Source: a bacterium | GTDB taxonomy: Bacteria > UBP6 > UBA1177 > JAKLFG01 | Assembly (NCBI GenBank): GCA_022709425.1 | Contig: JAKLIW010000003.1 | Span: forward strand, 102,293 to 166,292 | DNA: 64,000 nucleotides | Direction of reading: 5' to 3' | Part shown: piece after piece, positions 1 to 64,000 of the stretch | How the letters are laid out: the number at the start of each line of letters is the position of its first letter | Position numbering within the stretch: position 1 is the stretch's first letter | Translations under genes and position numbers: made by a program | Notes under the pieces: generated by a model | The model's database searches: none | Told to the model about the DNA's origin: nothing | What the model saw: only the letters and a program-made list of their open reading frames with translations

Positions 1-71
1 CATGATCGGGTGGACTACTACGCCAAGCCCTAAAAAAAAGAACTCAAGGTGTGGTTGCCGAGAGAGTCATT

Positions 72-117
72 GGAGGCGGGCTTCTTGCCCGCCTCCTGTG
101 ACGTCTTTCTTTTTTTC
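72..117 (+). terminator. Putative rho-independent terminator: GC stem ggaggcgggc/gcccgcctcc followed by a T-rich tract
   Basis: A perfect 10-bp inverted repeat with a 6-nt loop, followed about 9 nt later by tctttctttttttc. It sits between an upstream plus-strand gene fragment and the convergent minus-strand gene that ends at 245. Confidence 0.4.
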
Positions 118-244
118 ATCTCGGCTCAGCATAGGTTGAAGAACGGGAAACGGCGGCAATAGAACGAGTGGCCGGGACAGACATGGGCGGTGGCTGGGGC
201 CGGTAGAACAGACAGGACTGCTAGAGCAGGCGGGGAAATATATT

Positions 245-2281
245 CTATGGTAACCACTTGGTAAGAAAAATGTCGCTCCATCCCCCACCGGCGTTTGTAT
301 TACCGTCAAGAGATCCGTCAGTATATCCCGTCACGAAGATGTTTCCGTTACTCTCGACTGCCACGGAAAAACCAGAATCACCCAATAACACACCCCACAA
401 TTTGGTCCAGGCCTTTGTCCCGTCGGCGTTCCATTTGGTGAGGAAAACGTCACCTCCGCCCACACTTGTATTGCCATCAAGCGAACCACCAGTCATTCCC
501 GTCACAAGAATTCCTTCATTATTATCCACTGCCACGGAGTACCCTTGATCAGACTGGGTTGTACCCCACTGTTTGGTCCAGGCCTTCGTCCCGTTGGCGT
601 TCCATTTGGTGAGGAAGATGTCCTCCGCTCCTGCGTTTGTGTTGCCGTCAAGAGCGCCCTGAGTCATTCCCGTCACGAAGATGTTGCCGCTACTATCCAC
701 TGCTACGGAATAACCCCATTCAATACTTGTCGCGCCCCATTGTTTGCTCCAAGCCTTTGTCCCATTGGCATTCCATTTCGTCAAGAATACATCATCGCAG
801 GGCTGGACCCCGACCTGGAAAGGATCACAGTCTCCTCCAGCACTAATATTGCCGTCGAGATCTCCTCCGACATATCCTGTCACAAAAACATTCCCATTGC
901 TATCTACTACCAAGGAAGTACCATGGTCCGGTCCTGTTGTGCCCCACAGTTTGGTCCATGCCTTCGTTCCGTCGGCGTTCCATTTGGTAAGGAACATATC
1001 TCCCGCGCCTATACTTGTGTTGCCATCAAGCGAGCCGATAGTATCTCCCGTCACAAAAATGTTTCCGCTACTATCAACAGCAACAGATTTGCCCCAATCG
1101 GTATCTGTTGTTCCCCACTGTTTGGTCCAGGCCTTCGTTCCGTCGGCGTTCCATTTTGTTAGAAACGCATCATCATATCCGGCACTTGTGTTGCCATCAA
1201 GAGATCCGCCAGTATATCCCGTCACGAAGATGTTACCATTGTTATCTACGGCTACTTCGTTACCATGTTCGATATTTGCCGTGCCCCACTGTTTGGTCCA
1301 GGCCTTCGTCCCGTTGGCGTTCCATTTGGTGAGGAAGATGTCTTCCTCTCCGAGATTTGTGTTGCCGTCAAGAGATCCCTTCGTATATCCCGTCACGAAG
1401 ATGTTCCCGTTACTATCCATTGCTGTAGAGACACCTTTTTCCGTAACATTCGTGCCCCACTGTTTGGTGACTCTACGAAGGATCCAATTACCCACAGCGC
1501 ACTCATAAACATCGCCCGTCTGCGCTTGCCATGTCCCATCAACACATTCGTCGGGGTCAAGACAAAGACCACCGGTCGGAATCCACTGACCTTCATCGCA
1601 AAGAGCCGGCTCAAGACCACGGTCATTGAGGCCACACGGGACATCTCCTTCAATCCCATTCTCGCACTCATCGGGATCGTCACACTCGCCGTCATTCTGC
1701 CATTGCAGCGAAACACACTTCTGTTTCTGGAGCCCGTTGCCGTTGTAACCGCACGCCAAGTACCGTATCTCGTTTTCAGTTGTACACGGTTGGGGAGCAA
1801 CGACATCGGTATCAACGGGTTCATTGTCGAGAAGGTCGTCCAACTGTTCGTCGGTAAGGATCGCGTCTTCATCGCTTCCTGTTACGATCTCGTCGTCACT
1901 CAATATTCCGTCGTCAGCAAGCTCGTCACTCTGTTCGTCAACAAGCAGGGCATCGCCGTCATTGGCCGGGTCATCGCTTATCGAGTCGGTTCCATCGCCA
2001 TCACTCTTCGTGTCGGACTTTTCATCGACAAGCAGCTCATCTTCGTCGACAGAGATAGCATCGTCGCTTTTTTCGTCGTCGGTCAACGCATCAGGCATCT
2101 CCACGCAAAGGCCCGACAGGCATTGCAGGCCGTCATTGCAGGTGCCGTTCGGGTAGCATGGCCCGCCTTCGGTCCCGACAGCAGGTGTAGTATCGGCATC
2201 GTTCTGGTTGCTGGGATTACTCTCACATCCGGCAACGAGAAGAAGCATCAGTACTGCAAAGCCCAGAATGGTTTTGGTCAT
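245..2281 (-). CDS. Secreted lipoprotein with an acidic D/E-rich linker, a Cys-rich EGF-like module, and 7 tandem SBBP-type beta-propeller repeats (FLTKWNANGTKAWTKQWGT...GNIFVTGYT.GSLDGNT)
   Basis: The ORF track gives a 700-aa frame. A lipobox signal peptide (MTKTILGFAVLMLLLVAGC) starts at an internal Met, so I set the start near 2281. The ~58-aa repeat recurs seven times. The antisense ORFs on the plus strand are repeat echoes. Confidence 0.7.
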   Translation of the reverse strand: MTKTILGFAVLMLLLVAGCESNPSNQNDADTTPAVGTEGGPCYPNGTCNDGLQCLSGLCVEMPDALTDDEKSDDAISVDEDELLVDEKSDTKSDGDGTDSISDDPANDGDALLVDEQSDELADDGILSDDEIVTGSDEDAILTDEQLDDLLDNEPVDTDVVAPQPCTTENEIRYLACGYNGNGLQKQKCVSLQWQNDGECDDPDECENGIEGDVPCGLNDRGLEPALCDEGQWIPTGGLCLDPDECVDGTWQAQTGDVYECAVGNWILRRVTKQWGTNVTEKGVSTAMDSNGNIFVTGYTKGSLDGNTNLGEEDIFLTKWNANGTKAWTKQWGTANIEHGNEVAVDNNGNIFVTGYTGGSLDGNTSAGYDDAFLTKWNADGTKAWTKQWGTTDTDWGKSVAVDSSGNIFVTGDTIGSLDGNTSIGAGDMFLTKWNADGTKAWTKLWGTTGPDHGTSLVVDSNGNVFVTGYVGGDLDGNISAGGDCDPFQVGVQPCDDVFLTKWNANGTKAWSKQWGATSIEWGYSVAVDSSGNIFVTGMTQGALDGNTNAGAEDIFLTKWNANGTKAWTKQWGTTQSDQGYSVAVDNNEGILVTGMTGGSLDGNTSVGGGDVFLTKWNADGTKAWTKLWGVLLGDSGFSVAVESNGNIFVTGYTDGSLDGNTNAGGGWSDIFLTKWLP

Positions 2282-2431
2282 CTTCCTTCTCCTTTTTCCT
2301 ATTTTAATAAGACCGTCAAGTTGACCCCCGCTACGCAGGAGTGTCACTTATATCATGCAGGTCAAAAGAAATCAACAAATTGTCACTTATTCCCTGTAGA
2401 CCCATAGCCTGCAAAAACTACAATTGGGGCT

Positions 2432-2656
2432 ATGAAAGTGAAGGACATAAAGACGCGCTTCGGCGCTCGGCTTCGGCAACTCCGTAAGGAGAAAGAGCTC
2501 AGCCAAGAACAGCTCATGATGGCGACCGGCATCCACCGCACATATATCTCAGAGGTAGAGCGCGGGATACGAAACATCAGCCTTCTCAACATCGAGAAGA
2601 TCGCTAAAGCGCTCGAAGTGGACATCCGAGACCTGTTTGACTTCCGCTCTTCGTAG
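2432..2656 (+). CDS. XRE-family helix-turn-helix transcriptional regulator (Cro/C1-type)
   Basis: The 74-aa sequence RLRQLRKEKELSQEQLMMATGIHRTYISEVERGIRNISLLNIEKIAKALEV is a canonical HTH_3 signature. Confidence 0.85.
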   Translation: MKVKDIKTRFGARLRQLRKEKELSQEQLMMATGIHRTYISEVERGIRNISLLNIEKIAKALEVDIRDLFDFRSS

Positions 2657-2702
2657 AAAACACCCCCGATGAATGAAAGAGGGCCTGCTGTCTGGGGATG
2701 GG

Positions 2703-2735
2703 GGTGGGGGTGAGCAGCAGACCCACCTTTTCTTA
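2703..2735 (+). terminator. Possible intrinsic terminator after the XRE gene (ggtggg...cccacc stem plus ttttctt)
   Basis: A hairpin with a 6-bp GC stem is followed directly by a T-tract, about 50 nt after the stop codon. Confidence 0.35.
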
Positions 2736-2768
2736 TCCGTCGCGGTCGACGATGTCCAGTAAAATCGC

Positions 2769-3254
2769 CTACCCGTAACGTCTGACGAAGATATCCAGCG
2801 CCTTTCCATCGAGGAACTGCGAAGCGAACTGTTCGTCGCTGTGCTTCGGATACGCCTTCCACCAGAACGAAGTCTCATCCATTCCGACGAGAGAGCCCTC
2901 CATACGCTCTTCGTCGCCGTCGCGTAAGAACTCGCCCGATGCGATGCTCGTCTTCATCTCGTATGCGTCGATGATCCGGCACAGGTGGTTCTTCCGGGTG
3001 TTGTAGCGGAGCAGACCGTTCACTTCTTCTTCCGAGAAGACCGGGACCTTATCGACCCGGTAGTACCGCGCCGGGTAGTAGAAATGCATGTCACAGAACG
3101 GTTCGTCGCACGATTTCATGTCGCGGGCCACGGTCTGCCGGGCCAGAAGACGATGGCATTCTTCGACGGTCAGATCAACGAGGACCACATCGGGACCGTC
3201 GGAGTACTCGCCGGCATGGACCGGCAACATGATCAGGAGCGTCGGGTTCTTCAT
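2769..3254 (-). CDS. Hypothetical protein (162 aa). It is the last gene of the WYL-led operon.
   Basis: The internal Met (MKNPTLLIMLPVHAGEYSD...) overlaps the stop of the upstream 60-aa ORF in an ATGA-type overlap. The long-ORF N-terminal extension is low-complexity S/G/R sequence. No family was recognised. Confidence 0.5.
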   Translation of the reverse strand: MKNPTLLIMLPVHAGEYSDGPDVVLVDLTVEECHRLLARQTVARDMKSCDEPFCDMHFYYPARYYRVDKVPVFSEEEVNGLLRYNTRKNHLCRIIDAYEMKTSIASGEFLRDGDEERMEGSLVGMDETSFWWKAYPKHSDEQFASQFLDGKALDIFVRRYG

Positions 3255-3433
3255 GATGCCCTCCTTTTTGCGTCTCTCTTCAGAGCCGTTACTCGTGCCT
3301 TTGCTGCACTCGTCATAGCCCGGTCTGCTTTCCAAGGAGCCGTTCGCCGCTTGCTCGTCGCTGCTTCCCACTTCCTCGCCGGCCAAATTGCGATTGCCGC
3401 TCGAAGGTCGCGTACGGTGTACTTCATGGCCAC
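3251..3433 (-). CDS. Small basic K/R-rich protein (60 aa), hypothetical
   Basis: Its start lies 6 nt after the stop of the 3439..3813 gene, and its stop overlaps the start of the 2769..3254 gene. This is classic operon tiling. The composition is highly basic. Confidence 0.4.
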   Translation of the reverse strand: MAMKYTVRDLRAAIAIWPARKWEAATSKRRTAPWKADRAMTSAAKARVTALKRDAKRRAS

Positions 3434-3438
3434 CTCCG

Positions 3439-3813
3439 TCAGTCTTCATCGGGGAACATGACCGTGACGACGGCGCGTTCGTCGTCGCCGGGCCCGCACA
3501 GCGTCCAGAGATCGACCTTCTCGGGCTGATGCCCTCCACGGGGAATCCTGAGAATGGAGAAGTGCATCACCGGGAGGGGGCATTCCAACGCCGTGCGGTG
3601 CATGATCGTAAGCAGGTCCCAGAGACGCCCCGGTTCGTCCTGGTAGACCTGTTCGCTGGCGTTGTCCCACGCCACGCATTCCTCCCAGACTAGGCGGGTC
3701 AGAGCGACCGGGTAGATGAAGCCGGCCTGTTTGGCCATGTCGGATACATCGACGAGGACGCCGTCGGCGAGGGCCTGAGTGCGGGAATAGGCATGAATAA
3801 TGTCGTTGTTCAT
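3439..3813 (-). CDS. Hypothetical protein (124 aa)
   Basis: Clean ORF in the same operon (MNNDIIHAYSRTQALADGVLVDVSDMAKQAGFIYPVALTRLVWEE...). No motif was recognised. It resembles small proteins carried on plasmids and phages. Confidence 0.5.
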   Translation of the reverse strand: MNNDIIHAYSRTQALADGVLVDVSDMAKQAGFIYPVALTRLVWEECVAWDNASEQVYQDEPGRLWDLLTIMHRTALECPLPVMHFSILRIPRGGHQPEKVDLWTLCGPGDDERAVVTVMFPDED

Positions 3814-3952
3814 TTTCCCTCCAAGTTGGTTGTAACTAATGACAGACTAGAACTAGTCCTTACCTACATATAACGCATTTGAGCGACATTTTTTCGTTGA
3901 AGAATTCTGCCGACTTCTTTGGCGGGGTTTGAAGAGAAAATACCGGAGACGA

Positions 3953-4354
3953 TTACTTCAAAAGCTTCTGCTTGCCTTTGTACCAAGCATCGTATTCTTC
4001 CATCATCGCCTCGACCTTCCCCATTATATCTTTCTTGTCTTTGGCCGTAGCTTCCGGATGGTCCTTGAAGTACTGCTCCACTCTTTTACCCCACCTCGAC
4101 AGGATCATGTGAATGGTTTCGACGGAAGCGCCCGGTAATTTAAAAGTGCTTCCCGACTCCACATTAATCCCGCTCAGACTCTGGTACCGATGCGTCAATA
4201 CGATCTTCACCTTTCCCTCTGTGCCCTCCATGATCTTCTCCATCGTTAGTGGTTTGTCATCCTGCTTCTCCTTGCAGCAGGAAACTTTCTTGTGCGTGAG
4301 ACTGGGGATGCCCGTGGAATTCTTGCCTTGACGGCTGGTTTTCTGCGTGGTCAT
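3953..4354 (-). CDS. Hypothetical protein (134 aa, start at the internal Met MTTQKTSRQGK)
   Basis: ORF in the same operon. The N-terminal extension in the ORF track looks non-coding. Confidence 0.45.
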   Translation of the reverse strand: MTTQKTSRQGKNSTGIPSLTHKKVSCCKEKQDDKPLTMEKIMEGTEGKVKIVLTHRYQSLSGINVESGSTFKLPGASVETIHMILSRWGKRVEQYFKDHPEATAKDKKDIMGKVEAMMEEYDAWYKGKQKLLK

Positions 4355-4513
4355 TTTGACCCTCCTCGTGAAATTGATCCAACAACCAACTTGCTTATCG
4401 CAGCAGGTCGCACAGGTATATAATAGCAGCTTCCGGAGCAATATCACGAAAGAATTACTTTCGTTTTTGACAGTGAATTACTTTTGTGATTACAGGCGGA
4501 TATGACTTTTGCG

Positions 4514-5395
4514 CTAGGGAGTTTCTCCCTTTTTTATGCCTTCCATTCTCTTACGGACGAGCCCATTTATTTCGGATTTTTTAAGGTTTTTTATAAAAAA
4601 GAGCGATTTTTCCTTCCCGTCCTTCTTATGTTCCGAGTGCTCAGTATACCACAACTTGCTGTATCTATTTAATATTCTCCACAGATGTGTCTTGCTGATC
4701 TGACCAGTCGAAGTAGGGCTCGATATCAAAACCGACTCTAAAATGTCCGTACTGCTCCATTCCTTGCTGCGCAATTTCTCCATCTTTCTGTATTTGTCAA
4801 CTGTTTCGCGAAGGATCATTTTCTCAAGTGAAAAGTGGTTGATCGTAAGAATCTCAGACATCCGCCTCTTTTGTTTTGACAATTCCAAAGACAGTTCTCT
4901 TTTCTTTTTTTTCTCTTCCTTAATTGTATTTCTGTGCCGTGAAACTATTCTTTCTGTGGGAATGATTGATATGGCCTTTTTGATGTCTTTTATGGGTACG
5001 AGTCCTTTTTTGTGAAGGTATAGGATTGTATTGTAAAAAGTTGTCGTAATGTCATCGCACATTTTCTGACTGTTGTTACCGTCAAGAAGGGAATTGATCA
5101 TGCTTCTCGTTAATATATATTCGCTTGGGGTATTGTTTGATTTGCGTTCATTTATATCAAGGCATTTGAACATATCATGTAAGAAATTATAGGATATGTT
5201 CATTATGCTCTGATCCAACTTAGAAGTTCTAGAGTATAGTTGGAAATGTTCACTGTTAATAATGACCAAAGTAAGCTTTTCTCCGATGAACGGCGTAAAC
5301 GCAATGCCGGCACGAAACCCATCCGTTACAGTTCCCACAGAAGAAATTATTCCTTCCTTTTGATAACGACAGGGCTCCATCATGTTTCTCCTCAC
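4514..5395 (-). CDS. Hypothetical protein (293 aa) encoded in a strongly AT-rich, low-GC segment. It is translationally coupled to the upstream WYL regulator.
   Basis: There is a 4-nt overlap with the stop of the WYL gene. GC is far below the window average and the protein is K/E/S-rich. No family was recognised. Confidence 0.6.
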   Translation of the reverse strand: MRRNMMEPCRYQKEGIISSVGTVTDGFRAGIAFTPFIGEKLTLVIINSEHFQLYSRTSKLDQSIMNISYNFLHDMFKCLDINERKSNNTPSEYILTRSMINSLLDGNNSQKMCDDITTTFYNTILYLHKKGLVPIKDIKKAISIIPTERIVSRHRNTIKEEKKKKRELSLELSKQKRRMSEILTINHFSLEKMILRETVDKYRKMEKLRSKEWSSTDILESVLISSPTSTGQISKTHLWRILNRYSKLWYTEHSEHKKDGKEKSLFFIKNLKKSEINGLVRKRMEGIKKGETP

Positions 5396-6342
5396 TTTTG
5401 ATTGAAAAGGTTATACGCAGTCCTTAGTCTGTTCAACCAGTACTTCCTATATTCCTTCGGTGCCGTGATTTCGGCGTGCGGAGTGAAGCCGAGGACCATG
5501 TAGGTGATCTCGATGGGATCGGCGACGGGTAGAGTCAGTTCGATGCACGGCTTGCCGGCGCAGGTCGTCTCGATCATCCGCTGCTTCGGATGCCATTCGC
5601 GGTCGCGGACGATATGCAGGATCGGCTCATGGAACCGTATCGTCACCTCCTGCGCCTCGGGCAACTTGAAGATGCCGTAGCCCTCCTCAAGGTACTTCTT
5701 GAGCAGCCGCTCGTCGAGTTCATGCTCGAACGGCTCGCCGGTGGCCATGATCTCGATGACGCGCGACAGGAGGAAGGTCCGGACCTCTTTCGAGGCGCGG
5801 CACCACGCGAGGAGATACCACTTCCCGGAGTAGTTCAGCAGATGCCACGGTTCGACGAACCGTTTCGACTGTTCCCCGGCCGCGTTCTGGTAGATGAGGC
5901 CGAGCGCCGTCGAGGAGCGCATCGCGTCGAGCACCTGTTTGACGATGCCGGGACGGAACCGTTCGTGGTCGGCGAGCTCGTAACTGATCCGGTCGAGGAT
6001 TGGGAGGTAATCCTTCAGGTACTTATCCTCGATGGAGTTCAGGAGCTCCTGCGATACGATCGGCATGAGCGAAAGGTTCTTGGCGATCCGCTGGACGAGC
6101 ACATAGAACAGCAGCATTTTCTCGTCGGCGTAATCGAAGAGGTCGTACGGCTTGGTATAGTAGTAGCCGTTCTGCTCTCGCGAGTATTCGATGGGCGCCT
6201 GCATCTCGGCCCGCATGTGGGCGATATCGCGCTTCACCTGCCGTTCGCATACCTCCAGTTCGGTAACCAGTTGTGCGAGCGATACGGTCCTCGACCGCTT
6301 GAGCGCCTGATGGATCAGATAGATGCGATGCGTGTTCGACAT
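5392..6342 (-). CDS. WYL-domain transcriptional regulator (HTH-WYL-WCX architecture, BrxR/CapW/PafBC-like)
   Basis: N-terminal DeoR-like HTH (IYLIHQALKRSRTVSLAQLVTELEVCERQVKRDI). Central WYL signature (NYSGKWYLLAWCRASKEVRTFLLSRV). C-terminal WCX-like extension. Length 316 aa. Confidence 0.8.
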   Translation of the reverse strand: MSNTHRIYLIHQALKRSRTVSLAQLVTELEVCERQVKRDIAHMRAEMQAPIEYSREQNGYYYTKPYDLFDYADEKMLLFYVLVQRIAKNLSLMPIVSQELLNSIEDKYLKDYLPILDRISYELADHERFRPGIVKQVLDAMRSSTALGLIYQNAAGEQSKRFVEPWHLLNYSGKWYLLAWCRASKEVRTFLLSRVIEIMATGEPFEHELDERLLKKYLEEGYGIFKLPEAQEVTIRFHEPILHIVRDREWHPKQRMIETTCAGKPCIELTLPVADPIEITYMVLGFTPHAEITAPKEYRKYWLNRLRTAYNLFNQK

Positions 6343-6454
6343 GGGCCCCTCCCAGGGTACAGATAAAAAGGAGTATCGCGTTTCTCTCCGATTTTGTCAA
6401 GTTGCGGGACAGCCCTTGTCACACCGGGTGTGCTAGAGTGAAAAACGACGAATA

Positions 6455-8113
6455 ATGGCTACGGAGGATCCGATGCAGACCGTCTTCGATCCTATGAACC
6501 TGGTTGAGGAAACGACCGTCGGTAAACGACTGTTCGTAGGGCGCGCCGCTCCCGGCCCGCAACAGCGTCTCCTGATGGAGCATTACGATCTGACGCACAT
6601 CGGCGCGGCAGTTTTCATGGTCGTCTTTGCGGCGCAGTTGGAAGAACGGCAGGAGAGCCTCACCGACATCGCGCAGCGCCACAACATCTCGGGGCCCCGC
6701 TACCGGACGCTCCTCAACGAATACTTCATGCTCGTGAAGAAGAAGCTCATCGTTCCCACCCCGTACCTGAAAAACGCCTCGCCTCTCTGCTGCGGCGTTG
6801 AGGCATCGGTCATGAAGGGGCTGATGCAGGGGGAACTGGGCGGAGAACCGTTCGATCCGGCCGAACCCTTTTCGATCATACAGTCGTTTTCCGAACTGTG
6901 GCAGCAACTCGACGACAAGGAGCTAACGGCCCGCCAGTTTCACAACGAGGGGAAGGAGCTCATCAAGCGGATGACCCCCGATAACCGCCTGCGGGAACTC
7001 GTCGCACCCTATCGTTTCACCGAACAGGTCATGATCATTGTCGCGGCGATAGACCATATCAACGCCCAGCGCAGCGGCGTCGACCTGCGCGAGTTCGCCA
7101 AGAACTTCTTCGCGGTGCTCCGTGACCGTGCCGCCTTCCTGCGGGACATTTCGCAGGGAACGGTTGAGGTCGTCAAGTCGGGACTCATCGTCCTCAACGA
7201 CCGCGGCGACGATCCCTTCTCGCGGTCGCCTGAATTCACCCTCTCCCTGAAAATGCGCTCGCAGCTTTTCGGCGTACAGAAGACCGGCCGCAAGGAGAAA
7301 CTCAACATCCCCGGCATCTTTTCGCACCGCTCGTGGCGCGATAAACAGCCCGAACTCTACTTCGACGACCGGCTTGCCGCCGAACTCGGCACCGTCGCTC
7401 GTGCCCTTTCCCGTTCCACCGGCGGCCGGCGGCTGTTCTCCAAACGGCTCCGGGAACGCGGTATGCCGACCGGTTTCACCGCCCTGTTTCACGGCGCCCC
7501 CGGCACCGGCAAGACAGCGTCGGTCCACGAACTGGCCCGGATGGTCAAACGCGATATCCTGCAGGTCGAGATGTCGGCCGTCCGCGACAAGTGGGTTGGG
7601 GAATCGGAGAAACGGACCCGCGCGATCTTCACCGAATACCGCACCGTCGCCGGATCGCTACCGGCCTGTCCCATCCTTCTCCTCAACGAGGCCGACGCTC
7701 TTCTCACCCGTCGCATGGATGCGCGGACCTCGGTCGAAACGATGAACAACACTATGCAGAACATCCTCCTCGAAGAGCTGGAAAAGTTCGAGGGGATCCT
7801 CGTCGCGACCACCAACCTCACCGGGATGCTCGACGACGCTTTCAGCCGCCGCTTCCTTTATAAACTGGAATTTCCGAACCCGACCCCGTCGATCCGCGCC
7901 CGGATCTGGCGCTCGAAACTGCCGGAACTGACTGGCGATGAGGCCGACACGCTCGCGGTCCATTCGCTCTCAGGCGGCGAGATAGAGAATGTGGCGCGCC
8001 GTTACATCGTCGACAGCCTCTTCAGCGGCAAGCCCGACCTCGACCGGCTCGAAGCTCTCTGCAGGGAAGAGTCGTCGCTGAAGAAAGGTATTGGAAGAAA
8101 GGTGGGGTTCTAA
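6455..8113 (+). CDS. AAA+ ATPase (classical clade, FtsH/CbbX-like module) with a ~330-aa N-terminal domain of unknown function
   Basis: Walker A GAPGTGKT. The VGESEK motif. Sensor-1 VATTNL. An RRF arginine-finger region. Walker B reads LLLNEAD (Asn in place of Asp). Confidence 0.8.
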   Translation: MATEDPMQTVFDPMNLVEETTVGKRLFVGRAAPGPQQRLLMEHYDLTHIGAAVFMVVFAAQLEERQESLTDIAQRHNISGPRYRTLLNEYFMLVKKKLIVPTPYLKNASPLCCGVEASVMKGLMQGELGGEPFDPAEPFSIIQSFSELWQQLDDKELTARQFHNEGKELIKRMTPDNRLRELVAPYRFTEQVMIIVAAIDHINAQRSGVDLREFAKNFFAVLRDRAAFLRDISQGTVEVVKSGLIVLNDRGDDPFSRSPEFTLSLKMRSQLFGVQKTGRKEKLNIPGIFSHRSWRDKQPELYFDDRLAAELGTVARALSRSTGGRRLFSKRLRERGMPTGFTALFHGAPGTGKTASVHELARMVKRDILQVEMSAVRDKWVGESEKRTRAIFTEYRTVAGSLPACPILLLNEADALLTRRMDARTSVETMNNTMQNILLEELEKFEGILVATTNLTGMLDDAFSRRFLYKLEFPNPTPSIRARIWRSKLPELTGDEADTLAVHSLSGGEIENVARRYIVDSLFSGKPDLDRLEALCREESSLKKGIGRKVGF

Positions 8114-8503
8114 ATGAACCAAGAAACGGCAATAACTCTCCGTGTCGAACCCTCCTTTGACGATCATCTCGAGGTGTTCGTAGAAATCCAAGCCGCCGGT
8201 GGAGAAGGACGCCTGACGGTCATCCGTGAAGGTTTTCGCGACCCACGGAAAGTCAAATGTCGATTGTCAGGAAAGGATGCCGATCACATAAGACGATTGC
8301 TTGATGGCCTGTGCATCAGCGGGGTGTCGCCTGCAATGATGGGGCTCGATGGCACCACCTACTCCCTGCGGGTCAACTCCTATCCTGTTATGTTGGAACT
8401 TGCGTGGTGGGTCAGCCCACCGACTTCCTGGGTCGGGGTGACCGCTCTGGTGGATGCACTTCGCGCGTTGGCGGGAGAATGCACAGATATCACTGACCGT
8501 TAA
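8114..8503 (+). CDS. Hypothetical protein (129 aa), co-operonic with the AAA+ ATPase
   Basis: Its start abuts the AAA gene stop. No motif was recognised. Confidence 0.5.
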   Translation: MNQETAITLRVEPSFDDHLEVFVEIQAAGGEGRLTVIREGFRDPRKVKCRLSGKDADHIRRLLDGLCISGVSPAMMGLDGTTYSLRVNSYPVMLELAWWVSPPTSWVGVTALVDALRALAGECTDITDR

Positions 8504-8515
8504 AAAGAGGTATTC

Positions 8516-9103
8516 ATGCCCGTTCCCATCACGATAACGAAGATACCGTTCTTCGCCGCAGCGGACATCCCCGGGTTTGTGCTGAAGGGTTTCGTTTCGC
8601 TTCTCATCGGACCGCTGGGCGAGGAGCGTTCATCGCTTGCCCGCACCATCGCGGCGGATTGGATAGAGGCGGGCATTCCGACGCTCTATCTGCAGGCCGG
8701 CGCCGAATCGAGGTTCTCATTCAGCGATATCGCGATGCAATGCGCGATGTACGAACGGAAATGCGGTTCGCCGCTCGGCGGACTGGTCATCGACTGCTGG
8801 GAGGAGGCCGCCTCGGAGCGTTACTTCAATTCACACTTCCTCGACATGCGGCTGGCGTTCCTAAAACTCAAGGTGTTCGCCTTCGAGCGGCAGATGCGGG
8901 TGCTCCTCGTGGGGCTCGACCGGTCCAAGCCGGGCGATCCGCCACGGCCGCGCCCGTTCCTTCCTTTCATGGCGTACGAGGCAAAGACGGTGATGGCGAT
9001 GGGAAAGGATGCCGCCGGAAAACCGCAGGCTACCGTCTGGCAGGGACAGATGAGGAGGTGGGAGAAGGGGCTAACCGTATGCTTATCTTTGGCGCAAGGC
9101 TAA
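8516..9103 (+). CDS. Hypothetical protein with a degenerate RecA/KaiC-like P-loop (GPLGEERSS)
   Basis: 195 aa. The segment VSLLIGPLGEERSSLARTIAADWIEAGIPTLYLQAG resembles an inactivated Walker A context. Confidence 0.45.
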   Translation: MPVPITITKIPFFAAADIPGFVLKGFVSLLIGPLGEERSSLARTIAADWIEAGIPTLYLQAGAESRFSFSDIAMQCAMYERKCGSPLGGLVIDCWEEAASERYFNSHFLDMRLAFLKLKVFAFERQMRVLLVGLDRSKPGDPPRPRPFLPFMAYEAKTVMAMGKDAAGKPQATVWQGQMRRWEKGLTVCLSLAQG

Positions 9104-9487
9104 TCAGTTCCCGCATATCACCAGCACGCGAAACTCGCGCCGGTCGTTTTTCCCGTATCCCCAGATCAGCGCTACCCGCTCCGACATTCCCTCGGTGAAC
9201 AGTTTCATCGCCGCCTCTATCTGCGTCAGCGGGACGGAAGGGCCGAGAAAGTAGAAGAGCGCATCATTGACCCATGCCGGGTCCATTTCATCTTCCCGCC
9301 GCATGTTCTTCAGAGCGTCCTCCATTGCGTCGTGGGGCGTGGCACCTTTGCCGACGACCGCGATCCCTTCTTCGCGGATGTCGAGAAGAACCTGCCCGAG
9401 GTCCTCATTGTCCACACAGATGATCTGGTCCTCGCGTTGCAGCATCCGCTGGATGAGTACCGCTACATCAAAGGCTCCTGACGACAT
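9104..9487 (-). CDS. Hypothetical protein, paralog A (~127 aa), ending in an ALIWGYGKND motif
   Basis: It shares the block (V/I)CVDN..LG..L..I.E....V.G.G.....A...A + LLWGYSD with the neighbouring gene. The start was set at the internal Met. Confidence 0.5.
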   Translation of the reverse strand: MSSGAFDVAVLIQRMLQREDQIICVDNEDLGQVLLDIREEGIAVVGKGATPHDAMEDALKNMRREDEMDPAWVNDALFYFLGPSVPLTQIEAAMKLFTEGMSERVALIWGYGKNDRREFRVLVICGN

Positions 9488-9515
9488 AGGTCTTCTCCTC
9501 ATGCAATTATTATCT

Positions 9516-10028
9516 TCACCTTCCGCACACAAGAAACACCACCACCCCATCCTCCTCGCCCGTTGCCCACTTTTTCCTCGGCTCAGCGGGAGGCGCCGGC
9601 GGGATAAGCATTTCTGAGAAATACCCCTTCCGATAACGCGCATGCTGCGTCATCCGGTCATACAGGTCCACTTTGTTATTCTCCTCGCTGAGTTTCCGGG
9701 AGTAGTAAGGAAGGAGGAGGGAGATGGGAACCGTGGTATCCGAATACCCCCACAGGAGATTATGTTTTTCCGGCACCAGATTCGAGTATAGCCTCAAAGC
9801 AACTTCGATATCATTGTCCGTCAGCGCGCCCCCGAAAATATAAAGCAGACTTGCCTCGGGGGGCATGTTGGCTAGATCGCATCGTGCATAGATTGCCGCC
9901 TCATCTACCGCTTCCAACGCAGTCTTGCCCAGACCGACGGAAACCACGCACTCATCCTCGATGAGCGACAGGAACATCCCCAGAGCGGCATTGTCCACGC
10001 AGACCCTCTGTTTTTCGGGTTCGAGCAT
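9516..10028 (-). CDS. Hypothetical protein, paralog B (~171 aa), with an LLWGYSD motif
   Basis: Internal Met start (MLEPEKQRVCVDNAALG...). The N-terminal part of the long ORF-track frame looks like spurious read-through. Confidence 0.5.
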   Translation of the reverse strand: MLEPEKQRVCVDNAALGMFLSLIEDECVVSVGLGKTALEAVDEAAIYARCDLANMPPEASLLYIFGGALTDNDIEVALRLYSNLVPEKHNLLWGYSDTTVPISLLLPYYSRKLSEENNKVDLYDRMTQHARYRKGYFSEMLIPPAPPAEPRKKWATGEEDGVVVFLVCGR

Positions 10029-10223
10029 CCACTGGACCAAGCGCAAGACCACGATGTTGCCGGTAAAGAGCACGGCATCCCCCAAGGATAGGTTGACGGT
10101 TATATATATTACAAGCAGAGGGACTCCCGGTGTCCCTGTGGCGGTGGTATGATACAAGTATGAGCGTGCCGATTTGGACCGGATTGCGGGGCACGAAAAA
10201 CGAACCGCTAAAAGGAGACTGTC

Positions 10224-10493
10224 ATGAGTGAGCACAAAGAGTTCAGACCGTTCGTTACGCGTCGTTATCTTGCCGCCGTCTATGAGCGCATCCCCGTTCC
10301 GGCGGAACTGACCACCGAGGAAGAGATGGCCGCCTTTGCGCGAGGGGCGACCCTCGGCCGCTTCAAATGTGTTCTGGCGCCGGGTCCCGGGCGGGCGATT
10401 TGGTTCAATGAAAAGGGCGAGATCACCGGGCGCGACGAACATGACGCCCAACTGCCGCGTGCAAAGCCCGATGTGGGGAGACTGATATTTTAG
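10224..10493 (+). CDS. Hypothetical protein (89 aa)
   Basis: Clean ORF that follows a promoter-like AT-rich stretch. No motif was recognised. Confidence 0.4.
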   Translation: MSEHKEFRPFVTRRYLAAVYERIPVPAELTTEEEMAAFARGATLGRFKCVLAPGPGRAIWFNEKGEITGRDEHDAQLPRAKPDVGRLIF

Positions 10494-10572
10494 CAGTCCA
10501 TATAAGGAAAATGGATTTCGCCGGCGGGCTTAGTTATACTGACCGGTCTCGAACACCGGGGGAGGAAAACAC

Positions 10573-11607
10573 ATGGCCAGATCGATCAGCCTTGACAACC
10601 AGCTTAAGCGGGTAGAGATCAACTCATTCGTCGTCGAGAACGAACTAATCCACGGTTACTTCAGCGGCGTGCCGGAGGCTGATCGGGAGGAACGACTTTT
10701 CAAGGCGCTTTATATTGGTGTCCTCGCCCTCATGGAGGAGCGCCTCGGAGCCTTTCTCGCCAAGACGAAGAACGAACTAGGCACCGAACTCGAATACCTG
10801 AAGATCCTCTTTGACATGAAGAAGTTCACTTACGACAAAACGACCGGAAAGGGCAAACTCGCGGAGCGCGACATCTTTGACTTCCTTACCGGCTACCTGA
10901 AAAAAAAGAATATCGCCGATACCGTCACCCTGACCGGCGACAAGGCGGGTGACCTGCCGAGGAATAAGACGGGCGATATCGTCTGCGACATTGCCGACAA
11001 CGGCGGGAAGCGGATCGCCATCGAGTGCAAATTTGACAAGGGGGTTGCGCTGGGCGACAGCACCGCGGTCAACATCACCCAGAAACGCGCCGATACTGCG
11101 TGGAGCCAATTGCTTGAAGCGCAGGTGAACCGCGGCGCCGACATTTCCCTCATCGTGTTCGACAAGGGAACCGCCAGTGCTTCAATAGTGAAGGCCTGCG
11201 ACGGCGTCATATTCCTTCCCGAAGTCGGGTTCGTCGTTGTGATAGATTCCCAGAAGGATGACTACACCAACCTCGCTATCGCCTATCTGCTGGCGCGCGA
11301 CATCGCCATTCATGCAAAGCCGGTCGAGCTGGACAAGGACACCCTCGCCGCACTCGTCAACCGTATTGTGACCGAGATGCGAGATTTCTTATCGATACGG
11401 GCATTGGTTGAGGCGAACATCGAGAACAACCGCGAGATCCTCAAGAAGATGCAGAAGGGGCTCCTGACCGTAGAGTTCACGGCCGAGTACCTGAGCCAGT
11501 TTCTTCAAAGCGGCATCATGACCAGAAAGGATTTCCTTGATTTCACCCGGGCCGAAGATATCCGGACGAAGTACAAAGCGATCGAACAGGGACTGGAAAA
11601 GATTTGA
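10573..11607 (+). CDS. PD-(D/E)xK-fold nuclease-like protein (restriction-endonuclease-like), 344 aa
   Basis: Motif GDIVCDIADNGGKRIAIECKFDKG gives D...(n)...E-C-K, the spacing of a PD-(D/E)xK catalytic core. It stands alone with no adjacent methyltransferase. Confidence 0.6.
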   Translation: MARSISLDNQLKRVEINSFVVENELIHGYFSGVPEADREERLFKALYIGVLALMEERLGAFLAKTKNELGTELEYLKILFDMKKFTYDKTTGKGKLAERDIFDFLTGYLKKKNIADTVTLTGDKAGDLPRNKTGDIVCDIADNGGKRIAIECKFDKGVALGDSTAVNITQKRADTAWSQLLEAQVNRGADISLIVFDKGTASASIVKACDGVIFLPEVGFVVVIDSQKDDYTNLAIAYLLARDIAIHAKPVELDKDTLAALVNRIVTEMRDFLSIRALVEANIENNREILKKMQKGLLTVEFTAEYLSQFLQSGIMTRKDFLDFTRAEDIRTKYKAIEQGLEKI

Positions 11608-11706
11608 GCATGAGGTGCTTGCAAAGCCTGTCCGGACGCCGTCCGGCACGACCAGAAACTCTTCTTAGCGGAAGTTTGCTCGTTCACAGAAGGGATTGCT
11701 TTTAAT

Positions 11707-11865
11707 ATGACTACAAAAAACTATACCGCCACCATCCGGACAAAAGCCGATGGCCACCCCGTTAAGATAACGGTGCAGGCCAACGATGTCCATCAGGCCC
11801 GCTCCATCATCGAGATGCGGCCCGAGTTTAAACAGTTTGTCTCCATGCCCAAAGAGTTGAAATAG
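11707..11865 (+). CDS. Small hypothetical protein (52 aa, MTTKNYTATIRTKADGHPVKITVQANDVHQARSIIEMRPEFKQFVSMPKELK)
   Basis: An ATG-to-TAG frame that is not in the ORF track because it is under 60 aa. It lies between two defence-like genes. Confidence 0.3.
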   Translation: MTTKNYTATIRTKADGHPVKITVQANDVHQARSIIEMRPEFKQFVSMPKELK

Positions 11866-11900
11866 AAATAGCCGCGAGGTTATGACATGACACTCATCAA

Positions 11901-12482
11901 ATGTCCCGATTGATGAAGGTAAAGGGTATGAAAAAAGGTGACAACAGCTGGATGTATGCCAACACACCATCGAATGATGCTCGCTTTCTCTTGGGGCAAC
12001 AGCTTAAAAAAACAGGACCAACCCTCATTTGTATAGGGGTAAATCCCAGCACTGCCGAACCAGATGATTTGGATCCTACTCTAGCGCGGGTTCGTAATAG
12101 GGCGGATGACCGAGATTATGCACGATGGGTCATGTTGAATTTATATCCGCAGCGCGCCACCGATCCGAATGATATGGATGAGGTCTGCAATATAGGTTGG
12201 CGCAGGGAAAACCTGCAGAAGATCGCGGCTCTGATAGACAGCCTTCTGCTCAAAGGGCCAATAGATATTTGGTGTGCATGGGGGAACCTCATCGACAAGA
12301 GGCCCTACTTGAGATCCTGCTTGAGAGAGATAGTTGAACTCCTGTTACATCGACCCGGACTTCATTTTCTCACTTTTGGTAAAGAGACAAAAAAAGGCAA
12401 TCCGCACCACCCACTTTTTCTAAAGAGAAAACTGAAGGCCAAAAAACTATCAAGGGAAGATATCAATCGTTTTTTGATATAA
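11901..12482 (+). CDS. DUF1643-family protein
   Basis: ICIGVNPSTAEPDDLDPTLARVRN...WVMLNLYPQRATDPNDM matches the NPSTA / DPT / NL..R.TdP hallmark blocks of DUF1643 as I remember them. Confidence 0.6.
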   Translation: MSRLMKVKGMKKGDNSWMYANTPSNDARFLLGQQLKKTGPTLICIGVNPSTAEPDDLDPTLARVRNRADDRDYARWVMLNLYPQRATDPNDMDEVCNIGWRRENLQKIAALIDSLLLKGPIDIWCAWGNLIDKRPYLRSCLREIVELLLHRPGLHFLTFGKETKKGNPHHPLFLKRKLKAKKLSREDINRFLI

Positions 12483-12503
12483 ACAACAGGTCGGGAGAAC
12501 AGG

Positions 12504-13583
12504 ATGGGTTTGCCGGCAATCAGAGGAGCGATTCTTGAAGAAATAGTTTTATACCTGCTCGCAAGAGTCGGGTATCGAGAAATTATTGCTGGTGAAGAGG
12601 GAACGCGGAGGGGACATTCCGGTCTTGAGGTGGAGGGGCGTGGGGAATGGCATCAAATTGATGCTTTTGCCGCCTTCGATCATTCCCCAGCTTTTATGTA
12701 TCCACTGCGGCTTATGGTGGAAGCGAAGTGTTATGTTGCTTCCCGTCCAGTTGGAATAGAAACTGTGCGAAATGCAGTCGGTGTATTGAAAGATATTTCA
12801 GAAAACTACTTTACACCTCGACTATATTCCAATCACCGGGATTCAATAAAGTTTCAACAATACAACTATCATGCAGCTATTTTCTCTACCAGCGGATTCA
12901 CGCGAGGCGCAGAACGTTATGCTATAGCACACCAAATATTTCTCATACAATATAAGGATGTTCATCTTTTTCACCCCATTTCGCAGGCATTGTTGGGCAT
13001 TGGCAACAAACATTTCAAGAAAACAATGCTTTCCAGAAATAACATTACAAATGTCTCGCGAGAGGCGGTTCGCCGATTACTTCGGGGAGATCCCTTAACG
13101 GATGTTATGCCTTTTACGCGATCTGGACTCAAATATCTCAGAGAGCAAATATTGAATCCATTGCACGCTATTGGTGGGTCATACTTCGGAATGTTGCAAG
13201 GCAAGTGGCCAATCCATCTGCTTTCAGAAACTCCCTTGCCCTTAGCTCTTTTTAGAGAGCAGGATGTGGTCAAGTGCAAGATATACGGACGCGAAAGCAA
13301 GCATTGGTCCTTTGTGCCTGTTGATCAAAGAGAGGGGAGCGAGAACTGGTTTCGTCTAGAATTTGATTTGCCTGAAGAAGTCTTAGAGCTTGTCTGGTCG
13401 GCTCAAGGCGATAGAATTGCAATTGCACAACTAAAAATAGAGCATTTCTCTTTTATATGTGTTTCAGGAATTATCGGTAATGTGCGCCGGCAGGTTATCC
13501 TGGAACTAGATGAAGGCTGGATAAATGATTACATAAACAAAATGCGCGAAGCTGCCAACAAGCAAAAGACAAGGCACCCATGA
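12504..13583 (+). CDS. Mrr-like restriction endonuclease-fold protein (PD-(D/E)xK)
   Basis: N-terminal GAILEEIVLYLLARVGYREI resembles Mrr_cat. HQIDAF...LMVEAKCY gives a D / E-A-K core. The start is 22 nt after the DUF1643 stop. Confidence 0.6.
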   Translation: MGLPAIRGAILEEIVLYLLARVGYREIIAGEEGTRRGHSGLEVEGRGEWHQIDAFAAFDHSPAFMYPLRLMVEAKCYVASRPVGIETVRNAVGVLKDISENYFTPRLYSNHRDSIKFQQYNYHAAIFSTSGFTRGAERYAIAHQIFLIQYKDVHLFHPISQALLGIGNKHFKKTMLSRNNITNVSREAVRRLLRGDPLTDVMPFTRSGLKYLREQILNPLHAIGGSYFGMLQGKWPIHLLSETPLPLALFREQDVVKCKIYGRESKHWSFVPVDQREGSENWFRLEFDLPEEVLELVWSAQGDRIAIAQLKIEHFSFICVSGIIGNVRRQVILELDEGWINDYINKMREAANKQKTRHP

Positions 13584-13647
13584 ACGAAACCGAAACCAGA
13601 ACCAAGCATATTGATCCTAAACAAATCCATGAGAGAATTATTGTTTA

Positions 13648-14574
13648 ATGTGGTGTTCAGAGGAGGGCTCTGAAATGTCAAGAAACTTAAGAAAAGAGCG
13701 GGCATGGTTGTTAACGGTGGCTCGGACTGTTGCCGTCAGACTCAAACAGTATAGCGATGGAACAAAAATACGTATAAGAAAGCCCACCCGTGTAACAGAA
13801 TCAAACACCGATGGTTGGTACGCTATCATTGGCGATATGGGGAAGAATCAACCGCGGCTTGAAATATGGCTCGATAGGTTTTCAGGGTATCCTGAGCGTA
13901 AACTATATGCTTGCTTTCGATCAGCAGAGAAAGAGCCGTTGATGAACCTCACCAAGCATGTCTCGCGGAACCTATGGCCGGTCCGTGTAATTACCATGAA
14001 AGATACCAACGGTGAAGAAAATGATTGTATTCTTACCGACCGTCTCAAGCGCGCTGAATTCAATGTCCCCATCCTCGAAAAATATGAAGAAGAGTGCGTA
14101 TACTACTTTGGCTTCTATGATCCAACTCGAAAATCTGAGGACAAAATAAACTCATATTTCTGTGATCGAGCCGTGGCTTTTTTCGAGGATGTGGCTCGTG
14201 CTCAGCCTAAGGCAACAGAGCAGGACGAGCAGCGAGAGGTTTATCCTCAACTGGAAAATCGACAACAAGTGGCATCGCATATCAGGCGCGAAAGAAGTCG
14301 CTACCTGTCCACAGAAAGGAAAATCCTTGACGATTACCAATGCCAGGTATGCGGTATGCGATTCGAGGAAGTTTACGGTGAGGCACTGGGGGCAAGATAT
14401 GCCGAAGCGCATCATTTGGTGCCACTGGGCAAATTGGAGGGTGCCGTCAAAACAAAAATCGAAGACCTGCGCACTGTTTGTGCTAACTGTCATCGAATGC
14501 TACACCGCATGGATGGTAAGCGAGATGACATTGCAAAGCTTAAAGCAACCCTTGATAAACATCGGAAGAAATAG
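13648..14574 (+). CDS. HNH endonuclease-domain protein with an unknown N-terminal domain
   Basis: C-terminal CQVCGMRFEE...AEAHHLVPLGKLEGAVKTKIEDLRTVCANCHRMLH is a canonical HNH (C-x2-C ... HH ... C-x2-C-H). Confidence 0.8.
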   Translation: MWCSEEGSEMSRNLRKERAWLLTVARTVAVRLKQYSDGTKIRIRKPTRVTESNTDGWYAIIGDMGKNQPRLEIWLDRFSGYPERKLYACFRSAEKEPLMNLTKHVSRNLWPVRVITMKDTNGEENDCILTDRLKRAEFNVPILEKYEEECVYYFGFYDPTRKSEDKINSYFCDRAVAFFEDVARAQPKATEQDEQREVYPQLENRQQVASHIRRERSRYLSTERKILDDYQCQVCGMRFEEVYGEALGARYAEAHHLVPLGKLEGAVKTKIEDLRTVCANCHRMLHRMDGKRDDIAKLKATLDKHRKK

Positions 14575-14609
14575 GGATGCTTTACAAGAATGCGGGAAAT
14601 GATGTCTGC

Positions 14610-14641
14610 GTAATAGGAGAAAAATGGATTTTGTTATAATG
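14610..14641 (+). promoter_or_regulatory. Candidate sigma-70 extended -10 promoter (tgtTATAAT) upstream of the methyltransferase operon
   Basis: TGnTATAAT lies at about 14632-14640, followed by a GAGGG RBS 7 nt before the ATG at 14686. Confidence 0.3.
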
Positions 14642-14685
14642 ATAAACTACAGTTACTGAGCCTTTAGCATCATGAGGGAAAAGCC

Positions 14686-16752
14686 ATGGTAAAAGAGCAG
14701 CATCAACCAGAGACCAGAGAAAAAAGCACGAATAGGAAAAAGAGTCTATCCGCTCTTAATACTATTCCAGCAGGGTACACCCTGGATTATATTTCCAGTA
14801 AACCAATCAAAGAGACTGCCAAGGAACAAGTTCGTCAGCGGGTGGTGCGTGCCCTGATTCACGAATATGGTTTTTCTCCAGAAGATATGGAGTTGGGTTT
14901 TTCCATTGGCGGTCGCAAGAAAGTTGATGTGGCCATTTTTCACCATGGCAAAGAACACACACTCGAAAATCTCGGCCGTGCCGTGATTTGCCGCCAGGAG
15001 CCAAATATTGGCAAGAACGCTGCCCGGATCCGGGACTTTGAACAGGCCGCAAATGACCTCGAAGAGATCGAGACTATTATGAGAGAGGTCGATGCGGTTC
15101 AGTATGGCCTGTGGACCAACGGTCTGGAATTCTTTTTTATCGAGAAAGAGCGGCAGCGCTTCGAAACCAAGTGCAACCCCATCGGTGACTGGCCGATGGC
15201 CGAAGAGTCAGTCGGTACCAAGGAGGTTATCTCCGATGCCCATACTCGCGTCGCCGACACAGAAATGCTCAAGATCACCTTCCGGCGTTGCCACAACTTC
15301 ATCCACGGCAACGAAGGCATGCCCAAGGACGCCGCATTCTGGCAGTTCCTTTATCTGATCTTCTGCAAAATGCATGACGAAAACCTGCGCGCCAAGCAGC
15401 GTCAGGCTTGGCAGTGCCGCTTCTGGGCTGGTCCCAAGGAGCAGTTCGAGGCCCAAGGCCGCAAGGCAATCCGCGTACGCATCGAGGATCTCTTCACCGA
15501 GGTCAAGAAGCAGTACAAGAACATTTTCCGAGGCAATGAGGAGATAGCCCTCTCCGACCGGGCACTGGCCTTTATCGTCTCTGAACTAGCCAAATACGAT
15601 TTCACCCGCACAGATGTCGATGCCAAGGGCGTGGCCTATCAGGAATTGGTGGGCGTCAACTTGCGCGGCGACCGTGGTCAGTATTTCACCCCCCGGGGCG
15701 TCGTGAAACTGGTAATTGAAATGCTCGATCCCCAGGAAAACGAAACTTTGCTGGACCCTGCCTGTGGCACCGGCGGTTTCCTGGTAGCCACATTGGGCCA
15801 TATGCTGAAGAAATTCCGCATAGAACAAAACACTCAGGTTGGGAAGGAGAGCACGACCGATTTTTTGAACGTTCACGAGCGGTTGAAAGAGTTTGCCGCT
15901 ACCAATGTGTTCGGGGCCGACTTTGACCCGTTTCTGATCCGAGCCGCGCAGATGAACATGGTTCTGGCAGGTGATGGTCGTGGGCATCTTTACAACATCA
16001 ATTCTCTAGAATTTCCACTAGGGCACCTAGCTGATTTGCCCTCTGCCAAGAAGGACCTCCCCTTTGGCTCTGTTGATCTCATTGCTACTAATCCACCGTT
16101 CGGTTCAGATATTCCAATTACCGATAGACACATCTTGGAGCAATATGAATTAGCTCACGAATGGAAGTCTGATGGAGAGGGTGGTTTTCGCAACACAGGC
16201 AGATTGCAGAGTAGCATGGCCCCTGAGATACTTTTTATTGAACGCTGCATTAAATGGATCAAGCCCGGTAAGGGTCGGATGGGCATTGTCCTGCCTGACG
16301 GGGTTCTCGGCAACCCAGCAGCGGAATACATCCGTTGGTGGATTATGCGCGAAACCCAAGTACTTGCCTCCGTTGATTTGCCGGTAGAATCCTTTATCGC
16401 CGAGGCCAATGTTAACATCCTCACCAGCCTGTTGTTCCTGCGCCGCAAGAGTGAAGAAGAAAAACGTACCGAGGCCATGGGCGCCATTGAAGAATATCCA
16501 GTCTTCATGGCCGTGGCCGACAAGGTTGGCTTCGACCGTCGCGGCAACAAACTCTACAAGCGCACTCCTGACGGCGAAGAAATCGTCGAAGCCAAGCAGC
16601 ATGTTGAGCGTATCCGCATCGGCGGACGCTTTGTGGAACGTACCCTGACTCGCAGTGAAAAGATTGAGGATAACGATCTGCCGGTTATCGCTGAAAAATA
16701 CCGAGAATTTATTAGGGAGCAAAAAGATGGGCGAAGAAAACGACATCATTGA
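14686..16752 (+). CDS. N6-adenine DNA methyltransferase (gamma-class, HsdM-like) fused to an N-terminal HSDR_N-type PD-(D/E)xK-like domain whose catalytic motif is degenerate
   Basis: Motif I LDPACGTGGFLV. Motif IV NPPFG. The N-terminus shows the HSDR_N pattern (RALIHEYGF...VDVAIF...AVICRQEP...GLWTNGLEFFF), but the canonical IE.K is replaced by ICRQ. Confidence 0.85.
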   Translation: MVKEQHQPETREKSTNRKKSLSALNTIPAGYTLDYISSKPIKETAKEQVRQRVVRALIHEYGFSPEDMELGFSIGGRKKVDVAIFHHGKEHTLENLGRAVICRQEPNIGKNAARIRDFEQAANDLEEIETIMREVDAVQYGLWTNGLEFFFIEKERQRFETKCNPIGDWPMAEESVGTKEVISDAHTRVADTEMLKITFRRCHNFIHGNEGMPKDAAFWQFLYLIFCKMHDENLRAKQRQAWQCRFWAGPKEQFEAQGRKAIRVRIEDLFTEVKKQYKNIFRGNEEIALSDRALAFIVSELAKYDFTRTDVDAKGVAYQELVGVNLRGDRGQYFTPRGVVKLVIEMLDPQENETLLDPACGTGGFLVATLGHMLKKFRIEQNTQVGKESTTDFLNVHERLKEFAATNVFGADFDPFLIRAAQMNMVLAGDGRGHLYNINSLEFPLGHLADLPSAKKDLPFGSVDLIATNPPFGSDIPITDRHILEQYELAHEWKSDGEGGFRNTGRLQSSMAPEILFIERCIKWIKPGKGRMGIVLPDGVLGNPAAEYIRWWIMRETQVLASVDLPVESFIAEANVNILTSLLFLRRKSEEEKRTEAMGAIEEYPVFMAVADKVGFDRRGNKLYKRTPDGEEIVEAKQHVERIRIGGRFVERTLTRSEKIEDNDLPVIAEKYREFIREQKDGRRKRHH

Positions 16753-18772
16753 AACCCTAGAGGAAGAACTCCTCGAAAAAGAGGATGTTGACGATGAAAG
16801 CGGTCCGGAGAAGTTCTTTATTGACATTCTGACCGGCAACAAAGAAAGCTCCTCGGCCAAGAAACTGCTAGTGCAGAAGGTCCTGCGCCAGCTCATCGAG
16901 AGTTACGGATTTGACCGAAATGATATTGAGGTTGATTACAAACATCGCATCAGGGGCGGCAAGCCGGCGAAAATTGATATTGTTATTTTTCGCCCCGATG
17001 CCGAACACACCAACGACAACCTGCAGCGAATCATCATCTGTAAGAATCAGAAGAAGCACGATAAGCTCCGCTCCGTTACCGAGGCCGACGCCGACCTGCG
17101 TCAGCTCAAGGAGCTGCTCGAGCTGATCCCCGGCACGACCCTGGGTATGTGGACCAATGGACACGAGGAATTCCTGTTCCAGGTCGAGCGCACCCGTTTC
17201 GAGGTCCGAACCAAACCTCTAGGCGTTTGGCCCATACCCGGAGAGGCAACAGTCGACCTTGAGCGCACAGGAGGAGTCATTCAGGTAAGCGCTGATGCGG
17301 AAGGCCTCGAAGATGCTCTTTCCCGTTGCTTCCTCTACCTTTCCAGCAATCAAAACATTGGCTTGGGTGACAGGGCTGGTTTTCAGCAGCTTGCTTTAAT
17401 TCTATTTTCGAAGATCTATGACGAAACGAAGCCTGCTGGTGAGAGACTGTTTTGGATCAAAGGGGAAGAGCCTTTTACACCAGAAGGTCAAGCGGCCATT
17501 CAACAGAGGATCGTTTCTTGTATAGAGGGGGCAATTGCATGGAAACCCAACCTCCTTGAACAAGGCTGGACTCTGAACCTAAGACCAAGCCAAACGGCTC
17601 GCGTGGTCATGGAGCTGGCTCGTTACTCTTTGAGCGAAACACTTCCTCGTTACCGAACCGGAGCTTTCAGATCAGTTGCTCGGTATGTAATGGACGGCAA
17701 AGATGGCCGCTATCCTACGCCACTCAATGTGGCCGAAATGGCGGTGGAGATGCTCGACCCGCAACCCGGTGAACGCATCATGGACTGCTCCAGCGGTACC
17801 GGCACTTTCTTGGCCATGGCCGCTGCGCACATCTTCAAGAAGAAACTGGCCGCCAGTGGCGCCACGCCTGAAGAGGCCACCAACAAACAGATCCGTCAGG
17901 CGCAAAACGAAACCGCCACCTGGGCGGCAAGCAATGCCCTGGGCTGTGACATTGATCCCTTTCTGGCCGTCGCCAGCCGCATGAATCTGCTGTTTACCAC
18001 CGGCAATCCCGGCCGAGTGTTCCGCATAGATGCCCGGACCTTCCCTGATGGAGATCAAGAGGGCATTGAAGTAGCTCGGCAATGCATGCCCCTCGGTAGC
18101 ATGGATGTGGTTTTGCTTAATCCATGGTTCTCCACCAAAAACACGGTGACCGATTCATTCATCCTAGAACGCTATGGCCTGGGCAATAACTGGGAGCGCG
18201 ATGAGGAAGGTGGATTCCGCAATACGGGCAATCTGAACACCGGTGGCGTACCACCCGAGGTTCTTTTTATCGAACGTGCCCTGCAGTGGGTGAAACCGGG
18301 CACCGGTCGTATCGCTATTTTATTGCCGGACGGGATCTTGGGTAACCCCGGAGATGAATACGTACGCTGGTGGATTCTGCGTCACTGCGAGGTGTTGGCC
18401 AGCGTCGACTTGCCCGTTGAACCCTTCAAGGTCACCGTCAAGGAGTATGGCCTGACGCCAGCTTTGCCTAGCCTACTGGTGCTGCGCCGTCGCAGCCAGG
18501 AAGAGCTGATCAACACAGAGTACCCGGAATACAAGGTCTTCATGGCCGTGGTGGATCGGGCCGGTGTGGATGCCCGAGGTAATCTGCTTTTCCAGCGAGC
18601 CCCCGATGGTGAAGAACTGGTTTTCGATGAGGAAGTGATCGAGCGGGTTCGTGAAGGTGGCGAAGTGAAAATCCGCCGCACCACGCGCCGCAACCGTCGC
18701 ATTCATGACGAACTGCCGCTGGTGGCAGAGAAATACAAGGAATTCCGCGCAACCGGCGAGGTGATGTTATGA
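16727..18772 (+). CDS. Paralogous HSDR_N-fused N6A-methyltransferase-like protein with an atypical motif IV (NPWF) and a degenerate nuclease motif (ICKN)
   Basis: Motif I MDCSSGTGTFLA. Motif IV reads NPWFSTKN instead of NPPF/Y. HSDR_N-like N-terminus (LRQLIESYGF...IDIVIF...RIIICKNQ...GMWTNGHEEFLF). Start set at the Met with an AGGGAG RBS; it overlaps the upstream gene. Confidence 0.8.
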   Translation: MGEENDIIETLEEELLEKEDVDDESGPEKFFIDILTGNKESSSAKKLLVQKVLRQLIESYGFDRNDIEVDYKHRIRGGKPAKIDIVIFRPDAEHTNDNLQRIIICKNQKKHDKLRSVTEADADLRQLKELLELIPGTTLGMWTNGHEEFLFQVERTRFEVRTKPLGVWPIPGEATVDLERTGGVIQVSADAEGLEDALSRCFLYLSSNQNIGLGDRAGFQQLALILFSKIYDETKPAGERLFWIKGEEPFTPEGQAAIQQRIVSCIEGAIAWKPNLLEQGWTLNLRPSQTARVVMELARYSLSETLPRYRTGAFRSVARYVMDGKDGRYPTPLNVAEMAVEMLDPQPGERIMDCSSGTGTFLAMAAAHIFKKKLAASGATPEEATNKQIRQAQNETATWAASNALGCDIDPFLAVASRMNLLFTTGNPGRVFRIDARTFPDGDQEGIEVARQCMPLGSMDVVLLNPWFSTKNTVTDSFILERYGLGNNWERDEEGGFRNTGNLNTGGVPPEVLFIERALQWVKPGTGRIAILLPDGILGNPGDEYVRWWILRHCEVLASVDLPVEPFKVTVKEYGLTPALPSLLVLRRRSQEELINTEYPEYKVFMAVVDRAGVDARGNLLFQRAPDGEELVFDEEVIERVREGGEVKIRRTTRRNRRIHDELPLVAEKYKEFRATGEVML

Positions 18773-20181
18773 GTAGAAAATTTCAATGCAAAGCGATACC
18801 AAGCACTTGGCTTGAGCACAATGGTCGCCGCCTTGATTGTGGTCCCTATATGTCCGGGGCTATAGAAGCCCGCGAACTTCTAAAAAGGCACGAAACAGAG
18901 GCTCTCCAATCTCTAACGGCGGGGTATAACGGAGGAATTTATAACGGGCCACAATTCGTTAGGAACTACGTTGAAGATCCAGCTTTCGGAGTCCCTTTTT
19001 TAACGACTTCAACAATGCAGCAAAGCGATACGAGTGGCCTTCCTATGATTAGTCGAAAAGACGCACATTCATCCAAGTTGCGCTACTTAAAAGTTAATGA
19101 GGGAATGACGCTGATCACATGCTCAGGAAGCATAGGGAAAATGGCCTATGCAAGAAAGGACATGGAAAAAGCGTGGTCAAACCAAGACATCATGAAGGTT
19201 GTTGCAGATCGAGCCAAAATCCTCCCTGGATATCTCTATGCCTACCTTTCTAGTCGTTTTGGTGTTCCGATGGTAGTCTCAGGCACTTACGGGGCAATCA
19301 TCCAGCATATTGAGCCGCATCACATTTCAGACCTTCCTGTTCCACGTCTCAGCGAAATTGAGAATCAAGCACATGACCTGATTCAAGGAGCAGCGAACCT
19401 GAGGGTTGAGGCTGCCGAAATAATTGCGCAGATCAGCGCAGAGGTCGAGAGAAGATTCGATTTGTGGGATGAGTCATTATCTGACAAGGCGAGAATAGCA
19501 AGAAACGGTTTTTTAACAACGTCTACTGCTCTTGCAGAGTCGGGCCGCTTTGAAGCCACTTACCATGACGCGATCGCTGCAGCAATCGCTGACAGGGTTC
19601 AATCTCAACCAAATACCCGAATAGACATTGTATGTAAAGTTAAGAAGCCAGGTATGTTCAAAAGGATCATGGTTGATGGCCCCGAACACGGCTATGGCTT
19701 TGTCCCTGGTTCTGAGTTATTTACATTGGCACCAAAGCCCGTGTACTGGGTCTCGCCGAGAACTCCGAATATCGAAGATTGTGTGATGTCTCCGTATTGG
19801 ATTCTCATCCAAGCGTTTGGGCAGCTTGGCGGATTGATTGGCCGATGTATTATGACTACTCCAATGCTGGAGGGTTGTGCCGCCACTGATCTTCAGATTC
19901 AACTCAGATTCGACAATAAGTTAGACGCTGGTTATGTGTTCGCGATTCTTTACAGTCGACCTGGTTATAAACTAATTACTAGAACTCCCATCGGTGGATC
20001 AATTCCGCACATTCATCCGAAAGACATTGAGTCACTTTGTATCCCTTGGCCAGAAGCAGATGTAAGACATGCTATTGGTGAAAGGATTATTGAGGCTTGG
20101 GATAAGCGTGAAGAAGCTGTTCGATTAGAGGATGAAGCCCGCTCCCTAGTCGAACGCACCATCGAGGAGGGAGGTCACTAA
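18769..20181 (+). CDS. HsdS-like specificity subunit with two target-recognition domains
   Basis: 470 aa. Two repeats of the TRD-end conserved block (GAIIQHIEPHHISDLPVPRLSEIENQAHDLIQ and GGSIPHIHPKDIESLCIPWPEADVRHAIGERIIEAW), the latter coiled-coil-like. Lower GC than the flanks. ATGA overlap with the upstream MTase. Confidence 0.7.
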   Translation: MSRKFQCKAIPSTWLEHNGRRLDCGPYMSGAIEARELLKRHETEALQSLTAGYNGGIYNGPQFVRNYVEDPAFGVPFLTTSTMQQSDTSGLPMISRKDAHSSKLRYLKVNEGMTLITCSGSIGKMAYARKDMEKAWSNQDIMKVVADRAKILPGYLYAYLSSRFGVPMVVSGTYGAIIQHIEPHHISDLPVPRLSEIENQAHDLIQGAANLRVEAAEIIAQISAEVERRFDLWDESLSDKARIARNGFLTTSTALAESGRFEATYHDAIAAAIADRVQSQPNTRIDIVCKVKKPGMFKRIMVDGPEHGYGFVPGSELFTLAPKPVYWVSPRTPNIEDCVMSPYWILIQAFGQLGGLIGRCIMTTPMLEGCAATDLQIQLRFDNKLDAGYVFAILYSRPGYKLITRTPIGGSIPHIHPKDIESLCIPWPEADVRHAIGERIIEAWDKREEAVRLEDEARSLVERTIEEGGH

Positions 20182-23100
20182 TGGCGAAGGTCATACCCAT
20201 CGGGCAACCCGCGAACGAATCTGAACGCCAGGCCATTGGTTTCCTTCGGGACCATTTGCCCGATGGATGGCTGATCTTCCACAACTTCGAGATGCGCCAG
20301 GGAGAGGAAGTGTTCGAAATTGACATTGCCATCCTCGCGCCTCACGCGGTGTACCTAGTGGATGTCAAGGGGACGCGGGGCAACATCGATGTGTATGGCT
20401 CCAAGTGGTACCCCGAAGGGCGGCAGCCTTTTCATTCGCCACTCGCTAAGTTGCGCAGCCACGCCAAGACCATGGCCACCATCATCCGCGAGAGCAATAC
20501 CGGCTTGATTGAGTTGCGCAAGGCCCATGTGCATGCTGCCGTGCTGCTCACCGCCGATGACGCTGTCGTGTTCGACCAGGCAGGCATAGACAGCCCAGAT
20601 GTGACCGACTTCAAACATTGCCTGAAATACTTCCGTGACCAAAGCCGCATCCCCGACAACCGTCTGGATAACATCACCCGCTTCCACTCCCAGATTGCCA
20701 AAGCGATTACCGGCAAAGCAAAGCCCAAGAGCGCTGCCCTGGTGTTCCGCGACTGGCAGGTTGAAGAGAAGCTCGGCGGCACCGACCGTTACACCGAATA
20801 TCGTGCCAAGCACAACCTGCTGGGCAAGAGCGGCGGCATGGCCCGCCTGCGCGTCTACCAAGCCGACCCCTATCAGGATGAGACCGCTCGCAAGGAAGAG
20901 TTCAAGAAAATCAGTAACGCATATCGTGCTGTCGCACATATGCCGACCCACGCCAACGTGCTGGCGGTGAAAGATCTCTTCAAGAATGAGGACGAGGATA
21001 AGATCGTACTGGTAACCGAGGACTTGCCCGGACAAGCTCTGCGCCTGCATATCAACAAGGCCTCCCTAGCGCTGACCTTCGATCAAAAACTACAAGTGAT
21101 GCGCGATGTATTGTCGGCGCTGGACCACGCGCATCGGCATGAGGTGATACACCGCAATCTCACCCCGGACGCCATTCTGGTTACCAAGGGTGGGCAAACA
21201 AGAGTTGTCGATTTTGATTATGCTCGTATTGGAAACAATCAAACACTTACTATTGCGCCCCTTATTATTGAGGATTTGGCAAAAAAAGAGTTTGAGAAAT
21301 ACCAAGCTCCAGAATGCGTGAGGTCTCCTGAGAAGGCTAGTATTGCATCAGATATCTATTCTTCAGGAGTTGTTTTTTATGAGCTACTAACTGGCGAACT
21401 ACCTTTTGAAAGTGTCGACCAGATGATAGAGGCCGCCGGCAAGTTCCCGGTGAACCCTTCAGAGCATAAGCCGGACCTGCCCAAAGGGATTGACGAGTGG
21501 ATACAGAAGTTCTGCGAGTTCGACCCCGAGGAACGGCACACCAACGCGGCCATTGCCCGCAAGGCCCTGGATGATCTGATTCTGCCCGAGGCCAAGAACG
21601 ACTCTGCTCCGGATGTTGGCGGCCCGGCCGCGGTTGTGCCTCAGCTCCCGGATGACTTGATGAACCTGCCGCAGAATTTCATACTGGCAGATCGCTTCCG
21701 CATTCAGAAAAAGCTGGGCAGTGGCGGCTTTGGGGTTGTCTACAAGGTATTTGATTCGCTAGGCGATGTGGTGCGGGTCATCAAACTGGTAACCAAAGAC
21801 CGCAACAGCGTATACGAACGACTACGCCGCGAATATAAAACCTTGATTAATCTGCCAGACCATCCGCGCGTAGCAAAGGTGATCTGGGCTGATCGCATGA
21901 ACGATACCCCTCAAACGCCCTACATAGTCTTTGAGTATCGGGAAGGTTTAGATGTTTCCGATCTGATCGATGCTAAAGCACTATCGGCGGAGGATGCCGC
22001 AAATATCGTTCGCGAGGCTGCTGAAGGATTGGCTCATCTCCACAAGCATGGTGTTTATCACCAGGATATCAAGCCGTCTAATCTGTTGTGGACTGACAAT
22101 GGTGTTTGCATCATCGATTTTAATATCGCAGTTTCCGAGAATGAAGAGCATCAAGGAGGCGGTGGTACGCGCCGCTATCTGCCGCCAGATTACGATTACT
22201 CCTCCAGGCCGGACACTTCTGATTGGATAGATCGCGACCTCTATGCCTTAGGTATTTCATTCTACGAGTGTCTGACCGGAACATATCCTTTCGACAGCCA
22301 CACACCACCGATCAAGGTGCAACCTAAGGACCCCAAGCAGTTCAAGGGTTGTGCCGACCTCAGTTCAACGCTTATAAATGTGTTGGTGAAGATGATTGCG
22401 CCGGAACGCAAGAATCGATTCGCCTCGGCGGAAGAGTTTTTGACCGCCCTGGCCGAGGTCAAGCGTCTGCGCTCGGTACTGACCACCGGAGAGGTTGGCG
22501 CCGGACACAAGGTCTTGTCCAAGCTAGGTTTCGAGCCGATTAAGCCCAACACCAATCCCTTTGTCACTCACCTGCTGACTCTCTACAGCCAGAGCCAGGT
22601 GTCTAACGCGGGCACCCGCGGTCTCGACGAAGTTGGCAAGGCCACCTACGTGCCGACCTATCTGGACGAAAAACTCAAGCCCGCGCTGCTCAAGGGAGAG
22701 TTCCGCCTGGTCATCATCAGCGGTAACGCCGGTGACGGTAAGACGGCTTTTATTCAGCAGTTCGAGGCTTTTGCCGAGAGCAAAGGCGCACAGATGCAGC
22801 GTGGCGCGAATGGGGCTGTTTTTCAGCTTAAGGGGTATACCTACCAGAGCAACTACGACGGTAGCCAGGATGAAGGCGACGAGCGCAACGACGCCGTGTT
22901 GCAGAAGTTCTTTGCCCCCTTCGCGGGCAAGGACGATTTCGGATGGCCCCAGAATCAGACCCGCCTGATCGCCATCAATGAAGGACGATTGGTCGATTTC
23001 TTTCTGGAACATGAAGAGGAGTTCCCTCTGCTCACCAAGCAGCTCCAGCAGGGGTTGGCCGGAGCCGCTCCGGAAGGGGGTATCGCAGTCATCAACCTCA

Positions 23101-24335
23101 ACCTGCGCTCGGTGGTTGCCGAACCCGAGGGAGGTCCGCCTTCGATTCTGGAGCGCCTGATCGCCCGCATGTCACAACAGGAATACTGGCAGGCCTGCGA
23201 GAAGTGTGATCTCAAGGGCAAGTGCTACGCCTATCACAACGCCCGGACCTTCCAGGATCCAGTTGCCGGTCCCAGGGTGATCGAGCGCCTAAAGATTCTT
23301 TATACCATTACCCACCTGCGCGGCCGCTTGCACATCACCATGCGCGATCTGCGTTCGGCGCTGGCATTCATGTTGGTGGGCACGCATGATTGCGACGCTA
23401 TTCACCAGCTCTATCAGAACGGCGGCGAGGAGACCCAGAATCGCATCCTTAACGGTTTCTATTTCAACTCATGGCTTGGCGGGGTAGAAGGCTCCTGTGA
23501 TCGGCTGATTGCCTTGCTGCGCGAGATCGATGTTGCCGAAGTCAGCAACCCCGAGCTTGATAGAAAATTGGGATTCCTAGCCCCCATACACCACAAATCG
23601 TCAAGGTATAATTTCGATGAACGAGCAAATTATGACGAGGATATTCTTAATACCTTGTTCCGCAATCTGCCTCGCGATTACTCGTCGAAGAACCGTGGTC
23701 GACTGATCGCCAAACACCGGATTTACCTATCTCACATGCGTCGTCGCCATTTCTTTGAACGACGCGACATTGGTTGGAAGAAGATGCTGCCTTACGGGAG
23801 TATTGATCCCTTCTTGGATGCTATTAAACAGCCTGGAGTGAAAAGTACCGATGAGGTTACCGCCATTCTACGAGCTATCAACCGCGGCGAAAGTCTGAGC
23901 GATCCGGCGCGATTGGGTAACCAGTTGGCGCTGCGTGTTCGCCAGGTGGACAAGGGCACAATCCGCAGTTACCGCCTCTTTGACGGCGACCATTTCACGC
24001 TCCGCACCGAGCAGAAAATGGCGACACATCCTTTCCTCGAGTGCCTGTCTCAGGTGTTGACGCTGCTTTATGATTCCGGCGACGGGCATAAGGCCAGCCT
24101 GCGCATCAATCTCGATATCTATGAAATGCTGATGCGGCTCAACAACGGTTACCGCCCCAGCATTGAGGAGCAGGAAGGCTTTTACCTGAGCCTAGCGGTA
24201 TTCAAGAATGTTCTATCCGCCGCTCCCTATCAGGAGGTCCTTCTCACCGAAAGCGGCTTTGAATTTTATCAGATCCGGCGTGACGAAAAGGGGATCTTAC
24301 ATTTTGGAAAAGTAAGCACGAGGACTGGAACATGA
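20181..24335 (+). CDS. Multidomain NERD nuclease + pseudokinase + Ser/Thr protein kinase + P-loop NTPase protein (1384 aa), PglW-like
   Basis: N-terminal NERD (GEEVFEIDIAILAPHAVYLVDVKGTRGNI). Kinase-like domain 1 has a degenerate catalytic loop HRNLTPDA and DFD. Kinase domain 2 has GSGGFGVVYKV, HQDIKPSNLLW and DFN. Downstream Walker A VIISGNAGDGKT. Confidence 0.85.
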   Translation: MAKVIPIGQPANESERQAIGFLRDHLPDGWLIFHNFEMRQGEEVFEIDIAILAPHAVYLVDVKGTRGNIDVYGSKWYPEGRQPFHSPLAKLRSHAKTMATIIRESNTGLIELRKAHVHAAVLLTADDAVVFDQAGIDSPDVTDFKHCLKYFRDQSRIPDNRLDNITRFHSQIAKAITGKAKPKSAALVFRDWQVEEKLGGTDRYTEYRAKHNLLGKSGGMARLRVYQADPYQDETARKEEFKKISNAYRAVAHMPTHANVLAVKDLFKNEDEDKIVLVTEDLPGQALRLHINKASLALTFDQKLQVMRDVLSALDHAHRHEVIHRNLTPDAILVTKGGQTRVVDFDYARIGNNQTLTIAPLIIEDLAKKEFEKYQAPECVRSPEKASIASDIYSSGVVFYELLTGELPFESVDQMIEAAGKFPVNPSEHKPDLPKGIDEWIQKFCEFDPEERHTNAAIARKALDDLILPEAKNDSAPDVGGPAAVVPQLPDDLMNLPQNFILADRFRIQKKLGSGGFGVVYKVFDSLGDVVRVIKLVTKDRNSVYERLRREYKTLINLPDHPRVAKVIWADRMNDTPQTPYIVFEYREGLDVSDLIDAKALSAEDAANIVREAAEGLAHLHKHGVYHQDIKPSNLLWTDNGVCIIDFNIAVSENEEHQGGGGTRRYLPPDYDYSSRPDTSDWIDRDLYALGISFYECLTGTYPFDSHTPPIKVQPKDPKQFKGCADLSSTLINVLVKMIAPERKNRFASAEEFLTALAEVKRLRSVLTTGEVGAGHKVLSKLGFEPIKPNTNPFVTHLLTLYSQSQVSNAGTRGLDEVGKATYVPTYLDEKLKPALLKGEFRLVIISGNAGDGKTAFIQQFEAFAESKGAQMQRGANGAVFQLKGYTYQSNYDGSQDEGDERNDAVLQKFFAPFAGKDDFGWPQNQTRLIAINEGRLVDFFLEHEEEFPLLTKQLQQGLAGAAPEGGIAVINLNLRSVVAEPEGGPPSILERLIARMSQQEYWQACEKCDLKGKCYAYHNARTFQDPVAGPRVIERLKILYTITHLRGRLHITMRDLRSALAFMLVGTHDCDAIHQLYQNGGEETQNRILNGFYFNSWLGGVEGSCDRLIALLREIDVAEVSNPELDRKLGFLAPIHHKSSRYNFDERANYDEDILNTLFRNLPRDYSSKNRGRLIAKHRIYLSHMRRRHFFERRDIGWKKMLPYGSIDPFLDAIKQPGVKSTDEVTAILRAINRGESLSDPARLGNQLALRVRQVDKGTIRSYRLFDGDHFTLRTEQKMATHPFLECLSQVLTLLYDSGDGHKASLRINLDIYEMLMRLNNGYRPSIEEQEGFYLSLAVFKNVLSAAPYQEVLLTESGFEFYQIRRDEKGILHFGKVSTRTGT

Positions 24336-26008
24336 GCATTAGGGGCAAAGATAAGGAGTTCCGAACTCCCAAAATTACCTATATCGACTTCAAGCACATC
24401 GAGATGGATCGAGTGCTGACCCTGCTCTTCCCCCGACTGAAATATGACGGGTATACGAGCAGGTTCAGCAGAGCGAGAAAACTGGAAGTCGAGGACTTCC
24501 TGACCGAGTTCATGGAGCATGATGAGTGGTTTGACGGATTTGATAAACATAAGGAAATAATAAAGAAATGGCTTGAGACAGATCTGCTTGATCTTGTGAA
24601 TAGGGGAAGGGCAAATCAAGCAGTGGCGGCTCCTCGACCGCTTCATGGGAATACCTATAAGTTTCGCAATGTAAAACACACGAGGGATTATGGGGCGGCA
24701 GAACACCTATATTGGATGCTTTATTATGCCCGTAGAGGTAGATGTGAGGCGGCTAGAAGCTCCTTAAAAAAATTCTTCTTTACAGGATACGATTTTCACA
24801 CTGACAAATATGATGCTGGTCTCAATGTAGATGTCGAAACACAAGCGATTTTGAGACTCGACCTCCAAGTAACTCAGGATACAAAAAGCAACGATGAGCC
24901 GGAGAGATATCAGCCTCTATGTGTTGGCCAAGCCGACATAATGGCCGACGACATTCTACGACTTCTGGCCTATGAGTCTTATGTCCCACGTTCGGTGTTA
25001 GTGGATTACCTCAAAACTCTAATGGCATTCCATCTGGCACTTTACCATCTCAAGTTGTTACAGATGCTACCAAGGCTGGTGAAACAGCGATCCGAAAACG
25101 ATCTTTGCACCACCAAGGAATGCCCGATCAATCCGAGCCTCGACAATGTGTTGGAATGCTGTCCTTACCGCTTAGCGCTGGTCGTAGACATGGGCAACAT
25201 CAACAATCCTCATATTGCCGAGCTGGCCCGCAAGTCAACGGAGCGGTTCTATCGCCAGATCCCGGCATTCGTGCAATCTAATTTTATCGTTAAAAAGCTT
25301 GATGAGATGGCGGAGAATATGCGTCTTCAAGGGAAACTGGCATTGCCTTCGAGTGGTCACTTTTCAGCTGGTGATTTAATTGGTCTGCTTAAGTCTGAAC
25401 ATGATTCAAATCGGGAGGCCTATTTTACGGCTCGCCTTTCAAAATTGATCGAAGAGGCAGGAACAAGCGGGGAGGAAATTGACCCGGAGATCCGAGATGT
25501 TACTTCGATGAACCTGAATGCGTTTGAGAAATTCATCGAAATTCTGATGGCGTATCGAGGCAAGTATCACCGCCAGTACATCACCGAGTGTCTAGATTCC
25601 CTTCTGCTGAAGAACAAAGAGAACGGTCTGCTGGCCCAACCCCGGACCAAGGGAAGTCCTCGGCGGTTTGTGTTGGGGAGCAAGTTACTTGAAGTGCTGC
25701 TTCAGGTGGCCGTGCTCACCCAAGACGGCGGTCGCTTCGTGACCCGCGAGGTTCGCATTGAGGAGTTGCTGGCTTTTTTGAGAAATCGTTACGGCCTTTA
25801 CATTGACCGACTGCCAGAAGGAGCCCATGCCAACAGCAGCATCCTCGACAGGCGCGCTTTGCGCCTCAACCTTGAAGCCTTTAAGCGTCGACTTCGTGAA
25901 ATCGGATTTTACGAGGATCTGTCGGATGCCTATGTGACCCAGAAGGTATCGCCCCGCTATGCGATTGAGAGAAATGACGGAACAGATAAAAACGGGAGGC
26001 ACGCATGA
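24332..26008 (+). CDS. Hypothetical protein (558 aa), translationally coupled within the defence-like operon
   Basis: 4-nt overlaps at both ends. No motif was recognised. The 5' half has lower GC. Confidence 0.6.
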   Translation: MSIRGKDKEFRTPKITYIDFKHIEMDRVLTLLFPRLKYDGYTSRFSRARKLEVEDFLTEFMEHDEWFDGFDKHKEIIKKWLETDLLDLVNRGRANQAVAAPRPLHGNTYKFRNVKHTRDYGAAEHLYWMLYYARRGRCEAARSSLKKFFFTGYDFHTDKYDAGLNVDVETQAILRLDLQVTQDTKSNDEPERYQPLCVGQADIMADDILRLLAYESYVPRSVLVDYLKTLMAFHLALYHLKLLQMLPRLVKQRSENDLCTTKECPINPSLDNVLECCPYRLALVVDMGNINNPHIAELARKSTERFYRQIPAFVQSNFIVKKLDEMAENMRLQGKLALPSSGHFSAGDLIGLLKSEHDSNREAYFTARLSKLIEEAGTSGEEIDPEIRDVTSMNLNAFEKFIEILMAYRGKYHRQYITECLDSLLLKNKENGLLAQPRTKGSPRRFVLGSKLLEVLLQVAVLTQDGGRFVTREVRIEELLAFLRNRYGLYIDRLPEGAHANSSILDRRALRLNLEAFKRRLREIGFYEDLSDAYVTQKVSPRYAIERNDGTDKNGRHA

Positions 26009-29000
26009 GCAATGCGTTCATCAAGCTTTCCTATGATAAATTGAACGCAGCGGTCGCTTGTCTGCTGTGCCCGCGTATCGAAACAATCCTGGGTGACCGT
26101 GGCCCAGGCCACTGCATGCGGATCACCGATCTCGATGACGATGTAATGGAGTCTGTCTGCAAGGAACTGCGCCGAACCCGACCCGACGGAAACATCTTTA
26201 TCCTTGGTAGCCATGATCAGGAAAGTCTGCCTTTCCGAGTCACTTCCACCAAACTGGTGGAATTGCGCAACCCGGACTCGAACGGCGAGTTGCGTCAGCC
26301 TTTGATGGTCTTTATACCCACCTCGCTTCGCACCAGCGCCGAGGATTCTTTCGGCGTGGCGACCTTCGAGGAGCTGGCCTTCACCGGTATCTATGAGAAC
26401 CTTATCGACTCACTACTAGATCGGATCCCGACAACACTGGTCGGCCCTGTTCGCGACCTTTTTGGTTTCCTCACAGAGGAGGAATGGCTGTTTGCCGATG
26501 ATGTTTCTCGTGTGCGGTACCTGCTCACTGCGCTCGAAAACGGGATTGATGGAGAAACCCTCGGGGCCAGCCTGTATGAATTGACTTTGATCCCGGACTT
26601 CAAGCTTTTTGCCGATCCTGGCATGCTCAGGGGCAAGATTCGCCGTAACCTCGACAGCGTCCGTAGTTTGATGATTTCTCACAAGTCGGTTCGTGGACGC
26701 ATTGCCGGTTTGGGCCTCAGCGACAAGACCTTGGAATCGCGCCTATTCGCCTACTTTGAAAAACACGATGTCCATGAGCCGGAATCCTGGACCTTGCCCA
26801 TCGCGACTGATAAGAGCTGGTGGAGCATTTCTTTCGACAAATGGACATTCCGGGGAGAGCTTTACCTAGACAAGGTTCTGCTGACGGTGCTGGGAACCGA
26901 CTTGCCGGTTGTTCAGAAGGAAGAGACCGATGACCAGCTTTCCGGCCTGATTGGACAACAGGTTCTGATCCCGAATGATCGCCGCAAAATGAATGTGGAG
27001 TTCGAGGTCAATCCTCACCCGGGCAAGGTCAGCGGTCTTGACCATTTTACGGTTCAGATCGTTTCGCAGAATGATGGCCCGGTAGGAAAATCAAAAAAGG
27101 TTAAAGCGTGGACGCCGAATCGCCTTCAATGTACGACTAATCTTGCAAAGCTCAATAAGGTTGAATTCGAGGAAGGATGGCATTTCATTCGTATCTTGCC
27201 TTGGTCGGCAGACGGCGATCAAATTCCGCTGGAAGCGGGTTCTTCCTCCGAAGGTGCTAAACACTCCTATGAAAGCGAACCATTCTATGTCCTGCCCGGT
27301 GGCAACATTGAGGAGGAACCGCCGCAAAGAGCCATACCCATTGAACAGAGCCTAGAGCATGCACGTTTCCGGTTGCAACTGACGGCATTGGGCGATGAGC
27401 GCGATCCGGAAGACATCGCTATCAGTAGTGTCGTTTGGGCCGAAGGCAACAGTTCGAAGAAGGTCTCCCGACATGAAACCTTGCTTGCGAAATTTGGTCG
27501 CGAGGGCGCTTTTCAGATACCGCTTTCGCGCATGCTCAAAACCATTGAGCAACGCATCTTGGCTGAGCCCAAGCATCCATCAGGCTGGCGAATGCAGATC
27601 AATCTGGATACCCCTGAGTTGCCATCTGAGGTTGGTCTCACGCTGCCTTCTTCTGCCGCAATGGCCTCTTTTTTGGCCGCTCGCGAAGAGTTTTTTGCAG
27701 CGGTACGCAAAGACACTGCCGAGTTGATTATGCAAGGGCTTTCGTTCCGAGACTCGGAAAAGGAATGCCTTGCCTATGCGGAAGGGTACCTTGATCTAGT
27801 AAGAAATCTTATCCGCCAAGCCGAGACGACTTCTGGTGCCGACCGCCAACAACACCTACAATCGCTCAGGAATGTGTTGGCCGTTGATTCCATTCATGTC
27901 GTCTTAACTGATTTCCGCGGAAGACACCGGGAGGCTGTTTTGGTCTCTCCAACCCATCCGCTCCGTGCTTTGTGGCTAAGCAGCTGGGTCACCCTGGGTA
28001 AGGATTGGATCGAGAAGATCAAATCAGGCGGAAAGGATTACATTCCTCATGTTCGTTCTGCGCTCCTAGAACGCCTTGCGCCATCTGCCTATCCGGTCGG
28101 TATTCCAGTCGAGGATGGCCGAATCTTCACTCCGGTCGACAACCTGAATGCGTTCTGGGCACTTTACGCCCCAACAACCGAGGAAAATTCCAGAGGCCTG
28201 ATGGCGGAAATCTGTTCAGCGCTTGGCTTGGCCGAGCCCTCTGCGGCGGGAACAGATGTTTGCGGAAAGGTCATTGCGGACAAGATCGAGCGCTATCTCT
28301 CCCAGCATCCGTATGTGCGAGAGTTATCACTAAACATCTTCAACCCGGGCGCCGCATCAGTAATTGCGGATGCCCTGCTCTCGCTCCAGCAAAAGCGTGA
28401 GCATGCCGATTTGCGCTATGACATCCGGCTCTTCACATCGGACCCCGATTCGCCAGTTTTAGGTGAGGCACTTGAATCGATGGTCCGTCCCGGGGCAACA
28501 GTAAACGAGGCCGCTGACGCGTTTGCGATTTCGACGGGCAGCCATCTGTTCTCCAAGCTGAACTTGGCTAAGCACGCGCTGAATGAGTTTCGTTCAAATT
28601 CCAAGGAATTCCCGGCACACATCAGCGTTCTTCTGGATGTGTTTCCCGCCGAGGAGATATCCATTACAGAGAAGCCGATGGGCGTGACCCCATTGCATGG
28701 GCTGATACAGGACTTTGACACTGACTTCGTTGATGACGATACGGGTACCTTCTGGAACAAGCGGCCGATTGTCGGACGATCCCTCGCTGCGGATAGCCAC
28801 GCGACATGCTTTGATTTGTTGTCGTCCCTGAGCCGAAACCTCAGTTTCGCTACCTCAGCGATTGCTGCTTCTGGTGCCAGTTTTAAATCTGTGCCCGTCA
28901 TAACCCTTGGCCTCGATGCCGTTCAACGAGAACTAATCTACGAAGTGCACCAGATTAGCGATTGGGTGTTCACCATCGACCGAAATATGGGGATTGAATT

Positions 29001-31467
29001 TTTCGATCATGGTGGCCGGAAGAATAGACCAGACTATCTGATTGACTATGTGCCTGGAGCCAGTTCTCAGGCGACACACAACCTAATCATCTCTTCGCGA
29101 TCGAACGATGAGCTGGAGGCAATGCTGAAGCCGGTGCTGCTCGAGCACGGATTGTCCGCCGACGGTGAGCAGTCGGTTCAGATATTGGCAAATCTGCGGT
29201 CGCTTTCCGGCCAGCTTGCCCTGAAGCTGATTTCTGCTCGTACGCAACAGGCGGAAGCACTTGGTTTGGCTTTGGCACGGCTCTATCTCGAATATCAGGG
29301 CGCATTGAGCAACCAAGTAATTGTGCCGTTGGACGCGCATACGGACCTTTACCGCTCAAGCGATGAGTCAAACGACGTCAACGACGCTATAAGCCTTCAA
29401 CGCACTGACTTGGGACTGTTTGACTTAGATTTGAACACTAGGACGATCACTTGCAACCTGATCGAAGTGAAATGCTATTCGCAGGTGGGCAATTTCGCAG
29501 CCTTTAACCAACTGAAGGAACGAATTTCCGCCCAAATCAATCAGAGCGAGCGAATTCTCCAGCGCCACTTCGACCCGGCCCTAAAAAAACCGGACCGGCC
29601 GGATAGGCTGCTCAAGAGCCGAGAGTTTGCGCAGATCCTTCGTTTCTATCTAGAACGCTCTTTGCGCTACGGGATCTTTGATGCGACCGCTGCGCAAGAG
29701 TCGCGAGGATTACTTGAGTCCATCGAGCAAGGCTACTCGCTTCAGTTCAAACGCTGCGCTCTGATCTTTGATTTTGAAAAGGCGGGCACCGATGCTCCGG
29801 ACAACGAAGTGGGCATTGAATTCCACCGCATCGGCAAAGATCTCATTCATGCCTTGCTGGAGAGTTGCCGCAAGTCTGTTTCTGTCGAGACGGAGAAAGA
29901 GCCGACTACACATCTTCTAAGCGAGCAGTTTATCCACAATGTGCCGAAGCTCGAGACAGCGGTCTTTATTGCACCCAAGAGAACCCGGTCAACATCTTGG
30001 ACTTTGGATGAACTCTGGGACGATGAGCCGGAGGTGCCAATCACTCCGCCAGCATCCTCGGCCGCACGGGAAACACCCAAGGTAGCCAAGGAGAAAACAG
30101 AAAAACAGTCGAAACCTTTTGAGCAAGCACCTCGACCTCCCGCAATCGCTTCTGAAGAAGATGGCGAACAACTCGCCTCCGTGGATGCCTTATCAGAAGC
30201 CCCTGCTAAATCCGAACCCGAAATGCAAGAGACTCAGACGTCTAAACCTGTCTCACAAGCAGAGGTCAGCTATGACATTATGCTCGGCGTCAATGGCGGC
30301 TCGCCTCAATACGGATTACTCGGAGAGATTTCCGGCAGAAAAGTCGCGCTGGATCTCAATCACACCCACACGATCAGTTTATTCGGGGTTCAAGGTGGCG
30401 GTAAGAGCTACACCCTTGGAACGGTGATTGAGATGGCATCCATGCCGCTTCAGCACATCAATGTGCTGCCAAGCCCCCTCGCTACGGTCATTTTCCATTA
30501 CAGCCCGACGCAGGATTATGCGCCGGAGTTTACCTCGATGATCCATGCCAACTCAGTGGAAGAGGAAATTCGCATTCTGCGAGAGCATTACAAGGCTATG
30601 CCGAAGGCTCTGAAGGATGTGTTGGTCCTTACCCCGGCGAATAAGGTGAGTGATCGCCGGGCCGAGTACCCAGATATCGAGATTAAGCCGATAGCTTTTT
30701 CTGCCTCCGAGCTTAAAGCGGCTCACTGGAAATTCCTGATGGGTGCGATTGGTAGTCAAAGCATGTATATGCGGCAAATCAATCTCATCATGAGAGGCCT
30801 GAGGGATAACCTAACATTGGATGCTCTGCGAGCAGGTATTGACAACTCAGGTCTGTCCGATCATCTCAAAGAGCTAGCCCAGACGCGCCTTCTTTTCGCC
30901 AGCGAATACATCGACGATAACCAGCGACTTCAAGATCTGATTCGTCCAGGCCGTTTGATCATCGTTGATCTGCGCGATGAATACATTGAGAAAGACGAGG
31001 CCCTGGGTCTGTTTGTGGTGATGTTGCAGATTTTCTCGGAAGCAACCTACCAGGGGAGCGCCTTTAACAAGCTGGTGGTTTTCGATGAAGCCCACAAATA
31101 CATCGAAAACGATGACTTGGTTTCTGGCCTTGTTGAGGTTGTCCGTGAGATGCGACATAAAGGGACCAGTATCATGGTGGCATCTCAGGATCCGCCATCG
31201 GTCCCTGTCTCCCTTATTGAGCTGTCATCGCAAATCATCATGCACAAGTTTAACTCACCTGCCTGGTTAAAACATATTCAGAAGGCAAATGCTGCCCTGG
31301 GAAGACTGTCTTCTGACAAGATGAGCCGCTTGAGCACAGGCGAAGCTTATGTTTGGTCATCAAAATCTTCAGATGAAGCATTCACAAAGGAAGCGATAAG
31401 AATAAAGCTGCGTCCCAGAGTCACTCAGCATGGAGGCGCCACAAAGACTGCCGTAGCCGACAAATGA
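26005..31467 (+). CDS. Giant protein (1820 aa) with an internal PD-(D/E)xK-like motif and a C-terminal HerA/FtsK-like (DUF87-type) P-loop ATPase
   Basis: The C-terminal region has ALDLNHTHTISLFGVQGGGKSYTLG (Walker A in HerA-like context) and LVVFDEAHKYI (Walker B DEAH). Around aa ~1135, LFDLDLNTRTITCNLIEVKCY gives a D...E-V-K core. The N-terminal ~1100 aa is unassigned. Confidence 0.75.
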   Translation: MSNAFIKLSYDKLNAAVACLLCPRIETILGDRGPGHCMRITDLDDDVMESVCKELRRTRPDGNIFILGSHDQESLPFRVTSTKLVELRNPDSNGELRQPLMVFIPTSLRTSAEDSFGVATFEELAFTGIYENLIDSLLDRIPTTLVGPVRDLFGFLTEEEWLFADDVSRVRYLLTALENGIDGETLGASLYELTLIPDFKLFADPGMLRGKIRRNLDSVRSLMISHKSVRGRIAGLGLSDKTLESRLFAYFEKHDVHEPESWTLPIATDKSWWSISFDKWTFRGELYLDKVLLTVLGTDLPVVQKEETDDQLSGLIGQQVLIPNDRRKMNVEFEVNPHPGKVSGLDHFTVQIVSQNDGPVGKSKKVKAWTPNRLQCTTNLAKLNKVEFEEGWHFIRILPWSADGDQIPLEAGSSSEGAKHSYESEPFYVLPGGNIEEEPPQRAIPIEQSLEHARFRLQLTALGDERDPEDIAISSVVWAEGNSSKKVSRHETLLAKFGREGAFQIPLSRMLKTIEQRILAEPKHPSGWRMQINLDTPELPSEVGLTLPSSAAMASFLAAREEFFAAVRKDTAELIMQGLSFRDSEKECLAYAEGYLDLVRNLIRQAETTSGADRQQHLQSLRNVLAVDSIHVVLTDFRGRHREAVLVSPTHPLRALWLSSWVTLGKDWIEKIKSGGKDYIPHVRSALLERLAPSAYPVGIPVEDGRIFTPVDNLNAFWALYAPTTEENSRGLMAEICSALGLAEPSAAGTDVCGKVIADKIERYLSQHPYVRELSLNIFNPGAASVIADALLSLQQKREHADLRYDIRLFTSDPDSPVLGEALESMVRPGATVNEAADAFAISTGSHLFSKLNLAKHALNEFRSNSKEFPAHISVLLDVFPAEEISITEKPMGVTPLHGLIQDFDTDFVDDDTGTFWNKRPIVGRSLAADSHATCFDLLSSLSRNLSFATSAIAASGASFKSVPVITLGLDAVQRELIYEVHQISDWVFTIDRNMGIEFFDHGGRKNRPDYLIDYVPGASSQATHNLIISSRSNDELEAMLKPVLLEHGLSADGEQSVQILANLRSLSGQLALKLISARTQQAEALGLALARLYLEYQGALSNQVIVPLDAHTDLYRSSDESNDVNDAISLQRTDLGLFDLDLNTRTITCNLIEVKCYSQVGNFAAFNQLKERISAQINQSERILQRHFDPALKKPDRPDRLLKSREFAQILRFYLERSLRYGIFDATAAQESRGLLESIEQGYSLQFKRCALIFDFEKAGTDAPDNEVGIEFHRIGKDLIHALLESCRKSVSVETEKEPTTHLLSEQFIHNVPKLETAVFIAPKRTRSTSWTLDELWDDEPEVPITPPASSAARETPKVAKEKTEKQSKPFEQAPRPPAIASEEDGEQLASVDALSEAPAKSEPEMQETQTSKPVSQAEVSYDIMLGVNGGSPQYGLLGEISGRKVALDLNHTHTISLFGVQGGGKSYTLGTVIEMASMPLQHINVLPSPLATVIFHYSPTQDYAPEFTSMIHANSVEEEIRILREHYKAMPKALKDVLVLTPANKVSDRRAEYPDIEIKPIAFSASELKAAHWKFLMGAIGSQSMYMRQINLIMRGLRDNLTLDALRAGIDNSGLSDHLKELAQTRLLFASEYIDDNQRLQDLIRPGRLIIVDLRDEYIEKDEALGLFVVMLQIFSEATYQGSAFNKLVVFDEAHKYIENDDLVSGLVEVVREMRHKGTSIMVASQDPPSVPVSLIELSSQIIMHKFNSPAWLKHIQKANAALGRLSSDKMSRLSTGEAYVWSSKSSDEAFTKEAIRIKLRPRVTQHGGATKTAVADK

Positions 31468-31496
31468 AAACATCGCCATAAAAGAATTCTGAGAAG

Positions 31497-31787
31497 ATGG
31501 ACAAACTGACGACGACGATACAGCGAGATCCGCTCCGAGAAATAGTCGCCGGTCGGAAGCCTGTCGAGTATCGCGACATCAAGCCTTATTGGGACAAACG
31601 CCTTGCCGGCCGGAAGTGTCCCTTCCTGTTGCGGCTCATTAACGGCATGTCGGCGACGGCGCCGGAGGCAACGGTGCGGATAGATCGTATTCGCAAGAAC
31701 ATCCGAACCAACAAGTACGAACTCCATATCGGCAAGGTGGTACAGGTCCTCAACTGGGACCGACGCCGCGAAGAGCCGACGGCCTGA
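31497..31787 (+). CDS. ASCH-domain (PUA-like fold) protein
   Basis: 96 aa. LREIVAGRKPVEYRDIKPYW matches the ASCH GxKxxExR signature. It lies 30 nt downstream of the giant gene. Confidence 0.6.
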   Translation: MDKLTTTIQRDPLREIVAGRKPVEYRDIKPYWDKRLAGRKCPFLLRLINGMSATAPEATVRIDRIRKNIRTNKYELHIGKVVQVLNWDRRREEPTA

Positions 31788-31797
31788 CGGCAGGTCT

Positions 31798-31998
31798 ATG
31801 AAAAAGAAAGTCGTGGAGAATCATCCGGTTCCGGCGCCGCGTTATAACCTTACTGAGTGCGCCGAACTCCTTGACCGCCCCGAGAATCCGTTCTTCATGT
31901 TCGGCATCGACGCCTGCCGTTTCCAGACATGGGAGAACTACCGCGACGGGCTCCTGACCCGCGAAAATGCTATTGAGCGCCTTTTCCAAGATCAATGA
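31798..31998 (+). CDS. Hypothetical small protein (66 aa)
   Basis: ORF 10 nt after the ASCH gene stop. No motif was recognised. Confidence 0.35.
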   Translation: MKKKVVENHPVPAPRYNLTECAELLDRPENPFFMFGIDACRFQTWENYRDGLLTRENAIERLFQDQ

Positions 31999-32044
31999 CA
32001 AATCTCAACCAGACCAATGACAATTTACCCCTTATTCATAACAG

Positions 32045-32110
32045 TCACCCTTGGATAATTCGGTGAAACTGGCCACCTGTTTCGGGCAAACTGGCCACCC
32101 CTTGGAAGAG
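32045..32110 (+). repeat. Solo IS21-family terminal-repeat-like end (tggataattcggtgaaactggccacc...gggcaaactggccacccc)
   Basis: Read on the plus strand, it closely matches the reverse complement of the multi-repeat terminus of the IS21 element at 41636-41705 (tggaaaattcggtccaaactgaccggcc...). No transposase gene is adjacent. Confidence 0.55.
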
Positions 32111-32185
32111 GTCAGCTGGACAGCAAATCCAGTATGTCTTTCAATTCATCAGAGTCAACATTTTTGATTTCGGGCACCAATCTTC

Positions 32186-33829
32186 TTACCGTTTCTCCCC
32201 GTTAGGGCGGGTTCCGGCCTTCACATCCTTTGGATTGTCTGGTTGAGGTGTGTAATCGTCGAATGGACAAAGTTCCGGGTGCCGGTCGCAGTAACATTCC
32301 ATGTCGCGGGCTTTCATATAGGGAGCACTACTATCCTGCCAAACAACCCAATGGTTCTCAAATTCGGTATAGGATTGACGATATTCCAGTACCCCATCTT
32401 TATGCGGTGTCGGTAAAGAGCAGTAGCTTTTCTTTAGATCGAGTCTAAAAAAACATGCTCGGATATCCCAGTCATCTTTCTCGGTATTGGTGTAGAAATT
32501 GTTGTTATAAATTAAAAGAACACCCTTGGCGCTGACGGGGTACACACTCATTAAGGGATCTATCAGTTCCTCCATTTTCAAGTATTCATACTGTATCGGT
32601 GTTTTGCTTAGATCGACGCGAAGAAGAGAATCTCTCGTCTTATAAGCATCGGCGTAATAAAGGATATCTTCATTCGTTGAGTCGAGTACAAGATTAAGGG
32701 CGCCTTCTCCTTCGCGATTAACTACCCGACATTCGTCAAGAGAAAGCGGCTTCTTGTCGAGGTCGCAAATATAACCTTTAAAGTTATTGGCATGAAATAC
32801 CAACCGATTGTTCACAATGCTGGGCTCATTTGCTACGCCGTCTCCCAAACCGATCCATTTCCATTCGCCGATCTTGGCGTACATCATCTTTGTGGAGAGC
32901 GCATCCGATTCTTTTATATTGGCAAAAGCCCACGTCTCATTGATCACCGGATTATACACTGTTTGTCGGATCTTTTTGGGATAAGCGACTTGCCATGAAG
33001 AATTGTTCGAGTAGAGCAGATATTCCATTTTATCGTCACGGCCCGATTTTACATTGCTGAGCTTTGCGCCTTTGTAATAGGTCAGTACATCGATACCGGG
33101 ATCCATTGCAGAATACTTCCGTGTATTCAAGTCGAATTCAAAGTTTTTGGTCCATACCTGAGGATAGTTTTGCCAAGCCGAATCGACGTGTGACATCACG
33201 AACCCAACTTTACCTAGGCTCAGGTTGAAGTGTTTGAAGGTTCGAATGGCCATTTGCCATCCTTTGGGGTTGTTGGGGTTCAACATCATGTCGCATTCGT
33301 CGAGATAATACCCCTCCCTCTCATCTTTGTAAAAAGGCGTCAGTTTTCCCATCGTGCAGGGATAGCCGCAACAATCGTAATCGGGCATCGCAGTACAGAG
33401 CGCGCAGTTTTGTTCCTTCCACAAATTGCGAACGCACTGAGGGTCGCTCTTCCATACCTTGTCGCACTTCCGGCAGAAGTGTATCTTGCTGTCGGTGTCA
33501 TAGTAAGGAAACGCTACTTGGGAGAGGTCTGGGCACTCTTCGTTCCCGGTGTGGGTGTTGGTTATGTACTCGATCCCTTCGGGATCGGCAAGGCACGAGC
33601 CTCCTATTACATCTTTATCTGACTGTGCATTGTCCATTTCAACAAATTCCTCGTCGTCGGACAAGGTATCGTCTGTTTGGTCAGCTTGAACTATAATATC
33701 AACATCAGTAACGGTGTCTATCTCTTTGATTTGTTTATTTTTTTCACAGGCACAAGCAGAGAATAAGAAGAATGCTGAAATGCTTAGGATGCGGCAATAA
33801 ACCAGCTTCTTGGTTGTCTGCTGTTTCAT
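32186..33829 (-). CDS. Secreted lipoprotein (547 aa) with an acidic linker and a Cys-rich domain, lower GC
   Basis: Lipobox signal MKQQTTKKLVYCRILSISAFFLFSAC. The D/E-rich stretch DDTLSDDEEFVEMDNAQSDKD. Many conserved Cys. Its start is 2 nt after the stop of the upstream giant gene. Confidence 0.6.
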   Translation of the reverse strand: MKQQTTKKLVYCRILSISAFFLFSACACEKNKQIKEIDTVTDVDIIVQADQTDDTLSDDEEFVEMDNAQSDKDVIGGSCLADPEGIEYITNTHTGNEECPDLSQVAFPYYDTDSKIHFCRKCDKVWKSDPQCVRNLWKEQNCALCTAMPDYDCCGYPCTMGKLTPFYKDEREGYYLDECDMMLNPNNPKGWQMAIRTFKHFNLSLGKVGFVMSHVDSAWQNYPQVWTKNFEFDLNTRKYSAMDPGIDVLTYYKGAKLSNVKSGRDDKMEYLLYSNNSSWQVAYPKKIRQTVYNPVINETWAFANIKESDALSTKMMYAKIGEWKWIGLGDGVANEPSIVNNRLVFHANNFKGYICDLDKKPLSLDECRVVNREGEGALNLVLDSTNEDILYYADAYKTRDSLLRVDLSKTPIQYEYLKMEELIDPLMSVYPVSAKGVLLIYNNNFYTNTEKDDWDIRACFFRLDLKKSYCSLPTPHKDGVLEYRQSYTEFENHWVVWQDSSAPYMKARDMECYCDRHPELCPFDDYTPQPDNPKDVKAGTRPNGEKR

Positions 33830-33830
33830 T

Positions 33831-36800
33831 TTAACACCCGCTGTCGTAGCAGTCGCCGTTATCCCAAGCGGTACAGGTGCTATTACAGATTGCCGAACCG
33901 CTGTCCCATTGTGTCGGATCGACCATCGCGCAATCTTCGCTGTTCCCGTCGCAGAACTCGCCCGGTTCGATGATGCCGTTGCCGCAGATAGCGGGAACGG
34001 TGTTATTCGTCGAAAGCTTTACCTTGTTCCCGTCAGGGATGTAGACCCAACCGTTGTACAGGTAGTTCTCCTGCATTTCGCGCATGTCGCCATCCAACTC
34101 AGTGTAGTCGATGTAGGTATTCGGCAGACCGGCGAAGCGATACTCATACCCGTCACAGGAGAGGTAGAACGCGCCGTGGTCGGTCGTCAGCTCTCCGGTC
34201 GAGCAGTACGGATAGTCCCACGCCTTCCGTGTTGCAAGGTTATCGACATCGCGGATATCGATGCCCGATGACCAGAAGTCGTCCCAGTACATCGCGATCT
34301 CGCCGTTCGTAATGGCGAAGTCCATGGTACTGCCGATGTTGACATAGGCTACGCGGGCAAAGTTTTCGGGGTTGCGGATGTTAATGCCGTTGTCGTCGCC
34401 GACATAGAGATTGCCGTTATAGAGTTGGATGCGGTACTGGTAGTTGTACGGCGTGCTGTAGAAGGAACCGATGATCGAAAGGGTGTCGGGATTGACGGTA
34501 TTGAGTTTGTAGATGCCGCCGCTGGTCGCCGCGTACATGATATCGCCGTCGGCCACTTCGAGGTCGTAGACGGTCTTGTTGGTGGTAAAGGTGCTCTTGA
34601 GAACCATCGCGTTCGGGTCGCTGATGTCGTAAACCTTGATTGCACTGCCGGTACCGACATAGAGGCGATCCCCCTTGCCTGCTACGCTGTAAACGGTCGA
34701 GCCGATCGAGTACTGCTTGTACCACGGGTGGGTGAATGGGGTGCAGATATTTCCGATAAAGGTACCCCCTTCAAGAATATCATCATTGTCATTCAAGCAA
34801 TAACTTGGTGGCGCGGTAATCTTTTGCTTAATGGTTATAGTTCTCTCAGCAAGAACGTCGCTTGCTCTATCAATCGTCAGCATGGATGTCGTTGTTTCCT
34901 CAGATTGTGGTTGGGTAATGAATTTAATCGTTTCGTCATCAATGATGGTAAATGTTTTATAAAGATCTATTTGCAGATTCTCTGCCAGCTGCTCAAGCCC
35001 ACCACTGGGAGAATAACGCCAGACATCGTTGATTGGCGTCGGGATTCCATTGTACAGATTGAAGCCTCCTAGCAGATAGATAACCCCATCGGGAGTTGTT
35101 GATATGTTGACAAAATTGCGAGGCAATGGCTTGGCGACCATGGGAATAACGTCAAATGTTGTAGTGGCAGAGTTGAATCTATGAAGTGTCAGCCCATCAA
35201 GCTCATGAGTCAAGGTATATAGTTTCGTGCCAGCTGCTATCAAATGGATAGCTCCGCTTACCTCTGGTAAAGTTCCAACATGGGTTAAAACATGGGTATA
35301 AGTTGTGGGCATTGTGAATTGCAGAGCCGATGAATCGCGTTGCTGTACGGAATAAAGGCTAGCGCCAATAGACACATAGAGCCTATCGTTTAATATCGCT
35401 CCACTCATTAGGTGTGCGCTTGCTGGGAGTGCAAAGGATCCGGCATATGCGGTGTCGCTGGGGCGAGCATCATTCTGGTACCGCAGTTCGACATATCTTT
35501 CATCTTCATGTTCGTAAAAAAGAATTGTCTCTCCAGCATATTGCAGGCCAAACTTTAGATTGGTTTGAGGAATGATTCTCTGGTTTTTTTCCAATTCTTG
35601 CGTGATACTGTTATACCGCCATAGGTCGAAACGGTCATCAGCATAAGGATATCCAGGTGTTGCCTCAGGCATAGTGTAGGTGATTTCAAAAGGAAGGCGA
35701 GGGGGAACGATAAAAACCTGATCGGGCGCGTAACTCATTCCTATCGCATAGGAAAGGGGCGTGCCGGAGAAGCTGTCTCGTGTTGAACGGGCAAAGATTC
35801 TGTCGTTCTTGAAGCAGGCGCTATTTTGTGTTTTGCCACCTTCGCCATCATCTACGAGGTCGTTGGCTTCTGTGCATTTCACGGTACCTTGAGGACCACC
35901 CGAAACGGCATAAGTGATAAAGGGATCGAGCGAAGGGTTATAAGTTGGCTCCTCATTAGCGACATGTTCTTCATATAAATCCAAGTATTCTCCTTCTAAG
36001 TCTGGTTTCCAGTCCCAAAGATGCGTTTGGTCCGGAGATTCTTCGTAGATTCCCTTTTGGCTTACGATATTATTTCCGGTAGGTACTTGCCATGATGGAT
36101 CAGTCCCCTGTCTGAGTGGCATAGGGTCGCTTCCGTGACTGTACGCGAAATCGCTAGAAAAGAGGAAGTGAATTGAAGATTCGTTGCTCGTTGTGCAGTA
36201 ACCGCCAGTACCCCAACGATTGCTATAATCACTTTGAGGCACCCAACAATAGCGAAGAATACTGGGATGCGCTATACTGTTGTAGACTGGCGCTCCTTGA
36301 GATATGACTCCTGAGTCATGATCTATTGCGACAAGACTGTTTATTTCACGAGATTGTACCTGACCACCATAAACGATTTCGTTCTTTGGAGAGCCATTAA
36401 CAAAACGAGAAGAAATAACAGTATGATGCCATCCGTCTCCCACAAGATTGTCAGGGCCTATCCCTTTGGGAGTATCACAGGCATCTCCGGTACCGTCCAA
36501 ATCATGATCGGGCTGCCATGTCCATTTTGAGAAAGATAAAAAAAGGTTAGGAGATGTTTTCAGATAACCGTATTTGAAAGTCTTTTTGTTGTATCGTGCT
36601 CCGCCCTCGTTTTCATTGGTACAGTGGGGCAGGGAAAGATCTCCATTTTGAAAGTAAGAAACTCCTGTTCTACATTCCCCCTGAATAAGTTCACTGTTCC
36701 AATCTTCAGCTTCCACAAAGGGGTTCCCCTTTTGTGGACAATTATCGCAGATGTCAGCGATACCATCGGTATCCGAGTCGGCAATGGGAGTTCCAAACTG

Positions 36801-38900
36801 ATCTATCCAATTACTGATGGCATACAGAGTAGGGCAAGGATCGACACAGTTCGGAACACCGTCGTTGTCGGCATCTCCAGAACTACCGCCCATCGGACAT
36901 GGATCACATTCATCAAGTATTCCGTCATTATCAAGGTCGCTGTATTCATAATAAGGAATGTTCTCTTCCACGTCATATCTATGTGGGCATAGGTCGCAGA
37001 CATTGCCCGCACCATCAAGATCATAGTCTTCCTGTGTAGAATTGTAGGTAGAGGGACAATTATCTATTAGGTCGGGCACTCCATCGTAGTCAGTGTCAAT
37101 GCTAACCGCCACCTCGGTATTCCAATCGAAGGTAAGCCTTCCCGTAGCAAGGTCGGCCGAACTTATCAGCCCTATATGCACCTTCTCCATCATCCAATAC
37201 TCCGATAACCTTTGACCCCGTGGCGCATTAATGCATCCGTTGACAGGATTATCTTTATCGCAATTACCGTAGGGACGGAATGAGAAAATGTATCGCGTAG
37301 TTGGATCCAATGTCGGAGACGGAAGCAACAGATATGTATCCTTGCCTTGATCTCTATCGCCATGACTATTGCGAATGATGTAGTAAATATCTTGGAAACC
37401 GTCACCGTTGGTGTCGCCTCCGCGTAGATAACCAACGATGTCAACGATGTGTCCTCTTATTCCAAAGTTATAGATTTGTGGTTGCCCCTGATTGTCGAAA
37501 TCCAAAGCCTCTGGATCAAGATTCCACGAACAGTCTTCCATTTTGTCGATGTTAGGCTTATCAAGACATGCCCCAATGTTTTGACCCGTTTCAGGCACAA
37601 TTTTGTAGTGTGCTTTATCTTGTGCGTGAATAAGCCTAAAATGAATATTGAGATCTTCTATTGATTGCGGCACCGTATTGTCGTGACGCAAATGCTCATT
37701 CCATGGCATCGGAATAATTACAACTCGGCCTCGGTTTATGGTCGTCATTATCTTTCTGTCCACCTCATACCAGTTTACCTGAAGCCTATCGAGAACCCAC
37801 TCGCCATTCGCATCTTTGTGATAGCCGCCGAAGGCTTCGCCTTGATCACCCATAGGATTTCCTCCCCACGGGCAAGCGGCCACACATAATGGGTGTTCGA
37901 GATCAAGATCACATGTAAACCCTTGCGGACAACTTCCGTTGTTGACGCACAATTTTCTCGGATTGTTTTTATCAACACAGTTCGGCCAAATATGGGCCAT
38001 GTACTGTTCGCTGATTTGCATTTCAGCCTTGTAGGCAGGGTAGAATCCCACTATGGGGTATGGAGCTTCCCATGCCGTTTTCACCATACAGGAGGAAGCT
38101 AAATCGTAATATAAGTTGAAATAACAATTCTCATTTGCACAATCGGAAAGATTGCCCGTACATGCAAAATACAGTTCGCTTTCGAAGGCTCCAAGCGATT
38201 GACACTCAGGGATACTTTGATATTTTTCAGCATAATGAGTAGCAGCAAACCCCAGTCGATTCCGCAACTCTTCCAAATAGGCCGTGGGACTATCTTCGCA
38301 TTCTGAAATTTCTGAGAATCCGGATTCTTTCTTCTTTCCTGGAAAGAAAGCATATGGAAATATTCTTTCCGGCAGAGACTTGTGCATTTCTCCTCCGCCC
38401 AAATAATCTTGAGTGTAATAACTTGCTTCTGAAAGATTGGTCGTGATGGGGCGACTCTGATCTTGTCCAATGTGCCGGAAAAGATTGTCGGGGAAACGTT
38501 GATACAACTCAATAGCCAGTAGCGATTCGAGGGAAGCATTTTCGCCGAAATCCCAGCATAGGCCAAAATCTTGTTGATTCCTCACCGGACCAAGAAAATT
38601 TTCGGGGCAGTGAAGAAGCGAGACCATCGCGTACTCACTCCCATTGAGCGACACCTGTAGGGGGAAAAGATCACATTGCTCTGTCACTGTGAGATCGTAG
38701 GGTGTTCGCTGTGGCACGGCGATATCGAACGAGTGTTGTAGGAGGTAAAGATTTTGCAATTCGGGAGACAGAAGAGGAATGGTCTCTTCCCCGTACACAT
38801 GAGTCACGAAGAAGAATATTATCAAGAAAAATCCCTTGGGTATTTTCCTTCCCAAAAGCAAATTGCCAATTCGACCCATGATACGATTAGAACTCTTCAT
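33831..38900 (-). CDS. Giant secreted protein (1689 aa) with thrombospondin type-3-like Ca-binding repeats and beta-propeller (LVIVD-like) repeats
   Basis: Signal peptide. Repeated DxDxDGxxDxxDNCP blocks (DTDYDGVPDLIDNCP, DLDNDGILDECDPCP, DADNDGVPNCVDPCP, DSDTDGIADICDNCP). Propeller-like repeats toward the C-terminus. GC is about 45%, against more than 60% for the flanks. Confidence 0.7.
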   Translation of the reverse strand: MKSSNRIMGRIGNLLLGRKIPKGFFLIIFFFVTHVYGEETIPLLSPELQNLYLLQHSFDIAVPQRTPYDLTVTEQCDLFPLQVSLNGSEYAMVSLLHCPENFLGPVRNQQDFGLCWDFGENASLESLLAIELYQRFPDNLFRHIGQDQSRPITTNLSEASYYTQDYLGGGEMHKSLPERIFPYAFFPGKKKESGFSEISECEDSPTAYLEELRNRLGFAATHYAEKYQSIPECQSLGAFESELYFACTGNLSDCANENCYFNLYYDLASSCMVKTAWEAPYPIVGFYPAYKAEMQISEQYMAHIWPNCVDKNNPRKLCVNNGSCPQGFTCDLDLEHPLCVAACPWGGNPMGDQGEAFGGYHKDANGEWVLDRLQVNWYEVDRKIMTTINRGRVVIIPMPWNEHLRHDNTVPQSIEDLNIHFRLIHAQDKAHYKIVPETGQNIGACLDKPNIDKMEDCSWNLDPEALDFDNQGQPQIYNFGIRGHIVDIVGYLRGGDTNGDGFQDIYYIIRNSHGDRDQGKDTYLLLPSPTLDPTTRYIFSFRPYGNCDKDNPVNGCINAPRGQRLSEYWMMEKVHIGLISSADLATGRLTFDWNTEVAVSIDTDYDGVPDLIDNCPSTYNSTQEDYDLDGAGNVCDLCPHRYDVEENIPYYEYSDLDNDGILDECDPCPMGGSSGDADNDGVPNCVDPCPTLYAISNWIDQFGTPIADSDTDGIADICDNCPQKGNPFVEAEDWNSELIQGECRTGVSYFQNGDLSLPHCTNENEGGARYNKKTFKYGYLKTSPNLFLSFSKWTWQPDHDLDGTGDACDTPKGIGPDNLVGDGWHHTVISSRFVNGSPKNEIVYGGQVQSREINSLVAIDHDSGVISQGAPVYNSIAHPSILRYCWVPQSDYSNRWGTGGYCTTSNESSIHFLFSSDFAYSHGSDPMPLRQGTDPSWQVPTGNNIVSQKGIYEESPDQTHLWDWKPDLEGEYLDLYEEHVANEEPTYNPSLDPFITYAVSGGPQGTVKCTEANDLVDDGEGGKTQNSACFKNDRIFARSTRDSFSGTPLSYAIGMSYAPDQVFIVPPRLPFEITYTMPEATPGYPYADDRFDLWRYNSITQELEKNQRIIPQTNLKFGLQYAGETILFYEHEDERYVELRYQNDARPSDTAYAGSFALPASAHLMSGAILNDRLYVSIGASLYSVQQRDSSALQFTMPTTYTHVLTHVGTLPEVSGAIHLIAAGTKLYTLTHELDGLTLHRFNSATTTFDVIPMVAKPLPRNFVNISTTPDGVIYLLGGFNLYNGIPTPINDVWRYSPSGGLEQLAENLQIDLYKTFTIIDDETIKFITQPQSEETTTSMLTIDRASDVLAERTITIKQKITAPPSYCLNDNDDILEGGTFIGNICTPFTHPWYKQYSIGSTVYSVAGKGDRLYVGTGSAIKVYDISDPNAMVLKSTFTTNKTVYDLEVADGDIMYAATSGGIYKLNTVNPDTLSIIGSFYSTPYNYQYRIQLYNGNLYVGDDNGINIRNPENFARVAYVNIGSTMDFAITNGEIAMYWDDFWSSGIDIRDVDNLATRKAWDYPYCSTGELTTDHGAFYLSCDGYEYRFAGLPNTYIDYTELDGDMREMQENYLYNGWVYIPDGNKVKLSTNNTVPAICGNGIIEPGEFCDGNSEDCAMVDPTQWDSGSAICNSTCTAWDNGDCYDSGC

Positions 38901-39266
38901 GAAGGCTCCCTCTTATTTGGGTAAGAAATACATCGCAAATTACTTTTTTCATCTATTGGGTAAGACCCCTCGCTTGGCGATTGAAGAAACAAAGCCGCAA
39001 TCAAAAACTCCCGTTCCTTGCCCTTTGAGATACCAAAAAACCCATGAAGGATTCAGGGTTTTCCAATATATTTTGTATCCTTCCGTTTTTATTTGGCTAT
39101 ATCTTTCTCTGACTGAGAGTCTGATCTCGCCTTGCTTCGGCAAGAAGACTTGCCCCCGCATCAACCCCATGCAGATACCTTCCGGCTTTTGACTAATTAC
39201 TCCCATATTAGGGATGGTTCCGCAGAAGAAATCAAGTTTTCCGTGAGAGAGGATATTACCGGTTCC

Positions 39267-40028
39267 TCACTTCTTCCCGATGGCCTTCTTCTTGCGCATA
39301 GACTCGCCCTTGATCTCGATGCGGTGAGCCGAATGGACCAGACGGTCGAGGATGGCGTCGGCGATGGTGTGGTCGCCGATCACATCGTGCCACTCCTTGA
39401 CCGGCAGTTGCGAGGTGATGATGGTGGCTTGTTTGCCGTGGCGGTCCTCGAGAAGATCAAGAAGGATCAGGCGTGCCTCACCATCGAGCGGTTGAAGACC
39501 AAAGTCATCGAGAATGAGGAGCTGCTGCTTGGCGATACGGGCGATGGCGCGGGGATAGGAGTTGTCGGCTTTCGACATCTTGAGATCGGCAAGGAGCCGG
39601 TTGGTGTTGGCGTAGAGTACCCGGTACTGCTTGAGGCAGGCATGGTGACCGATCGCCGAGGCGACATAGCTCTTGCCGGCGCCGGTCGCCCCGGTGACGA
39701 TGATGTTCTCGGCCTGATCGATGAATGTGCAGGCGGCCAGACGGGCCAATTGGGTCTTGTCGATGTTGCGGGCGGCCGAGAAGTCGAGTTCGGCCACCAA
39801 TGCCTGATACCGGAACTTCGCCTGCTTGATACGGCGGGCCTGTGTCTTCTGCTGCCGGTACAGCCACTCGGCCTCCACCAACATGTTCACGATCTCGTCG
39901 TTGGTGTAGCGGGCCCGGGTCTCCTGCGCGGTGTTCCATGCGTCGCGCATGCCGAACAGCTTGAGTTCGTTCATCTTAGCGATGGTGGTGCTCATCTGGT
40001 GCCTCCTAGCGGTAATCGTTTCGTACAT
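39267..40028 (-). CDS. istB: IS21-family helper ATPase IstB
   Basis: 253 aa. Walker A NIIVTGATGAGKSY. DnaA/IstB-like AAA. Overlaps the istA stop. Confidence 0.9.
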   Translation of the reverse strand: MYETITARRHQMSTTIAKMNELKLFGMRDAWNTAQETRARYTNDEIVNMLVEAEWLYRQQKTQARRIKQAKFRYQALVAELDFSAARNIDKTQLARLAACTFIDQAENIIVTGATGAGKSYVASAIGHHACLKQYRVLYANTNRLLADLKMSKADNSYPRAIARIAKQQLLILDDFGLQPLDGEARLILLDLLEDRHGKQATIITSQLPVKEWHDVIGDHTIADAILDRLVHSAHRIEIKGESMRKKKAIGKK

Positions 40029-41541
40029 TATGGTGCAACGGCAAGGCGTACTGTGTCGGGGCGGGCGTCAGGCGGTCGAGGTCTTTTTTCAGGATTGACT
40101 CGATGCTGTGGTAGCTGTAGTTGTCGAAGAGGGCGGCCCGCTTGCAGGCATTGTTGAGTCGGTACGGGCCGTACCGGTTCTCCTTGGCCAGAGCGAGAAT
40201 GCCCAAACAGGCGCGAAACGCGATGTGGGGATGCGGTCTGCTCGCTATCAGCGCCTTGAGGTATGCCGCCGTTTCGGGACCGATGGTCGCACCCTTGGCG
40301 ACGATGCGTTCCTCGCTCCATTCGGTGAGTTCGGGTTGGTGTTTCGGCGGGAGGTGGGCCGGGATCAGTTGGTACCGTTCCCCGGTGCGGACATGGTAGG
40401 CGATGCGACGATTGTTGTGGATGACCTCAAGGTGTCGGGCGCTGTAGACGACCTCCACGGTCTTGCCGATATAGGGATAGGGAACGCTGTAAAAGTTCAG
40501 GTCTTCGCTTGCCTGTATGAAACAGAACTTGCTCACCTTCTTCGTCTCGTAGCGCTTCGGTTCATAGCGGTCTATCGGGAGCGGCCTCAGAGTTTCCTTC
40601 TCTCCCGTCTCGAAGAGGTCGCGTCTACTCTCGCTCCTGTTGGTCAGCGGCGCGTCGTTCAGGGCGTCAACGAGTTCTCTGATGCGCCGGTTAAGGGTCT
40701 CAAGGTCGAAGAAGGTCTCATTCCTGAGTAGAGCGTAGACATTCCGGTAGACGATCTTCACCATGTTCTCGACATGGGCTTTGTCCTTGGGAGCGGCGGT
40801 TCTCGTCGGATGCGCCGAGGTGCCGTAGTGGGTACAGAAGTCCTCGAAGGTGCGGTTCAATTCTGGTTCGTACCGGTGCGCCTTGGTGACGGCGCTTTTC
40901 ATGTTGTCGGGTACGATGAGGGAGGGGACCCCGCCCAGGTACTCGAGGGCGTTCTCCAAGCCGTAAAGAAAATGGGCCGTCTTCTGGCTCTGGACCGCCT
41001 CCGCGTAGCCGAGGCCGCTGTAGGGAAGAACGGCGACCAGTACCTCGGCTTCCCATATCTCGCCCGTGTCGCGGTCGACCAGCGGCAGTTTGCCGCCCGC
41101 GAAGTCCACGAACAGCTTGTCGCCCGCCTTGTGCCGGAGGTAAACCGAGCTTTCCATCTGCCGCAGGGCGCGTTTCAGGTGGGCACAGAACTGGGTGTAG
41201 GCGTACCCATCGGCATGGCGTTCCCGGTACTCCACCCACAGGCGTTTCTTGTCCACGCCACGCTTGCCGAGTTCCTTTTCCATGTAGGGGATCTCTTCCA
41301 TGAGCGTCTTGAAGCGTTCCGGTTCCGCCGGACCTTTATAGAAAAGCTCCTCGAGGTCCTCATCGCTGAGTTCGAGCACCTCGGCAAGGGGGAGTTCGCT
41401 CCTGAGGAAGGCTTGGTAGTAGTTGCCGACCGTCGTCTTGCTGACATCAAGTATCCTCGCCACGCTTCGGTCGCTCCGGCCTTCCTCCAATCTCAGTTTC
41501 AGCAGTTTGCGTACTTTCATGCGGTCCTTCCTCCGGTTCAT
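40006..41541 (-). CDS. istA: IS21-family transposase IstA (HTH + DDE)
   Basis: 511 aa. N-terminal HTH (RSVARILDVSKTTVGNYY). Integrase-core region. Typical IstA length and organisation. Confidence 0.9.
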   Translation of the reverse strand: MNRRKDRMKVRKLLKLRLEEGRSDRSVARILDVSKTTVGNYYQAFLRSELPLAEVLELSDEDLEELFYKGPAEPERFKTLMEEIPYMEKELGKRGVDKKRLWVEYRERHADGYAYTQFCAHLKRALRQMESSVYLRHKAGDKLFVDFAGGKLPLVDRDTGEIWEAEVLVAVLPYSGLGYAEAVQSQKTAHFLYGLENALEYLGGVPSLIVPDNMKSAVTKAHRYEPELNRTFEDFCTHYGTSAHPTRTAAPKDKAHVENMVKIVYRNVYALLRNETFFDLETLNRRIRELVDALNDAPLTNRSESRRDLFETGEKETLRPLPIDRYEPKRYETKKVSKFCFIQASEDLNFYSVPYPYIGKTVEVVYSARHLEVIHNNRRIAYHVRTGERYQLIPAHLPPKHQPELTEWSEERIVAKGATIGPETAAYLKALIASRPHPHIAFRACLGILALAKENRYGPYRLNNACKRAALFDNYSYHSIESILKKDLDRLTPAPTQYALPLHHNVRNDYR

Positions 41542-41704
41542 GCATTCCTCCGCCGTTGTTAAAAAGGCGGCGGAAGTCTAGTCCGTTTTTCTTCCTGCGC
41601 TATTTATGCTGTCTGGCTGACCCCTCAGAAGAGGGTGGCCACTTTGACCGAATTACCCGGCCAGTTTGCTCCGAATTGGCCGGTCAGTTTGGACCGAATT
41701 TTCC

Positions 41705-41788
41705 ATGGGGCCTCGGTTCGGGGATGGGGATCTCTTTCAGTTGCAGGACCTCGGGCGGTCCGTATTCGGTGTAGACGACGGCTTTCAT
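41705..41788 (-). pseudogene. 5' fragment (28 codons) of a zinc-type quinone oxidoreductase/MDR-family gene truncated by the IS21 insertion
   Basis: The reverse complement reads RBS GGAG, then ATG AAA GCC GTC GTC TAC ACC GAA TAC GGA CCG CCC GAG GTC CTG CAA CTG AAA GAG... (MKAVVYTEYGPPEVLQLKE), running straight into the IS terminus. Confidence 0.6.
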
Positions 41789-41799
41789 GCGCTCACTCC
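41744..41799 (+). repeat. Repeat A copy 1 (~55 bp: RBS plus the first ~15 codons of the oxidoreductase-like gene)
   Basis: aggacctcgggcggtccgtattcggtgtagacgacggctttcatgcgctcactcc recurs almost identically at 42986-43041. Confidence 0.7.
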
Positions 41800-41869
41800 T
41801 TTGCGGCATAGTTCACACTCGGTCTACCATGGCGGTCGCGCCGGGTGAAGTCAAGAGAAATCGGGCTGG

Positions 41870-41967
41870 CGCATCACCGCGTCTTTCTCACCAAAGGCCA
41901 GTACCGCAAGTTGGAGAAGAAGGGAAATGAAAAGTTGTGTTAATATAGATGTGACCCCGTTTGGCCC
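41870..41967 (+). repeat. Repeat B copy 1 (~95 bp: gcgcatcaccgcgtcttTctcaccaaaggccagtaccgcaagttggagaagaag...tagatgtgaccccgtttggccc)
   Basis: Three copies in the window (41870, 42887, 44153). All have an identical ~50-bp core and a conserved 3' tagatgtgacccc box. Each lies downstream of a minus-strand accessory gene. Confidence 0.75.
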
Positions 41968-41997
41968 TCTACATCCCCAAAGGGCTGACCAGCGTAT

Positions 41998-42759
41998 TCA
42001 TATGTGTTTTCTAGCCCTTACCCAAAGGAATCCTTCTTGGCCGAGCGTATAAGACAAGTTTCCGGTGAGGAAAGGTAGGTATATGTTTTCCGGAGGCCCC
42101 TTCACGGCTACCCGATACGACACTATATCCAGCATATTCAGCAAATTGTTTTTGATGATTTCCTCATTCAATTGCTGAGGTTCACAAGATGTGGCCGGTT
42201 CTTCCAAATTAAAACTACCGATAAACTCTCCCCCCGGTTTCAGAACTCGAACGATTTCATGGCACATGGCGGCGAAATTATCGACATGGTCTATCGCATT
42301 CAAGGTGAACATCACATCAACAGAGTCCGATGGCAGAGGAATAACTTTCTCTGTGGATTTCAAGTAGATCATGCCGTGAGAAATGATGTTGTCCGTGAAC
42401 TCATCGGCATATCTGTCCGCAAGCACATCAATCCCGATCCGCAGAGATGCCTGCTCCGCCCAAACAAGGCTTCCGCGTGGGCCGCAACCGAAATCAGCAA
42501 CGATCTTTCCTTTGAGAAAATCGTCCGTGGATTCCCCTGCTATCGCAAGCATCAATTCCTTATAGTGGGCGTTACGAAACTTGCCTTTGTCGATTTCCAA
42601 TCTGCTTCTCCAAAAGGACAATTCGGCCGCATCCTTTGTAATAAACAACAATTCGACACCATGTCTTCTGGCCATGGCGACGAGGCTCCTTCGTGCCGGG
42701 TGATAGAGCCGTTTCAAGAATTTCGGAGAGATGCGCTTCAGAATATCTCGTAGCGACAT
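41998..42759 (-). CDS. Class I SAM-dependent methyltransferase (Methyltransf_11-like)
   Basis: 253 aa. Motif I IVADFGCGPRGSLV. Post-I acidic residue. LKPGGEFIGSFN. Confidence 0.7.
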   Translation of the reverse strand: MSLRDILKRISPKFLKRLYHPARRSLVAMARRHGVELLFITKDAAELSFWRSRLEIDKGKFRNAHYKELMLAIAGESTDDFLKGKIVADFGCGPRGSLVWAEQASLRIGIDVLADRYADEFTDNIISHGMIYLKSTEKVIPLPSDSVDVMFTLNAIDHVDNFAAMCHEIVRVLKPGGEFIGSFNLEEPATSCEPQQLNEEIIKNNLLNMLDIVSYRVAVKGPPENIYLPFLTGNLSYTLGQEGFLWVRARKHI

Positions 42760-42886
42760 GGGAACTTCCTCTTAAGCGGTGGTATTTCATCCGTCGGCGG
42801 AACGGCCTATGCTAACCGATAGCTCTCCATTAGTCAAGGTCGATCCGGCAACTCTTCTGTCGTCCGGCATCTTGCGTCCCATAATC

Positions 42887-42982
42887 GCATCATCGCGTCT
42901 TCCTCACCAAAGGCCAGTACCGCAAGTTGGAGAAGAAAGGGGAAAAAAGTTGCGTTAATATAGATGTGACCCCGTTTGGCCC
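42887..42982 (+). repeat. Repeat B copy 2
   Basis: cgcatcatcgcgtcttcctcaccaaaggccagtaccgcaagttggagaagaaagg...tagatgtgaccccgtttggcccc. Repeat A copy 2 follows it directly. Confidence 0.75.
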
Positions 42983-42985
42983 CCC

Positions 42986-43041
42986 AGGACATCGGGCGGT
43001 CCGTATTCGGTGTAGACGACGGCTTTCATGCGCTCACTCCT
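42986..43041 (+). repeat. Repeat A copy 2 (a partial duplicate of the oxidoreductase 5' end, fused to the NTase gene stop)
   Basis: caggacatcgggcggtccgtattcggtgtagacgacggctttcatgcgctcactcc. The reverse complement gives MKAVVYTEYGPPDVL and then diverges into repeat B. Confidence 0.7.
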
Positions 43042-43564
43042 TCATTTTACTGAATTCATTGAACTTCGCGGTCATTCCTTCGGCCTTCGACCAGCGTTCT
43101 ATCTCCTTCATATCGACCGGATGGGTCCGCGCCACCATCAGTGCCTGTTCCAGCGACTGCCGGTCGTTCCAGAAATAGAATGCCGCCAGCCGGTCCATCA
43201 CGCAGTAGGTCGGCGTCAGCAGTTTCAGATAGCCGCTCCGCGTCGTTATCTCGTTGAATTCCCGCACCGGTTTGTCTCCCACCGAGAGCGGTGGAGAGGG
43301 AAACTCGACGAACAGTTCGGTGTCGGGGTGGGTGAAGTAGCGCCCTTTGTTCTTCGCGAATCCGATGGCGGCGATTGCCTCTTCGATCTCCTTCATCGAT
43401 GCCGACGAGATGAAATCGAGATCGTTGGAGCGGTAGCGGTTCTCGGTGTAGATGGATACCACCGCGCCGCCGGTCAGCACCGCGTCGATCCCGTTCTTTT
43501 TCAGCGCCCCGCAAACGATGAGCGCCAGATCCTTGATGGTCGTCTTTGCCGTTATCTTTTTCAT
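43034..43564 (-). CDS. Nucleotidyltransferase-fold protein (MNT-like), likely one half of an NTase/HTH pair
   Basis: 176 aa. GGAVVSIYTENRYRSNDLDFI resembles the G[GS]...D.D motif of the minimal NTase fold. 4-nt overlap with the upstream HTH gene. Confidence 0.5.
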   Translation of the reverse strand: MKKITAKTTIKDLALIVCGALKKNGIDAVLTGGAVVSIYTENRYRSNDLDFISSASMKEIEEAIAAIGFAKNKGRYFTHPDTELFVEFPSPPLSVGDKPVREFNEITTRSGYLKLLTPTYCVMDRLAAFYFWNDRQSLEQALMVARTHPVDMKEIERWSKAEGMTAKFNEFSKMKE

Positions 43565-43887
43565 GCCGGTTTTCCTCTGCGGCGCGGCCGCGTCCGGACG
43601 GTGTAGCGTTCCTGTTCCTCCGGCGTCAGGTAGTCGTACGCCTTGGCGAGGAGCGCCTTCAATTCGTTGAGGAACGGATAGCGCGGATTCCAGAGATACA
43701 GGAGCGTCCGTCCTTTTTCGGCGCTGACGAGTATCCCGGCCGTCTCGAACTTCGCCAACTGTTTCTGCACCGGAGCGAGCGCCGTCCCGAAATGCTGGGC
43801 GATGCCCCGCGCATAGCCTTCATCGAAGCGGGAGAGGTACAACAGCACCCGTTCCGCCGTTACGCTGCCGAAGAGAGGAGCCAGCAT
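43561..43887 (-). CDS. Winged-helix (ArsR/MarR-like) DNA-binding protein
   Basis: 108 aa. ERVLLYLSRFDEGYARGIAQHFGTALAPVQKQLAKFETAGILVS is a typical wHTH recognition region. Confidence 0.5.
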   Translation of the reverse strand: MLAPLFGSVTAERVLLYLSRFDEGYARGIAQHFGTALAPVQKQLAKFETAGILVSAEKGRTLLYLWNPRYPFLNELKALLAKAYDYLTPEEQERYTVRTRPRRRGKPA

Positions 43888-44152
43888 TGATGACCTCCGA
43901 AGTAGTTCACATGACCCACAATAACGGTCGTTTGGAAAGAAGTCAAGAGAAAGTTTCTGAGCGGCACTTACTTGATATTCGGCGGCGGTTGTTTTATCAT
44001 GCGCAGGTCATGGCAGGGAGATTCTCATGGTAACGAAAAGAGTAGAGGATGCGAACACGCGGTATTATATCGATCTGGACTTGAGAAAGGGGGTGATCAT
44101 CGGGTGGGATTTCGGTCAGCGGGAGCAGTTGTCTCAGGAACTGCCCGACCCG

Positions 44153-44240
44153 GCGCATCACCGCGTCTTCCTCACCAAAGGTCAGTACCGCAAGTTGGAG
44201 AAGAAGAAATCTATAAAAAATTAGATGTGACCCCAATGGT
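44153..44240 (+). repeat. Repeat B copy 3 (core conserved, with a divergent AT-rich 3' variant)
   Basis: cgcatcaccgcgtcttcctcaccaaaggtcagtaccgcaagttggagaagaag...ttagatgtgaccccaatggtcc. It lies inside the 3' end of a 65-aa ORF (44027..44224). Confidence 0.7.
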
Positions 44241-44332
44241 CCTTCCAATGGTCCATTCGAGGCGGAAAACATAACGACATGGTTTGCGGAATAGAATGTT
44301 CCTCGGTGTTAAACTGATGGAGAGAAAACACT

Positions 44333-45340
44333 ATGAAACACTTTTTATGGATGCTTGTCTTTGTAAGTGCTGTGTTCCTGCTTACCCCTGCCGTCGGCGG
44401 AGAAACAAAAAAACCAGATACTGTTAAATGGACAGAACACGCCGGGTTGCAATGGTCTGACAAATCAACCGATGCAATGCAATGGCAGGCCGGAGAGGAT
44501 TACTGTACCGCGATGGGCGGTAGACTCCCAACCATATCAGAACTGCGTAAGCTCATTATCAATTGCCCCGAATTGGAATCGGGCGGATCCTGCAAGGTAT
44601 CATCAGAAGCGCCGGTATGTCTCGAGTATGTTTGTCAGGTTCCTTCCAAAACATGCATGTGTGCATCCCGCAATGCTAGTGCCGCCACCTATTCAGCGTT
44701 AGGTGATGCTACTAACACTGCGCTCTGGTCGTCATCGTCCGATCCTTATGGCTCTAACAATGCATGGCATGTGTATTTCCCGGGCCTTTTGGCCAGCGCT
44801 AATAATAATAAGTACGACAAACACAATGTCAGGTGTGTGAAGAATATCACATCGAAAACAGGGGAGGCTGTTGTTGTCCCGGCCACTGCAAAAAAGGACA
44901 ATAATAACCCCCAACCTGAAGAAACAGCAGCTGTTAAATGGACAACTCACGCAGGGCTTGAATGGTCGCCACGGTCAGAAGAGATGATGAATTGGCAGGC
45001 CGCAAATCATTATTGTAGCTCTATTGGCGGCAGACTTCCCACCATATCAGAATTGCGTAAAATCATCATAAACTGCCCCGGTAGCACCTACGGCGGAGCC
45101 TGTAAAGTAATTTCGGAAGAACCGGTATGTCTGGATGTTAGTTGTTATGAAGATAGCAAATGCCAATGTGACGGCTCTGCCGATTCATATTCAGCGTTGA
45201 ATGATGACAAGAATGGCCATCTATGGTCATCTACGTCCCTTGTCAAATACTCCGACGCCGTATTTGTTGTCCACTTCGTCAGCGGCAGTATCTACACCCC
45301 CAATAAGTACCACAACTTCCAAGCCCGCTGTGTGAGATGA
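44333..45340 (+). CDS. Secreted protein with two DUF1566 (Lcl C-terminal-like) domains, low GC
   Basis: Signal peptide. Two repeats of VKWTEHAGLQWS...MQWQAGEDYCTAMGGRLPTISELRKLIINCP, matching the DUF1566 pattern. An AT-rich segment. Confidence 0.65.
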   Translation: MKHFLWMLVFVSAVFLLTPAVGGETKKPDTVKWTEHAGLQWSDKSTDAMQWQAGEDYCTAMGGRLPTISELRKLIINCPELESGGSCKVSSEAPVCLEYVCQVPSKTCMCASRNASAATYSALGDATNTALWSSSSDPYGSNNAWHVYFPGLLASANNNKYDKHNVRCVKNITSKTGEAVVVPATAKKDNNNPQPEETAAVKWTTHAGLEWSPRSEEMMNWQAANHYCSSIGGRLPTISELRKIIINCPGSTYGGACKVISEEPVCLDVSCYEDSKCQCDGSADSYSALNDDKNGHLWSSTSLVKYSDAVFVVHFVSGSIYTPNKYHNFQARCVR

Positions 45341-45364
45341 TCGCAGTTTGAATTTCAGATAAGT

Positions 45365-46771
45365 TTACACATACACATCGACCGCGCCGTCCTCTATCTT
45401 CTTGAGCGACGCGGCGGTCTTCTGGCGCAGTTCCTCCTGCGGGATATCGGCGAGCATCTTCCCGATGAGCGCGTCGCCCACCTTCCGGGTCTCGGGCGTC
45501 GCGTAGTTGACCAGATATTCCTTGAAACTCGTGATCGCGTTGGGCAGACAGAAATGCTTGATGAGCCCCGGCTTGGCGAGATCCATGAAATCCTGACCGG
45601 TGCGCCCGAGCCGGTAACAGCCGGTGCAGAACGACGGGATATAGCCCATCGTCGCGATATCGCGGATCACCTCTTCCAGAGAACGGTGGTCGCCCAGCGA
45701 GAACTGTTCGCCGCCCGAATCCTCGGAATAGCCGCCGGGGTTGGTGCGCGACCCGGCCGATATCTGCGAGATGCCCAGCGACAGGGCGTCGCGGCGCGTC
45801 TGGGCGTTCTCGCGCGTCGAGAGTATCATCCCGGTGTAGGGGACGGTGATGCGGAGGATGGAGATTATCTTGCGGAAATCGCGGTCGCTCACGGCGTGGG
45901 GCGGATTGAGCGATACCTCCGACCCGGTCGCCGGCTCCAAGCGCGGCACCGATATGGTGTGGACGCCGGTGCCGAACCGTTCCTCAAGGTGGTGGATGTG
46001 CTGGAGCAGCGCCATCACCTCGAACCGGTAATCCTCAAGCCCGAAGAGGATGCCGACGCCGACATCGTCGATGCCCGCTTCCATCGCGCGGTCCATCGCG
46101 GTGAGGTGGTAGAGGTAATCGGACTTGGGCCCCGACGGGTGCATCGTCTTGTAGGTATCGGCCTGATAGGTCTCCTGAAAGAGTTGGTAGGTGCCGATGC
46201 GCGCCGCTTTGAGCGTCTTGTAGCCCTCGACCGGCAGCGCGGCGATGTTGATGTTGATGCGCCGTATCTCGCCTTTCCCCATCTTGACGCTGTAGACCGT
46301 CTCTATCGCCTTGACGGTGTAGTCGAGCGCCTGCATCCCGAGCCCTTCTCCCGTGAGGAGGAGCACCCGCTTGTGTCCCTGCTGGATGAGCGACTGCGTC
46401 TCGCGGCGTATCTCGTCGAAGGTGAGCGTCCGGCGCGGTATCATCTTGTTGGTGCGGCGGAAGGCGCAGTAGAGGCAGTCGTTGTTGCAGAGGTTCGACG
46501 CGTAGAGCGGCGCGAAGAGGACCAGCCGCTTGCCGTAGATCTCTTCTTTAATGAAGCGCGCGGTGTCGGAAATGCGGGCGAGGTGGGCGTCGTCCTCGAC
46601 CATCAGCAGTCGTTCCGCCTCGGCGTAGGAGATGCCCTTCAGTTCCTTGGCGTGGGCGAGTATCTCGTCCAGTTCCTTCGCGTCGGGCGGCGTGGTGTTC
46701 TTGAGGTAATCGTAGATCCTGCCGTGGTCGATAAAACCGGTATCCATGGAAGCCTCCGTAAGAATGATCAA
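45365..46771 (-). CDS. hydG: [FeFe]-hydrogenase H-cluster maturase HydG (radical SAM, 2-iminoacetate synthase family)
   Basis: 468 aa. Radical-SAM CNNDCLYC. C-terminal CTGC-x22-C auxiliary cluster motif, which is HydG-specific and absent from ThiH. Confidence 0.85.
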   Translation of the reverse strand: MIILTEASMDTGFIDHGRIYDYLKNTTPPDAKELDEILAHAKELKGISYAEAERLLMVEDDAHLARISDTARFIKEEIYGKRLVLFAPLYASNLCNNDCLYCAFRRTNKMIPRRTLTFDEIRRETQSLIQQGHKRVLLLTGEGLGMQALDYTVKAIETVYSVKMGKGEIRRININIAALPVEGYKTLKAARIGTYQLFQETYQADTYKTMHPSGPKSDYLYHLTAMDRAMEAGIDDVGVGILFGLEDYRFEVMALLQHIHHLEERFGTGVHTISVPRLEPATGSEVSLNPPHAVSDRDFRKIISILRITVPYTGMILSTRENAQTRRDALSLGISQISAGSRTNPGGYSEDSGGEQFSLGDHRSLEEVIRDIATMGYIPSFCTGCYRLGRTGQDFMDLAKPGLIKHFCLPNAITSFKEYLVNYATPETRKVGDALIGKMLADIPQEELRQKTAASLKKIEDGAVDVYV

Positions 46772-46912
46772 GCGCTCTGTTAGGCTATACTAACCACAAA
46801 AAAGTAGAAATCAACCTTTGAAGTCCAAATATTAGGTAAATTTCGCGCAACGCCCCTTGATACTTTGTTTTTTCGCTCTATACTGATACCCAACACCGGT
46901 GGAGGAGGCATC

Positions 46913-48004
46913 ATGCGGCTAGGGATAGAGAAGATACTGCAAAAAGATGATCTGGGCCGCGACGACCTTATCGCGCTGCTCGACATCGACGACCCGGCAG
47001 AGGAGGCGGCGCTCTTCAAGCGCGCCTACGAGGTGAAGCAGAGATATGTCGGGACGAAGGTCTATTTCCGCGGGCTCATAGAACTGTCCAACCTCTGCGT
47101 CAAGAACTGTTTCTACTGCGGCATCCGGCGCGGCAACGGGGCGGTGAAACGCTACACCCTTTCCGAAGAGGAGGTGCTCGACGCGGTGAAGTTCGCCCAT
47201 GCGGCGCGCTACGGATCGGTCGTCATCCAGAGCGGCGAGCGGCAGGACGAGGAGTTCGTCTCCTTCATCGAACGGCTGGTTACGCGGGTGAAAGAGGTGT
47301 CGCATAACGAACTCGGCATCACCCTGTCGCTGGGCGAACAGTCGGAAGCGACCTACCGGCGCTGGTACGCGGCGGGGGCGCACCGCTACCTCCTGCGCAT
47401 CGAGACCAGTAACGCACTGCTTTATAAGACGCTCCACCCCGACGACCACGATTTCGAGGCGCGGCTGGAATCGCTCCGGACGCTGTACAAACTCGGTTAT
47501 CAGGTGGGGACCGGCGTCATGATAGGACTCCCGGGGCAGACGACCGCCGACCTCGCCGACGATATCGCCTTTTTCAAGAAGATGGATGTGGCGATGATCG
47601 GGATGGGCCCCTTCATCCCGCACCATGAGACGCCGCTTGCCGCCTCGATCCCTGACTGGCAGGAGCAGAAGGAGCGGCAGTTGCGCCGCGCTCTGCGGAT
47701 GATCGCGGCGGTCCGCATACAGTTGAAGGATGTCAACATCGCCTCGACCACCGCCCTGCAGGCGATAGACCATGTCGGCCGCGAGATGGGGCTCCTCGCC
47801 GGGGCCAACATCATCATGCCCAATCTCACCGACACCGAATACCGCACCGGCTACCAACTCTACGACGGCAAGCCCTGCATGGACGAGAACGCGACGATGT
47901 GCGCCGGGTGTCTGGAGCGGCGCATCACCTCCATCGGCGAGACCATCGGCTACGGCGAGTGGGGCGATTCGCCGCATTTCAAGAACGCGAAAAAAGAACA
48001 CTGA
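46913..48004 (+). CDS. hydE: [FeFe]-hydrogenase H-cluster radical SAM maturase HydE
   Basis: BioB-like radical SAM CVKNCFYCGIRR. Start at a Met preceded by a GGAGGAGG RBS. Adjacent to hydG and hydF. Confidence 0.8.
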   Translation: MRLGIEKILQKDDLGRDDLIALLDIDDPAEEAALFKRAYEVKQRYVGTKVYFRGLIELSNLCVKNCFYCGIRRGNGAVKRYTLSEEEVLDAVKFAHAARYGSVVIQSGERQDEEFVSFIERLVTRVKEVSHNELGITLSLGEQSEATYRRWYAAGAHRYLLRIETSNALLYKTLHPDDHDFEARLESLRTLYKLGYQVGTGVMIGLPGQTTADLADDIAFFKKMDVAMIGMGPFIPHHETPLAASIPDWQEQKERQLRRALRMIAAVRIQLKDVNIASTTALQAIDHVGREMGLLAGANIIMPNLTDTEYRTGYQLYDGKPCMDENATMCAGCLERRITSIGETIGYGEWGDSPHFKNAKKEH

Positions 48005-48017
48005 CGGAGCATACCCC

Positions 48018-49226
48018 ATGAAAGTACAGCGCGGCGACAGCCTCTTCATCGGCATCTTCGGGCGGCGCAATTCGGGCAAATCGTCGCTCATCAACGCCGT
48101 CACCAAACAGGAGATCGCCATCGTTTCCGCCGTGCCGGGAACGACCACCGATCCGGTCTTCAAGGCGATGGAACTCCTGCCGGTCGGCCCGGTCACCTTC
48201 ATCGACACCGCCGGTATCGACGACACCGACGGAACTCTCGGCGAAGAGCGGGTGAAGCGGACCGAACGGATTCTGGCCAAGACCGATCTCGCACTGCTCG
48301 TCATCCCGGCCGAGGCGACCTCGTTCGCCTTCGAGGATCAGCTCATCGCGAGTTTCGACAAATACCGCATCGAGTTCGTGACGATCATCAACAAGGCCGA
48401 TACGGCGGTGGCGCCCGAACTCCTGAAATGGCTCGGCGACCGCCCCGCGACGCGGATATCGGCGCTCAAGAAAGAGGGGATAGAGGAACTGAAAAAGGCG
48501 ATCATCGCCGCCGCCCCGAAGGAATGGGAACCGCCGCTCCTGCGCGATCTGTTCGAGCCGGGTGACGCGGTGCTCCTCATCACCCCGATAGACCGCGGCG
48601 CGCCCAAAGGCCGCATGATCATGCCGCAGGCAAAGGCGATCCGCGAGGTGCTCGACGGCCACGGCATCGTCATCGACATCACCGAATACGAGATCGAGGC
48701 GGCGCTGAAGGCGCTCAAGGTGAAGCCGGTCCTCGCCGTCACCGATTCGCAGGCTTTCGAAAAGGTCGCCCCGGCGGTCCCCGAGGATATCCCGCTCACC
48801 GGCTTTTCGGTCCTCTCGATACGGCAGAAAGGGGAGTTGCGCCCGATGGTCGAGGGGGTCATGGCGGTCAAGAGTTTGAAACCGGGCGACAAGGTGCTCA
48901 TCGCCGAGAGTTGTACCCACCACCCGATGGAGGACGATATCGGCCGCCTCAAGATACCGCGCTGGCTGTCGGAGTATGTCGGCGGCCCGCTCGATGTCCA
49001 TGTCGTCCCCGGCTACGACTACCCCGACGACCTGTCGACCTACAAACTGGTCGTCCACTGCGGCGGCTGTACCCTCAACCGGCGCGAGGTCCTGCGCCGT
49101 CAGGCGGTCCCGGCGAAGTTTCATGTGCCGATGACCAACTATGGTATCCTCATCGCTTTCCTTCGCGGGGCCTTCCCGCGCGCTCTCAAACCCTTTCCTG
49201 AGGTCGCTGATCTCATAATTATTTAA
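48018..49226 (+). CDS. hydF: [FeFe]-hydrogenase maturation GTPase HydF
   Basis: G1 GRRNSGKSSLINA. G2 GTTTDP. G3 DTAGID. About 400 aa with a C-terminal cluster-binding region (CGGC). Confidence 0.8.
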   Translation: MKVQRGDSLFIGIFGRRNSGKSSLINAVTKQEIAIVSAVPGTTTDPVFKAMELLPVGPVTFIDTAGIDDTDGTLGEERVKRTERILAKTDLALLVIPAEATSFAFEDQLIASFDKYRIEFVTIINKADTAVAPELLKWLGDRPATRISALKKEGIEELKKAIIAAAPKEWEPPLLRDLFEPGDAVLLITPIDRGAPKGRMIMPQAKAIREVLDGHGIVIDITEYEIEAALKALKVKPVLAVTDSQAFEKVAPAVPEDIPLTGFSVLSIRQKGELRPMVEGVMAVKSLKPGDKVLIAESCTHHPMEDDIGRLKIPRWLSEYVGGPLDVHVVPGYDYPDDLSTYKLVVHCGGCTLNRREVLRRQAVPAKFHVPMTNYGILIAFLRGAFPRALKPFPEVADLIII

Positions 49227-49408
49227 ATCTAATTAGGATTCTATTTGCGGACTACTCTGTCCGTTAATCCATAAATGATACAAAAAAAATTGACTTTGAA
49301 TGGTCCCCCATACTAGGGTGGGCCGATATTTGTTCCCGCACTGACAATCGAGTCTAGTTAGCGATACGGTAGTTTACCGCAACGAACAACACGAAGAGGA
49401 GGTCTTCA

Positions 49409-50683
49409 ATGTCTCAGCAGAATCCCGGGAATCGGTGGCTTATCGCCATCATGGGCACCACGCTCCAGTTGGTGCTCGGCACCGTCTATGCGTGGAGTTT
49501 CTTCCAGAAACCGATCATGGCCGCCTACGGCTGGAACAATGTGCAGGTCATGTGGATCTTCAGCATCGCCATCTGTTTCCTCGGTATCGGCGCCACCATC
49601 GGCGGTCTGAACCTTGCCAAGTTCGGCCCGCGTAAGCTGGCGACCACCGGCGCCGTCATGTGGGGTGTCGGCTGGCTTATCGGTTCTTTCGCGATGTCGA
49701 TCCAGAATCTTCCGTTGTTCTATCTCGGCTATGGGGTGATCGGCGGTCTCGGCCTCGGCCTCGGCTATGTTACTCCGGTCGCCACGGCGGCGAAGTGGTT
49801 CCCCGACCGCAAGGGATTCATCACCGGTATGGTCGTCATGGGATTCGGTCTCGGCGCCCTTCTTATGTCGAAGGTCGTTGCGCCGCTCATCATGAACGCG
49901 GTCGCCAATGATCTTCCCACTGCGTTCCTCTACATCGGCATCGTCCTGCTTGCGATGGGTATACCCGCCGGCCTGATCATGAAGAACCCGCCCGCCGGCT
50001 TCGTTCCGGCCGGCTGGACGCCGCCCGCCACCACCGCCGCCGCGCAGGGTCATCAGGACGATCTTACCGTCAAGACCTGCATCACCTCCAGCAAATTCAT
50101 CCGCATGTGGATAATCTTCTTCCTCAACATCAGCGCCGGTATCATGTTCATCGGTCTTCAGTCGCCGATGCTGCAGGATCTTCTGAAAATAGGCGATCCG
50201 ACCATGGATACCGCCGCTCTGGCCGCTGCGGGCGCGACCCTCATCGGCATCAGCTCGCTCTTTAACGGCATCGGCCGCTTCTTCTGGGGCGGTCTTTCCG
50301 ATAAGATCGGTCGCGTGCAGGCATTCCGTCTTATTCTCGGCACCCAGATGGTGGTCTTCCTGCTGCTTACCATCGTCGGGAATCCGTGGATATTCGGCGC
50401 GGCTGTTTGCTATGTCCTTCTCTGCTACGGCGGCGGCTTCGGCACGATGCCTTCCTTCGTGCTCGACGTGTTCCACGCCCGCCTGATGCCCATCGTCTAC
50501 GGTATCATCCTGACCGCGTGGTCGACCGCCGGTATCGTCGGTCCTCAGATCGCCGCGTATCTCAAGGACAATTTCGCCGGTCAGGCGGCCACCTACACCT
50601 TCATCGCGGGCGCGATCATGCTGGGTATCGGCCTGCTGATCGCTTTTACCCTGAACAACAAGTCCATCACCGACAAGAGCTAG
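49409..50683 (+). CDS. MFS transporter, oxalate/formate antiporter (OFA) family
   Basis: 424 aa with 12 predicted TMs. N-terminal WLIAIMGTTLQLVLGTVYAWSFF is characteristic of the OFA family. Strong AGGAGG RBS. Confidence 0.75.
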   Translation: MSQQNPGNRWLIAIMGTTLQLVLGTVYAWSFFQKPIMAAYGWNNVQVMWIFSIAICFLGIGATIGGLNLAKFGPRKLATTGAVMWGVGWLIGSFAMSIQNLPLFYLGYGVIGGLGLGLGYVTPVATAAKWFPDRKGFITGMVVMGFGLGALLMSKVVAPLIMNAVANDLPTAFLYIGIVLLAMGIPAGLIMKNPPAGFVPAGWTPPATTAAAQGHQDDLTVKTCITSSKFIRMWIIFFLNISAGIMFIGLQSPMLQDLLKIGDPTMDTAALAAAGATLIGISSLFNGIGRFFWGGLSDKIGRVQAFRLILGTQMVVFLLLTIVGNPWIFGAAVCYVLLCYGGGFGTMPSFVLDVFHARLMPIVYGIILTAWSTAGIVGPQIAAYLKDNFAGQAATYTFIAGAIMLGIGLLIAFTLNNKSITDKS

Positions 50684-50719
50684 AGTCTTTTTGTTCTATT
50701 CTTCCATAAGGACAGCCCC

Positions 50720-52123
50720 ATGAAGGATTTCGGGACCGCCGCGATACTCGCCGGGGGAAAAAGCATCCGCATGGGGTTCGACAAGCAGTTGCTGGAGGTC
50801 GGTGAGAAGCGGATCATCGAGACCCTTATCGCCGCGCTCAAAGAGGATTTCGACGACATACTGGTCGTTTCCTACCGTCCCGAATTCTACGAAGGACTCG
50901 GCGTGCGGGTGGTTCCCGACATCCTGCCCGACAACGGACTCCTCGGCGGCATCCATGCAGCGCTTACCCATGCGGCGAGCCGCTACGCCTACATCGTTGC
51001 CTGCGATATGCCGCACCTCAATCCGTTCTACATCGAGTTCATGAGAAGGGAGATGGAGAAAGAGGGGGGGGAGGCCTGCGTCACCCGCAACGGTGAGTGG
51101 ATAGAGTCGATGAACGCTTTCTACGCAAAGGACCTTGTCCCCGCCCTCGAGCGTTATCTCGCCGGGGGCGGCCGGTCGGTCTATCCATTCCTCAGGGAGC
51201 GGACGGTCCGCTATATCGACGAGACGGTCGCCCGCAAATTCTGTCCCGATTACCGGATGTTCCTCAATCTTAACACCGAAGAAGACCTGCGAAAGTACCG
51301 GGACCGCGTCGCCGCGGGGTCGGCGCCCGCCGTGACGATGGGGCGTCGGGTGAAAAAGTACCGCAACGGCGCGATGCAGTGGGTCGATGATCCGGTGGTG
51401 ACCGAATACGGGCTGACCATCCGCATCAACGGCCGTGAGTTCGCGACCCTGCTGTGCACCCCCGCCGCGCTGAAGGAACTGGCGGTCGGCTATCTGTTCT
51501 CGGAGGAGGTGATCGACGCGGCGGCCGATCTTGCCGGGCTCATGCTCGACACCGCGACCGGCATCGTCGAGGTGTCGGTGAGTGACGATCGCGCCGGCCG
51601 GGCGTTCGCACGGGACCGAAAGCGGACGGTCACCAGCGGTTGTGGCGGCGGCGTCACAACGCTCGATCCGCTCGATCGGGGCAAAGATCCCTCCCCGATC
51701 ACCGGCGCTCCCGTCGATCTGGACCGCATCGCCGCACTGATGGACGCATTCAACAACCGGTCGAAGATATTCATCGAAACGGGCGGCGTCCACAGTTGCG
51801 CGATCGCCGACGGGGAGGGGATACTCCTCTTTCAGGAGGATATCGGGCGGCACAATGCGTTGGACAAGATAACGGGCGAAGCTCTCCTGCGCGGCATCAC
51901 CCCGGACGGGAAACTGGTGCTGACCAGCGGCCGCATATCGTCCGAGATCGTTGCCAAGAGCGTCAGGCTCCGGCCGGCCGCGATCGTATCTCGTTCGGCG
52001 CCCACCGCCACGGCGATAACGCGGGCCGCGGAATTGGGTATTGGGCTCGCCGGTTTTGCGCGGGGGAGGAACATCAACATGTATACCTGTTTCGAACGCT
52101 TCACCGTTGGAGAGAAGCAATGA
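50720..52123 (+). CDS. Fusion of molybdenum cofactor guanylyltransferase MobA (N-terminal) with formate dehydrogenase accessory sulfurtransferase FdhD (C-terminal)
   Basis: MobA block AAILAGGKSIRMGFDKQLLEVGEKRIIE. FdhD blocks TSGCGGG and GRHNALDKITGEAL. 467 aa. Confidence 0.75.
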   Translation: MKDFGTAAILAGGKSIRMGFDKQLLEVGEKRIIETLIAALKEDFDDILVVSYRPEFYEGLGVRVVPDILPDNGLLGGIHAALTHAASRYAYIVACDMPHLNPFYIEFMRREMEKEGGEACVTRNGEWIESMNAFYAKDLVPALERYLAGGGRSVYPFLRERTVRYIDETVARKFCPDYRMFLNLNTEEDLRKYRDRVAAGSAPAVTMGRRVKKYRNGAMQWVDDPVVTEYGLTIRINGREFATLLCTPAALKELAVGYLFSEEVIDAAADLAGLMLDTATGIVEVSVSDDRAGRAFARDRKRTVTSGCGGGVTTLDPLDRGKDPSPITGAPVDLDRIAALMDAFNNRSKIFIETGGVHSCAIADGEGILLFQEDIGRHNALDKITGEALLRGITPDGKLVLTSGRISSEIVAKSVRLRPAAIVSRSAPTATAITRAAELGIGLAGFARGRNINMYTCFERFTVGEKQ

Positions 52124-52170
52124 CCCATAACGAACCGTTCAACCTTAACATCATGTAACGGAGGAGATCC

Positions 52171-53598
52171 ATGAGAAAGATCCTGTTCCTGTTCATTCTG
52201 TGCTTCATGGCGGTAGCCGTGGCGCAGGAAGAGGCCGCTCCGGTCCCGGCTCCGGCCGAAGAAAAGGCCGCTCCCGCGACTGGCGACGCCGTCGAGGCGC
52301 GCATCAAGGCGATCGAAGAGAATCAGGCGAAACTCGAGGAGGAGAACAAAAAGCTCCGCGAAGAACTCGCCGCCAAGAAAGAGGTCGCCGAAGCGCCGAA
52401 AGCGGAATCGGCGAAAGAGGAAAAGAAGGAAGAGAAAAAAGCGGTCGAGTTCGCCCCCTACGGGTTCATCGAACTCTACGGCTGGGCTCATGATGCGGCG
52501 TTCAATGCCGGCGACTTCCCGATAAAAGTGGTGGACGAAGGCAAGAGCACCACCGGCATGACCGCCAAGAATTCACGGTTTGGGACGAAGATCATGTTCC
52601 CTCGTATCGAAGAGGTCAAACTCGGGGCGACCCTTGAGATCGACTTTTTCACCAATATGGCCGACACCGGCTATGCCGAGTCTTACCCGATGATCCGCAT
52701 GCGCCACGCCTTCTTCGAACTCAGCAAGACGTGGGATAATTCGACGCTCGGCTTTAAGGCCGGTCAGACCTGGTCGACCGCGACCCCGATACTGTTCCCG
52801 GCTCAGATCAACCCGTCGCTCGGCTGGGGTCTGGGCAACCTGTGGCAGCGGATGCCGCTGGTCGAAATATACTTCACTCAGAAATTCGCCGAGACCTTCG
52901 CCTTCACGACCCAGTTGGCCGCTGTGCGCGCCATGAGCGGCGCTTCGGCCAACAAGAACGGTTTCCTCGAGGTCAATATCGATGCGGGCGACGCGTCGCA
53001 CATCCCGCAGATACAGGGCCAGCTTTCGCTCAAAGGCGCTTTTGCGGGTCTCGATCTGCTCGTCGCCGTCGGCGGCGCGTGGGGCCGTGAGAGCTACAAG
53101 GGCGGCGTGATCCCGAACAAGGACACCAAGAAAAAACTGATCGGTGATACGGCCGATGTGGTCTTGGTCAATCCGGCGCTCAAGCTGTCGCATGAATACT
53201 TCGAAGTGGCCGGCAAGTTCTTCTGGGGTCAGAATGTCGATGTGTTCGGCGCGTTCGGCGGCGCTCTCATAACCGAACTGGTCGCTGCAGAGACCCCGAC
53301 CACCCCGAAGACCAGCCGTGTCACCGGCAGTCAGACGACTCTGGGTTACTGGGCGCAGGCCACCGGCAAACCGCTTAAAGGGTGGAACCTCAATGTCGGC
53401 TACGGCGCTGAAGATCCCGAAAAGGAGGCCGGGGCCGACCTAACATTCCTGAGCAATTCTTCAGTTTGGGTCTCCTCTTTTTATACCTTCTTCGAGCGGG
53501 TGACCATCGGTGTGCAGTGGTCGCATGTCTGGACCGAACTGTTGACGAAGGATATCTCCGGCAACACCATCATGGGTAGCGCGAAGGTCAGCTTCTAA
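52171..53598 (+). CDS. Outer-membrane porin-like beta-barrel protein with an N-terminal coiled-coil/low-complexity region
   Basis: Signal peptide. KEE-rich coiled coil. Alternating amphipathic strands. C-terminal aromatic residue (…AKVSF). Confidence 0.5.
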   Translation: MRKILFLFILCFMAVAVAQEEAAPVPAPAEEKAAPATGDAVEARIKAIEENQAKLEEENKKLREELAAKKEVAEAPKAESAKEEKKEEKKAVEFAPYGFIELYGWAHDAAFNAGDFPIKVVDEGKSTTGMTAKNSRFGTKIMFPRIEEVKLGATLEIDFFTNMADTGYAESYPMIRMRHAFFELSKTWDNSTLGFKAGQTWSTATPILFPAQINPSLGWGLGNLWQRMPLVEIYFTQKFAETFAFTTQLAAVRAMSGASANKNGFLEVNIDAGDASHIPQIQGQLSLKGAFAGLDLLVAVGGAWGRESYKGGVIPNKDTKKKLIGDTADVVLVNPALKLSHEYFEVAGKFFWGQNVDVFGAFGGALITELVAAETPTTPKTSRVTGSQTTLGYWAQATGKPLKGWNLNVGYGAEDPEKEAGADLTFLSNSSVWVSSFYTFFERVTIGVQWSHVWTELLTKDISGNTIMGSAKVSF

Positions 53599-53622
53599 GA
53601 CCCATTCCCGTATCGTCATTCA

Positions 53623-53652
53623 GAGGCGCTCCTCCGGGGGCGCCTTTTTTTG
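53623..53652 (+). terminator. Rho-independent terminator after the porin gene (aggcgctcctccgggggcgcct + ttttttt)
   Basis: A GC-rich hairpin is followed directly by a 7-T tract. Confidence 0.7.
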
Positions 53653-53734
53653 TTTGCCGATTATATTGACTCGCTCGTCGCCGTTCGCTAGTATTGGACG
53701 CTATGGTCCGAATAACAACCGAAGGGAGCGAATC

Positions 53735-54235
53735 ATGACCGATGCGAAGACGATCGATATCCTGAAACAGGCCATTCTCGGCGAGCGGCGCGGCGCGGCG
53801 CTCTACGATCAGGTGGCGAAGCAGACCAAGAATCCCAAGATGGCCGAGTTCTTCAAAGGGATGGCCGAAGAGGAGAAGGGACACGAGGCGCTGCTGGCGG
53901 CCCAGCTCAAAAGCGCGATGAACGGCAAGCCCTTCACCGCGGCGCAGATGAACGATTTCGGCAAGAAGGTGACCACCGCTTTCATTTCCCGCGAGACCAT
54001 CGCCGGTATCAACGCGGCGGGGTTCGAGGCGGCCGCCATCGCGTCGGCGATAAACCTTGAGAAGAACGCGGTCGAATTCTACGGCAAACGCGCCGATGCG
54101 GCGACCGACGACAACGAGAAGAAACTCTACCGCTGGCTCTCCGACTGGGAGAAGGGGCATCTCGACATGCTCAACAAGATGGATCAGGACCTCACCGAGT
54201 CGGTGTGGGACTCCAACCAGTTCTTCCCGTACTAA
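53735..54235 (+). CDS. Ferritin-like/rubrerythrin-family diiron protein
   Basis: 166 aa. Two E-x-x-H motifs (EEEKGHEALL, WEKGHLDML). Start at a Met after a GAAGGGAG RBS. Confidence 0.55.
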   Translation: MTDAKTIDILKQAILGERRGAALYDQVAKQTKNPKMAEFFKGMAEEEKGHEALLAAQLKSAMNGKPFTAAQMNDFGKKVTTAFISRETIAGINAAGFEAAAIASAINLEKNAVEFYGKRADAATDDNEKKLYRWLSDWEKGHLDMLNKMDQDLTESVWDSNQFFPY

Positions 54236-54314
54236 GCATTTTTTCTTTTTGACAATCCTTTTATTCTCTGATTAGATAGCGCAGAATATCTTTCATTGAA
54301 CCGGGGGTAGACCC

Positions 54315-56525
54315 ATGCGGAAATTCATGTTAGCGATCATTCTGTTTCTGTTCGCCTCTTACGCCGGTGTCGCCTTTGCCGCGCCCGGAGACGAGCGGTG
54401 GATCAGCATGAACCCCGAATTGGCGGGGACCAACGGACCGGTCACCGTCATGAAACGCGCCGGGGGGTATCTCTATGTCGCCGGGAGTTTCACGGTGGTC
54501 AGAGATGTCTTGGCGCGGAATATCGCGCGGCTGCATCTGCCGACCGATGTGTGGGAACCGCTGGGCACCGGCTTCTCCGCGGTCCGCGATATTGCTGTCG
54601 CAGATGATGGCACGATCTATCTGTATGCCGTCTCCGATGAGGGGATGACGGGTATTTTCCACGGGAAGGATGGCCTCTACGAACTCATCGGGACGGTGAC
54701 GGAGGAGGCGGTGGTCAATTCGATGGGAACCGACGGCACCGGGAATCTGTATGTTTCGGGCGATCTCAGTGCGGTGAACGATACCCCGGTCAGGGGGATG
54801 GCCCGGTGGGACGGTGTTTCATGGGAGGATATCGGCGATGCCAGAGCCATGCCCGAAAATGGGTTTTGGCTTGTTGTCGATGTCGCGGGGGGGCTGTACC
54901 GCTATGATCGCTGGGCCCTTTGCGAACGCCGGGCCGGCGCCGTATGGGAGGATATCGCCCCGGCGGACGTCGGCAACTATCCTGCTGTGCTGGCGCTCGA
55001 CGCCACGGGGGATCTGTATGCGCAAGTGTTGCATCTGCCCGGCGACGGCACACCCGGATATGTTCAGGTGTATCGCTGGGAAGGGGGCAATCAATGGACT
55101 TCTTTCTGCGATGGTCTTTCGGGGCTCTATGACGATATGTTGTTCGACCCGGACGGACGGCTCTTTCTCCGATCGGCCGAGGAACAGCAGATAAGCGTCT
55201 GCGGAGAGGGCTCGCTGACCCTGCTCCGGAATTTTGGAGCCGCTGTCCATGCCATGGCGGTCGGTGATGACGGCGATTTCTATGCGGCGGGAGCATTCCC
55301 CGGCTACCTGTTGCGCCGCGAAGGCGGTTCGTGGGGACCGGTCGGCGATGGTATGTTGAGCGCCCTTTCCGGCATGATAACGGATGCACAGGGGACGCTT
55401 CACCTCAGCGGCTCGTTCTCCGCGACTGATGCCTGTCTGGCGCGGTACGACGACGGGTTAGCCGCCCCGTTCGGTAACGATACCGCCGGCTGTGGGCTGT
55501 TGGGCTTCGACACGCAGGATCGCCTGATCGTCAGCGGCTGGTGGGAAATGCCGCGGAGAAGCGTCAGTTGGGTCACGCATGTTCGGCGATGGGATGGCGC
55601 GTGGACGACACTTGGGGAGAACGGTTTTGGAGATGGCGCATACGGATTTGCGAATGTCGCTGTTTGGGATGCGACGGGCGATCTCTATGTCGCCGGAACT
55701 TTCGAGTTCTTCGGCGACGCGGTGAATAACATCGCTCGTCTGGACGGCACGACATGGGCTCCTTTGGGTGCGGGGACCAATGAGGAGGTGCTGGCACTGG
55801 CGGCTGGTATCGATGGCGGTATCTACGCGGGCGGCCTGTTCACCACGGCGGGAGATATGAATGCGGCGCATGTGGCCCATTGGGACGGCACGTCGTGGCA
55901 TTCGCTCGGTGCCGGAACCGACGGAACGGTCAACTCCCTCGCGGTCGGCCCGACCGGCATGCTCTATGCGGGCGGCGATTTCACCGTGGCGGGCGATAAG
56001 GCCGCGTCGCACATCGCACGGTGGGACGGAACGGCGTGGCACCGGCTCGGTAGCGGCATGAACGGGACGGTCTCTAAGATAGTGGTCGATGGGGCCGGGC
56101 GGCTGTATGCGGCGGGCGATTTCACCGAAGCGGGCGGGGTGGCGGTCAACCATCTGGCGCGCTGGGACGGGACGGTGTGGCACCCGCTCGGAAGCGGCGC
56201 GGACGACACCGTGAAGTATCTGGCGGCGGGGAAAAGCGATACGCTCTATGCCGGCGGTGAATTCACCAGTGTCGGCGGCAAGTCCAGTTTCTATCTTGCC
56301 GCTTACTCTACGGAGAACGAAGAGTCGGTTTCCGGGGAGGAGGTGTTGGACGACGAGTTCATCCCTGACGATGATGCATTGATAGGGGACGAAAGTGACG
56401 AAAATGATCTGGTGGATGAGGAAGAAATAGGGGACTCGCCGTTCACAGCTCACGACTCACTTGTCGCGGATGCCGACACCGCCACGCCCAACGACCACGG
56501 CTGCGGCTGTTCGATGGTGTTCTAA
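54315..56525 (+). CDS. Secreted protein with ~10 delta-60-like beta-propeller repeats (ARWDGT.WH.LG.G.NG.V..L.V...G.LYAGG.FT.AG) and an acidic C-terminal tail ending GCGCSMVF
   Basis: Signal peptide MRKFMLAIILFLFASYAGVAFA. Tandem ~55-aa repeats. A D/E-rich tail. Confidence 0.6.
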   Translation: MRKFMLAIILFLFASYAGVAFAAPGDERWISMNPELAGTNGPVTVMKRAGGYLYVAGSFTVVRDVLARNIARLHLPTDVWEPLGTGFSAVRDIAVADDGTIYLYAVSDEGMTGIFHGKDGLYELIGTVTEEAVVNSMGTDGTGNLYVSGDLSAVNDTPVRGMARWDGVSWEDIGDARAMPENGFWLVVDVAGGLYRYDRWALCERRAGAVWEDIAPADVGNYPAVLALDATGDLYAQVLHLPGDGTPGYVQVYRWEGGNQWTSFCDGLSGLYDDMLFDPDGRLFLRSAEEQQISVCGEGSLTLLRNFGAAVHAMAVGDDGDFYAAGAFPGYLLRREGGSWGPVGDGMLSALSGMITDAQGTLHLSGSFSATDACLARYDDGLAAPFGNDTAGCGLLGFDTQDRLIVSGWWEMPRRSVSWVTHVRRWDGAWTTLGENGFGDGAYGFANVAVWDATGDLYVAGTFEFFGDAVNNIARLDGTTWAPLGAGTNEEVLALAAGIDGGIYAGGLFTTAGDMNAAHVAHWDGTSWHSLGAGTDGTVNSLAVGPTGMLYAGGDFTVAGDKAASHIARWDGTAWHRLGSGMNGTVSKIVVDGAGRLYAAGDFTEAGGVAVNHLARWDGTVWHPLGSGADDTVKYLAAGKSDTLYAGGEFTSVGGKSSFYLAAYSTENEESVSGEEVLDDEFIPDDDALIGDESDENDLVDEEEIGDSPFTAHDSLVADADTATPNDHGCGCSMVF

Positions 56526-56614
56526 CGCGGTGCGGCCTCTTTTTTATTGACATCGATATACCTTTTCCGTACCTTGTGACACAGCATATTTTCTTTTTCC
56601 AATAGGAGGATGCG

Positions 56615-57373
56615 ATGAACATCGAGAGAAAAGAACGCGTTCAGATGACCGGATTCCTCGCCAATGTGAAGGTCGACGGCATCTACAACACCTTCCCGCT
56701 GGTCGACATTAATGAAGAAGGGATCGCCATTCATGTACCGGTCCAGCTCCAGATGAAAGAGGGCGATCAGTTCGAGATCCGCTACGATATCATCGACGAG
56801 AAGTACGGTGGGTTCGACACCAAGGTCAACTATCTGGTTAAGAAGGACGGCATCGCCGGCACCGGAATCGTCATGCGCGTCATCCCGATCAACAGCAAGA
56901 CCAAACTCATCGGCCTCAAGATGGACTATATATCCGACGAGGCGAAAGAGGCCAAGGAGAAGGTCAAAAAGGCCCGCGACATCATAAAGAAGCTTGCCGA
57001 TTCGCCCAAATCGTATGTCGAGTTCGGCTTTCAGGTCGAAGAGCAGGCGCGCGATCCGCGGCTTCGCGGCTATCCCACCTTCGAGGGGGTGGTCACCACC
57101 GACGACAATATGCTCAAGTTCCTCGTCGATGCCGAGTACGAATACCTCTTCCTCGAGAACGACTACGTCTCCATCAAGTTCCCCATCAAGGCCAACGAGA
57201 AGGATTTCTTCACCGTGCAGGGCCACCTCAAGCAGAACCAGATATTCAACATGTACAAGAACCTCATCACCGTCGAACTCGACCTGTGGGACAAGAACGA
57301 TCAGGAACTCCTGAAGCGGGAACTTGCCCGCCACAACATCGAGAATGAAGACATCCTCCGTTTCCCCCGGTAA
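56615..57373 (+). CDS. Hypothetical protein, possibly PilZ-like
   Basis: An N-terminal ERKER..(n)..DINEEG pattern loosely fits the PilZ RxxxR / DxSxxG motif. This is weak. Confidence 0.3.
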   Translation: MNIERKERVQMTGFLANVKVDGIYNTFPLVDINEEGIAIHVPVQLQMKEGDQFEIRYDIIDEKYGGFDTKVNYLVKKDGIAGTGIVMRVIPINSKTKLIGLKMDYISDEAKEAKEKVKKARDIIKKLADSPKSYVEFGFQVEEQARDPRLRGYPTFEGVVTTDDNMLKFLVDAEYEYLFLENDYVSIKFPIKANEKDFFTVQGHLKQNQIFNMYKNLITVELDLWDKNDQELLKRELARHNIENEDILRFPR

Positions 57374-57436
57374 TCGATCTTTTCGATACGTTCTCTTTTT
57401 TTACCGCCATACATCGGATATGACCGAGGAGACTCT

Positions 57437-58684
57437 ATGATGAAACCGACGGGCATGCTGATCGGTTGCCTTTTGTTCATCGCACTTTCCTGTTCGACGG
57501 CCGAGGAGTCTCCGGTGGATGAAAGCGGTGTGATCGACAACGCGGTGCCCGCCGATGCCGATGCTGTTGTCAGCGATGCAAGCGATCCGACGCCGGATGG
57601 TGGCGACGAAGCGGTCGACGAAACGCCCGATGAGAGCTCCGATGAGGTCGTCGATGAACCGGTGACCGACGAAACGCCGGATGAGGTCGAAATCGATCCG
57701 GATGACGACGGCGTCATCGATCCGGGCGACGGCTGGCTCCACACCGATGGGAACCGCATTCGTGACCATGCCGGCGCAGTGTGGCAGGGGCACGGCGCCA
57801 ATATCCACGATACCCGTTCCTGCTGGTCCTGCGCGTGGAACGAACCCGACCCCGGCGAGGTGATGCGCCGCATCGACACGCTGGTCGATGATTGGGGCGC
57901 CGATTTCCTGCGGCTCGATCTGGAAAGCTACGCCGAACCCTCCGACGAATACATGATCCAGTGGCAAGGGGTGCTGGACGACGAAGAATATCTGGCCGAT
58001 ATCGTGGAGATCGTCGATCATATCGGCACCAAGCCGGGGGTCTATGTGCTCGTTTCCCTGTGGGTCGAACCGACGGTGACCGATCTGGGCTGGCCCACGG
58101 CCGCCACCAACGAGGTCTGGAAGAAACTCGCCGAAACCTTCGCCTTTGCTCCGCACGTCCTCTACGGCATCATCAATGAGCCGGAGAGCAACTACGATGG
58201 ATCACGCGATGCGGAGGTCTGGCAGGCGATGAACGATGCCGTGGGGGCGATCCGCGCGGTGGAGGAGGAGCTCGGCGCGCCGCATCATATCGTCGCCGTT
58301 CAGGGGACGGGCGGCTGGTCGCGGTTCCTGCAGTATTATATCGATCATCCGATAACGGCGGGCAATAGCGAGAACATCGCCTACGAAGTGCATGTCTACG
58401 ATCCGCAGTCGACCTTCGGCGACCGTTTCGTGACGCCGTCGGCGACCCTGCCGGTCATCATCGGCGAATTCGGTCCGGTGGCCGAGGCGGACATGACCGA
58501 GGCCGACTGTTCGGCGCTCATCGCGCAGGCCGCCGCGCACGAGGTGCCGTGGCTCGCGTGGACCTTCCACAGCAACTGTCCGCCCAATCTGCTCGAAGCG
58601 ACCGAAAGCGGTTGCGGGGTAGGGATGGAGTTGCGGCCGACCTCATGGGGCGAATTGATCAAGACTGCCTTGGCGTCGGATTAG
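57437..58684 (+). CDS. Secreted glycoside hydrolase family 5 (cellulase-like) enzyme with an acidic N-terminal linker
   Basis: Signal/lipobox. GH5 acid/base block IINEPES (NEP). Nucleophile block IIGEFG. Conserved aromatic clusters. Confidence 0.7.
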   Translation: MMKPTGMLIGCLLFIALSCSTAEESPVDESGVIDNAVPADADAVVSDASDPTPDGGDEAVDETPDESSDEVVDEPVTDETPDEVEIDPDDDGVIDPGDGWLHTDGNRIRDHAGAVWQGHGANIHDTRSCWSCAWNEPDPGEVMRRIDTLVDDWGADFLRLDLESYAEPSDEYMIQWQGVLDDEEYLADIVEIVDHIGTKPGVYVLVSLWVEPTVTDLGWPTAATNEVWKKLAETFAFAPHVLYGIINEPESNYDGSRDAEVWQAMNDAVGAIRAVEEELGAPHHIVAVQGTGGWSRFLQYYIDHPITAGNSENIAYEVHVYDPQSTFGDRFVTPSATLPVIIGEFGPVAEADMTEADCSALIAQAAAHEVPWLAWTFHSNCPPNLLEATESGCGVGMELRPTSWGELIKTALASD

Positions 58685-58705
58685 AACGGGAAGGACTTCG
58701 CGTTA

Positions 58706-60208
58706 TCACTCCACGAAGAATACGCCGCGCAGGTCCTCGGTGGTGGAGATCGGGCCGCCCTTGCGATAGGAGACCGCTTTCCACTGATAGTACATCCCCG
58801 TTTCGAGCGCCGGCCCTTCGTAGGGTACCTCGACATTCTCCGCGCCGCTCACCCCGCCGTCCATCTGTTTTTCCCAGACCAGATCGCCGTAGATATTGTA
58901 GACCTTGAGGTTGTAGGCATCCTCGCTCGAATCGTCGGCCCATTTGAAGGTCGGGGTGCCGGTGACCGCTTCGGGTGCCTCCGCGCCGGGCGAGACCATG
59001 GCAAGCGCCTCGGTTATCTTGAAGCTCTCAAGTTCAACGGTAAGGGTCGCCGCCGCTATCTCAAAGTGGACGATCTGCGTTCCGGCGATGTTCGGGTCGG
59101 GGTCGCGCACGAGGCCGTCGTTCTCGTAGGCGGCCAGCACCACATACTTTCCTTCCGGTATCCCCGTTATCTCGAAGGCGCCGTTGATGTTGGGTACGGT
59201 GGGCGGTTCGGGGGCGCGCAGACCGGGGCCGACCACGCCGGTCACCAGCGTTTCGTGAAAGGTCGATTCGGGGATGAGTACCACCGATGTCGCCGAGCCG
59301 CCGGGGGCGTTGACGATATTGACCGAACCGCTCACGGTGCCGCCGGCGAACTCCTTGATCGTCAGGGTGATGTGGTCTATGGCGACCGCTCCCATTTCAA
59401 TAGCCTTTTTCTCGACATAAAGCCCTTTTTTATAGGCTGCCAGCGTATAGTTCCCCGGCGCGACATTGAAGATGACGAAGTTGCCGCGCTTATCGGTATA
59501 GTTGTAGGGACAAGGAGGCGTGGCGCATTCGGCGACGATAAGAGCACCGCCGATATCGCTGGAGAGCGATCCGGCGAGCGCGGCGCGGCCCTTTTCATCA
59601 TCCTTGACCGGCAGGAGGCCGATATCGGTCAGTTTCGAAGAGAATTCCCACGCGCTGGAGGGGAGGTCGGCCGTTTCGGGGTCGAACTGGGTGAGTGTCA
59701 CCGGCAGGGCGGGACGCATGAGCGAGGGATAGGGGATATGGTCGTAGGCCGATGCATAGAGGGTATAGATGTCGCCGGTCGCCGGGTCGCCGTGGCTGTT
59801 GCGGGTGACCCGTATCTCAAGTGACCATGAACCGTCGGCCGCCGTCGTCACCACATCGGTCGCGATGCCGTCCTTGGTGTTCTGCGCCATGACCAGCGCG
59901 TTCTCCAGTGCCGCGTCGGAGGCGAGGTCGAAGACTTTGCCTTTCAGATAGACCTTGGTCACGCAGGCGGTGCGATTCCCCTGATCGGTTATCTGTTCGC
60001 AGACGTAGCCCTCTTCACAGGCGTCGGCGGCAAGCGGATCGCAGGCGTCGGTGCAGTAGTAGTCGCCCTTCACGCGGTCGAAGAGGCAGACGCCGTCGTC
60101 TGCGCATTTGAGTTCGGCCGGGTCGCAGGTCCCCGCGGTGTCCTTTTTCTCCTCGGCGCAGGCAAGACAGAGCAGAACCGCGAACACGGAAAACATACTG
60201 TTTCTCAT
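58706..60208 (-). CDS. Secreted Cys-rich protein with carboxypeptidase-regulatory-like/Ig-like beta-sandwich domains, hypothetical
   Basis: Signal peptide MRNSMFSVFAVLLCLACA. The N-terminus contains many Cys. Confidence 0.5.
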   Translation of the reverse strand: MRNSMFSVFAVLLCLACAEEKKDTAGTCDPAELKCADDGVCLFDRVKGDYYCTDACDPLAADACEEGYVCEQITDQGNRTACVTKVYLKGKVFDLASDAALENALVMAQNTKDGIATDVVTTAADGSWSLEIRVTRNSHGDPATGDIYTLYASAYDHIPYPSLMRPALPVTLTQFDPETADLPSSAWEFSSKLTDIGLLPVKDDEKGRAALAGSLSSDIGGALIVAECATPPCPYNYTDKRGNFVIFNVAPGNYTLAAYKKGLYVEKKAIEMGAVAIDHITLTIKEFAGGTVSGSVNIVNAPGGSATSVVLIPESTFHETLVTGVVGPGLRAPEPPTVPNINGAFEITGIPEGKYVVLAAYENDGLVRDPDPNIAGTQIVHFEIAAATLTVELESFKITEALAMVSPGAEAPEAVTGTPTFKWADDSSEDAYNLKVYNIYGDLVWEKQMDGGVSGAENVEVPYEGPALETGMYYQWKAVSYRKGGPISTTEDLRGVFFVE

Positions 60209-60294
60209 CTATTTCCTCCCACAGTATAGAATACACCTACAAAGCGCTCCCATTATAGCGCTTCCTCCTGCAATGTCACGGAATAGTTTGAGTT

Positions 60295-61365
60295 TCAGGC
60301 GTGCGGTTCGCGGCGTTCGGCGACCCATTCTTTGAGGGGGTTTCTGATGAAGCGCGGCGCCGTGGCCAGTTCGCGGGATGCGCGGCAGCCGGTCAGGAGC
60401 GTCGCGGCGCGCAGACCGTGCAGGAGCGAGCCGATATAGTTGCGCGCCCCTTCGAGTCCGCCGGCATAGTAGGCGCGCAGGACCGGACTGGCCGCTCCGA
60501 CGAGCGTTGCCCCCAGCGCCAGCGCCCGTGCCGCGTCGATGCCGGTGCGGATGCCGCCCGATGCGATGACCTCAAGGCCGAGTCCGCCGGTTTCGCAGAC
60601 GGCGGCGGCGGTGGGTATGCCCCAATCCCAGAAGGCGGTCGCCTGCGGGTCCTTGTCACGGTGAGAGCGCAGTATCTCGACGCCGATCCAGCTCGTGCCG
60701 CCGGCGCCGGCGATATCGAGATGCCGCACCCCGGCGTCGCGGAGGCGCAGCGCCGTTTCGCGGCTTATCCCCGCGCCGGTCTCCTTAACGATGAGCGGTA
60801 TGTCGAGTTCATGGGTCAGTTGTTCTATGGCCGTGAGGATCCCCTTAAAACTGCGGTCGCCTTCCGGTTGTAGTATCTCCTGCGCCGGATTGAGGTGGAT
60901 GCATAGAGCGCTCGCCCCGATGCGGTCGGCGAGCCGGCATATCTCCGAGACCGGATAGCGGGTCGCCTGTACGCCGCCGATGTTCCCGGCGATAAAGGCG
61001 GTCGGCGCTACTTCACGCACTGCGTAGGTCGTGGTCAGATCGTCGTCCTGCAGCATCGCCCGCTGGGAGCCGAGCCCGAACCCGATGCCGAACTCTTCGG
61101 CGATGCGCGCGAGCGTCCGGTTTATCGTCGCCGCTTCGGGTGTGCCGCCGGTGATGCCGGTGATGAAGAAAGGGGCGCGGAAATGGTGTCCCGCGAAGGA
61201 GGTGGAGAGATCTATTTCGTCGAGCGCCGTTTCGGGAAGCGCGCAGTGGATGAATTGTACGCATTCCAGCAGAGTCGTGGTCCAGCGCGAATCGATCGGT
61301 GCCGCGCGGAAAAGTTCCAGATGGTCCTTCTTGCGTTTGACCGTCACGCTCTTGTTGTCGTACAT
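60295..61365 (-). CDS. fni: Type 2 isopentenyl-diphosphate delta-isomerase (FMN-dependent, IDI-2)
   Basis: 356 aa. N-terminal KKDHLELF....FIHCALPE..LDEIDLSTSF.G..F.APFFITGITGG. TIM-barrel FMN sites (ASGGIRTG). Confidence 0.85.
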   Translation of the reverse strand: MYDNKSVTVKRKKDHLELFRAAPIDSRWTTTLLECVQFIHCALPETALDEIDLSTSFAGHHFRAPFFITGITGGTPEAATINRTLARIAEEFGIGFGLGSQRAMLQDDDLTTTYAVREVAPTAFIAGNIGGVQATRYPVSEICRLADRIGASALCIHLNPAQEILQPEGDRSFKGILTAIEQLTHELDIPLIVKETGAGISRETALRLRDAGVRHLDIAGAGGTSWIGVEILRSHRDKDPQATAFWDWGIPTAAAVCETGGLGLEVIASGGIRTGIDAARALALGATLVGAASPVLRAYYAGGLEGARNYIGSLLHGLRAATLLTGCRASRELATAPRFIRNPLKEWVAERREPHA

Positions 61366-61530
61366 GCCGGTGTCTCCTCCGTATGGTCGTCAATCCGCCG
61401 TCGTGCGATTACGGCGCACACCGCGTGCGCCGCCGCACCGCCGAGAGCCCGAAAAGGGCGTCGGGAGGCTGCGGCCGGGGACGTTAAGAGCAACAAGCGT
61501 GCCGGAGGATCGAGTGGACGAAAAGAGGCG

Positions 61531-62955
61531 TTATTGTTCTTCGGAAGGTTCGTTGAGACCGTATTTTTCGATGCGGCGCAGGAGTTGGAAACGGCTGATG
61601 CCGAGGATGTCGGCCGCCGCCGATTTCACCCCCTTGGTCCGTCGCAGGGCGCTCACGATCATCTTCTTCTCGAGCGATTCGAGCGTGTCGACCCCCGGGA
61701 TGAAGTCGACCGGGACGCCGATGGTCTCGGCGCCAGCCACATTCGGGACCGCCGGGACGCGCATCATCCGTTCGGGGAGGTGTTGAGGGCCGATGGGTTC
61801 GTTCCCCGCCAGCACCAGCGCCCGCTCGAGGATGTTCTTGAGCTCGCGCACATTGCCGGGGTAACTGTAATTCTGCAGTATCTCTTCGACCTCGCGGGCG
61901 GGCGGCGCGACGGGTCGCTGGAGCTTCTGCGAGATGAATTCGATGAAATGGCGGGCGAGCGGCAGGATGTCCTCGCGTCGTTCGCGCAGCGGCGGTATCG
62001 CGATGGGGAATACCGAAAGGCGTTGATAGAGATCGAAACGGAATTTTCCTTCTTTGACCAGTTCGCCCAGATCGCGGTGGGTGGCCGCGACGATGCGCGC
62101 CTTGAGGGGGTACTGCTGTACCGAACCGACCCGCTGGAACTTGCGGCTTTCAAGTAGACGCAACAACTTCCCCTGTAGATCGAGGTTCATGTCGCCGATC
62201 TCGTCGAGGAATACCGTGCCATTTCCCGCCTTGGAGAAAGCGCCGTCGGTCGCTTTGTCGGCGCCGGTGAAGGCGCCCTTTTCATGACCGAACAGGATGC
62301 TTTCCACCAGCGTCGCGGGGAGCGCCACGCAGTCGACCGGGATGAAGGGGCTTCCCTCGGGGGCCGCCATGCGGTGCAGATGGAGCGCCGCCACCTCCTT
62401 GCCGACGCCCGATTCACCGGTGATGAGGACCGTGGTGTCGGGGCTTTTGGCGACCTTCTCGATGGCCGCCACGGCCCGTTGTATCGCCGCTGAGCGGCCG
62501 ATGAGCCCGCTGCGGTTATGTTCTTCCCAGCCGCCGTCCGCGCCGTGGGCCGAAAGACGATCACGCACCTCTTTGACCTTCTCGAGGAGCGGCTTCATGG
62601 AGGTCTGCTTGACCAGATAGTCCTCGGCCCCCTGCCGTATGGCCGCCACGGCGTTGGGTATCGTTTCGAACGCGGTCATCATCACCAGCGTCGCACCGAC
62701 CTGCCGCGACAGGAGCATCGGGATGATCCGGATGCCGTCATCGTCGGGCAGTTTGTGATCGAGCAGGAACAGGTGGTAGGTGTTGGTCGCGGCGAGCCGC
62801 AGGGCATCGGCGGCGGTGTAGGCCAGATCGCACAGGATGCCGAGCCGTTCTATCTCGCGGCCGACCGCCTGACAGAAAAGTTGTTCGTCGTCGACCACCA
62901 GCACGCGGAATTCGACGCCGTTCTCTTTCGGGGTGCCTTTGCCTTTTTCGTTCAT
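61531..62955 (-). CDS. Sigma-54-dependent response regulator (NtrC family: REC + AAA+ + HTH)
   Basis: REC VLVVDDE...D. AAA+ GESGVGKEVAA, GAFTGA and ESELFGHEKGAFTGA. C-terminal Fis-type HTH. 4-nt overlap with the upstream kinase gene. Confidence 0.9.
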   Translation of the reverse strand: MNEKGKGTPKENGVEFRVLVVDDEQLFCQAVGREIERLGILCDLAYTAADALRLAATNTYHLFLLDHKLPDDDGIRIIPMLLSRQVGATLVMMTAFETIPNAVAAIRQGAEDYLVKQTSMKPLLEKVKEVRDRLSAHGADGGWEEHNRSGLIGRSAAIQRAVAAIEKVAKSPDTTVLITGESGVGKEVAALHLHRMAAPEGSPFIPVDCVALPATLVESILFGHEKGAFTGADKATDGAFSKAGNGTVFLDEIGDMNLDLQGKLLRLLESRKFQRVGSVQQYPLKARIVAATHRDLGELVKEGKFRFDLYQRLSVFPIAIPPLRERREDILPLARHFIEFISQKLQRPVAPPAREVEEILQNYSYPGNVRELKNILERALVLAGNEPIGPQHLPERMMRVPAVPNVAGAETIGVPVDFIPGVDTLESLEKKMIVSALRRTKGVKSAAADILGISRFQLLRRIEKYGLNEPSEEQ

Positions 62956-63965
62956 GGGGAAGACCTCCGTGGCAGGGAAACGGTGGCGCGGCAGCCCCCT
63001 TCGGGCCTGTTCTCGAGCGCGATGGTGCCGCCGTGAGCCTCTATTATCTTCTTACAGACGGTCAGGCCAAGCCCGGTCCCGTTCTTTTTGGTGGTGAAGA
63101 AGGGGGCGAAGATGTCGCCGGCGTCGGCGGGAAGACCCGGCCCCTCGTCGTCGACCGTGACCACGATGCGGTCCTCCTCCTGCGCGGCGCGACAGACGAC
63201 CGCCGCCTGCGGAGGACTGATCTCGATGGCGTTGAGGATGAGGTTGAAGAAGACGTGTTTCATACCCTCGTAATCGGTCACCGCCCACAGTTCCGGAGGC
63301 AATTCGGCCTCGATGCGCTTGCCGCCGATCTTCTGCATCCCCGACAGGAGTTCGCGCACCTCGGCGATCGCTTCGCTGAGATTGATCCGTGTGACGGTGG
63401 CGTTCTGGCGCACCGCGAGCGAGAGATAGTCCTTGAGTATCATGTCGAGCCGCACGATCTCCTTGGCGAGCATCGTGAAGAGCGCTTCGTCCCTCTGGCC
63501 GATGCGGTCCTTGGCGAGCGATTCGAGCGTCGCGCCGATGGCGAGGATGGGGTTGCGTATCTCGTGGGCCAGTTGCGCCGCCATCTCGCCCATGCTGGCG
63601 AGTCGTTCCTGTCGGTGAGTCTCGTCGCGTCCGATGGGCCGTTTCTCTGAACCGCGCCGCAGGAGCATCATGAACCCGACCACGTGCGATTTTTCGTCGG
63701 CGAGCAGGAGCGCCTCTATCGTGCAGGGGATCTGTTCGCCGCTTTTGGTCAGGACCGCCGCCGCCTCTTCGTAACGGCCGTCGGAGAAGAAAAGGAACTG
63801 GTGGTTGAGTATCGTGTGGATGTTCTGGGTCGGCGGGAAGAGGATGCCGATATCGCGTCCGATCAGTTCCTTGTCGGCATACCCGAGCAGACTCGATGTC
63901 GTTTCGTTGCAGGAGGTGATGCGGAAGTCGGGATCGAGCAGGAGGGTCGGGGCCGATTCGCCCAT
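62952..63965 (-). CDS. PAS-domain sensor histidine kinase (HisKA + HATPase_c). The N-terminus may extend beyond the window edge.
   Basis: H-box LAHEIRNPI. N/G boxes. GTGLGLTVCKKIIEAHGG. An upstream PAS-like segment. Confidence 0.8.
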   Translation of the reverse strand: MGESAPTLLLDPDFRITSCNETTSSLLGYADKELIGRDIGILFPPTQNIHTILNHQFLFFSDGRYEEAAAVLTKSGEQIPCTIEALLLADEKSHVVGFMMLLRRGSEKRPIGRDETHRQERLASMGEMAAQLAHEIRNPILAIGATLESLAKDRIGQRDEALFTMLAKEIVRLDMILKDYLSLAVRQNATVTRINLSEAIAEVRELLSGMQKIGGKRIEAELPPELWAVTDYEGMKHVFFNLILNAIEISPPQAAVVCRAAQEEDRIVVTVDDEGPGLPADAGDIFAPFFTTKKNGTGLGLTVCKKIIEAHGGTIALENRPEGGCRATVSLPRRSSP

Positions 63966-64000
63966 CGCGATCTGGAGCAGTTGGTTCTGGACGGCGTTCT

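Follow-up and report, generated by a model that had tools for sequence, protein, structure and literature searches.

The locus considered here raises the question of whether the small genes that follow a WYL-domain transcription regulator form a conserved system under its control, or a collection assembled behind it. It lies in a window of 64,000 nt, the whole stretch of DNA that was analysed, and all coordinates refer to this window. A preliminary description had placed an HTH-WYL-WCX regulator at the head of a minus-strand unit consisting of a 293-aa gene and four smaller open reading frames (ORFs), all of which exist at the positions given for them; with the start codons preferred here, the products are named p289, p133, a 124-aa protein, p58 and p162. 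Our analysis favors the view, which we regard as rather likely, that this is one WYL-headed transcription unit with a variable cargo slot downstream and no conserved multi-gene system.

The regulator gene (5392..6342, minus strand) encodes a protein of 316 aa, which was assigned to the HTH-WYL-WCX type by Pfam, PADLOC and PDB sequence matches. In Pfam, the WYL domain (PF13280; E 1.2e-17, 64 bits vs. a cut-off of 21.8) and the WCX domain (PF25583; E 2.6e-9, 37.7 bits vs. 23.9) exceeded their cut-offs, and the HTH_11 match at the N-terminus reached 23.3 bits, slightly below the 25-bit cut-off. The full-length WYL model of PADLOC (E 8e-35) spans residues 5–297. Orthologues were found in five metagenomic loci with 62–81% identity, and in L004 with 78%. 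The nearest solved relatives in a PDB sequence search were PafBC (E 1.7e-10), BrxR (4e-8) and CapW (3e-4), and the gene sits in an island holding restriction-modification-like and kinase genes, in agreement with the earlier classification as a BrxR/CapW-like regulator of the defence-island type. Low GC is also seen in the Mrr, HNH and DUF1643 genes of this island.

BrxR-family repressors bind inverted repeats, co-localize with defence systems and are encoded directly upstream of the genes under their control (PMC9122601). With the BrxR and CapW repressors (PMC9122601; PMC9122589) the locus shares the domain architecture of the regulator, an inverted-repeat site at the regulator's own promoter, restriction-like genes in the island and mosaic, changing downstream genes. 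There are also differences. The similarity to BrxR is limited to the WYL domain (Acinetobacter BrxR, E 4e-8), and PafBC scores higher. The strict BrxR family was defined by BLASTP with E<1e-5 to E. fergusonii BrxR (PMC9122601); no other BrxR-named chain was obtained in the PDB search (E≤0.01), and the E. fergusonii entry was possibly outside the searched set. The inverted repeat described below is short with arms of 6 nt, while the repeats searched for in the BrxR family had at least 20 bp. Moreover, the conserved target here is a divergent AAA+ ATPase, which belongs neither to BREX nor to CBASS. The locus belongs to the known kind of WYL-regulated conflict islands.

The genes downstream of the WYL gene are co-directional. 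A promoter-like site of the WYL unit (6372..6400, minus strand; TTGACA, 17 nt, GATACT) matches 10 of 12 consensus positions, and both hexamers are kept in L004, L171 and L172. In the internal gaps of the unit, no terminator-like structure was seen. Downstream of p162 the unit is closed by a conserved intrinsic terminator (2671..2724, minus strand) with a GC stem of 10–12 bp, a C-rich loop of ~20 nt and a T tract, for which RNAalifold on four loci gave 16 pairs, three of them with compensatory changes. Because of this promoter match, the uninterrupted gaps and the covarying terminator, a single transcription unit is assumed, and the cargo genes are probably co-transcribed from the WYL promoter to the conserved terminator. 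Read-through would have to cross 159 nt between p289 and p133 and 139 nt between p133 and the following gene, which is an assumption, and p133 is preceded by a weak promoter-like site (4420..4447, minus strand; GTGATA, 16 nt, TATTAT with TG; 9/12 in a consensus scan) that is a possible internal promoter. Hence, the stop-start tiling previously ascribed to the small ORFs applies to the last three genes, including the ATGA overlap between the 58/60-aa and 162-aa ORFs, but not to these two gaps. An integron cassette array was considered as an explanation of this layout. In such arrays, each promoterless small ORF is followed by a structured attC hairpin of ~60–140 nt, and an integron integrase is encoded. 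This candidate was rejected: the gaps between the ORFs show no more folding than their shuffled versions (z −0.6 and −0.7), there is no integrase nearby, and the only conserved hairpin in the unit is the T-tract terminator.

The first cargo gene is strongly low in GC, as noted earlier (GC 0.38; GC3 0.46 vs. ~0.8 in its neighbours), and its stop-free run of 298 codons, where 2000 shuffles gave no more than 212, shows that it is not a chance ORF. The 4-nt overlap with the WYL gene reported for it results from choosing a GTG start. The ATG at 5383 is the likelier start, since it is preceded by the Shine-Dalgarno (SD) sequence AGGAG and two gene callers chose 288–289 aa, so that the overlap becomes a gap of ~8 nt between the WYL stop codon and p289 (4514..5383, minus strand; basic, pI 9.7). 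In a word-indexed search of 5.8 billion proteins, which remote relatives could escape, p289 matched only itself, and no match was found in Pfam, PHROG, PADLOC, NCBIfam or PDB. The gene belongs to a 1.6-kb insertion (3807–5433) missing from L004, which also contains the gene of the basic protein p133 (3953..4354, minus strand), a 133-codon ORF with the strong SD GAGGAGG within DNA of 41–50% GC (GC3 0.68). An exhaustive HMMER search with p133 against 1.84 billion representatives returned, besides itself, only two giant repeat proteins, whose weak matches were swollen by tandem repeats and which were rejected as relatives. Since the GC3 values of both genes lie below the ~0.8 of core genes and no homologues were found, p289 and p133 are probably of foreign origin and would represent a recent AT-rich acquisition.

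The 124-aa protein (3439..3813, minus strand; acidic, pI 4.5) had been listed together with the others as lacking a known family, but it is a full-length member of DUF6573 (PF20213; E 2.6e-24, 86.2 bits vs. a cut-off of 27) with all invariant residues present (Y9, D17, G18, L20, G31, R63, G109, D110, T117 and E123). We collected 218 homologues; the copy in L004 is 81% identical. An AF2 model was obtained with a pLDDT of 91.8, and structure comparison of this model gave no significant relative. In genome loci, DUF6573 genes are found directly after the gene of an STY4534-family ICE replication protein in 56 of 80 cases, alongside the ICE markers PFL_4669, STY4528, PilL2 and TIGR03759. They also occur on 239 plasmid records, 142 of which are predicted to be conjugative, and on PromA plasmids they head same-strand arrays of small ORFs beside T4SS operons. 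Judged by these gene neighbourhoods, DUF6573 is mostly located on conjugative plasmids and PFGI-1/SPI-7-class ICEs in the loci surveyed. In contrast to the genes of these ICEs and PromA-type plasmids, the gene studied here belongs to a chromosomal island, where it comes directly under a WYL regulator, and the neighbour genes seen in those elements are all missing.

The last two ORFs had been fused into one 226-aa gene by the gene caller of the source contig. A model with two genes was preferred because the p162 homologues have 157–163 aa and because the merged frame contains stop codons in L005. The small and very basic p58 (3251..3427, minus strand; pI 11.8) lies in a 150-nt segment present in L005 and absent from L004. 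Its one homologue, in L005, has 58 aa, 73% identity and the same SD and ATG, and the p58 frame is the sole frame open in both sequences (omega ~0.5). From this modest evidence with one comparator, p58 is probably a real gene. The acidic p162 (2769..3254, minus strand) belongs to a rare family with the invariant N-terminus MKNPTLLIMLPV and three homologues of 157–163 aa; its gene recurs in L002, L003, L004 and L005, with homology beginning exactly at the p162 ATG. Its AF2 model was unusable (pLDDT 46.5). In L002, the p162 gene and the terminator lie beside a gene with a resolvase domain.

To compare gene content, the window was aligned by tblastn and blastn with L002, L004, L005 and L171–L175, which showed a mosaic. 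Homology with the relatives has two breakpoints, which coincide exactly with the WYL stop codon and with the ATG of p162. The slot opened by the first of these breakpoints contains the genes of p289, p133, DUF6573, p58 and p162 in the window, those of DUF6573 and p157 and nothing else in L004, and that of a Fic plus HTH_11 protein in L171. The AAA and WYL genes are 86% identical between L171 and L004, with homology ending at the WYL stop codon, and L171 and L172 share the same WYL and AAA genes with unlike downstream content. A block of small ORFs conserved near WYL genes is not found, as only DUF6573 and p162 recur beside an orthologous WYL gene, and this in L004 only. Since these two occur together there and DUF6573, p58 and p162 are kept together in L005, part of the cargo may be a true functional pair. 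According to these alignments, the small genes behind the WYL gene are a patchwork gained at different times; the variable-slot reading draws on four informative genomes, the related loci being few and several of them short.

Judged from gene order and a shared palindrome, the WYL gene has as its conserved partner an AAA+ ATPase gene (PF00004; E 1.7e-24) on the opposite strand (6455..8113, plus strand), which the preliminary description had left out. Wherever a locus is long enough to tell, the AAA gene and the WYL orthologue are adjacent. The true start of the ATPase gene is probably the ATG at 6473, giving 546 aa. For the N-terminal domain of 330 aa no match was found anywhere, including a PDB sequence search. 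The ATPase domain matches IetA best in PADLOC and NCBIfam, but the alignment is limited to the ATPase core and the N-terminal domain is unlike. IetAS systems consist of IetA and an adjacent serine protease, IetS. An identity as IetAS (Gao_Iet) was rejected, since the NCBIfam IteA model gave 81 bits vs. a curated cut-off of 510 and no protease domain was found in the neighbouring p129 and p195, so that no IetS is present here.

The WYL-AAA intergenic region contains a candidate operator, O1 (6406..6422), with the palindrome GGGACAGCCCTTGTCAC (consensus GGGACA-N5-TGTCCC). On the AAA side, the extended −10 of the promoter follows after 11 nt, and on the WYL side the −35 of the promoter follows after 6 nt. 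In an alignment of this region from four loci, variation is seen in the spacer but not in the arms. The palindrome is present upstream of the AAA gene in six of six loci of this WYL clade, with ~0.013 expected per locus by chance, and, in each WYL-containing unit, shortly before the promoter; altogether 11 copies were counted in the six loci, every one of them intergenic. A second copy, O2 (10120..10136; GGGACTCCCGGTGTCCC), precedes the p89 promoter, with 11 nt between it and the extended −10 (TGgTATGAT). O2 thereby has the same geometry as O1, and the 11-nt spacing was also read off at the AAA sites of L174 and L175. Around O2, 20 nt are 100% identical to L004 amid diverged sequence. In the window and in L004, this second operon has the order palindrome, SAM-II riboswitch, p89. 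Against an Rfam gathering score of 36, the riboswitch (RF00521) reached 38.2 bits (window) and 50.8 bits (L004), and the 3′ end of its match holds an AAAGGAG SD and the p89 ATG. No palindrome copy was found near p289, p133, DUF6573, p58 or p162, and none lies directly upstream of any cargo gene.

By co-occurrence, a WYL dimer is proposed to bind the palindrome, where it would occlude and thus repress the AAA and p89 promoters and may also autoregulate its own promoter; some other regulator could use the palindrome instead. The cargo genes, which have no operator of their own, would owe their expression to read-through that starts at the WYL promoter, and would thereby inherit the WYL switch. 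A ligand at the WYL domain is expected to lift repression. For BrxR-type regulators this ligand is ssDNA from restricted infection, in line with the reported derepression cue of restricted infection and ssDNA (PMC13622015). The direction of control at the WYL promoter can be read in two ways, as the position of O1 upstream of its −35 fits activation as well as repression. PafBC and DriD are WYL activators of DNA-damage responses, and PafBC is the best solved-structure match, covering WYL and WCX. However, DNA-repair genes are absent near the WYL gene, and an overlap of the palindrome with the −35 region, as seen in the AAA and p89 promoters, fits repression. The palindrome ahead of the WYL unit in all six loci makes a WYL switch over the downstream genes, as first suggested, plausible at the level of transcription, together with the co-directional genes and the lack of internal terminators; the five genes, in contrast, are not a conserved set. 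As the constant partner is the AAA+ ATPase with the shared palindrome, the small genes appear to be swappable cargo. That all cargo genes are conflict-related accessory genes is probable, with DUF6573 and possibly p58 and p162 derived from conjugative elements, and this is the weakest step of the explanation.

A refinement of the earlier idea, unlikely but worth weighing, is that toxic or abortive-infection effectors are plugged in after the WYL gene, silenced by its product and released on infection; these would be p289 (perhaps with p133), DUF6573 with p162, or the Fic protein in L171. It agrees with the palindrome ahead of every WYL-containing unit, with the position of p289 8 nt past the WYL stop codon and its strong SD, and with the finding that BrxR-type regulators immediately precede their target genes (PMC9122601). 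Also, the Fic/DOC protein in the slot of L171 is a toxin-type enzyme, which fits an effector as well as passive cargo. Many defence genes are foreign and AT-rich, and AT-rich cargo accompanied by low-GC Mrr, HNH and DUF1643 genes fits this pattern. On the other hand, the conserved operator-linked target is the AAA operon, no PADLOC model matches the cargo proteins except SduA at chance level, and a WYL-like gene was found near DUF6573 in only one of 160 other surveyed loci. Elsewhere, DUF6573 lies in plasmid or ICE backbones or small-ORF arrays, unlike the usual tightly gated toxin.

This distribution leads to another reading, which we consider improbable, in which DUF6573, p58 and p162 serve a conjugative element for establishment or anti-defence, acting in a new host directly after transfer; the island itself would be or have been mobile and the position behind the WYL gene incidental. 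DUF6573 at the head of same-strand small-ORF arrays on conjugative elements, the acidic nature of DUF6573 and p162, the resolvase-domain gene next to p162 in L002 and a Mu-like transposase in the window are compatible with it. Against it, neither conjugation genes nor an integrase flank the locus in the window, and the plasmids and ICEs among the loci surveyed yielded neither p162 nor p58. Leading-region anti-defence genes of plasmids are defined by a place beside oriT, in the part that is transferred first, and by demonstrated anti-defence activity; DUF6573 is absent from the leading-region study including its supplements, and a literature search found no paper mentioning the family.

More speculative, and doubtful at present, is the proposal of an inducible conflict module, so far undescribed, that is built around the WYL and AAA+ pair and its GGGACA-N5-TGTCCC operators. 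In this module, a dedicated slot after the WYL gene would swap unrelated effectors fired by one WYL signal, and p89 would be made only if WYL is derepressed and SAM is low. If true, the effectors of the module would be p289/p133 here, DUF6573 with p162 in L004 and the Fic enzyme in L171, and the 89-aa product would appear under low SAM, e.g. after attack by a phage SAM lyase. Finally, it is very improbable that p58 and p133 are not genes and that non-coding spacers separate the remaining members of the unit, WYL, p289, DUF6573 and p162. In favor of this, the GC3 of p58 is atypical (0.54), there is a single comparator with an omega of 0.5, one gene caller left p58 uncalled, and p133 has no homologue; against it, the length, SD and ATG of p58 are kept in L005 with all other frames broken, and p133 has its strong SD and 133 open codons.

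The variable-slot reading with the AAA+ ATPase as constant partner provides a concrete regulon for one WYL clade, with a defined candidate operator, three promoters and a conserved AAA+ target; to our knowledge, most defence-associated WYL regulators still lack a regulon defined in this way. It also means that genes behind a WYL regulator need not be its functional partners, which calls for caution in guilt-by-association searches for defence systems. The placement of DUF6573 on conjugative plasmids and ICEs suggests where its function could be sought, and p289 and p133, for which no homologues were found, and the rare p162 family are candidates for toxicity, defence or anti-defence roles that would be cheap to assay.

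The regulator gene occupies positions 6342-5392 on the minus strand and encodes a protein of 316 aa with WYL and WCX domains and an HTH_11 match near the threshold (Pfam). By sequence, PafBC, BrxR, and CapW are its best solved relatives. Five cargo genes follow on the same strand, namely p289 (5383-4514, 289 aa), p133 (4354-3953, 133 aa), a gene for a DUF6573 protein (3813-3439, 124 aa), p58 (3427-3251, 58 aa), and p162 (3254-2769, 161 aa), the last being followed by a hairpin and a T tract (2724-2671). In the preliminary description, p289 had been given as a 293-aa gene overlapping WYL by 4 nt. This model needs a GTG start, while an AGGAG Shine-Dalgarno sequence (SD) precedes the ATG at 5383 and both public calls are 288-289 aa long; the start codon was therefore corrected, leaving a gap of about 8 nt to WYL. 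The low GC content reported for this gene was reproduced (GC 0.38, GC3 0.46). Because its stop-free run of 298 codons is longer than the maximum of 212 found in 2000 shuffles of the segment, and its GC3 compares with ~0.8 in WYL, DUF6573, p162, and the neighboring AAA+ ATPase gene (AAA), p289 is a genuine gene whose composition is foreign. The stop-start tiling described for the small ORFs was found at the downstream end, with 11 nt between DUF6573 and p58 and an ATGA overlap of p58 and p162; it does not extend to p133, which is separated by 159 nt from p289 and by 139 nt from DUF6573. The gene caller of the source contig fused p58 and p162 into a single 226-aa gene; three p162 homologs of 157-163 aa in related loci and stops in the fused frame in locus L005 favor two genes. 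Convergent with the operon end, a 74-aa XRE/HTH_3 gene (Pfam) is located at 2432-2656 on the plus strand; among the fetched loci it was present only in the window's own contig and was not found in L004 or other related loci.

Related loci were obtained via identical-protein look-ups and by scanning metagenomes with the WYL protein as anchor, and were mapped with tblastn and blastn. In the window, WYL followed by p289, p133, DUF6573, p58, and p162 diverges from AAA, which is followed by p129 and p195. Locus L004 (about 79% nucleotide identity) has the same divergent arrangement with p195 directly after AAA, and with DUF6573 and the p162 homolog p157 after WYL. The 1-kb locus L005 contains DUF6573, p58, and the homolog p163 in this order, and in L002 the homolog p160 and its terminator adjoin a resolvase-domain gene, without WYL or DUF6573. 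The divergent AAA and WYL genes were also found in L171 (WYL 81%), with a Fic + HTH_11 protein and then housekeeping genes and no cargo genes, and in L172 (WYL 79%), with none of the cargo. In L174 and L175 (WYL 62%), the AAA homolog lies on the same strand directly downstream of WYL. Compared with L004, three segments of the window are extra (3807-5433, 3267-3418, and 8115-8506). The WYL stop codon is an exact homology breakpoint (window 5434, L004 4860, L171 5221, L172 1935), and further breakpoints coincide precisely with the ATG of p162; the spacer between WYL and DUF6573 in L004 shows no homology to the borders of the insertion in the window. Because of these breakpoints and the differing layouts, WYL and AAA form, as judged from the compared loci, a constant unit, and the content after WYL is exchangeable. 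The five downstream genes, which had been grouped with the regulator as one set, are not conserved with it as a block, L004 having only DUF6573 and p157 and L171 and L172 having none of them. In L004, the p162 homolog (5391-5875) is apparently frameshifted near its C-terminus (two tblastn segments in different frames), so that the gene is either decaying or affected by an error in the assembly.

The intergenic region between WYL and AAA carries a promoter-like site for WYL (TTGACA, 17 nt, GATACT; 10/12 positions) and the palindrome GGGACA-N5-TGTC(C/A)C, whose arms are invariant and whose spacer is variable in four loci. A search for GGGAC-N7-GTCCC with one mismatch allowed, in the six loci that carry this clade of WYL, yielded 11 copies, all intergenic, at a chance expectation of ~0.013 perfect copies per locus. 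A copy was located upstream of AAA in 6/6 loci, including L174 and L175 with AAA downstream of WYL, and every WYL-containing transcription unit has one copy upstream. Further copies lie upstream of p89 in the window and L004 and beside a p344 homolog in L175. At both window sites (6406-6422 and 10120-10136), the flanking sequence places the -10 hexamer 11 nt from the palindrome (P_AAA, TGcTAGAGT; P_p89, TGgTATGAT), and the AAA sites of L174 and L175 (TATACT, TATGCT) show the same distance. The copy at 10120-10136 is part of a 20-nt block 100% identical to L004 within diverged surroundings. This conservation supports the palindrome as a putative operator, and from the co-occurrence we infer that the WYL protein is its binder. 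Near the cargo genes, no copy of the palindrome was found, and the internal gaps contain no terminator-like or unusually stable structure. Because of the missing terminator and the tight spacing (WYL to p289; DUF6573, p58, and p162), the cargo would owe its expression to transcription reading through from the WYL promoter. Four loci retain the hairpin behind p162, with compensatory changes in 3/16 pairs and a T tract after it. The loop of this hairpin (2691-2714, minus strand) is unusually large and C-rich (CACCCCCACCCCCATCCCCA); the C-richness is retained in L002, L004, and L005, and the stem covaries.

AAA (region 6455-9103, plus strand) has a 330-aa N-terminal domain without any match. It is the sole gene always adjoining this WYL clade, always with a palindrome upstream (L004, L171, L172, L174, L175, and the window), and what lies downstream of it varies: p129 and p195 (window), p195 (L004), proteins of 313 and 188 aa (L171), and a PIN protein (L174). 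Possibly, AAA forms the center of a module under WYL control that has not been described. The 129-aa ORF between AAA and p195 (8114-8503, plus strand) has a reduced GC3 of 0.57 and no family match and is an insertion compared with L004, where only 43 nt are found. Directly after the second WYL-type operator, a SAM-II riboswitch (SAM_alpha, RF00521) was detected at 10156-10231 on the plus strand with 38.2 bits, above the Rfam gathering threshold; its counterpart in L004 (984-1059, minus strand) is stronger (50.8 bits). The riboswitch encloses the SD and ATG of p89 (10224-10493), whose 89-aa product belongs to no known family, and is located among methyltransferase and restriction-like genes, not methionine genes. 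Speculatively, SAM-responsive control of a gene in a defence island could report SAM depletion by phages.

The cargo proteins had been described as matching no known family; this was revised for the 124-aa protein, which belongs to Pfam DUF6573 (E 2.6e-24). At least 218 proteins of the collection belong to this family, with Y9, D17, G18, L20, G31, R63, G109, D110, T117, and E123 invariant. A confident AlphaFold (AF2) model of the protein reached a pLDDT of 91.8, and Foldseek searches with it against BFVD and PDB gave nothing at E<=1e-3. In 56/80 reference-genome loci, DUF6573 lies immediately downstream of an STY4534-family ICE replication protein, and these loci also contain the ICE markers ParM-like, PFL_4669, STY4528, PilL2, and TIGR03759. 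Among 239 plasmid records with DUF6573, 142 are predicted to be conjugative, and in PromA plasmids (e.g., pSB102) it lies next to the T4SS operon and heads arrays of ~15 small ORFs on one strand. It was found in none of 50,697 cultured phage genome records and in 159 IMG/VR contigs, some with a GpA terminase. Our literature search found no paper naming DUF6573 or PF20213. Since a profile HMM from 11 WYL proteins detected a single WYL-like ORF in 160 DUF6573 loci, 5 kb off and on the opposite strand, and relatives of p162, p58, p133, or p289 were absent from these loci, the WYL-DUF6573 pairing is, on this sampling, specific to the window lineage. This bears on the main rival explanation, in which the WYL slot holds interchangeable effectors: it is favored by the Fic enzyme of L171 and by how closely p289 is coupled to WYL, whereas the WYL-free distribution of DUF6573 argues against it. 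In four contigs of uncultured viruses from IMG/VR (L118, L135, L139, and L147), DUF6573 is preceded at about 1-2 kb, on its own strand, by an AAA (PF00004) ATPase akin to the ATPase domain of AAA in the window (E about 1e-25), which hints at a DUF6573-AAA link or may reflect shared ancestry of the contigs, possibly a single clade.

For p289, p133, p58, and p162, no match beyond chance level was obtained from Pfam, PHROGs, PADLOC, or NCBIfam, and matches among the cargo proteins to Rap-GAP_dimer (E 0.07) and SduA (E 0.0016) were rated as such. Outside Pfam, the DUF6573 protein likewise lacks a meaningful match in PHROGs, PADLOC, and NCBIfam, and p133 and p58 lack one among PDB sequences. PDB sequences gave no match for DUF6573, p162, p344, or the AAA N-terminal domain, and only weak, non-significant ones for p289 (best E 0.0055). 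A word-indexed search of 5.8 billion proteins returned only p289 itself. When 1.84 billion representatives were searched exhaustively with HMMER, only p133 itself and two giant repeat proteins were returned; the latter were rejected as relatives, the score being 22-27 bits per repeat and summed over tandem repeats. For p162, three relatives with a strikingly invariant N-terminus were detected, and none in viral or JGI metagenome contigs; its model, built from 4 sequences, has a pLDDT of 46.5. The single detectable relative of p58, in L005, is of equal length, has its own SD and ATG, and represents the sole frame open in both loci; omega is 0.5 for p58 and 0.19 for the adjoining DUF6573 gene. 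A perfect 12-nt inverted repeat surrounds p133 (3822-3833 and 4382-4393, arms CAAGTTGGTTGT and ACAACCAACTTG), each arm closely preceding the start of a gene (p133; DUF6573); with ~0.5 expected by chance in a 4.3-kb stretch, it was set aside as a signal. An integron/attC reading of the small-ORF chain was rejected, since the gaps are not unusually stable and the hairpin after p162 precedes a T tract.

Beyond these operons, a large defence-like cluster extends over 11901-31467 on the plus strand and comprises DUF1643, an Mrr-like nuclease, an HNH protein, two HSDR_N_2 + N6_Mtase proteins (688 and 705 aa), a 470-aa ORF with a weak type I S-subunit match, a 1384-aa NERD + double protein-kinase protein, and then 558-aa and 1820-aa proteins without family. 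Its kinase and methylase content is reminiscent of Pgl/BREX type 2. A Mu-like transposase (rve + Mu-transpos_C_2; 40006-41541, minus strand) is located on the far side of the island, and the 64-kb window contains no tRNA genes.

The best-supported account is that WYL heads a transcription unit in which the cargo slot is variable. In this account, the AAA+ operon and the operon of the riboswitch and p89, each controlled via the palindrome, would make up the conserved regulon of the WYL clade, and the cargo would share the WYL switch only through co-transcription with the regulator. The five downstream genes were probably assembled from at least three separate pieces, i.e., the recent and foreign p289 and p133 without detectable relatives, DUF6573 from a family typical of conjugative elements, and p58, then p162 with its terminator. 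We consider this account, which covers architecture and mode of control of the WYL unit and claims no biochemical role for the cargo, reasonably probable. The cargo is uncharacterized and, in the loci compared, not a conserved system. Inverted repeats serve BrxR-family WYL proteins as sites of repression, and these proteins adjoin highly mosaic defence content (PMC9122601), and derepression has been linked to restricted infection and ssDNA (PMC13622015); the window locus fits the pattern of these published regulators. WYL regulators heading mosaic conflict islands are already known, and what this locus adds is a well-defined putative operator and an unreported conserved AAA+ partner.

What the first reader, a model, noticed from the sequence alone, without database searches (positions are those of the whole stretch)
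14686..31467. Candidate novel six-gene defence system: MTase x2, HsdS, NERD-kinase-NTPase, unknown protein, and a nuclease/HerA giant
Six plus-strand genes run from 14686 to 31467 and are translationally coupled, with 1-4 nt overlaps between them. They combine a type-I/IIB-like modification module with effectors that are not HsdR. The modification module is two HSDR_N-fused N6A methyltransferases plus a two-TRD S subunit. The effectors are a PglW-like NERD + pseudokinase + kinase + P-loop protein, a 558-aa unknown protein, and an 1820-aa protein with a PD-(D/E)xK-like motif and a C-terminal HerA/FtsK-type ATPase. Pairing a methyltransferase with a tandem-kinase protein is what the Pgl/BREX type 2 system does. 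However, no PglX-type MTase, no PglZ phosphatase and no BrxC/PglY homologue is recognisable. The S subunit and the HerA-like giant are not part of known BREX or Pgl systems. I do not recognise this combination as any described system.
Basis: partly seen in the sequence, partly recalled or inferred. Interest (0 to 1): 0.92.

Follow-up and report, generated by a model that had tools for sequence, protein, structure and literature searches.

The report
Known MADS anti-phage defence operon
The six genes are a real, intact anti-phage operon, but it is an ordinary copy of the already described MADS (methylation-associated defence system), in the two-methyltransferase layout that NCBI already annotates in E. 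coli.

Summary
The claim of novelty does not hold.

All six proteins pass the curated NCBIfam equivalog cut-offs for MADS: MAD2 (twice), MAD5, MAD6, MAD7 and MAD8. PADLOC gives mad2, mad5, mad6, mad7 and mad8. E. coli EC11 carries mads1-mads2-mads2-mads5-mads6-mads7-mads8 in the same order and sizes, 77-86% identical except the S subunit. That arrangement is complete in 26 of the 34 surveyed loci with enough upstream sequence.

MADS was shown to defend Pseudomonas aeruginosa SMC4386 against phages (Maestri et al.). This copy differs from that 8-gene prototype. It has a second MAD2 paralogue (NPWF instead of NPPF) where MAD3/MAD4 sit, and it lacks the small HTH gene MAD1.

New detail from this work:
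- The C-terminal half of MAD6 is SspF/DndF-like, so MAD6-7-8 is a kinase-fused homologue of the Dnd/Ssp FGH restriction trio.
- MAD8 has a nearly invariant D...D...ExK motif in a predicted PD-(D/E)xK-like fold.

Likely mechanism, inferred and not shown: MAD2a/MAD2b/MAD5 write m6A at a bipartite site, and MAD6-7-8 translocates along and nicks unmethylated DNA.

Interest is low.

The parts
14686..16752 (+). MAD2a: HSDR_N_2-fused N6-adenine DNA methyltransferase, predicted to be catalytically competent (motif I D357PACGTGGF, motif IV N469PPF)
   Evidence: NCBIfam MAD2 equivalog 1017.8 bits against a cut-off of 720. PADLOC mad2 3.7e-85 and MTase_II 5.5e-259. Pfam N6_Mtase and HSDR_N_2. Best solved relative is the type IIB enzyme RM.BsaXI, 8w0p, 8e-22. 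Both motifs are invariant in 30 sequences. It is 60% identical to MAD2 of a canonical 8-gene locus.
16727..18772 (+). MAD2b: second MAD2 paralogue (~37% identical to MAD2a) with diverged motifs (D353CSSGTG, N465PWF). It occupies the slot that holds MAD3+MAD4 in the prototype.
   Evidence: NCBIfam MAD2 767.9 bits against a cut-off of 720. PADLOC mad2 6.2e-50. NPWF is invariant in 31 sequences. Median dN 0.128 against median pS 0.59 argues for a selected gene, not a decaying copy. The start at 16727 is supported by orthologue alignments from residue 1.
18769..20181 (+). MAD5: two-TRD specificity (S) subunit
   Evidence: NCBIfam MAD5 494.9 bits against a cut-off of 400, full length. PADLOC mad5 1e-31 and many type I/II S models. 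It is only 36-49% identical to orthologues (67% in one short fragment of the frameshifted locus L038) while its neighbours are 73-95% identical, as expected for swapped target-recognition domains.
20181..24335 (+). MAD6: NERD (aa 12-122), pseudokinase (aa ~234-460), active-looking Ser/Thr kinase (aa ~507-751) and an SspF/DndF-like P-loop ATPase (aa ~825-1345)
   Evidence: NCBIfam MAD6 828.3 bits against a cut-off of 460. PADLOC mad6 2e-120 and PglW 8e-71, N-terminal half only. Pfam NERD and two Pkinase matches. The C-terminal 614 aa match SspF at 4.8e-28 and 6.1e-25, nearly the full profile, and DndF at 2.3e-7.
22653..24215 (+). SspF/DndF-like ATPase region inside MAD6 (Walker A G848NAGDGKT855)
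   Evidence: PADLOC SspF PDLC02796 aligns residues 55-575 of the C-terminal piece to profile positions 33-524 of 525. The Walker A motif is invariant in 36 sequences.
24332..26008 (+).
   Evidence: NCBIfam MAD7 661 bits against a cut-off of 410. PADLOC mad7 3.1e-123 and SspG 3.4e-9. The precomputed Pfam family PF26611 is labelled MAD7. NCBI names close homologues MAD7. The preprint's supplementary notes report HHpred 99.5% to DndG, PDB 7EXX.
26005..31467 (+). MAD8: DptH/DndH/SspH-like giant with an internal PD-(D/E)xK-like domain, a low-complexity linker (aa ~1330-1420) and a C-terminal HerA/FtsK-type ATPase
   Evidence: NCBIfam MAD8 233 bits against a cut-off of 175. PADLOC mad8 5e-40, HerA, and DndH/SspH matches colinear at aa 755-1096. 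PDB hits TdpA and HerA. JGI names fragments DptH. It is 47% identical over its full length to MAD8 of a canonical locus.
29242..29874 (+). Predicted PD-(D/E)xK-like nuclease fold in MAD8 (aa ~1080-1290; D1110, D1135, D1140, E1154, K1156)
30322..31455 (+). HerA/FtsK-type ATPase domain of MAD8 (Walker A G1461VQGGGKS, Walker B D1694-E1695)
   Evidence: PADLOC mad8 1.9e-41 and several HerA models. PDB TdpA 8wet 2.3e-4 and HerA 4d2i. Motifs are invariant.
14632..14640 (+). Possible extended -10 promoter element (TGtTATAAT), 46 nt upstream of the MAD2a start. Seen by eye only.
   Evidence: Read directly from the sequence. The consensus scan did not list it because no -35 hexamer fits. Unverified.

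Best explanation
**Identity.** This is a MADS (methylation-associated defence system) operon of the two-MAD2 architecture: MAD2a-MAD2b-MAD5-MAD6-MAD7-MAD8. It sits in a lower-GC defence island of an uncultured bacterium and lacks the small upstream HTH gene MAD1.

**Shown elsewhere.** In P. aeruginosa SMC4386, the 8-gene MADS restricts several phages and plasmids. It methylates a bipartite site (TCAGNNNNTCC, m6A on both strands), and methylation was lost in the mad2 deletion mutant. Phages escape by acquiring that methylation.

**Inferred here.**
- MAD5 (two TRDs) with MAD2a and MAD2b forms a type I/IIB-like M-S complex that writes m6A on host DNA.
- MAD2a is the canonical catalytic subunit (NPPF). 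MAD2b (NPWF) is either a diverged second catalytic subunit or a structural partner.
- MAD6, MAD7 and MAD8 are homologues of the Dnd/Ssp restriction trio F, G and H. That trio forms a complex that translocates on DNA and nicks it unless the modification stops its ATPase.
- In MADS the stop signal would be m6A at the MAD5-specified site instead of phosphorothioate.
- Candidate nucleases are the PD-(D/E)xK-like domain of MAD8 and the NERD domain of MAD6 (E46/D48...D61-V-K63, conserved).
- The motors are the SspF-like P-loop of MAD6 and the HerA/FtsK-like ATPase of MAD8.
- The active kinase domain of MAD6 probably switches the complex by phosphorylation.

I put identity as MADS at about 0.95 and the FGH-like mechanism at about 0.5.
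For: **Identity.**
- All six proteins exceed the curated NCBIfam equivalog cut-offs for MAD2, MAD2, MAD5, MAD6, MAD7 and MAD8.
- PADLOC assigns mad2, mad5, mad6, mad7 and mad8.
- E. coli EC11 has mads1-mads2-mads2-mads5-mads6-mads7-mads8 annotated by PGAP with the same order and lengths. It is 86/78/38/77/78/86% identical to the window proteins.
- The arrangement with both MAD2 genes complete is seen in 26 of the 34 surveyed loci (33 genome loci plus E. coli EC11) that have enough upstream sequence. Five more are consistent but cut or frameshifted. They span Pseudomonadota, Acidobacteriota, Omnitrophota, Verrucomicrobiota, Hydrogenedentota and Desulfobacterota.
- The proteins are colinear over full length with a canonical 8-gene MADS on a Piscinibacter plasmid, at 39-60% identity (38% for the MAD2b paralogue).
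- DNA homology to other MADS loci spans exactly 14758-31461.
- Purifying selection acts on all five non-S genes.

**Mechanism.**
- The MAD6 C-terminus matches SspF at 4.8e-28.
- MAD7 matches SspG at 3.4e-9, and the preprint's notes report HHpred 99.5% to DndG.
- MAD8 matches DndH/SspH and HerA.
- DndFGH is described as a 2:2:1 complex with translocation-coupled nicking, whose ATPase is repressed by the modification (PMC11662687).
- MAD8 has a PD-(D/E)xK-like motif and fold.
- The genetics and methylome of MADS come from bioRxiv 10.1101/2023.03.30.534895.
Against: **Missing parts.**
- MAD1 is absent, and the first ~24 codons of MAD2a differ from all orthologues. Regulation or expression of this copy may therefore differ.
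- MAD3 (ATPase) and MAD4 (DUF4276/Toprim-like) are absent. Both are required for defence in the P. aeruginosa prototype.
- As far as I could find, the experimental evidence applies to a sister architecture, not to this one.

**Weak points in the mechanism.**
- The homology of MAD7 and MAD8 to the G and H proteins is weak at the sequence level (E 1e-6 to 1e-9).
- MAD7 found nothing in the PDB by phmmer.
- A 2026 review still lists the MADS restriction mechanism as unknown (PMC12904381).
- No biochemical data exist for any MAD protein in the literature I could search.
Confidence: 0.93

Rival explanations
1. This is an inactive or deregulated remnant of a MADS cassette. The 5' end (MAD1 and the first ~24 codons of MAD2a) was lost by recombination with the upstream HNH gene region, so the operon may no longer be properly expressed or controlled.
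For: No MAD1 is found anywhere in the window, while most orthologous loci with complete upstream sequence have it directly upstream. DNA homology begins only at 14758, 72 nt inside MAD2a. No consensus promoter was found by the scan.
Against: All six ORFs are intact with conserved catalytic motifs. An identical 17.7-kb stretch occurs in independent assemblies. Deleting mad1 had little effect in P. aeruginosa. L014 and L021 also lack a detectable MAD1 while keeping all six other genes. A TGnTATAAT element and a Shine-Dalgarno sequence precede MAD2a.
Confidence: 0.1
2. These are two independent systems that merely sit side by side: an orphan type I/IIB-like methyltransferase-specificity module, and a separate kinase-DptG-DptH restriction module.
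For: The MAD6/7/8-like trio occurs without MAD2 or MAD5 on B. thuringiensis pKK1. The slot between MAD2 and MAD5 is variable: MAD3+MAD4, MAD2b, a Fic gene, or nothing.
Against: The six genes move as one unit with overlapping reading frames across many phyla. In P. aeruginosa, deleting the methyltransferase or any of mad6-8 abolishes defence, and mad5 cannot be deleted alone. That shows functional coupling.
Confidence: 0.03
3. This is a genuinely undescribed six-gene defence system, or a divergent BREX type 2/Pgl variant.
For: The N-terminal half of MAD6 resembles PglW (PADLOC 8.1e-71). Pfam-A in the copy used gives no family for the 558-aa and 1820-aa proteins.
Against: MADS equivalog models are passed by all six proteins. 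The same layout is already annotated in RefSeq. PglW scores 224.6 bits against a cut-off of 990, and the BREX PglX model scores 22 against 900. No PglZ or BrxC domain was found in the six proteins or in the flanking ORFs that were scanned.
Confidence: 0.02

Closest known systems
MADS, two-MAD2 architecture, as annotated by NCBI PGAP in E. coli EC11 (NZ_CP027255: mads1-mads2-mads2-mads5-mads6-mads7-mads8)
   Same: The six shared genes have the same order, orientation and lengths, and the junctions overlap in the same way. Identity is 86/78/38/77/78/86% for MAD2a/2b/5/6/7/8. Both sit in horizontally acquired islands.
   Different: The window copy lacks the 70-aa HTH gene MAD1 and has a different N-terminus for MAD2a (first ~24 residues). 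The S subunit is divergent, so the recognition sequence presumably differs.
MADS prototype, P. aeruginosa SMC4386 (mad1-8; Maestri et al., bioRxiv 10.1101/2023.03.30.534895, Cell Host Microbe 2024). The same 8-gene layout is on Piscinibacter gummiphilus plasmid NZ_CP136338.
   Same: MAD2, MAD5, MAD6, MAD7 and MAD8 are present, colinear and full length. Identity to the Piscinibacter proteins is 39-60%, with the MAD2b paralogue at 38%. The logic is the same: an m6A mark set by an M+S module, plus a kinase/DptG-like/HerA-like trio that the authors' detection model treats as mandatory.
   Different: The prototype has one MAD2, followed by MAD3 (AAA/ABC-type ATPase) and MAD4 (DUF4276, Toprim-like). 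Both are required for defence there. The window has a second, diverged MAD2 paralogue in that position and no MAD1, MAD3 or MAD4.
DndFGH / SspFGH (DptFGH) phosphorothioate-dependent restriction modules
   Same: The three proteins match in the same gene order. The MAD6 C-terminus matches SspF/DndF, MAD7 matches SspG/DndG, and MAD8 matches SspH/DndH, with a similar ~1700-1800-aa size and a C-terminal HerA/FtsK-like ATPase.
   Different: No dnd or ssp modification genes accompany them; the self mark is m6A. The F homologue is fused to NERD and two kinase domains. Sequence similarity is distant, and MADS proteins have their own equivalog families.
BREX type 2 / Pgl (PglW, PglX, PglY, PglZ)
   Same: Both have a NERD plus tandem kinase protein paired with an N6-adenine methyltransferase, and both use methylation for self/non-self discrimination.
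   Different: PglW similarity stops at about aa 760 and is far below the equivalog cut-off. There is no PglX-type methyltransferase, PglZ phosphatase or BrxC/PglY ATPase. MADS has a separate S subunit and DptG/H-like proteins.
Type I and type IIB restriction-modification (for example EcoKI M2S, BsaXI RM+S)
   Same: Both use gamma-class N6-adenine methyltransferases with a separate two-TRD S subunit. The best solved relative of MAD2a is RM.BsaXI. MAD2a and MAD2b carry an N-terminal HSDR_N_2 (PD-(D/E)xK-fold) domain, as in type IIB RM subunits.
   Different: There is no HsdR motor-nuclease. By eye, the HSDR_N_2 domains lack the acidic/lysine ExK pair (VICRQ in MAD2a, IICKN in MAD2b). I did not test this further. 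Restriction is delegated to MAD6-8.

Membership tests
MADS (methylation-associated defence system) | MAD6 protein kinase (mandatory in the authors' MacSyFinder model) | tested here: met
   NCBIfam NF047741 828.3 bits against a cut-off of 460. PADLOC mad6 2e-120. 50% identical over full length to MAD6 of a canonical 8-gene locus.
MADS (methylation-associated defence system) | MAD7, DndG/DptG-like protein (mandatory) | tested here: met
   NF047733 661 bits against a cut-off of 410. PADLOC mad7 3.1e-123, full profile. Homologues are named MAD7 by NCBI.
MADS (methylation-associated defence system) | MAD8, HerA-like ATP-binding giant (mandatory) | tested here: met
   NF047742 233 bits against a cut-off of 175. 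PADLOC mad8 5e-40. 47% identical over residues 1-1818 to canonical MAD8.
MADS (methylation-associated defence system) | MAD2 N6-adenine methyltransferase and MAD5 specificity subunit | tested here: met
   MAD2 model 1017.8 and 767.9 bits against a cut-off of 720. MAD5 model 494.9 bits against a cut-off of 400.
MADS (methylation-associated defence system) | MAD1 HTH regulator upstream (accessory; dispensable in P. aeruginosa) | tested here: not met
   No tblastn match in the window to 23 MAD1 sequences (E. coli plus 22 orthologues) at E of 1 or less beyond noise. Upstream ORFs give no MAD1 model hit.
MADS (methylation-associated defence system) | MAD3 ATPase and MAD4 DUF4276 (accessory in the detection model; required for defence in the prototype) | tested here: not met
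   No PADLOC or NCBIfam hit among the flanking ORFs scanned. No tblastn hit to Piscinibacter MAD3/MAD4 in the window or in any of the 41 close genome loci, E. coli EC11 or the two contigs that share the window's sequence. E. coli loci that PGAP annotates as MADS lack them too.
MADS (methylation-associated defence system) | Single co-directional operon with conserved gene order | tested here: met
MADS (methylation-associated defence system) | Site-specific m6A of host DNA and restriction of unmethylated phage or plasmid DNA | not testable with these tools
   Needs a methylome and plaque or transformation assays. Shown only for the P. aeruginosa prototype.
BREX type 2 / Pgl | PglW equivalog | tested here: not met
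   NF033442 224.6 bits against a cut-off of 990. The match covers only aa 14-751.
BREX type 2 / Pgl | PglX methyltransferase, PglZ phosphatase, PglY/BrxC ATPase | tested here: not met
   BREX PglX model 22.2 bits against a cut-off of 900. No PglZ or BrxC family in the six proteins or in the flanking ORFs that were scanned.
Dnd/Ssp phosphorothioate restriction (DndFGH/SspFGH) | F, G and H proteins | tested here: inconclusive
   Homology was detected: SspF 4.8e-28, SspG 3.4e-9, and DndH/SspH 9e-7 to 2e-6. The matches are distant, and no Dnd/Ssp/Dpt NCBIfam model was listed for these proteins. They are homologues, not members.
Dnd/Ssp phosphorothioate restriction (DndFGH/SspFGH) | Partner dndABCDE or sspABCD modification genes | tested here: not met
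   None among the six genes or the flanking ORFs scanned with PADLOC. The conserved cassette ends at the MAD8 stop codon.
Type I restriction-modification | HsdR (SF2 helicase plus nuclease) subunit | tested here: not met
   No ResIII, helicase or HsdR family in the operon or in the flanking ORFs scanned.

The most novel reading that the evidence does not exclude
The two-MAD2 architecture seen here may be a mechanistically distinct MADS subtype that has not itself been studied experimentally. It has no MAD3/MAD4 Toprim-ATPase module and carries a conserved NPWF paralogue, MAD2b, in their place.

In this reading:
- Restriction rests entirely on a kinase-fused DndFGH-like complex (MAD6-7-8) that reads m6A instead of phosphorothioate.
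- The MAD2a/MAD2b heterodimer, one canonical and one diverged active site, replaces the M2 homodimer of type I-like enzymes.

If so, MADS and the Dnd/Ssp systems would share one restriction engine that has been re-coupled to different epigenetic marks.
Probability: 0.35. Interest if true: 0.4.

Novelty: already known. Interest (0 to 1): 0.12.

Why it matters
As a discovery it matters little. The operon would be labelled MADS gene by gene by current NCBI annotation models and by PADLOC, so it adds one more metagenomic instance of a known system.

Three points from this check may help people who work on MADS:
- The restriction mechanism of MADS is still listed as unknown. Here the whole MAD6-MAD7-MAD8 trio maps onto the Dnd/Ssp F-G-H restriction proteins, because the C-terminal half of MAD6 is SspF-like. 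This gives a concrete, testable model.
- The position between MAD2 and MAD5 is a variable slot. It holds MAD3+MAD4, a second MAD2, a Fic gene, or nothing.
- The two-MAD2 cassette is 73-91% identical in protein across distant phyla although synonymous sites are highly diverged, near saturation for some genes. That degree of constraint is unusual for a defence system.

Tried and rejected
**Searches that found nothing useful.**
- phmmer of MAD7 against PDB sequences found nothing at E of 1 or less. The DndG link therefore rests on PADLOC SspG and on the HHpred result reported in the preprint.
- Pfam-A in the copy used has no family for MAD7 or MAD8, although a precomputed PF26611, labelled MAD7, exists.
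- Promoter and terminator consensus scans around both ends of the operon were no better than shuffled sequence.
- No tRNA gene in the window marks an integration site.

**Literature.**
- The published Cell Host Microbe paper is not in the held library. I relied on the preprint and its supplements.
- The MANTIS preprint and the Ojima et al. preprint turned out to be irrelevant to MADS mechanism.
- A search for mechanistic MADS papers found none beyond the original work.

**Interpretations considered and rejected.**
- BREX/Pgl membership and type I RM membership (see the membership tests).
- The idea that MAD2b is a decaying duplicate, rejected on the dN against pS comparison.

**Not attempted.**
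- I did not resolve whether the HSDR_N_2 domains of MAD2a and MAD2b are catalytically dead. That rests on inspection by eye only.
- I did not identify the host phylum. NCBI lists the source only as 'MAG TPA: bacterium'.
Full report
**1. The observation**

The six plus-strand ORFs exist as described:
- 14686-16752 (688 aa)
- 16727-18772 (681 aa)
- 18769-20181 (470 aa)
- 20181-24335 (1384 aa)
- 24332-26008 (558 aa)
- 26005-31467 (1820 aa)

The mechanical ORF list starts the second gene at a GTG at 16655. The ATG at 16727 is preceded by GGGAG and corresponds to residue 1 of the orthologues. The first junction therefore overlaps by 26 nt.

The region lies in a stretch of 45-55% GC (about 11-39 kb), between flanks of 57-63% GC.

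**2. What it is**

Pfam confirms the domain calls for four of the six proteins and finds nothing for the 558-aa and 1820-aa proteins. The defence-specific and NCBI libraries settle the matter.

PADLOC-DB gives:

| Protein | PADLOC model | E-value |
|---|---|---|
| First methyltransferase | mad2 | 3.7e-85 |
| Second methyltransferase | mad2 | 6.2e-50 |
| S subunit | mad5 | 1e-31 |
| 1384-aa protein | mad6 | 2e-120 |
| 558-aa protein | mad7 | 3.1e-123 |
| 1820-aa protein | mad8 | 5e-40 |

NCBIfam release 20 has equivalog models for the methylation-associated defense system, and all six proteins pass their curated cut-offs:

| Protein | Model | Bits | Cut-off |
|---|---|---|---|
| MAD2a | MAD2 | 1017.8 | 720 |
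| MAD2b | MAD2 | 767.9 | 720 |
| S subunit | MAD5 | 494.9 | 400 |
| 1384-aa protein | MAD6 | 828.3 | 460 |
| 558-aa protein | MAD7 | 661 | 410 |
| 1820-aa protein | MAD8 | 233 | 175 |

MADS was discovered by transposon mutagenesis in P. aeruginosa SMC4386 as an 8-gene operon, mad1-8. Its properties there (bioRxiv 10.1101/2023.03.30.534895; published as Cell Host Microbe 2024;32:1412, cited in PMC12904381):
- It protects against at least four phages.
- It methylates TCAGNNNNTCC on both strands, and that methylation is lost in a mad2 deletion mutant.
- Phages escape it by becoming methylated.

The authors' detection model makes MAD6, MAD7 and MAD8 mandatory and the rest accessory. They found 422 systems in 100 species, most often in Escherichia. 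[quoted passage not shown]

**3. Is this exact layout known?**

Yes. A distant blastn search with the MAD7 gene finds 10 of 5,426 complete E. coli genomes. In strain EC11, PGAP annotates mads1-mads2-mads2-mads5-mads6-mads7-mads8 inside an integrase island next to tRNA-Leu. Gene lengths are almost identical to the window's.

MAD7 has more than 1,600 homologues at E of 1e-5 or less. The top 120 are 76-83% identical (one is the window's own protein at 100%), and several are already named MAD7 by NCBI. The window's own MAD7 is in NCBI as a hypothetical protein of an unclassified 'MAG TPA: bacterium'.

I fetched 41 genome loci and mapped the six proteins onto them and onto the E. coli locus, 42 loci in all:
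- 26 loci have the complete MAD2a-MAD2b-MAD5-MAD6-MAD7-MAD8 arrangement, nearly always preceded by a ~70-aa MAD1.
- 5 more loci are consistent with it but are cut or frameshifted.
- 8 loci are too short to tell.
- 3 loci differ. L034 has one MAD2 and nothing else in the slot. L031 and L033 carry a Fic-domain gene where MAD2b would be.

Identities to the window are 75-90% (MAD2a), 73-94% (MAD2b), 77-89% (MAD6), 73-82% (MAD7) and 76-91% (MAD8). MAD5 is only 36-49% identical, the usual pattern for shuffled target-recognition domains.

The hosts span Pseudomonadota, Acidobacteriota, Omnitrophota, Verrucomicrobiota, Hydrogenedentota and Desulfobacterota. Partial loci come from Actinomycetes, Zixiibacteriota and Lentisphaera.

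DNA similarity between the window and these loci runs from 14758 to about 31461. That is exactly the cassette, minus its first 72 nt.

**4. How it differs from the prototype**

A Piscinibacter plasmid carries the canonical layout, with MAD1, MAD2, MAD3, MAD4, MAD5 and MAD6 all passing their NCBIfam models. Identity of the window proteins to it:

| Window protein | Identity to Piscinibacter protein |
|---|---|
| MAD2a | 60% |
| MAD2b | 38% |
| MAD5 | 39% |
| MAD6 | 50% (full length) |
| MAD7 | 49% |
| MAD8 | 47% (full length) |

The window and its relatives are therefore a sister clade. In this clade a second MAD2 paralogue occupies the place of MAD3 (ATPase) and MAD4 (DUF4276, a Toprim-like predicted nuclease; PMC12065111). 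Neither MAD3 nor MAD4 occurs in the window or in any of the 41 close loci.

The window additionally lacks MAD1. An HNH-domain gene ends 112 nt upstream of MAD2a, and the first ~24 residues of MAD2a are unrelated to those of orthologues. MAD1 had little effect when deleted in P. aeruginosa.

**5. Anatomy relevant to mechanism**

*Modification module.*
- MAD2a keeps canonical motifs, D357PACGTGGF and N469PPF. Both are invariant in 30 sequences.
- MAD2b has D353CSSGTG and an invariant N465PWF.
- MAD2b is under purifying selection (median dN 0.128 against pS 0.59), so it is functional. Whether it is catalytic cannot be told from sequence.
- The best solved relative of MAD2a is the type IIB enzyme RM.BsaXI.

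*MAD6*.
- The NERD domain has a conserved E46/D48...D61-V-K63 motif.
- The first kinase-like domain lacks the catalytic Asp (HRN, DFD).
- The second kinase domain has K535, H-Q-D629, N634 and D646-F-N.
- The last ~600 residues carry the Walker A motif G848NAGDGKT. They match PADLOC SspF profiles almost end to end (4.8e-28 and 6.1e-25) and also match DndF.

*MAD7.* It matches SspG (3.4e-9). The preprint's notes report HHpred 99.5% to DndG.

*MAD8.*
- It matches DndH/SspH colinearly in its middle part.
- JGI names its fragments DptH.
- It ends in a HerA/FtsK-type ATPase.
- Residues D1110, D1135, D1140, E1154 and K1156 are nearly invariant in homologues down to 40% identity.
- An AlphaFold2 model of aa 880-1300 has pLDDT mostly 78-94 for about aa 1030-1290, with two lower blocks (about 49-66) near the motif, but is poor for aa 880-1030.

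**6. Most likely mechanism**

*Shown for the prototype.* The self mark is m6A at a bipartite site. MAD2-4 and MAD6-8 are all needed for defence. MAD5 cannot be deleted unless MAD2 or MAD3 is also deleted.

*Inferred here.* MAD6-C, MAD7 and MAD8 are homologues, in order, of the F, G and H proteins of the Dnd and Ssp systems. DndFGH is described as a 2:2:1 complex with translocation-coupled nicking, whose ATP hydrolysis is repressed by the phosphorothioate mark (PMC11662687).

The simplest model for MADS is therefore as follows:
- An M-S complex (here MAD2a-MAD2b-MAD5) marks host DNA.
- An FGH-like motor-nuclease loads on DNA and damages it unless it meets the mark.
- The fused kinase provides regulation.

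A 2026 review still lists the MADS restriction mechanism as unknown. This model is therefore a hypothesis, which I put at about 0.5.

**7. Comparison and verdict**

- It is a member of MADS. All mandatory components and the M and S components meet the curated thresholds. The accessory components MAD1, MAD3 and MAD4 are absent, as MAD3 and MAD4 are in the PGAP-annotated E. coli loci.
- It is not BREX/Pgl. The PglW, PglX, PglZ and BrxC criteria are not met.
- It is not a type I RM system. There is no HsdR.
- It is not a Dnd/Ssp system. There are no PT-modification genes. It probably works like the restriction half of those systems.

Novelty: already known. Interest: low (0.12). The small residual value lies in three points: the FGH mapping, the variable slot between MAD2 and MAD5, and the unusually strong cross-phylum conservation (pS 0.43-0.72 with dN 0.05-0.15).

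Noticed in passing
window 31497-32051, breakpoint at 32051; L043 and L044: Two independent assemblies (an ENA contig and a Logan contig) are 100% identical to the window up to position 32051. Beyond that point the ENA contig diverges: it carries a tyrosine integrase and other genes where the window has a 547-aa and a 1689-aa minus-strand gene. The Logan contig simply ends there. Two small conserved ORFs (96 aa at 31497-31787, 66 aa at 31798-31998) follow MAD8 in all three but have no Pfam family. This looks like a strain-level rearrangement or insertion right after the cassette.
   Followed up: partly
L031:2947-4068 and L033:2995-4116; L034: In two otherwise typical MADS loci, a 373-aa Fic/DOC-domain gene sits exactly where MAD2b sits in the window. 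In L034 nothing sits there. Together with MAD3+MAD4 in the prototype, this makes the position between MAD2 and MAD5 a variable accessory slot.
   Followed up: partly
L046 (Bacillus thuringiensis plasmid pKK1, NZ_AP014865) 5214-20745: A MAD6/MAD7/MAD8-like trio occurs without any MAD2 or MAD5. The MAD6 model is just passed (463.8 bits against 460), and MAD7 is below its cut-off (308 against 410). The trio is preceded by a 255-aa protein and a 1308-aa protein with only a faint BrxC/BrxD match. The kinase-G-H core may therefore pair with other partner modules.
   Followed up: partly
window 14686-31467 compared with L001-L042: The cassette is unusually conserved for a defence system. Proteins are 73-91% identical across distant phyla, while synonymous sites are highly diverged, near saturation for some genes (pS 0.43-0.72), and GC3 ranges from 0.33 to 0.82. 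This indicates long-standing strong purifying selection, not very recent transfer.
   Followed up: partly
window 11901-14574 (+): Three co-directional genes lie directly upstream of the MADS operon: DUF1643 (11901-12482), an Mrr_cat restriction-endonuclease-like protein (12504-13583) and an HNH endonuclease-domain protein (13648-14574, faint type IV REase hit). They may be another restriction-type defence. The HNH gene is also upstream in the ENA contig.
   Followed up: partly
window 5392-8113: A WYL/WCX/HTH regulator (5392-6342, minus strand) is divergently paired with a 552-aa AAA ATPase (6455-8113, plus strand; weak match to the anti-phage ATPase IteA, 81 bits against a cut-off of 510). This is a typical look for a regulated defence gene.
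   Followed up: no
window 39267-41541 (-): An IS21-family element: IstB-like ATPase (39267-40028; Pfam IstB_IS21 1.8e-67) and a transposase with rve and Mu-transposase C-terminal domains (40006-41541). It sits at the GC-content boundary of the island.
   Followed up: no
window 32186-38900 (-): A 1689-aa protein with thrombospondin type 3 repeats sits next to a 547-aa Cys-rich protein with a hydrophobic N-terminus. Both are on the minus strand in low-GC DNA, and neither has a defence-family hit. They are probably surface or secreted proteins unrelated to MADS.
   Followed up: no
window MAD2a aa ~80-105 and MAD2b aa ~83-108 (about 14923-15000 and 16973-17050): By eye, the HSDR_N_2 (PD-(D/E)xK-fold) domains of both methyltransferases keep the first Asp (VDVAIF in MAD2a, IDIVIF in MAD2b). 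Both have VICRQ or IICKN where an ExK would be expected. They may be non-catalytic DNA-binding or interaction domains.
   Followed up: no

What the first reader, a model, noticed from the sequence alone, without database searches (positions are those of the whole stretch)
18769..20181. HsdS-like two-TRD specificity subunit with no HsdR helicase-nuclease anywhere in the locus
This is a bona fide-looking S subunit, with two TRDs and conserved coiled-coil ends. It sits downstream of the MTases but is followed by kinase and HerA-like genes instead of hsdR. Its GC is lower than the flanks, as expected for a rapidly evolving, exchangeable specificity module. It would direct a bipartite recognition sequence for the whole system.
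Basis: partly seen in the sequence, partly recalled or inferred. Interest (0 to 1): 0.55.

Follow-up and report, generated by a model that had tools for sequence, protein, structure and literature searches.

The report
MAD5 specificity subunit of MADS defence
The gene is a genuine two-domain DNA-specificity (S) subunit, but it belongs to the already described MADS anti-phage system, where a kinase/DndFGH-like module takes the place of the usual HsdR motor-nuclease, so the finding is correct but not new.

Summary
ORF 18769-20181 (+, 470 aa) is real and is MAD5, the S subunit of the Methylation-Associated Defence System (MADS; Maestri et al. 2024). It scores 494.9 bits against the NCBIfam equivalog model (cut-off 400). 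Its AlphaFold model matches only two-TRD S subunits in the PDB. It sits in a translationally coupled operon: MAD2a, MAD2b, MAD5, MAD6 (NERD + two kinase domains + SspF/DndF-like C-terminal region), MAD7 (SspG/DndG-like) and MAD8 (DndH/HerA-like). No HsdR-like ORF exists in the window.

The GC dip is real: 0.469 against 0.54 in both flanking genes. It recurs in 75/75 genome loci and 60/61 metagenome loci. mad5 is the operon's hypervariable cassette. It is 49% identical to a P. aeruginosa copy whose other proteins are 79-90% identical, and nucleotide identity falls just inside the 5' end of mad5 and recovers at its 3' boundary.

Qualifications:
- Pfam Methylase_S is below threshold.
- TRD1 is much more constrained than TRD2.
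- This operon is the variant with a second methyltransferase paralogue (invariant NPWF motif) instead of MAD3/MAD4, and it lacks MAD1.
- RefSeq already annotates the same two-MAD2 gene order (there with mads1) in E. coli.

The parts
14686..16752 (+). MAD2a: N6-adenine DNA methyltransferase with an HSDR_N_2-like N-terminal domain, motif I DPACGTG and motif IV NPPF
   Evidence: NCBIfam MADS2 1017.8 bits against a cut-off of 720. Pfam N6_Mtase 2.3e-28 and HSDR_N_2 3e-7. Motifs read. Best PDB relatives are RM.BsaXI (8e-22) and type I HsdM chains.
16727..18772 (+). MAD2b: second methyltransferase paralogue (37% identical to MAD2a) with motif I DCSSGTG and motif IV NPWF. It occupies the slot that holds MAD3+MAD4 in the type system. 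The likely start is ATG 16727, not GTG 16655.
   Evidence: NCBIfam MADS2 767.8 bits against 720. The start is inferred from the alignment to the P. aeruginosa orthologue. NPWF is invariant in 34/34 orthologues.
18758..18764 (+). Shine-Dalgarno-like GAGGTGA, 4 nt upstream of the mad5 ATG. The mad5 ATG overlaps the MAD2b stop (ATGA).
   Evidence: Sequence printed.
18769..20181 (+). MAD5: two-TRD specificity (S) subunit, 470 aa. This is the finding.
18769..18855 (+). MAD5 residues 1-29: conserved N-terminal segment. R21-L22-D23-C24-G25-P26 is nearly invariant. The model has low confidence here.
   Evidence: Pairwise identity 0.68 in the MAD5-unbiased sample, with invariant positions listed. pLDDT below 50 for residues 1-10, 14-16 and 19-28.
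18856..19353 (+). MAD5 TRD1 (residues 30-195): a constrained target-recognition domain
   Evidence: Mean pairwise identity 0.52, minimum 0.33. Covered by the sub-threshold Pfam Methylase_S hit (74-161) and by PADLOC Specificity_I hits.
19354..19548 (+). MAD5 central helix (residues 196-229) and linker (230-260)
   Evidence: Helix 196-229 in the AF2 model. Identity 0.36 for the helix and 0.19 for the linker, which is the most variable part.
19549..20055 (+). MAD5 TRD2 (residues 261-429): hypervariable target-recognition domain
   Evidence: Median pairwise identity 0.24. Nucleotide identity to sister operons falls to about 40-50% here. PDB S-subunit profile hits map to this half.
20056..20178 (+). 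MAD5 C-terminal helix (residues 430-466, continuing to the C-terminus), partner of the central helix
   Evidence: AF2 helix 430-466. Internal repeat with residues 150-231.
20181..24335 (+). MAD6: NERD nuclease-like domain, two protein-kinase domains and an SspF/DndF-like C-terminal region
   Evidence: NCBIfam MADS6 828 bits. Pfam NERD and Pkinase x2. C-terminal fragment hits SspF at 4.6e-28 and DndF at 2e-7.
24332..26008 (+). MAD7: SspG/DndG-like protein
   Evidence: NCBIfam MADS7 661 bits. PADLOC mad7 3e-123 and SspG 3.4e-9.
26005..31467 (+). MAD8: 1820-aa ATP-binding protein with DndH/SspH-like middle region and HerA/FtsK-like C-terminal ATPase
   Evidence: NCBIfam MADS8 233 bits against 175. 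PADLOC mad8 5e-40, plus HerA, DndH and SspH hits.

Best explanation
The ORF encodes MAD5, the DNA-specificity subunit of a MADS (Methylation-Associated Defence System) operon.

Shown: it has the HsdS fold, with two target-recognition domains held apart by two long helices. It is translationally coupled to two type-I/IIB-like N6-adenine methyltransferase paralogues upstream (MAD2a, MAD2b) and to MAD6-MAD7-MAD8 downstream.

Inferred from type I and PacII/BsaXI structures: MAD5 binds one methyltransferase per TRD, here probably a MAD2a-MAD2b heteropair. It thereby defines a bipartite asymmetric site that is m6A-methylated on host DNA.

Inferred from the SMC4386 genetics: the same recognition complex marks unmethylated copies of the site on incoming DNA for restriction. 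Restriction is carried out not by an HsdR translocase-nuclease but by the SspFGH/DndFGH-like module, made up of MAD6 (NERD + kinases + F-like core), MAD7 (G-like) and MAD8 (H-like, HerA/FtsK ATPase).

mad5 is the exchangeable cassette of the operon. It is replaced or reassorted, especially TRD2, between otherwise near-identical, horizontally spreading operons, and this retargets the whole system.
For: Family assignment: NCBIfam equivalogs above cut-off for MAD2 (twice), MAD5, MAD6, MAD7 and MAD8, plus PADLOC mad2/5/6/7/8.

Fold: AF2 pLDDT 88.5. Foldseek top 9 hits are S.BsaXI, PacII S, Tte/EcoKI/Mja/Mge HsdS. The profile also hits the same PDB S subunits.

Linkage: MAD5 is followed by MAD6-7-8 in every genome locus whose contig reaches far enough (75 of 80 carry both MAD5 and MAD6). 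In 60 of 80 MAD7-anchored metagenome loci the contig reaches upstream of MAD6. There the ORF ending at the MAD6 start is a MAD5 homologue every time, 460-508 aa in 58 of the 60 (the other two are truncated ORFs of 181 and 420 aa). Start and stop codons overlap.

Cassette behaviour: MAD5 is 49% identical to the P. aeruginosa copy, against 79-90% for the neighbours. In the metagenome sample the means are 41% for MAD5 and 82% for MAD6. Nucleotide identity is 85-96% in the flanks, drops inside mad5 and recovers at 20169. 22 pairs share at least 90% of TRD2 with less than 70% TRD1 identity.

Function of the family: in P. aeruginosa SMC4386, MADS methylates TCAGNNNNTCC (m6A on both strands) and restricts unmethylated phage and plasmid DNA. 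There, mad5 could not be deleted unless mad2 or mad3 was also deleted (preprint 10.1101/2023.03.30.534895).

F/G/H-like nature of MAD6-8: and the domain analyses in PMC10853773 and PMC12839542.

RefSeq annotates the same mads2-mads2-mads5-mads6-mads7-mads8 order, preceded by mads1, in E. coli EC11.
Against: Nothing was measured for this particular locus: no methylome, no defence assay, no complex.

Pfam Methylase_S is below its gathering score. A single-sequence search of the PDB was not significant (E 0.16).

This operon lacks MAD1. It also lacks MAD3/MAD4, which were needed for defence in SMC4386, so the published genetics may not transfer fully to this variant.

MAD2b carries NPWF instead of the canonical NPPF, so it may not methylate. 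In that case the site could be modified on one strand only.

How MADS restricts is unknown even for the type system (PMC12904381).
Confidence: 0.88

Rival explanations
1. The system is a type IIB-like enzyme, similar to BsaXI. MAD2a/MAD2b would be nuclease-methyltransferase fusions whose N-terminal HSDR_N_2 (PD-(D/E)xK-like) domains cut DNA. MAD5 would be their S subunit. MAD6-8 would be accessory or regulatory rather than the restriction machinery.
For: The closest solved relatives of both partners are the two BsaXI subunits: S.BsaXI 8w0p_C is the top Foldseek hit for MAD5 (5e-14), and RM.BsaXI 8w0p_A is the top sequence hit for MAD2a (8e-22) and MAD2b (8.5e-8). Both MAD2 paralogues carry a Pfam HSDR_N_2 domain above threshold.
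Against: The alignment to RM.BsaXI covers only the methyltransferase part (query 191-594), not the nuclease domain. By eye, the expected E-x-K position reads C-R-Q in MAD2a and C-K-N in MAD2b (sequences). This is my own unverified alignment. In SMC4386, deleting mad6, mad7 or mad8 abolished defence. MAD6-8 are strictly linked to MAD5 in all loci examined.
Confidence: 0.08
2. The module is modification-only. MAD2a/MAD2b/MAD5 would form an orphan type I-like methyltransferase used for epigenetic regulation, and it would merely sit next to an unrelated DndFGH-like system.
For: There is no HsdR in the window. DndFGH-like modules are argued to work as stand-alone systems (PMC10853773).
Against: The gene order MAD2-...-MAD5-MAD6-MAD7-MAD8 is conserved across many phyla, with overlapping start and stop codons. 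In the type system, methylation and restriction are genetically one system with one motif.
Confidence: 0.03
3. The operon is a decaying remnant. Having lost MAD1 and MAD3/MAD4, it would be non-functional and mad5 would drift, which would explain its low GC and divergence.
For: MAD1 and the divergent HTH regulator found next to most sister operons are absent. MAD3/MAD4 are absent.
Against: All six ORFs are intact and above the equivalog cut-offs. The arrangement with two MAD2 genes and no MAD3/4 recurs in about 30 of 80 genome loci, in nearly all the close metagenome relatives, and in E. coli. The GC dip of mad5 is found in both architectures (75/75 loci). MAD5 keeps the invariant family residues. 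Deleting mad1 had little effect in SMC4386.
Confidence: 0.03

Closest known systems
MADS (Methylation-Associated Defence System), P. aeruginosa SMC4386, Maestri et al., Cell Host Microbe 2024 (preprint 10.1101/2023.03.30.534895)
   Same: MAD2, MAD5, MAD6, MAD7 and MAD8 homologues occur in the same order and all score above the NCBIfam equivalog cut-offs. An S subunit together with an N6-adenine methyltransferase defines a bipartite site, and there is no HsdR.
   Different: The type operon has mad1 (HTH), mad3 (AAA ATPase) and mad4 (DUF4276). Here mad1 is missing, and the mad3-mad4 slot holds a second MAD2 paralogue with an NPWF motif. The motif and activity of this copy are unmeasured.
RefSeq-annotated MADS operons with two mads2 genes, e.g. 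E. coli EC11 NZ_CP027255.1 and P. aeruginosa GCA_003835165.1
   Same: The core order MAD2-MAD2-MAD5-MAD6-MAD7-MAD8 is identical. The P. aeruginosa proteins are 79-90% identical to the window's, apart from MAD5.
   Different: MAD5 is only 49% identical, so it is a different specificity allele. Those loci keep MAD1 and a divergent HTH regulator, and they sit in integrative or conjugative islands.
Classical type I R-M (EcoKI HsdS/HsdM/HsdR)
   Same: The S subunit has two TRDs and two long helices. The partner is a gamma-class N6-adenine methyltransferase related to HsdM. A bipartite recognition site is expected.
   Different: There is no HsdR. The Pfam Methylase_S hit is sub-threshold. The family shows an asymmetric conservation pattern, with TRD1 constrained and the helices variable. 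The methyltransferases carry an extra HSDR_N_2-like N-terminal domain.
Type IIB BsaXI (RM.BsaXI + S.BsaXI, PDB 8w0p) and PacII M1-M2-S (PDB 7vru)
   Same: These are the best structural matches for MAD5 and the best sequence match for MAD2. PacII shows that two different methyltransferases can share one S subunit, which is the model proposed for MAD2a/MAD2b/MAD5.
   Different: Neither has kinase, G-like or HerA-like partners. BsaXI cuts with its own N-terminal nuclease domain, whereas MADS genetically requires MAD6-8.
SspFGH / DndFGH (DptFGH) restriction modules of phosphorothioate systems
   Same: The MAD6 C-terminal region, MAD7 and MAD8 are homologous to the F, G and H components. NERD plus pseudo-kinase plus kinase fusions to DndF have been described (PMC10853773).
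   Different: In MADS the self mark is m6A, written by a type I-like M+S module, and not a phosphorothioate written by DndA-E or SspA-D.

Membership tests
MADS (Maestri et al. MacSyFinder definition; NCBIfam MADS models) | MAD6, MAD7 and MAD8 are present and clustered (mandatory components) | tested here: met
   NCBIfam scores: MADS6 828.3 (cut-off 460), MADS7 661.0 (410), MADS8 233.0 (175). The genes are contiguous and overlapping. The definition is quoted.
MADS | The MAD5 S subunit matches the family model over its whole length | tested here: met
   NF047740 equivalog: 494.9 bits against a cut-off of 400, residues 6-466 matching profile positions 2-461 of 461.
MADS | A MAD2 N6-adenine methyltransferase lies adjacent | tested here: met
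   Two copies, scoring 1017.8 and 767.8 bits against a cut-off of 720. MAD2a has DPACGTG and NPPF.
MADS | MAD1, MAD3 and MAD4 are present (accessory in the published model, but mad3/mad4 were needed for defence in SMC4386) | tested here: not met
   None of the flanking ORFs hits NCBIfam or PADLOC models for these genes. tblastn with MAD1 gives a best E of 0.31. The models do detect MAD1, MAD3 and MAD4 in other loci.
MADS | Methylation of a bipartite motif and restriction of unmethylated DNA | not testable with these tools
   This needs methylome sequencing and phage or plasmid assays. It has been shown only for SMC4386.
Type I R-M HsdS | Two TRDs separated by two long helices that form a coiled coil | tested here: met
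   AF2 helices at 196-229 and 430-466. Foldseek hits to HsdS structures 5ybb_D, 3okg, 2y7c_A, 1yf2 and 1ydx. Internal repeat E 7e-7.
Type I R-M HsdS | Pfam Methylase_S (PF01420) above the gathering score | tested here: not met
   19.4 bits against 22, one stretch at 74-161 only. Many homologues do carry a precomputed PF01420 hit.
Type I R-M system | An HsdR subunit (SF2 translocase plus PD-(D/E)xK nuclease) encoded with hsdM/hsdS | tested here: not met
   No ORF of 500 aa or more in the 64-kb window has ResIII, helicase or HsdR domains. None is seen in the related loci either.
Type IIB R-M (BsaXI-like) | A catalytically competent N-terminal nuclease domain fused to the methyltransferase | tested here: inconclusive
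   The HSDR_N_2 domain is present in both MAD2 paralogues. The catalytic E-x-K could not be identified by inspection. No HMM alignment was available to settle it.

The most novel reading that the evidence does not exclude
In MADS, MAD5 would be more than a passive specificity factor. It would be the hub of a plug-in architecture. A constrained N-terminus and TRD1 would dock the invariant machinery or read a semi-conserved half-site, while TRD2 is freely swapped.

The slot just upstream of mad5 would accept alternative partners: MAD3+MAD4 (OLD-like ATPase plus Toprim), a MAD2b paralogue with an invariant NPWF motif, or even a Fic gene (locus L006).

On this reading, MAD2b is a catalytically altered methyltransferase. 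That would point to how MADS senses non-self.
Probability: 0.15. Interest if true: 0.55.

Novelty: new member of a known kind. Interest (0 to 1): 0.27.

Why it matters
MADS is a defence system named in 2024 whose restriction mechanism is still unknown, so this instance adds no new kind of system.

The comparative results are of some use to people working on MADS:
- mad5 is a boundary-to-boundary hypervariable, low-GC cassette inside operons that are otherwise 80-95% identical across phyla.
- Its two TRDs evolve very differently.
- The MAD3/MAD4 pair, essential in the type strain, is replaced by a conserved methyltransferase paralogue in a large, widely transferred clade.

These points indicate which parts determine specificity and which are interchangeable effector or sensor modules.

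Tried and rejected
- A single-sequence phmmer search of MAD5 against the PDB gave nothing significant (E 0.16). A 40-sequence profile and a fold search were needed.
I therefore did not rely on it.
- The first evidence that TRD1 is conserved came from samples selected through MAD5 itself. Alignment A1 used top full-length hits, and the genome scan used three peptide patterns that all lie in the N-terminal half. I treated this as biased and repeated the analysis on loci anchored on MAD7. The asymmetry held but was weaker (0.52 against 0.31).
- Phase variation was considered and rejected. There are no extra or silent mad5 copies in the window and no homopolymer tracts of 8 nt or more in 12-32 kb.
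- I asked whether the upstream Mrr_cat and HNH genes replace MAD3/MAD4 as effectors. They have no homologues in the 80 genome loci, so I treat them as unrelated neighbours.
- I asked whether MAD5 alleles co-vary with architecture (MAD2b against MAD3/4). Within-type and between-type TRD1 identities are alike (0.61, 0.59, 0.57), so there is no evidence for this.
- Catalytic residues of the HSDR_N_2 domains could not be settled by inspection.
- The published Cell Host Microbe paper is not held. I used the preprint and its supplement instead.
Full report
**1. The observation**

An ATG ORF runs from 18769 to 20181 on the + strand and encodes 470 aa. A GAGGTGA Shine-Dalgarno-like site lies 4 nt upstream of the start. 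The ATG overlaps the stop of the upstream gene (ATGA), and the TAA overlaps the ATG of the next gene (TAATG), so the gene is translationally coupled on both sides.

The product is an S subunit:
- It scores 494.9 bits (E 2.3e-148) over its whole length against the NCBIfam equivalog [quoted passage not shown], whose cut-off is 400.
- It hits PADLOC mad5 at 1e-31 and more than fifty type I/II Specificity models.
Methylase_S scores 19.4 bits, below the gathering score of 22, and matches only residues 74-161.

**2. Two TRDs and two helices**

The two halves of the protein align in register: residues 150-231 against 384-466, 29% identity, E 7e-7. An AlphaFold2 model built on 40 homologues has pLDDT 88.5 and pTM 0.87. 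It shows two globular domains, each followed by a long helix (196-229 and 430-466).

The nine best Foldseek matches in the PDB are all full-length two-TRD S subunits:
- S.BsaXI 8w0p_C, E 5e-14
- PacII S subunit 7vru_C
- T. tengcongensis HsdS 5ybb_D and 3okg
- EcoKI HsdS 2y7c_A
- 1yf2 and 1ydx

These alignments span 440-509 columns. A sequence profile of the family finds the same chains at about 1e-5. A single-sequence search did not.

**3. Context and the missing HsdR**

The operon reads as follows.

| Coordinates | Gene | Features |
|---|---|---|
| 14686-16752 | MAD2a | N6-adenine methyltransferase; DPACGTG, NPPF |
| 16727-18772 | MAD2b | 37% identical paralogue; DCSSGTG, NPWF |
| 18769-20181 | MAD5 | S subunit |
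| 20181-24335 | MAD6 | NERD, two kinase domains, C-terminal region |
| 24332-26008 | MAD7 | SspG-like |
| 26005-31467 | MAD8 | DndH/SspH/HerA-like |

All six genes are above the NCBIfam equivalog cut-offs. The MAD6 C-terminal region hits SspF at 4.6e-28 and DndF at 2e-7. MAD7 hits SspG, and MAD8 hits DndH, SspH and HerA models.

MAD6-8 therefore form an SspFGH/DndFGH-like module. This agrees with published domain analyses of DndF fusions carrying NERD, a pseudo-kinase and a kinase (PMC10853773 and PMC12839542).

Every ORF of 500 aa or more in the 64-kb window was scanned with Pfam. None has helicase, ResIII or HsdR signatures. The "S subunit without HsdR" observation is correct.

**4. What it is**

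This arrangement is MADS, described in P. aeruginosa SMC4386 by Maestri et al. (Cell Host Microbe 2024; preprint 10.1101/2023.03.30.534895).
- MADS methylates TCAGNNNNTCC (m6A on both strands) and restricts unmethylated phage and plasmid DNA.
- mad2-4 and mad6-8 are needed for defence.
- mad5 could not be deleted unless mad2 or mad3 was also removed.
- The supplement names Mad5 an R-M specificity subunit, Mad7 DndG/DptG-like and Mad8 HerA-like.
- The restriction mechanism was still listed as unknown in 2026.

The exact protein of this window is already in NCBI, from a MAG labelled only "bacterium", annotated as "restriction endonuclease subunit S". RefSeq annotates the gene order mads1-mads2-mads2-mads5-mads6-mads7-mads8 in E. 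coli EC11. That is the window's order, preceded there by mads1.

**5. The exchangeable-module claim**

I compared the window with a P. aeruginosa operon (L001).

| Protein | Identity to L001 |
|---|---|
| MAD2a | 89% |
| MAD2b | 81% |
| MAD5 | 49% |
| MAD6 | 88% |
| MAD7 | 79% |
| MAD8 | 90% |

I then compared the window with six sister operons from different phyla at the nucleotide level.
- Identity is 85-96% in the last 400 nt of MAD2b and in MAD6.
- It falls inside mad5 to about 50-75% across the TRD1 half and about 40-50% from 19369 to 20168.
- It recovers to 91-94% at 20169 in five of the six comparisons and to 84% in the sixth. That position is the mad5/mad6 junction.

In 61 MAD7-anchored metagenome loci, mean identity to the window is 41% for MAD5 and 82% for MAD6.

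**6. GC content**

| Gene | GC | GC3 |
|---|---|---|
| MAD2b | 0.540 | 0.609 |
| mad5 | 0.469 | 0.427 |
| MAD6 | 0.542 | 0.639 |

Both halves of mad5 are equally low. The dip is a property of the family.
- mad5 is below mad6 in 75/75 genome loci, with mean difference -0.064 in GC and -0.175 in GC3.
- It is below mad6 in 60/61 metagenome loci, with mean differences -0.083 and -0.237.
- This holds in hosts ranging from 34% to 72% GC.

The cause is not settled. Possibilities are frequent replacement from a lower-GC allele pool, AT-biased drift in a fast-evolving gene, or selection for poor codons.

**7. A qualification: the two TRDs are not equivalent**

My first samples were chosen through MAD5 itself, so I repeated the analysis on loci found with a MAD7 profile. 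In 60 of these 80 loci the contig reaches upstream of MAD6. In every one, the ORF ending at the MAD6 start is a MAD5 homologue. It is 460-508 aa long in 58 loci, and two loci carry truncated ORFs of 181 and 420 aa.

Mean pairwise identities in the 60 sequences aligned for this analysis (the 58 full-length ORFs, the window, and one further sequence I cannot account for):

| Segment | Mean pairwise identity |
|---|---|
| N-terminal 29 residues | 0.68 |
| TRD1 | 0.52 (minimum 0.33) |
| Central helix | 0.36 |
| Linker | 0.19 |
| TRD2 | 0.31 (median 0.24) |
| C-terminal helix | 0.44 |

This differs from the expectation for classical HsdS families, where the helices are conserved and both TRDs vary (from my own knowledge, not tested here). 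In MAD5, the N-terminus and TRD1 are the constrained part. The N-terminus includes a nearly invariant RLDCGPY motif that the model leaves disordered.

Reassortment is visible. 22 pairs share at least 90% of TRD2 with less than 70% TRD1 identity, and one pair shows the reverse. Earlier examples are L040/L063 and L014/L019.

There are no silent mad5 copies or homopolymer tracts near the gene that would suggest phase variation.

**8. The operon variant**

Among the 80 genome loci found through MAD5, about 30 have MAD2a-MAD2b-MAD5, as here. Most of the others have a gap of about 2 kb between MAD2 and MAD5. In the loci I tested (L005, L008, L058), NCBIfam identifies the gap genes as MAD3 (AAA ATPase) and MAD4. 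L027 has a weak, sub-threshold MAD3 match and no MAD4 hit.

L005 and L008 have MAD3/MAD4 even though their other genes are 73-84% identical to the window's. MAD2b and MAD3+MAD4 are therefore alternative occupants of one slot. L006 has a Fic gene in that slot.

MAD2b keeps NPWF in 34/34 orthologues, and MAD2a keeps NPPF in 73/75. MAD2b is thus a conserved, not decaying, paralogue of uncertain catalytic status.

The window lacks MAD1 and the divergent HTH regulator found next to most sister operons. Instead, Mrr_cat-like and HNH genes lie upstream, and these have no counterpart in other MADS loci.

**9. Mechanism, with shown and inferred steps marked**

Shown:
- The fold of MAD5.
- Its family membership.
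- Its linkage to the other MADS genes.
- Its cassette behaviour.

Inferred from type I, PacII M1M2S and BsaXI structures: MAD5 binds one methyltransferase per TRD, probably MAD2a plus MAD2b. Its helices set the spacer of a bipartite asymmetric site.

Inferred from the SMC4386 genetics: methylated sites mark self. Unmethylated sites recognised through MAD5 lead to restriction by the F/G/H-like MAD6-8 module, which supplies the ATPase and nuclease functions that HsdR provides in type I systems.

The main rival is a BsaXI-like enzyme in which the HSDR_N_2 domains of MAD2 do the cutting. I give this about 8%. The nuclease domain does not align to RM.BsaXI, the E-x-K motif is not evident, and mad6-8 are genetically required in the type system.

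**10. Verdict**

The feature is an uncharacterised member of an already named and curated system, so interest is low to moderate. The comparative findings may still be useful leads on how MADS works: the cassette boundaries, the universal GC dip, the TRD asymmetry, and the MAD2b versus MAD3/4 alternation.

Noticed in passing
window 16727-18772 (MAD2b); loci L001, L004, L009 and others: The second methyltransferase paralogue has NPWF instead of NPPF in motif IV. NPWF is invariant in 34/34 orthologues. MAD2b occupies the same slot that holds MAD3 (AAA ATPase) plus MAD4 in other MADS operons. This includes L005 and L008, whose remaining genes are 73-84% identical to the window's.
   Followed up: partly
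L006:8678-9802: In this Desulforhabdus locus, the slot between MAD2 and MAD5 holds a Fic-family protein adenylyltransferase gene (NCBIfam 5.6e-50) rather than MAD2b or MAD3/MAD4.
   Followed up: no
L029:8344-9747 and 10001-11395: Two MAD5-like genes lie in tandem upstream of MAD6 in an Acidobacteriota MAG (41% and 43% identical to the window's MAD5).
   Followed up: no
window 18769-20181; 75 genome loci and 61 metagenome loci: mad5 has lower GC than mad6 in 75/75 genome loci and 60/61 metagenome loci, with GC3 lower by 0.18-0.24 on average, whatever the host GC (34-72%). The dip covers both halves of the gene equally. Its cause is unexplained.
   Followed up: partly
window 18829-18846 (MAD5 residues 21-26): A nearly invariant RLDCGP(Y) motif lies in the N-terminal segment, which AlphaFold leaves disordered (pLDDT below 50). 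It could be a docking motif for another MADS subunit.
   Followed up: no
window 12504-13583 and 13648-14574: A Mrr_cat-like gene (359 aa) and an HNH gene (308 aa; weak type IV restriction enzyme hit) lie directly upstream of MAD2a, where sister operons have MAD1 and an HTH regulator. Their GC is low (0.44-0.47) and they have no homologues in the 80 genome MADS loci. They are probably a separate restriction gene pair.
   Followed up: partly
window 5392-6342 (-) and 6455-8113 (+), with small ORFs at 8114-8503 and 8516-9103: A WYL/WCX/HTH regulator is divergent from a 552-aa AAA ATPase whose C-terminal half resembles IetA/IteA anti-phage ATPases (PADLOC 2e-23, far below the NCBIfam cut-off). Two unannotated small ORFs follow. 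This may be another defence gene set in the same island.
   Followed up: no
window 11901-12482: A DUF1643 protein (Pfam 5e-30) lies just upstream of the Mrr_cat-like gene.
   Followed up: no
window 33831-38900 (-) and 32186-33829 (-): A 1689-aa protein with thrombospondin type 3 and Kelch repeats is followed by a 547-aa ORF with no family hit. Both lie on the opposite strand, just downstream of MAD8.
   Followed up: no
window 40006-41541 (-); GC profile 12-39 kb against 45-64 kb: A Mu-type transposase (rve + Mu-transpos_C_2) sits near the point where GC rises from about 0.45-0.55 (the defence-gene region) to about 0.58-0.64. This suggests that the MADS operon lies in a horizontally acquired island.
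   Followed up: no
window 16655-16752: The mechanical ORF list starts MAD2b at GTG 16655, which overlaps MAD2a by 98 nt. Alignment to orthologues places the start at ATG 16727, giving 681 aa and a 26-nt overlap.
   Followed up: yes
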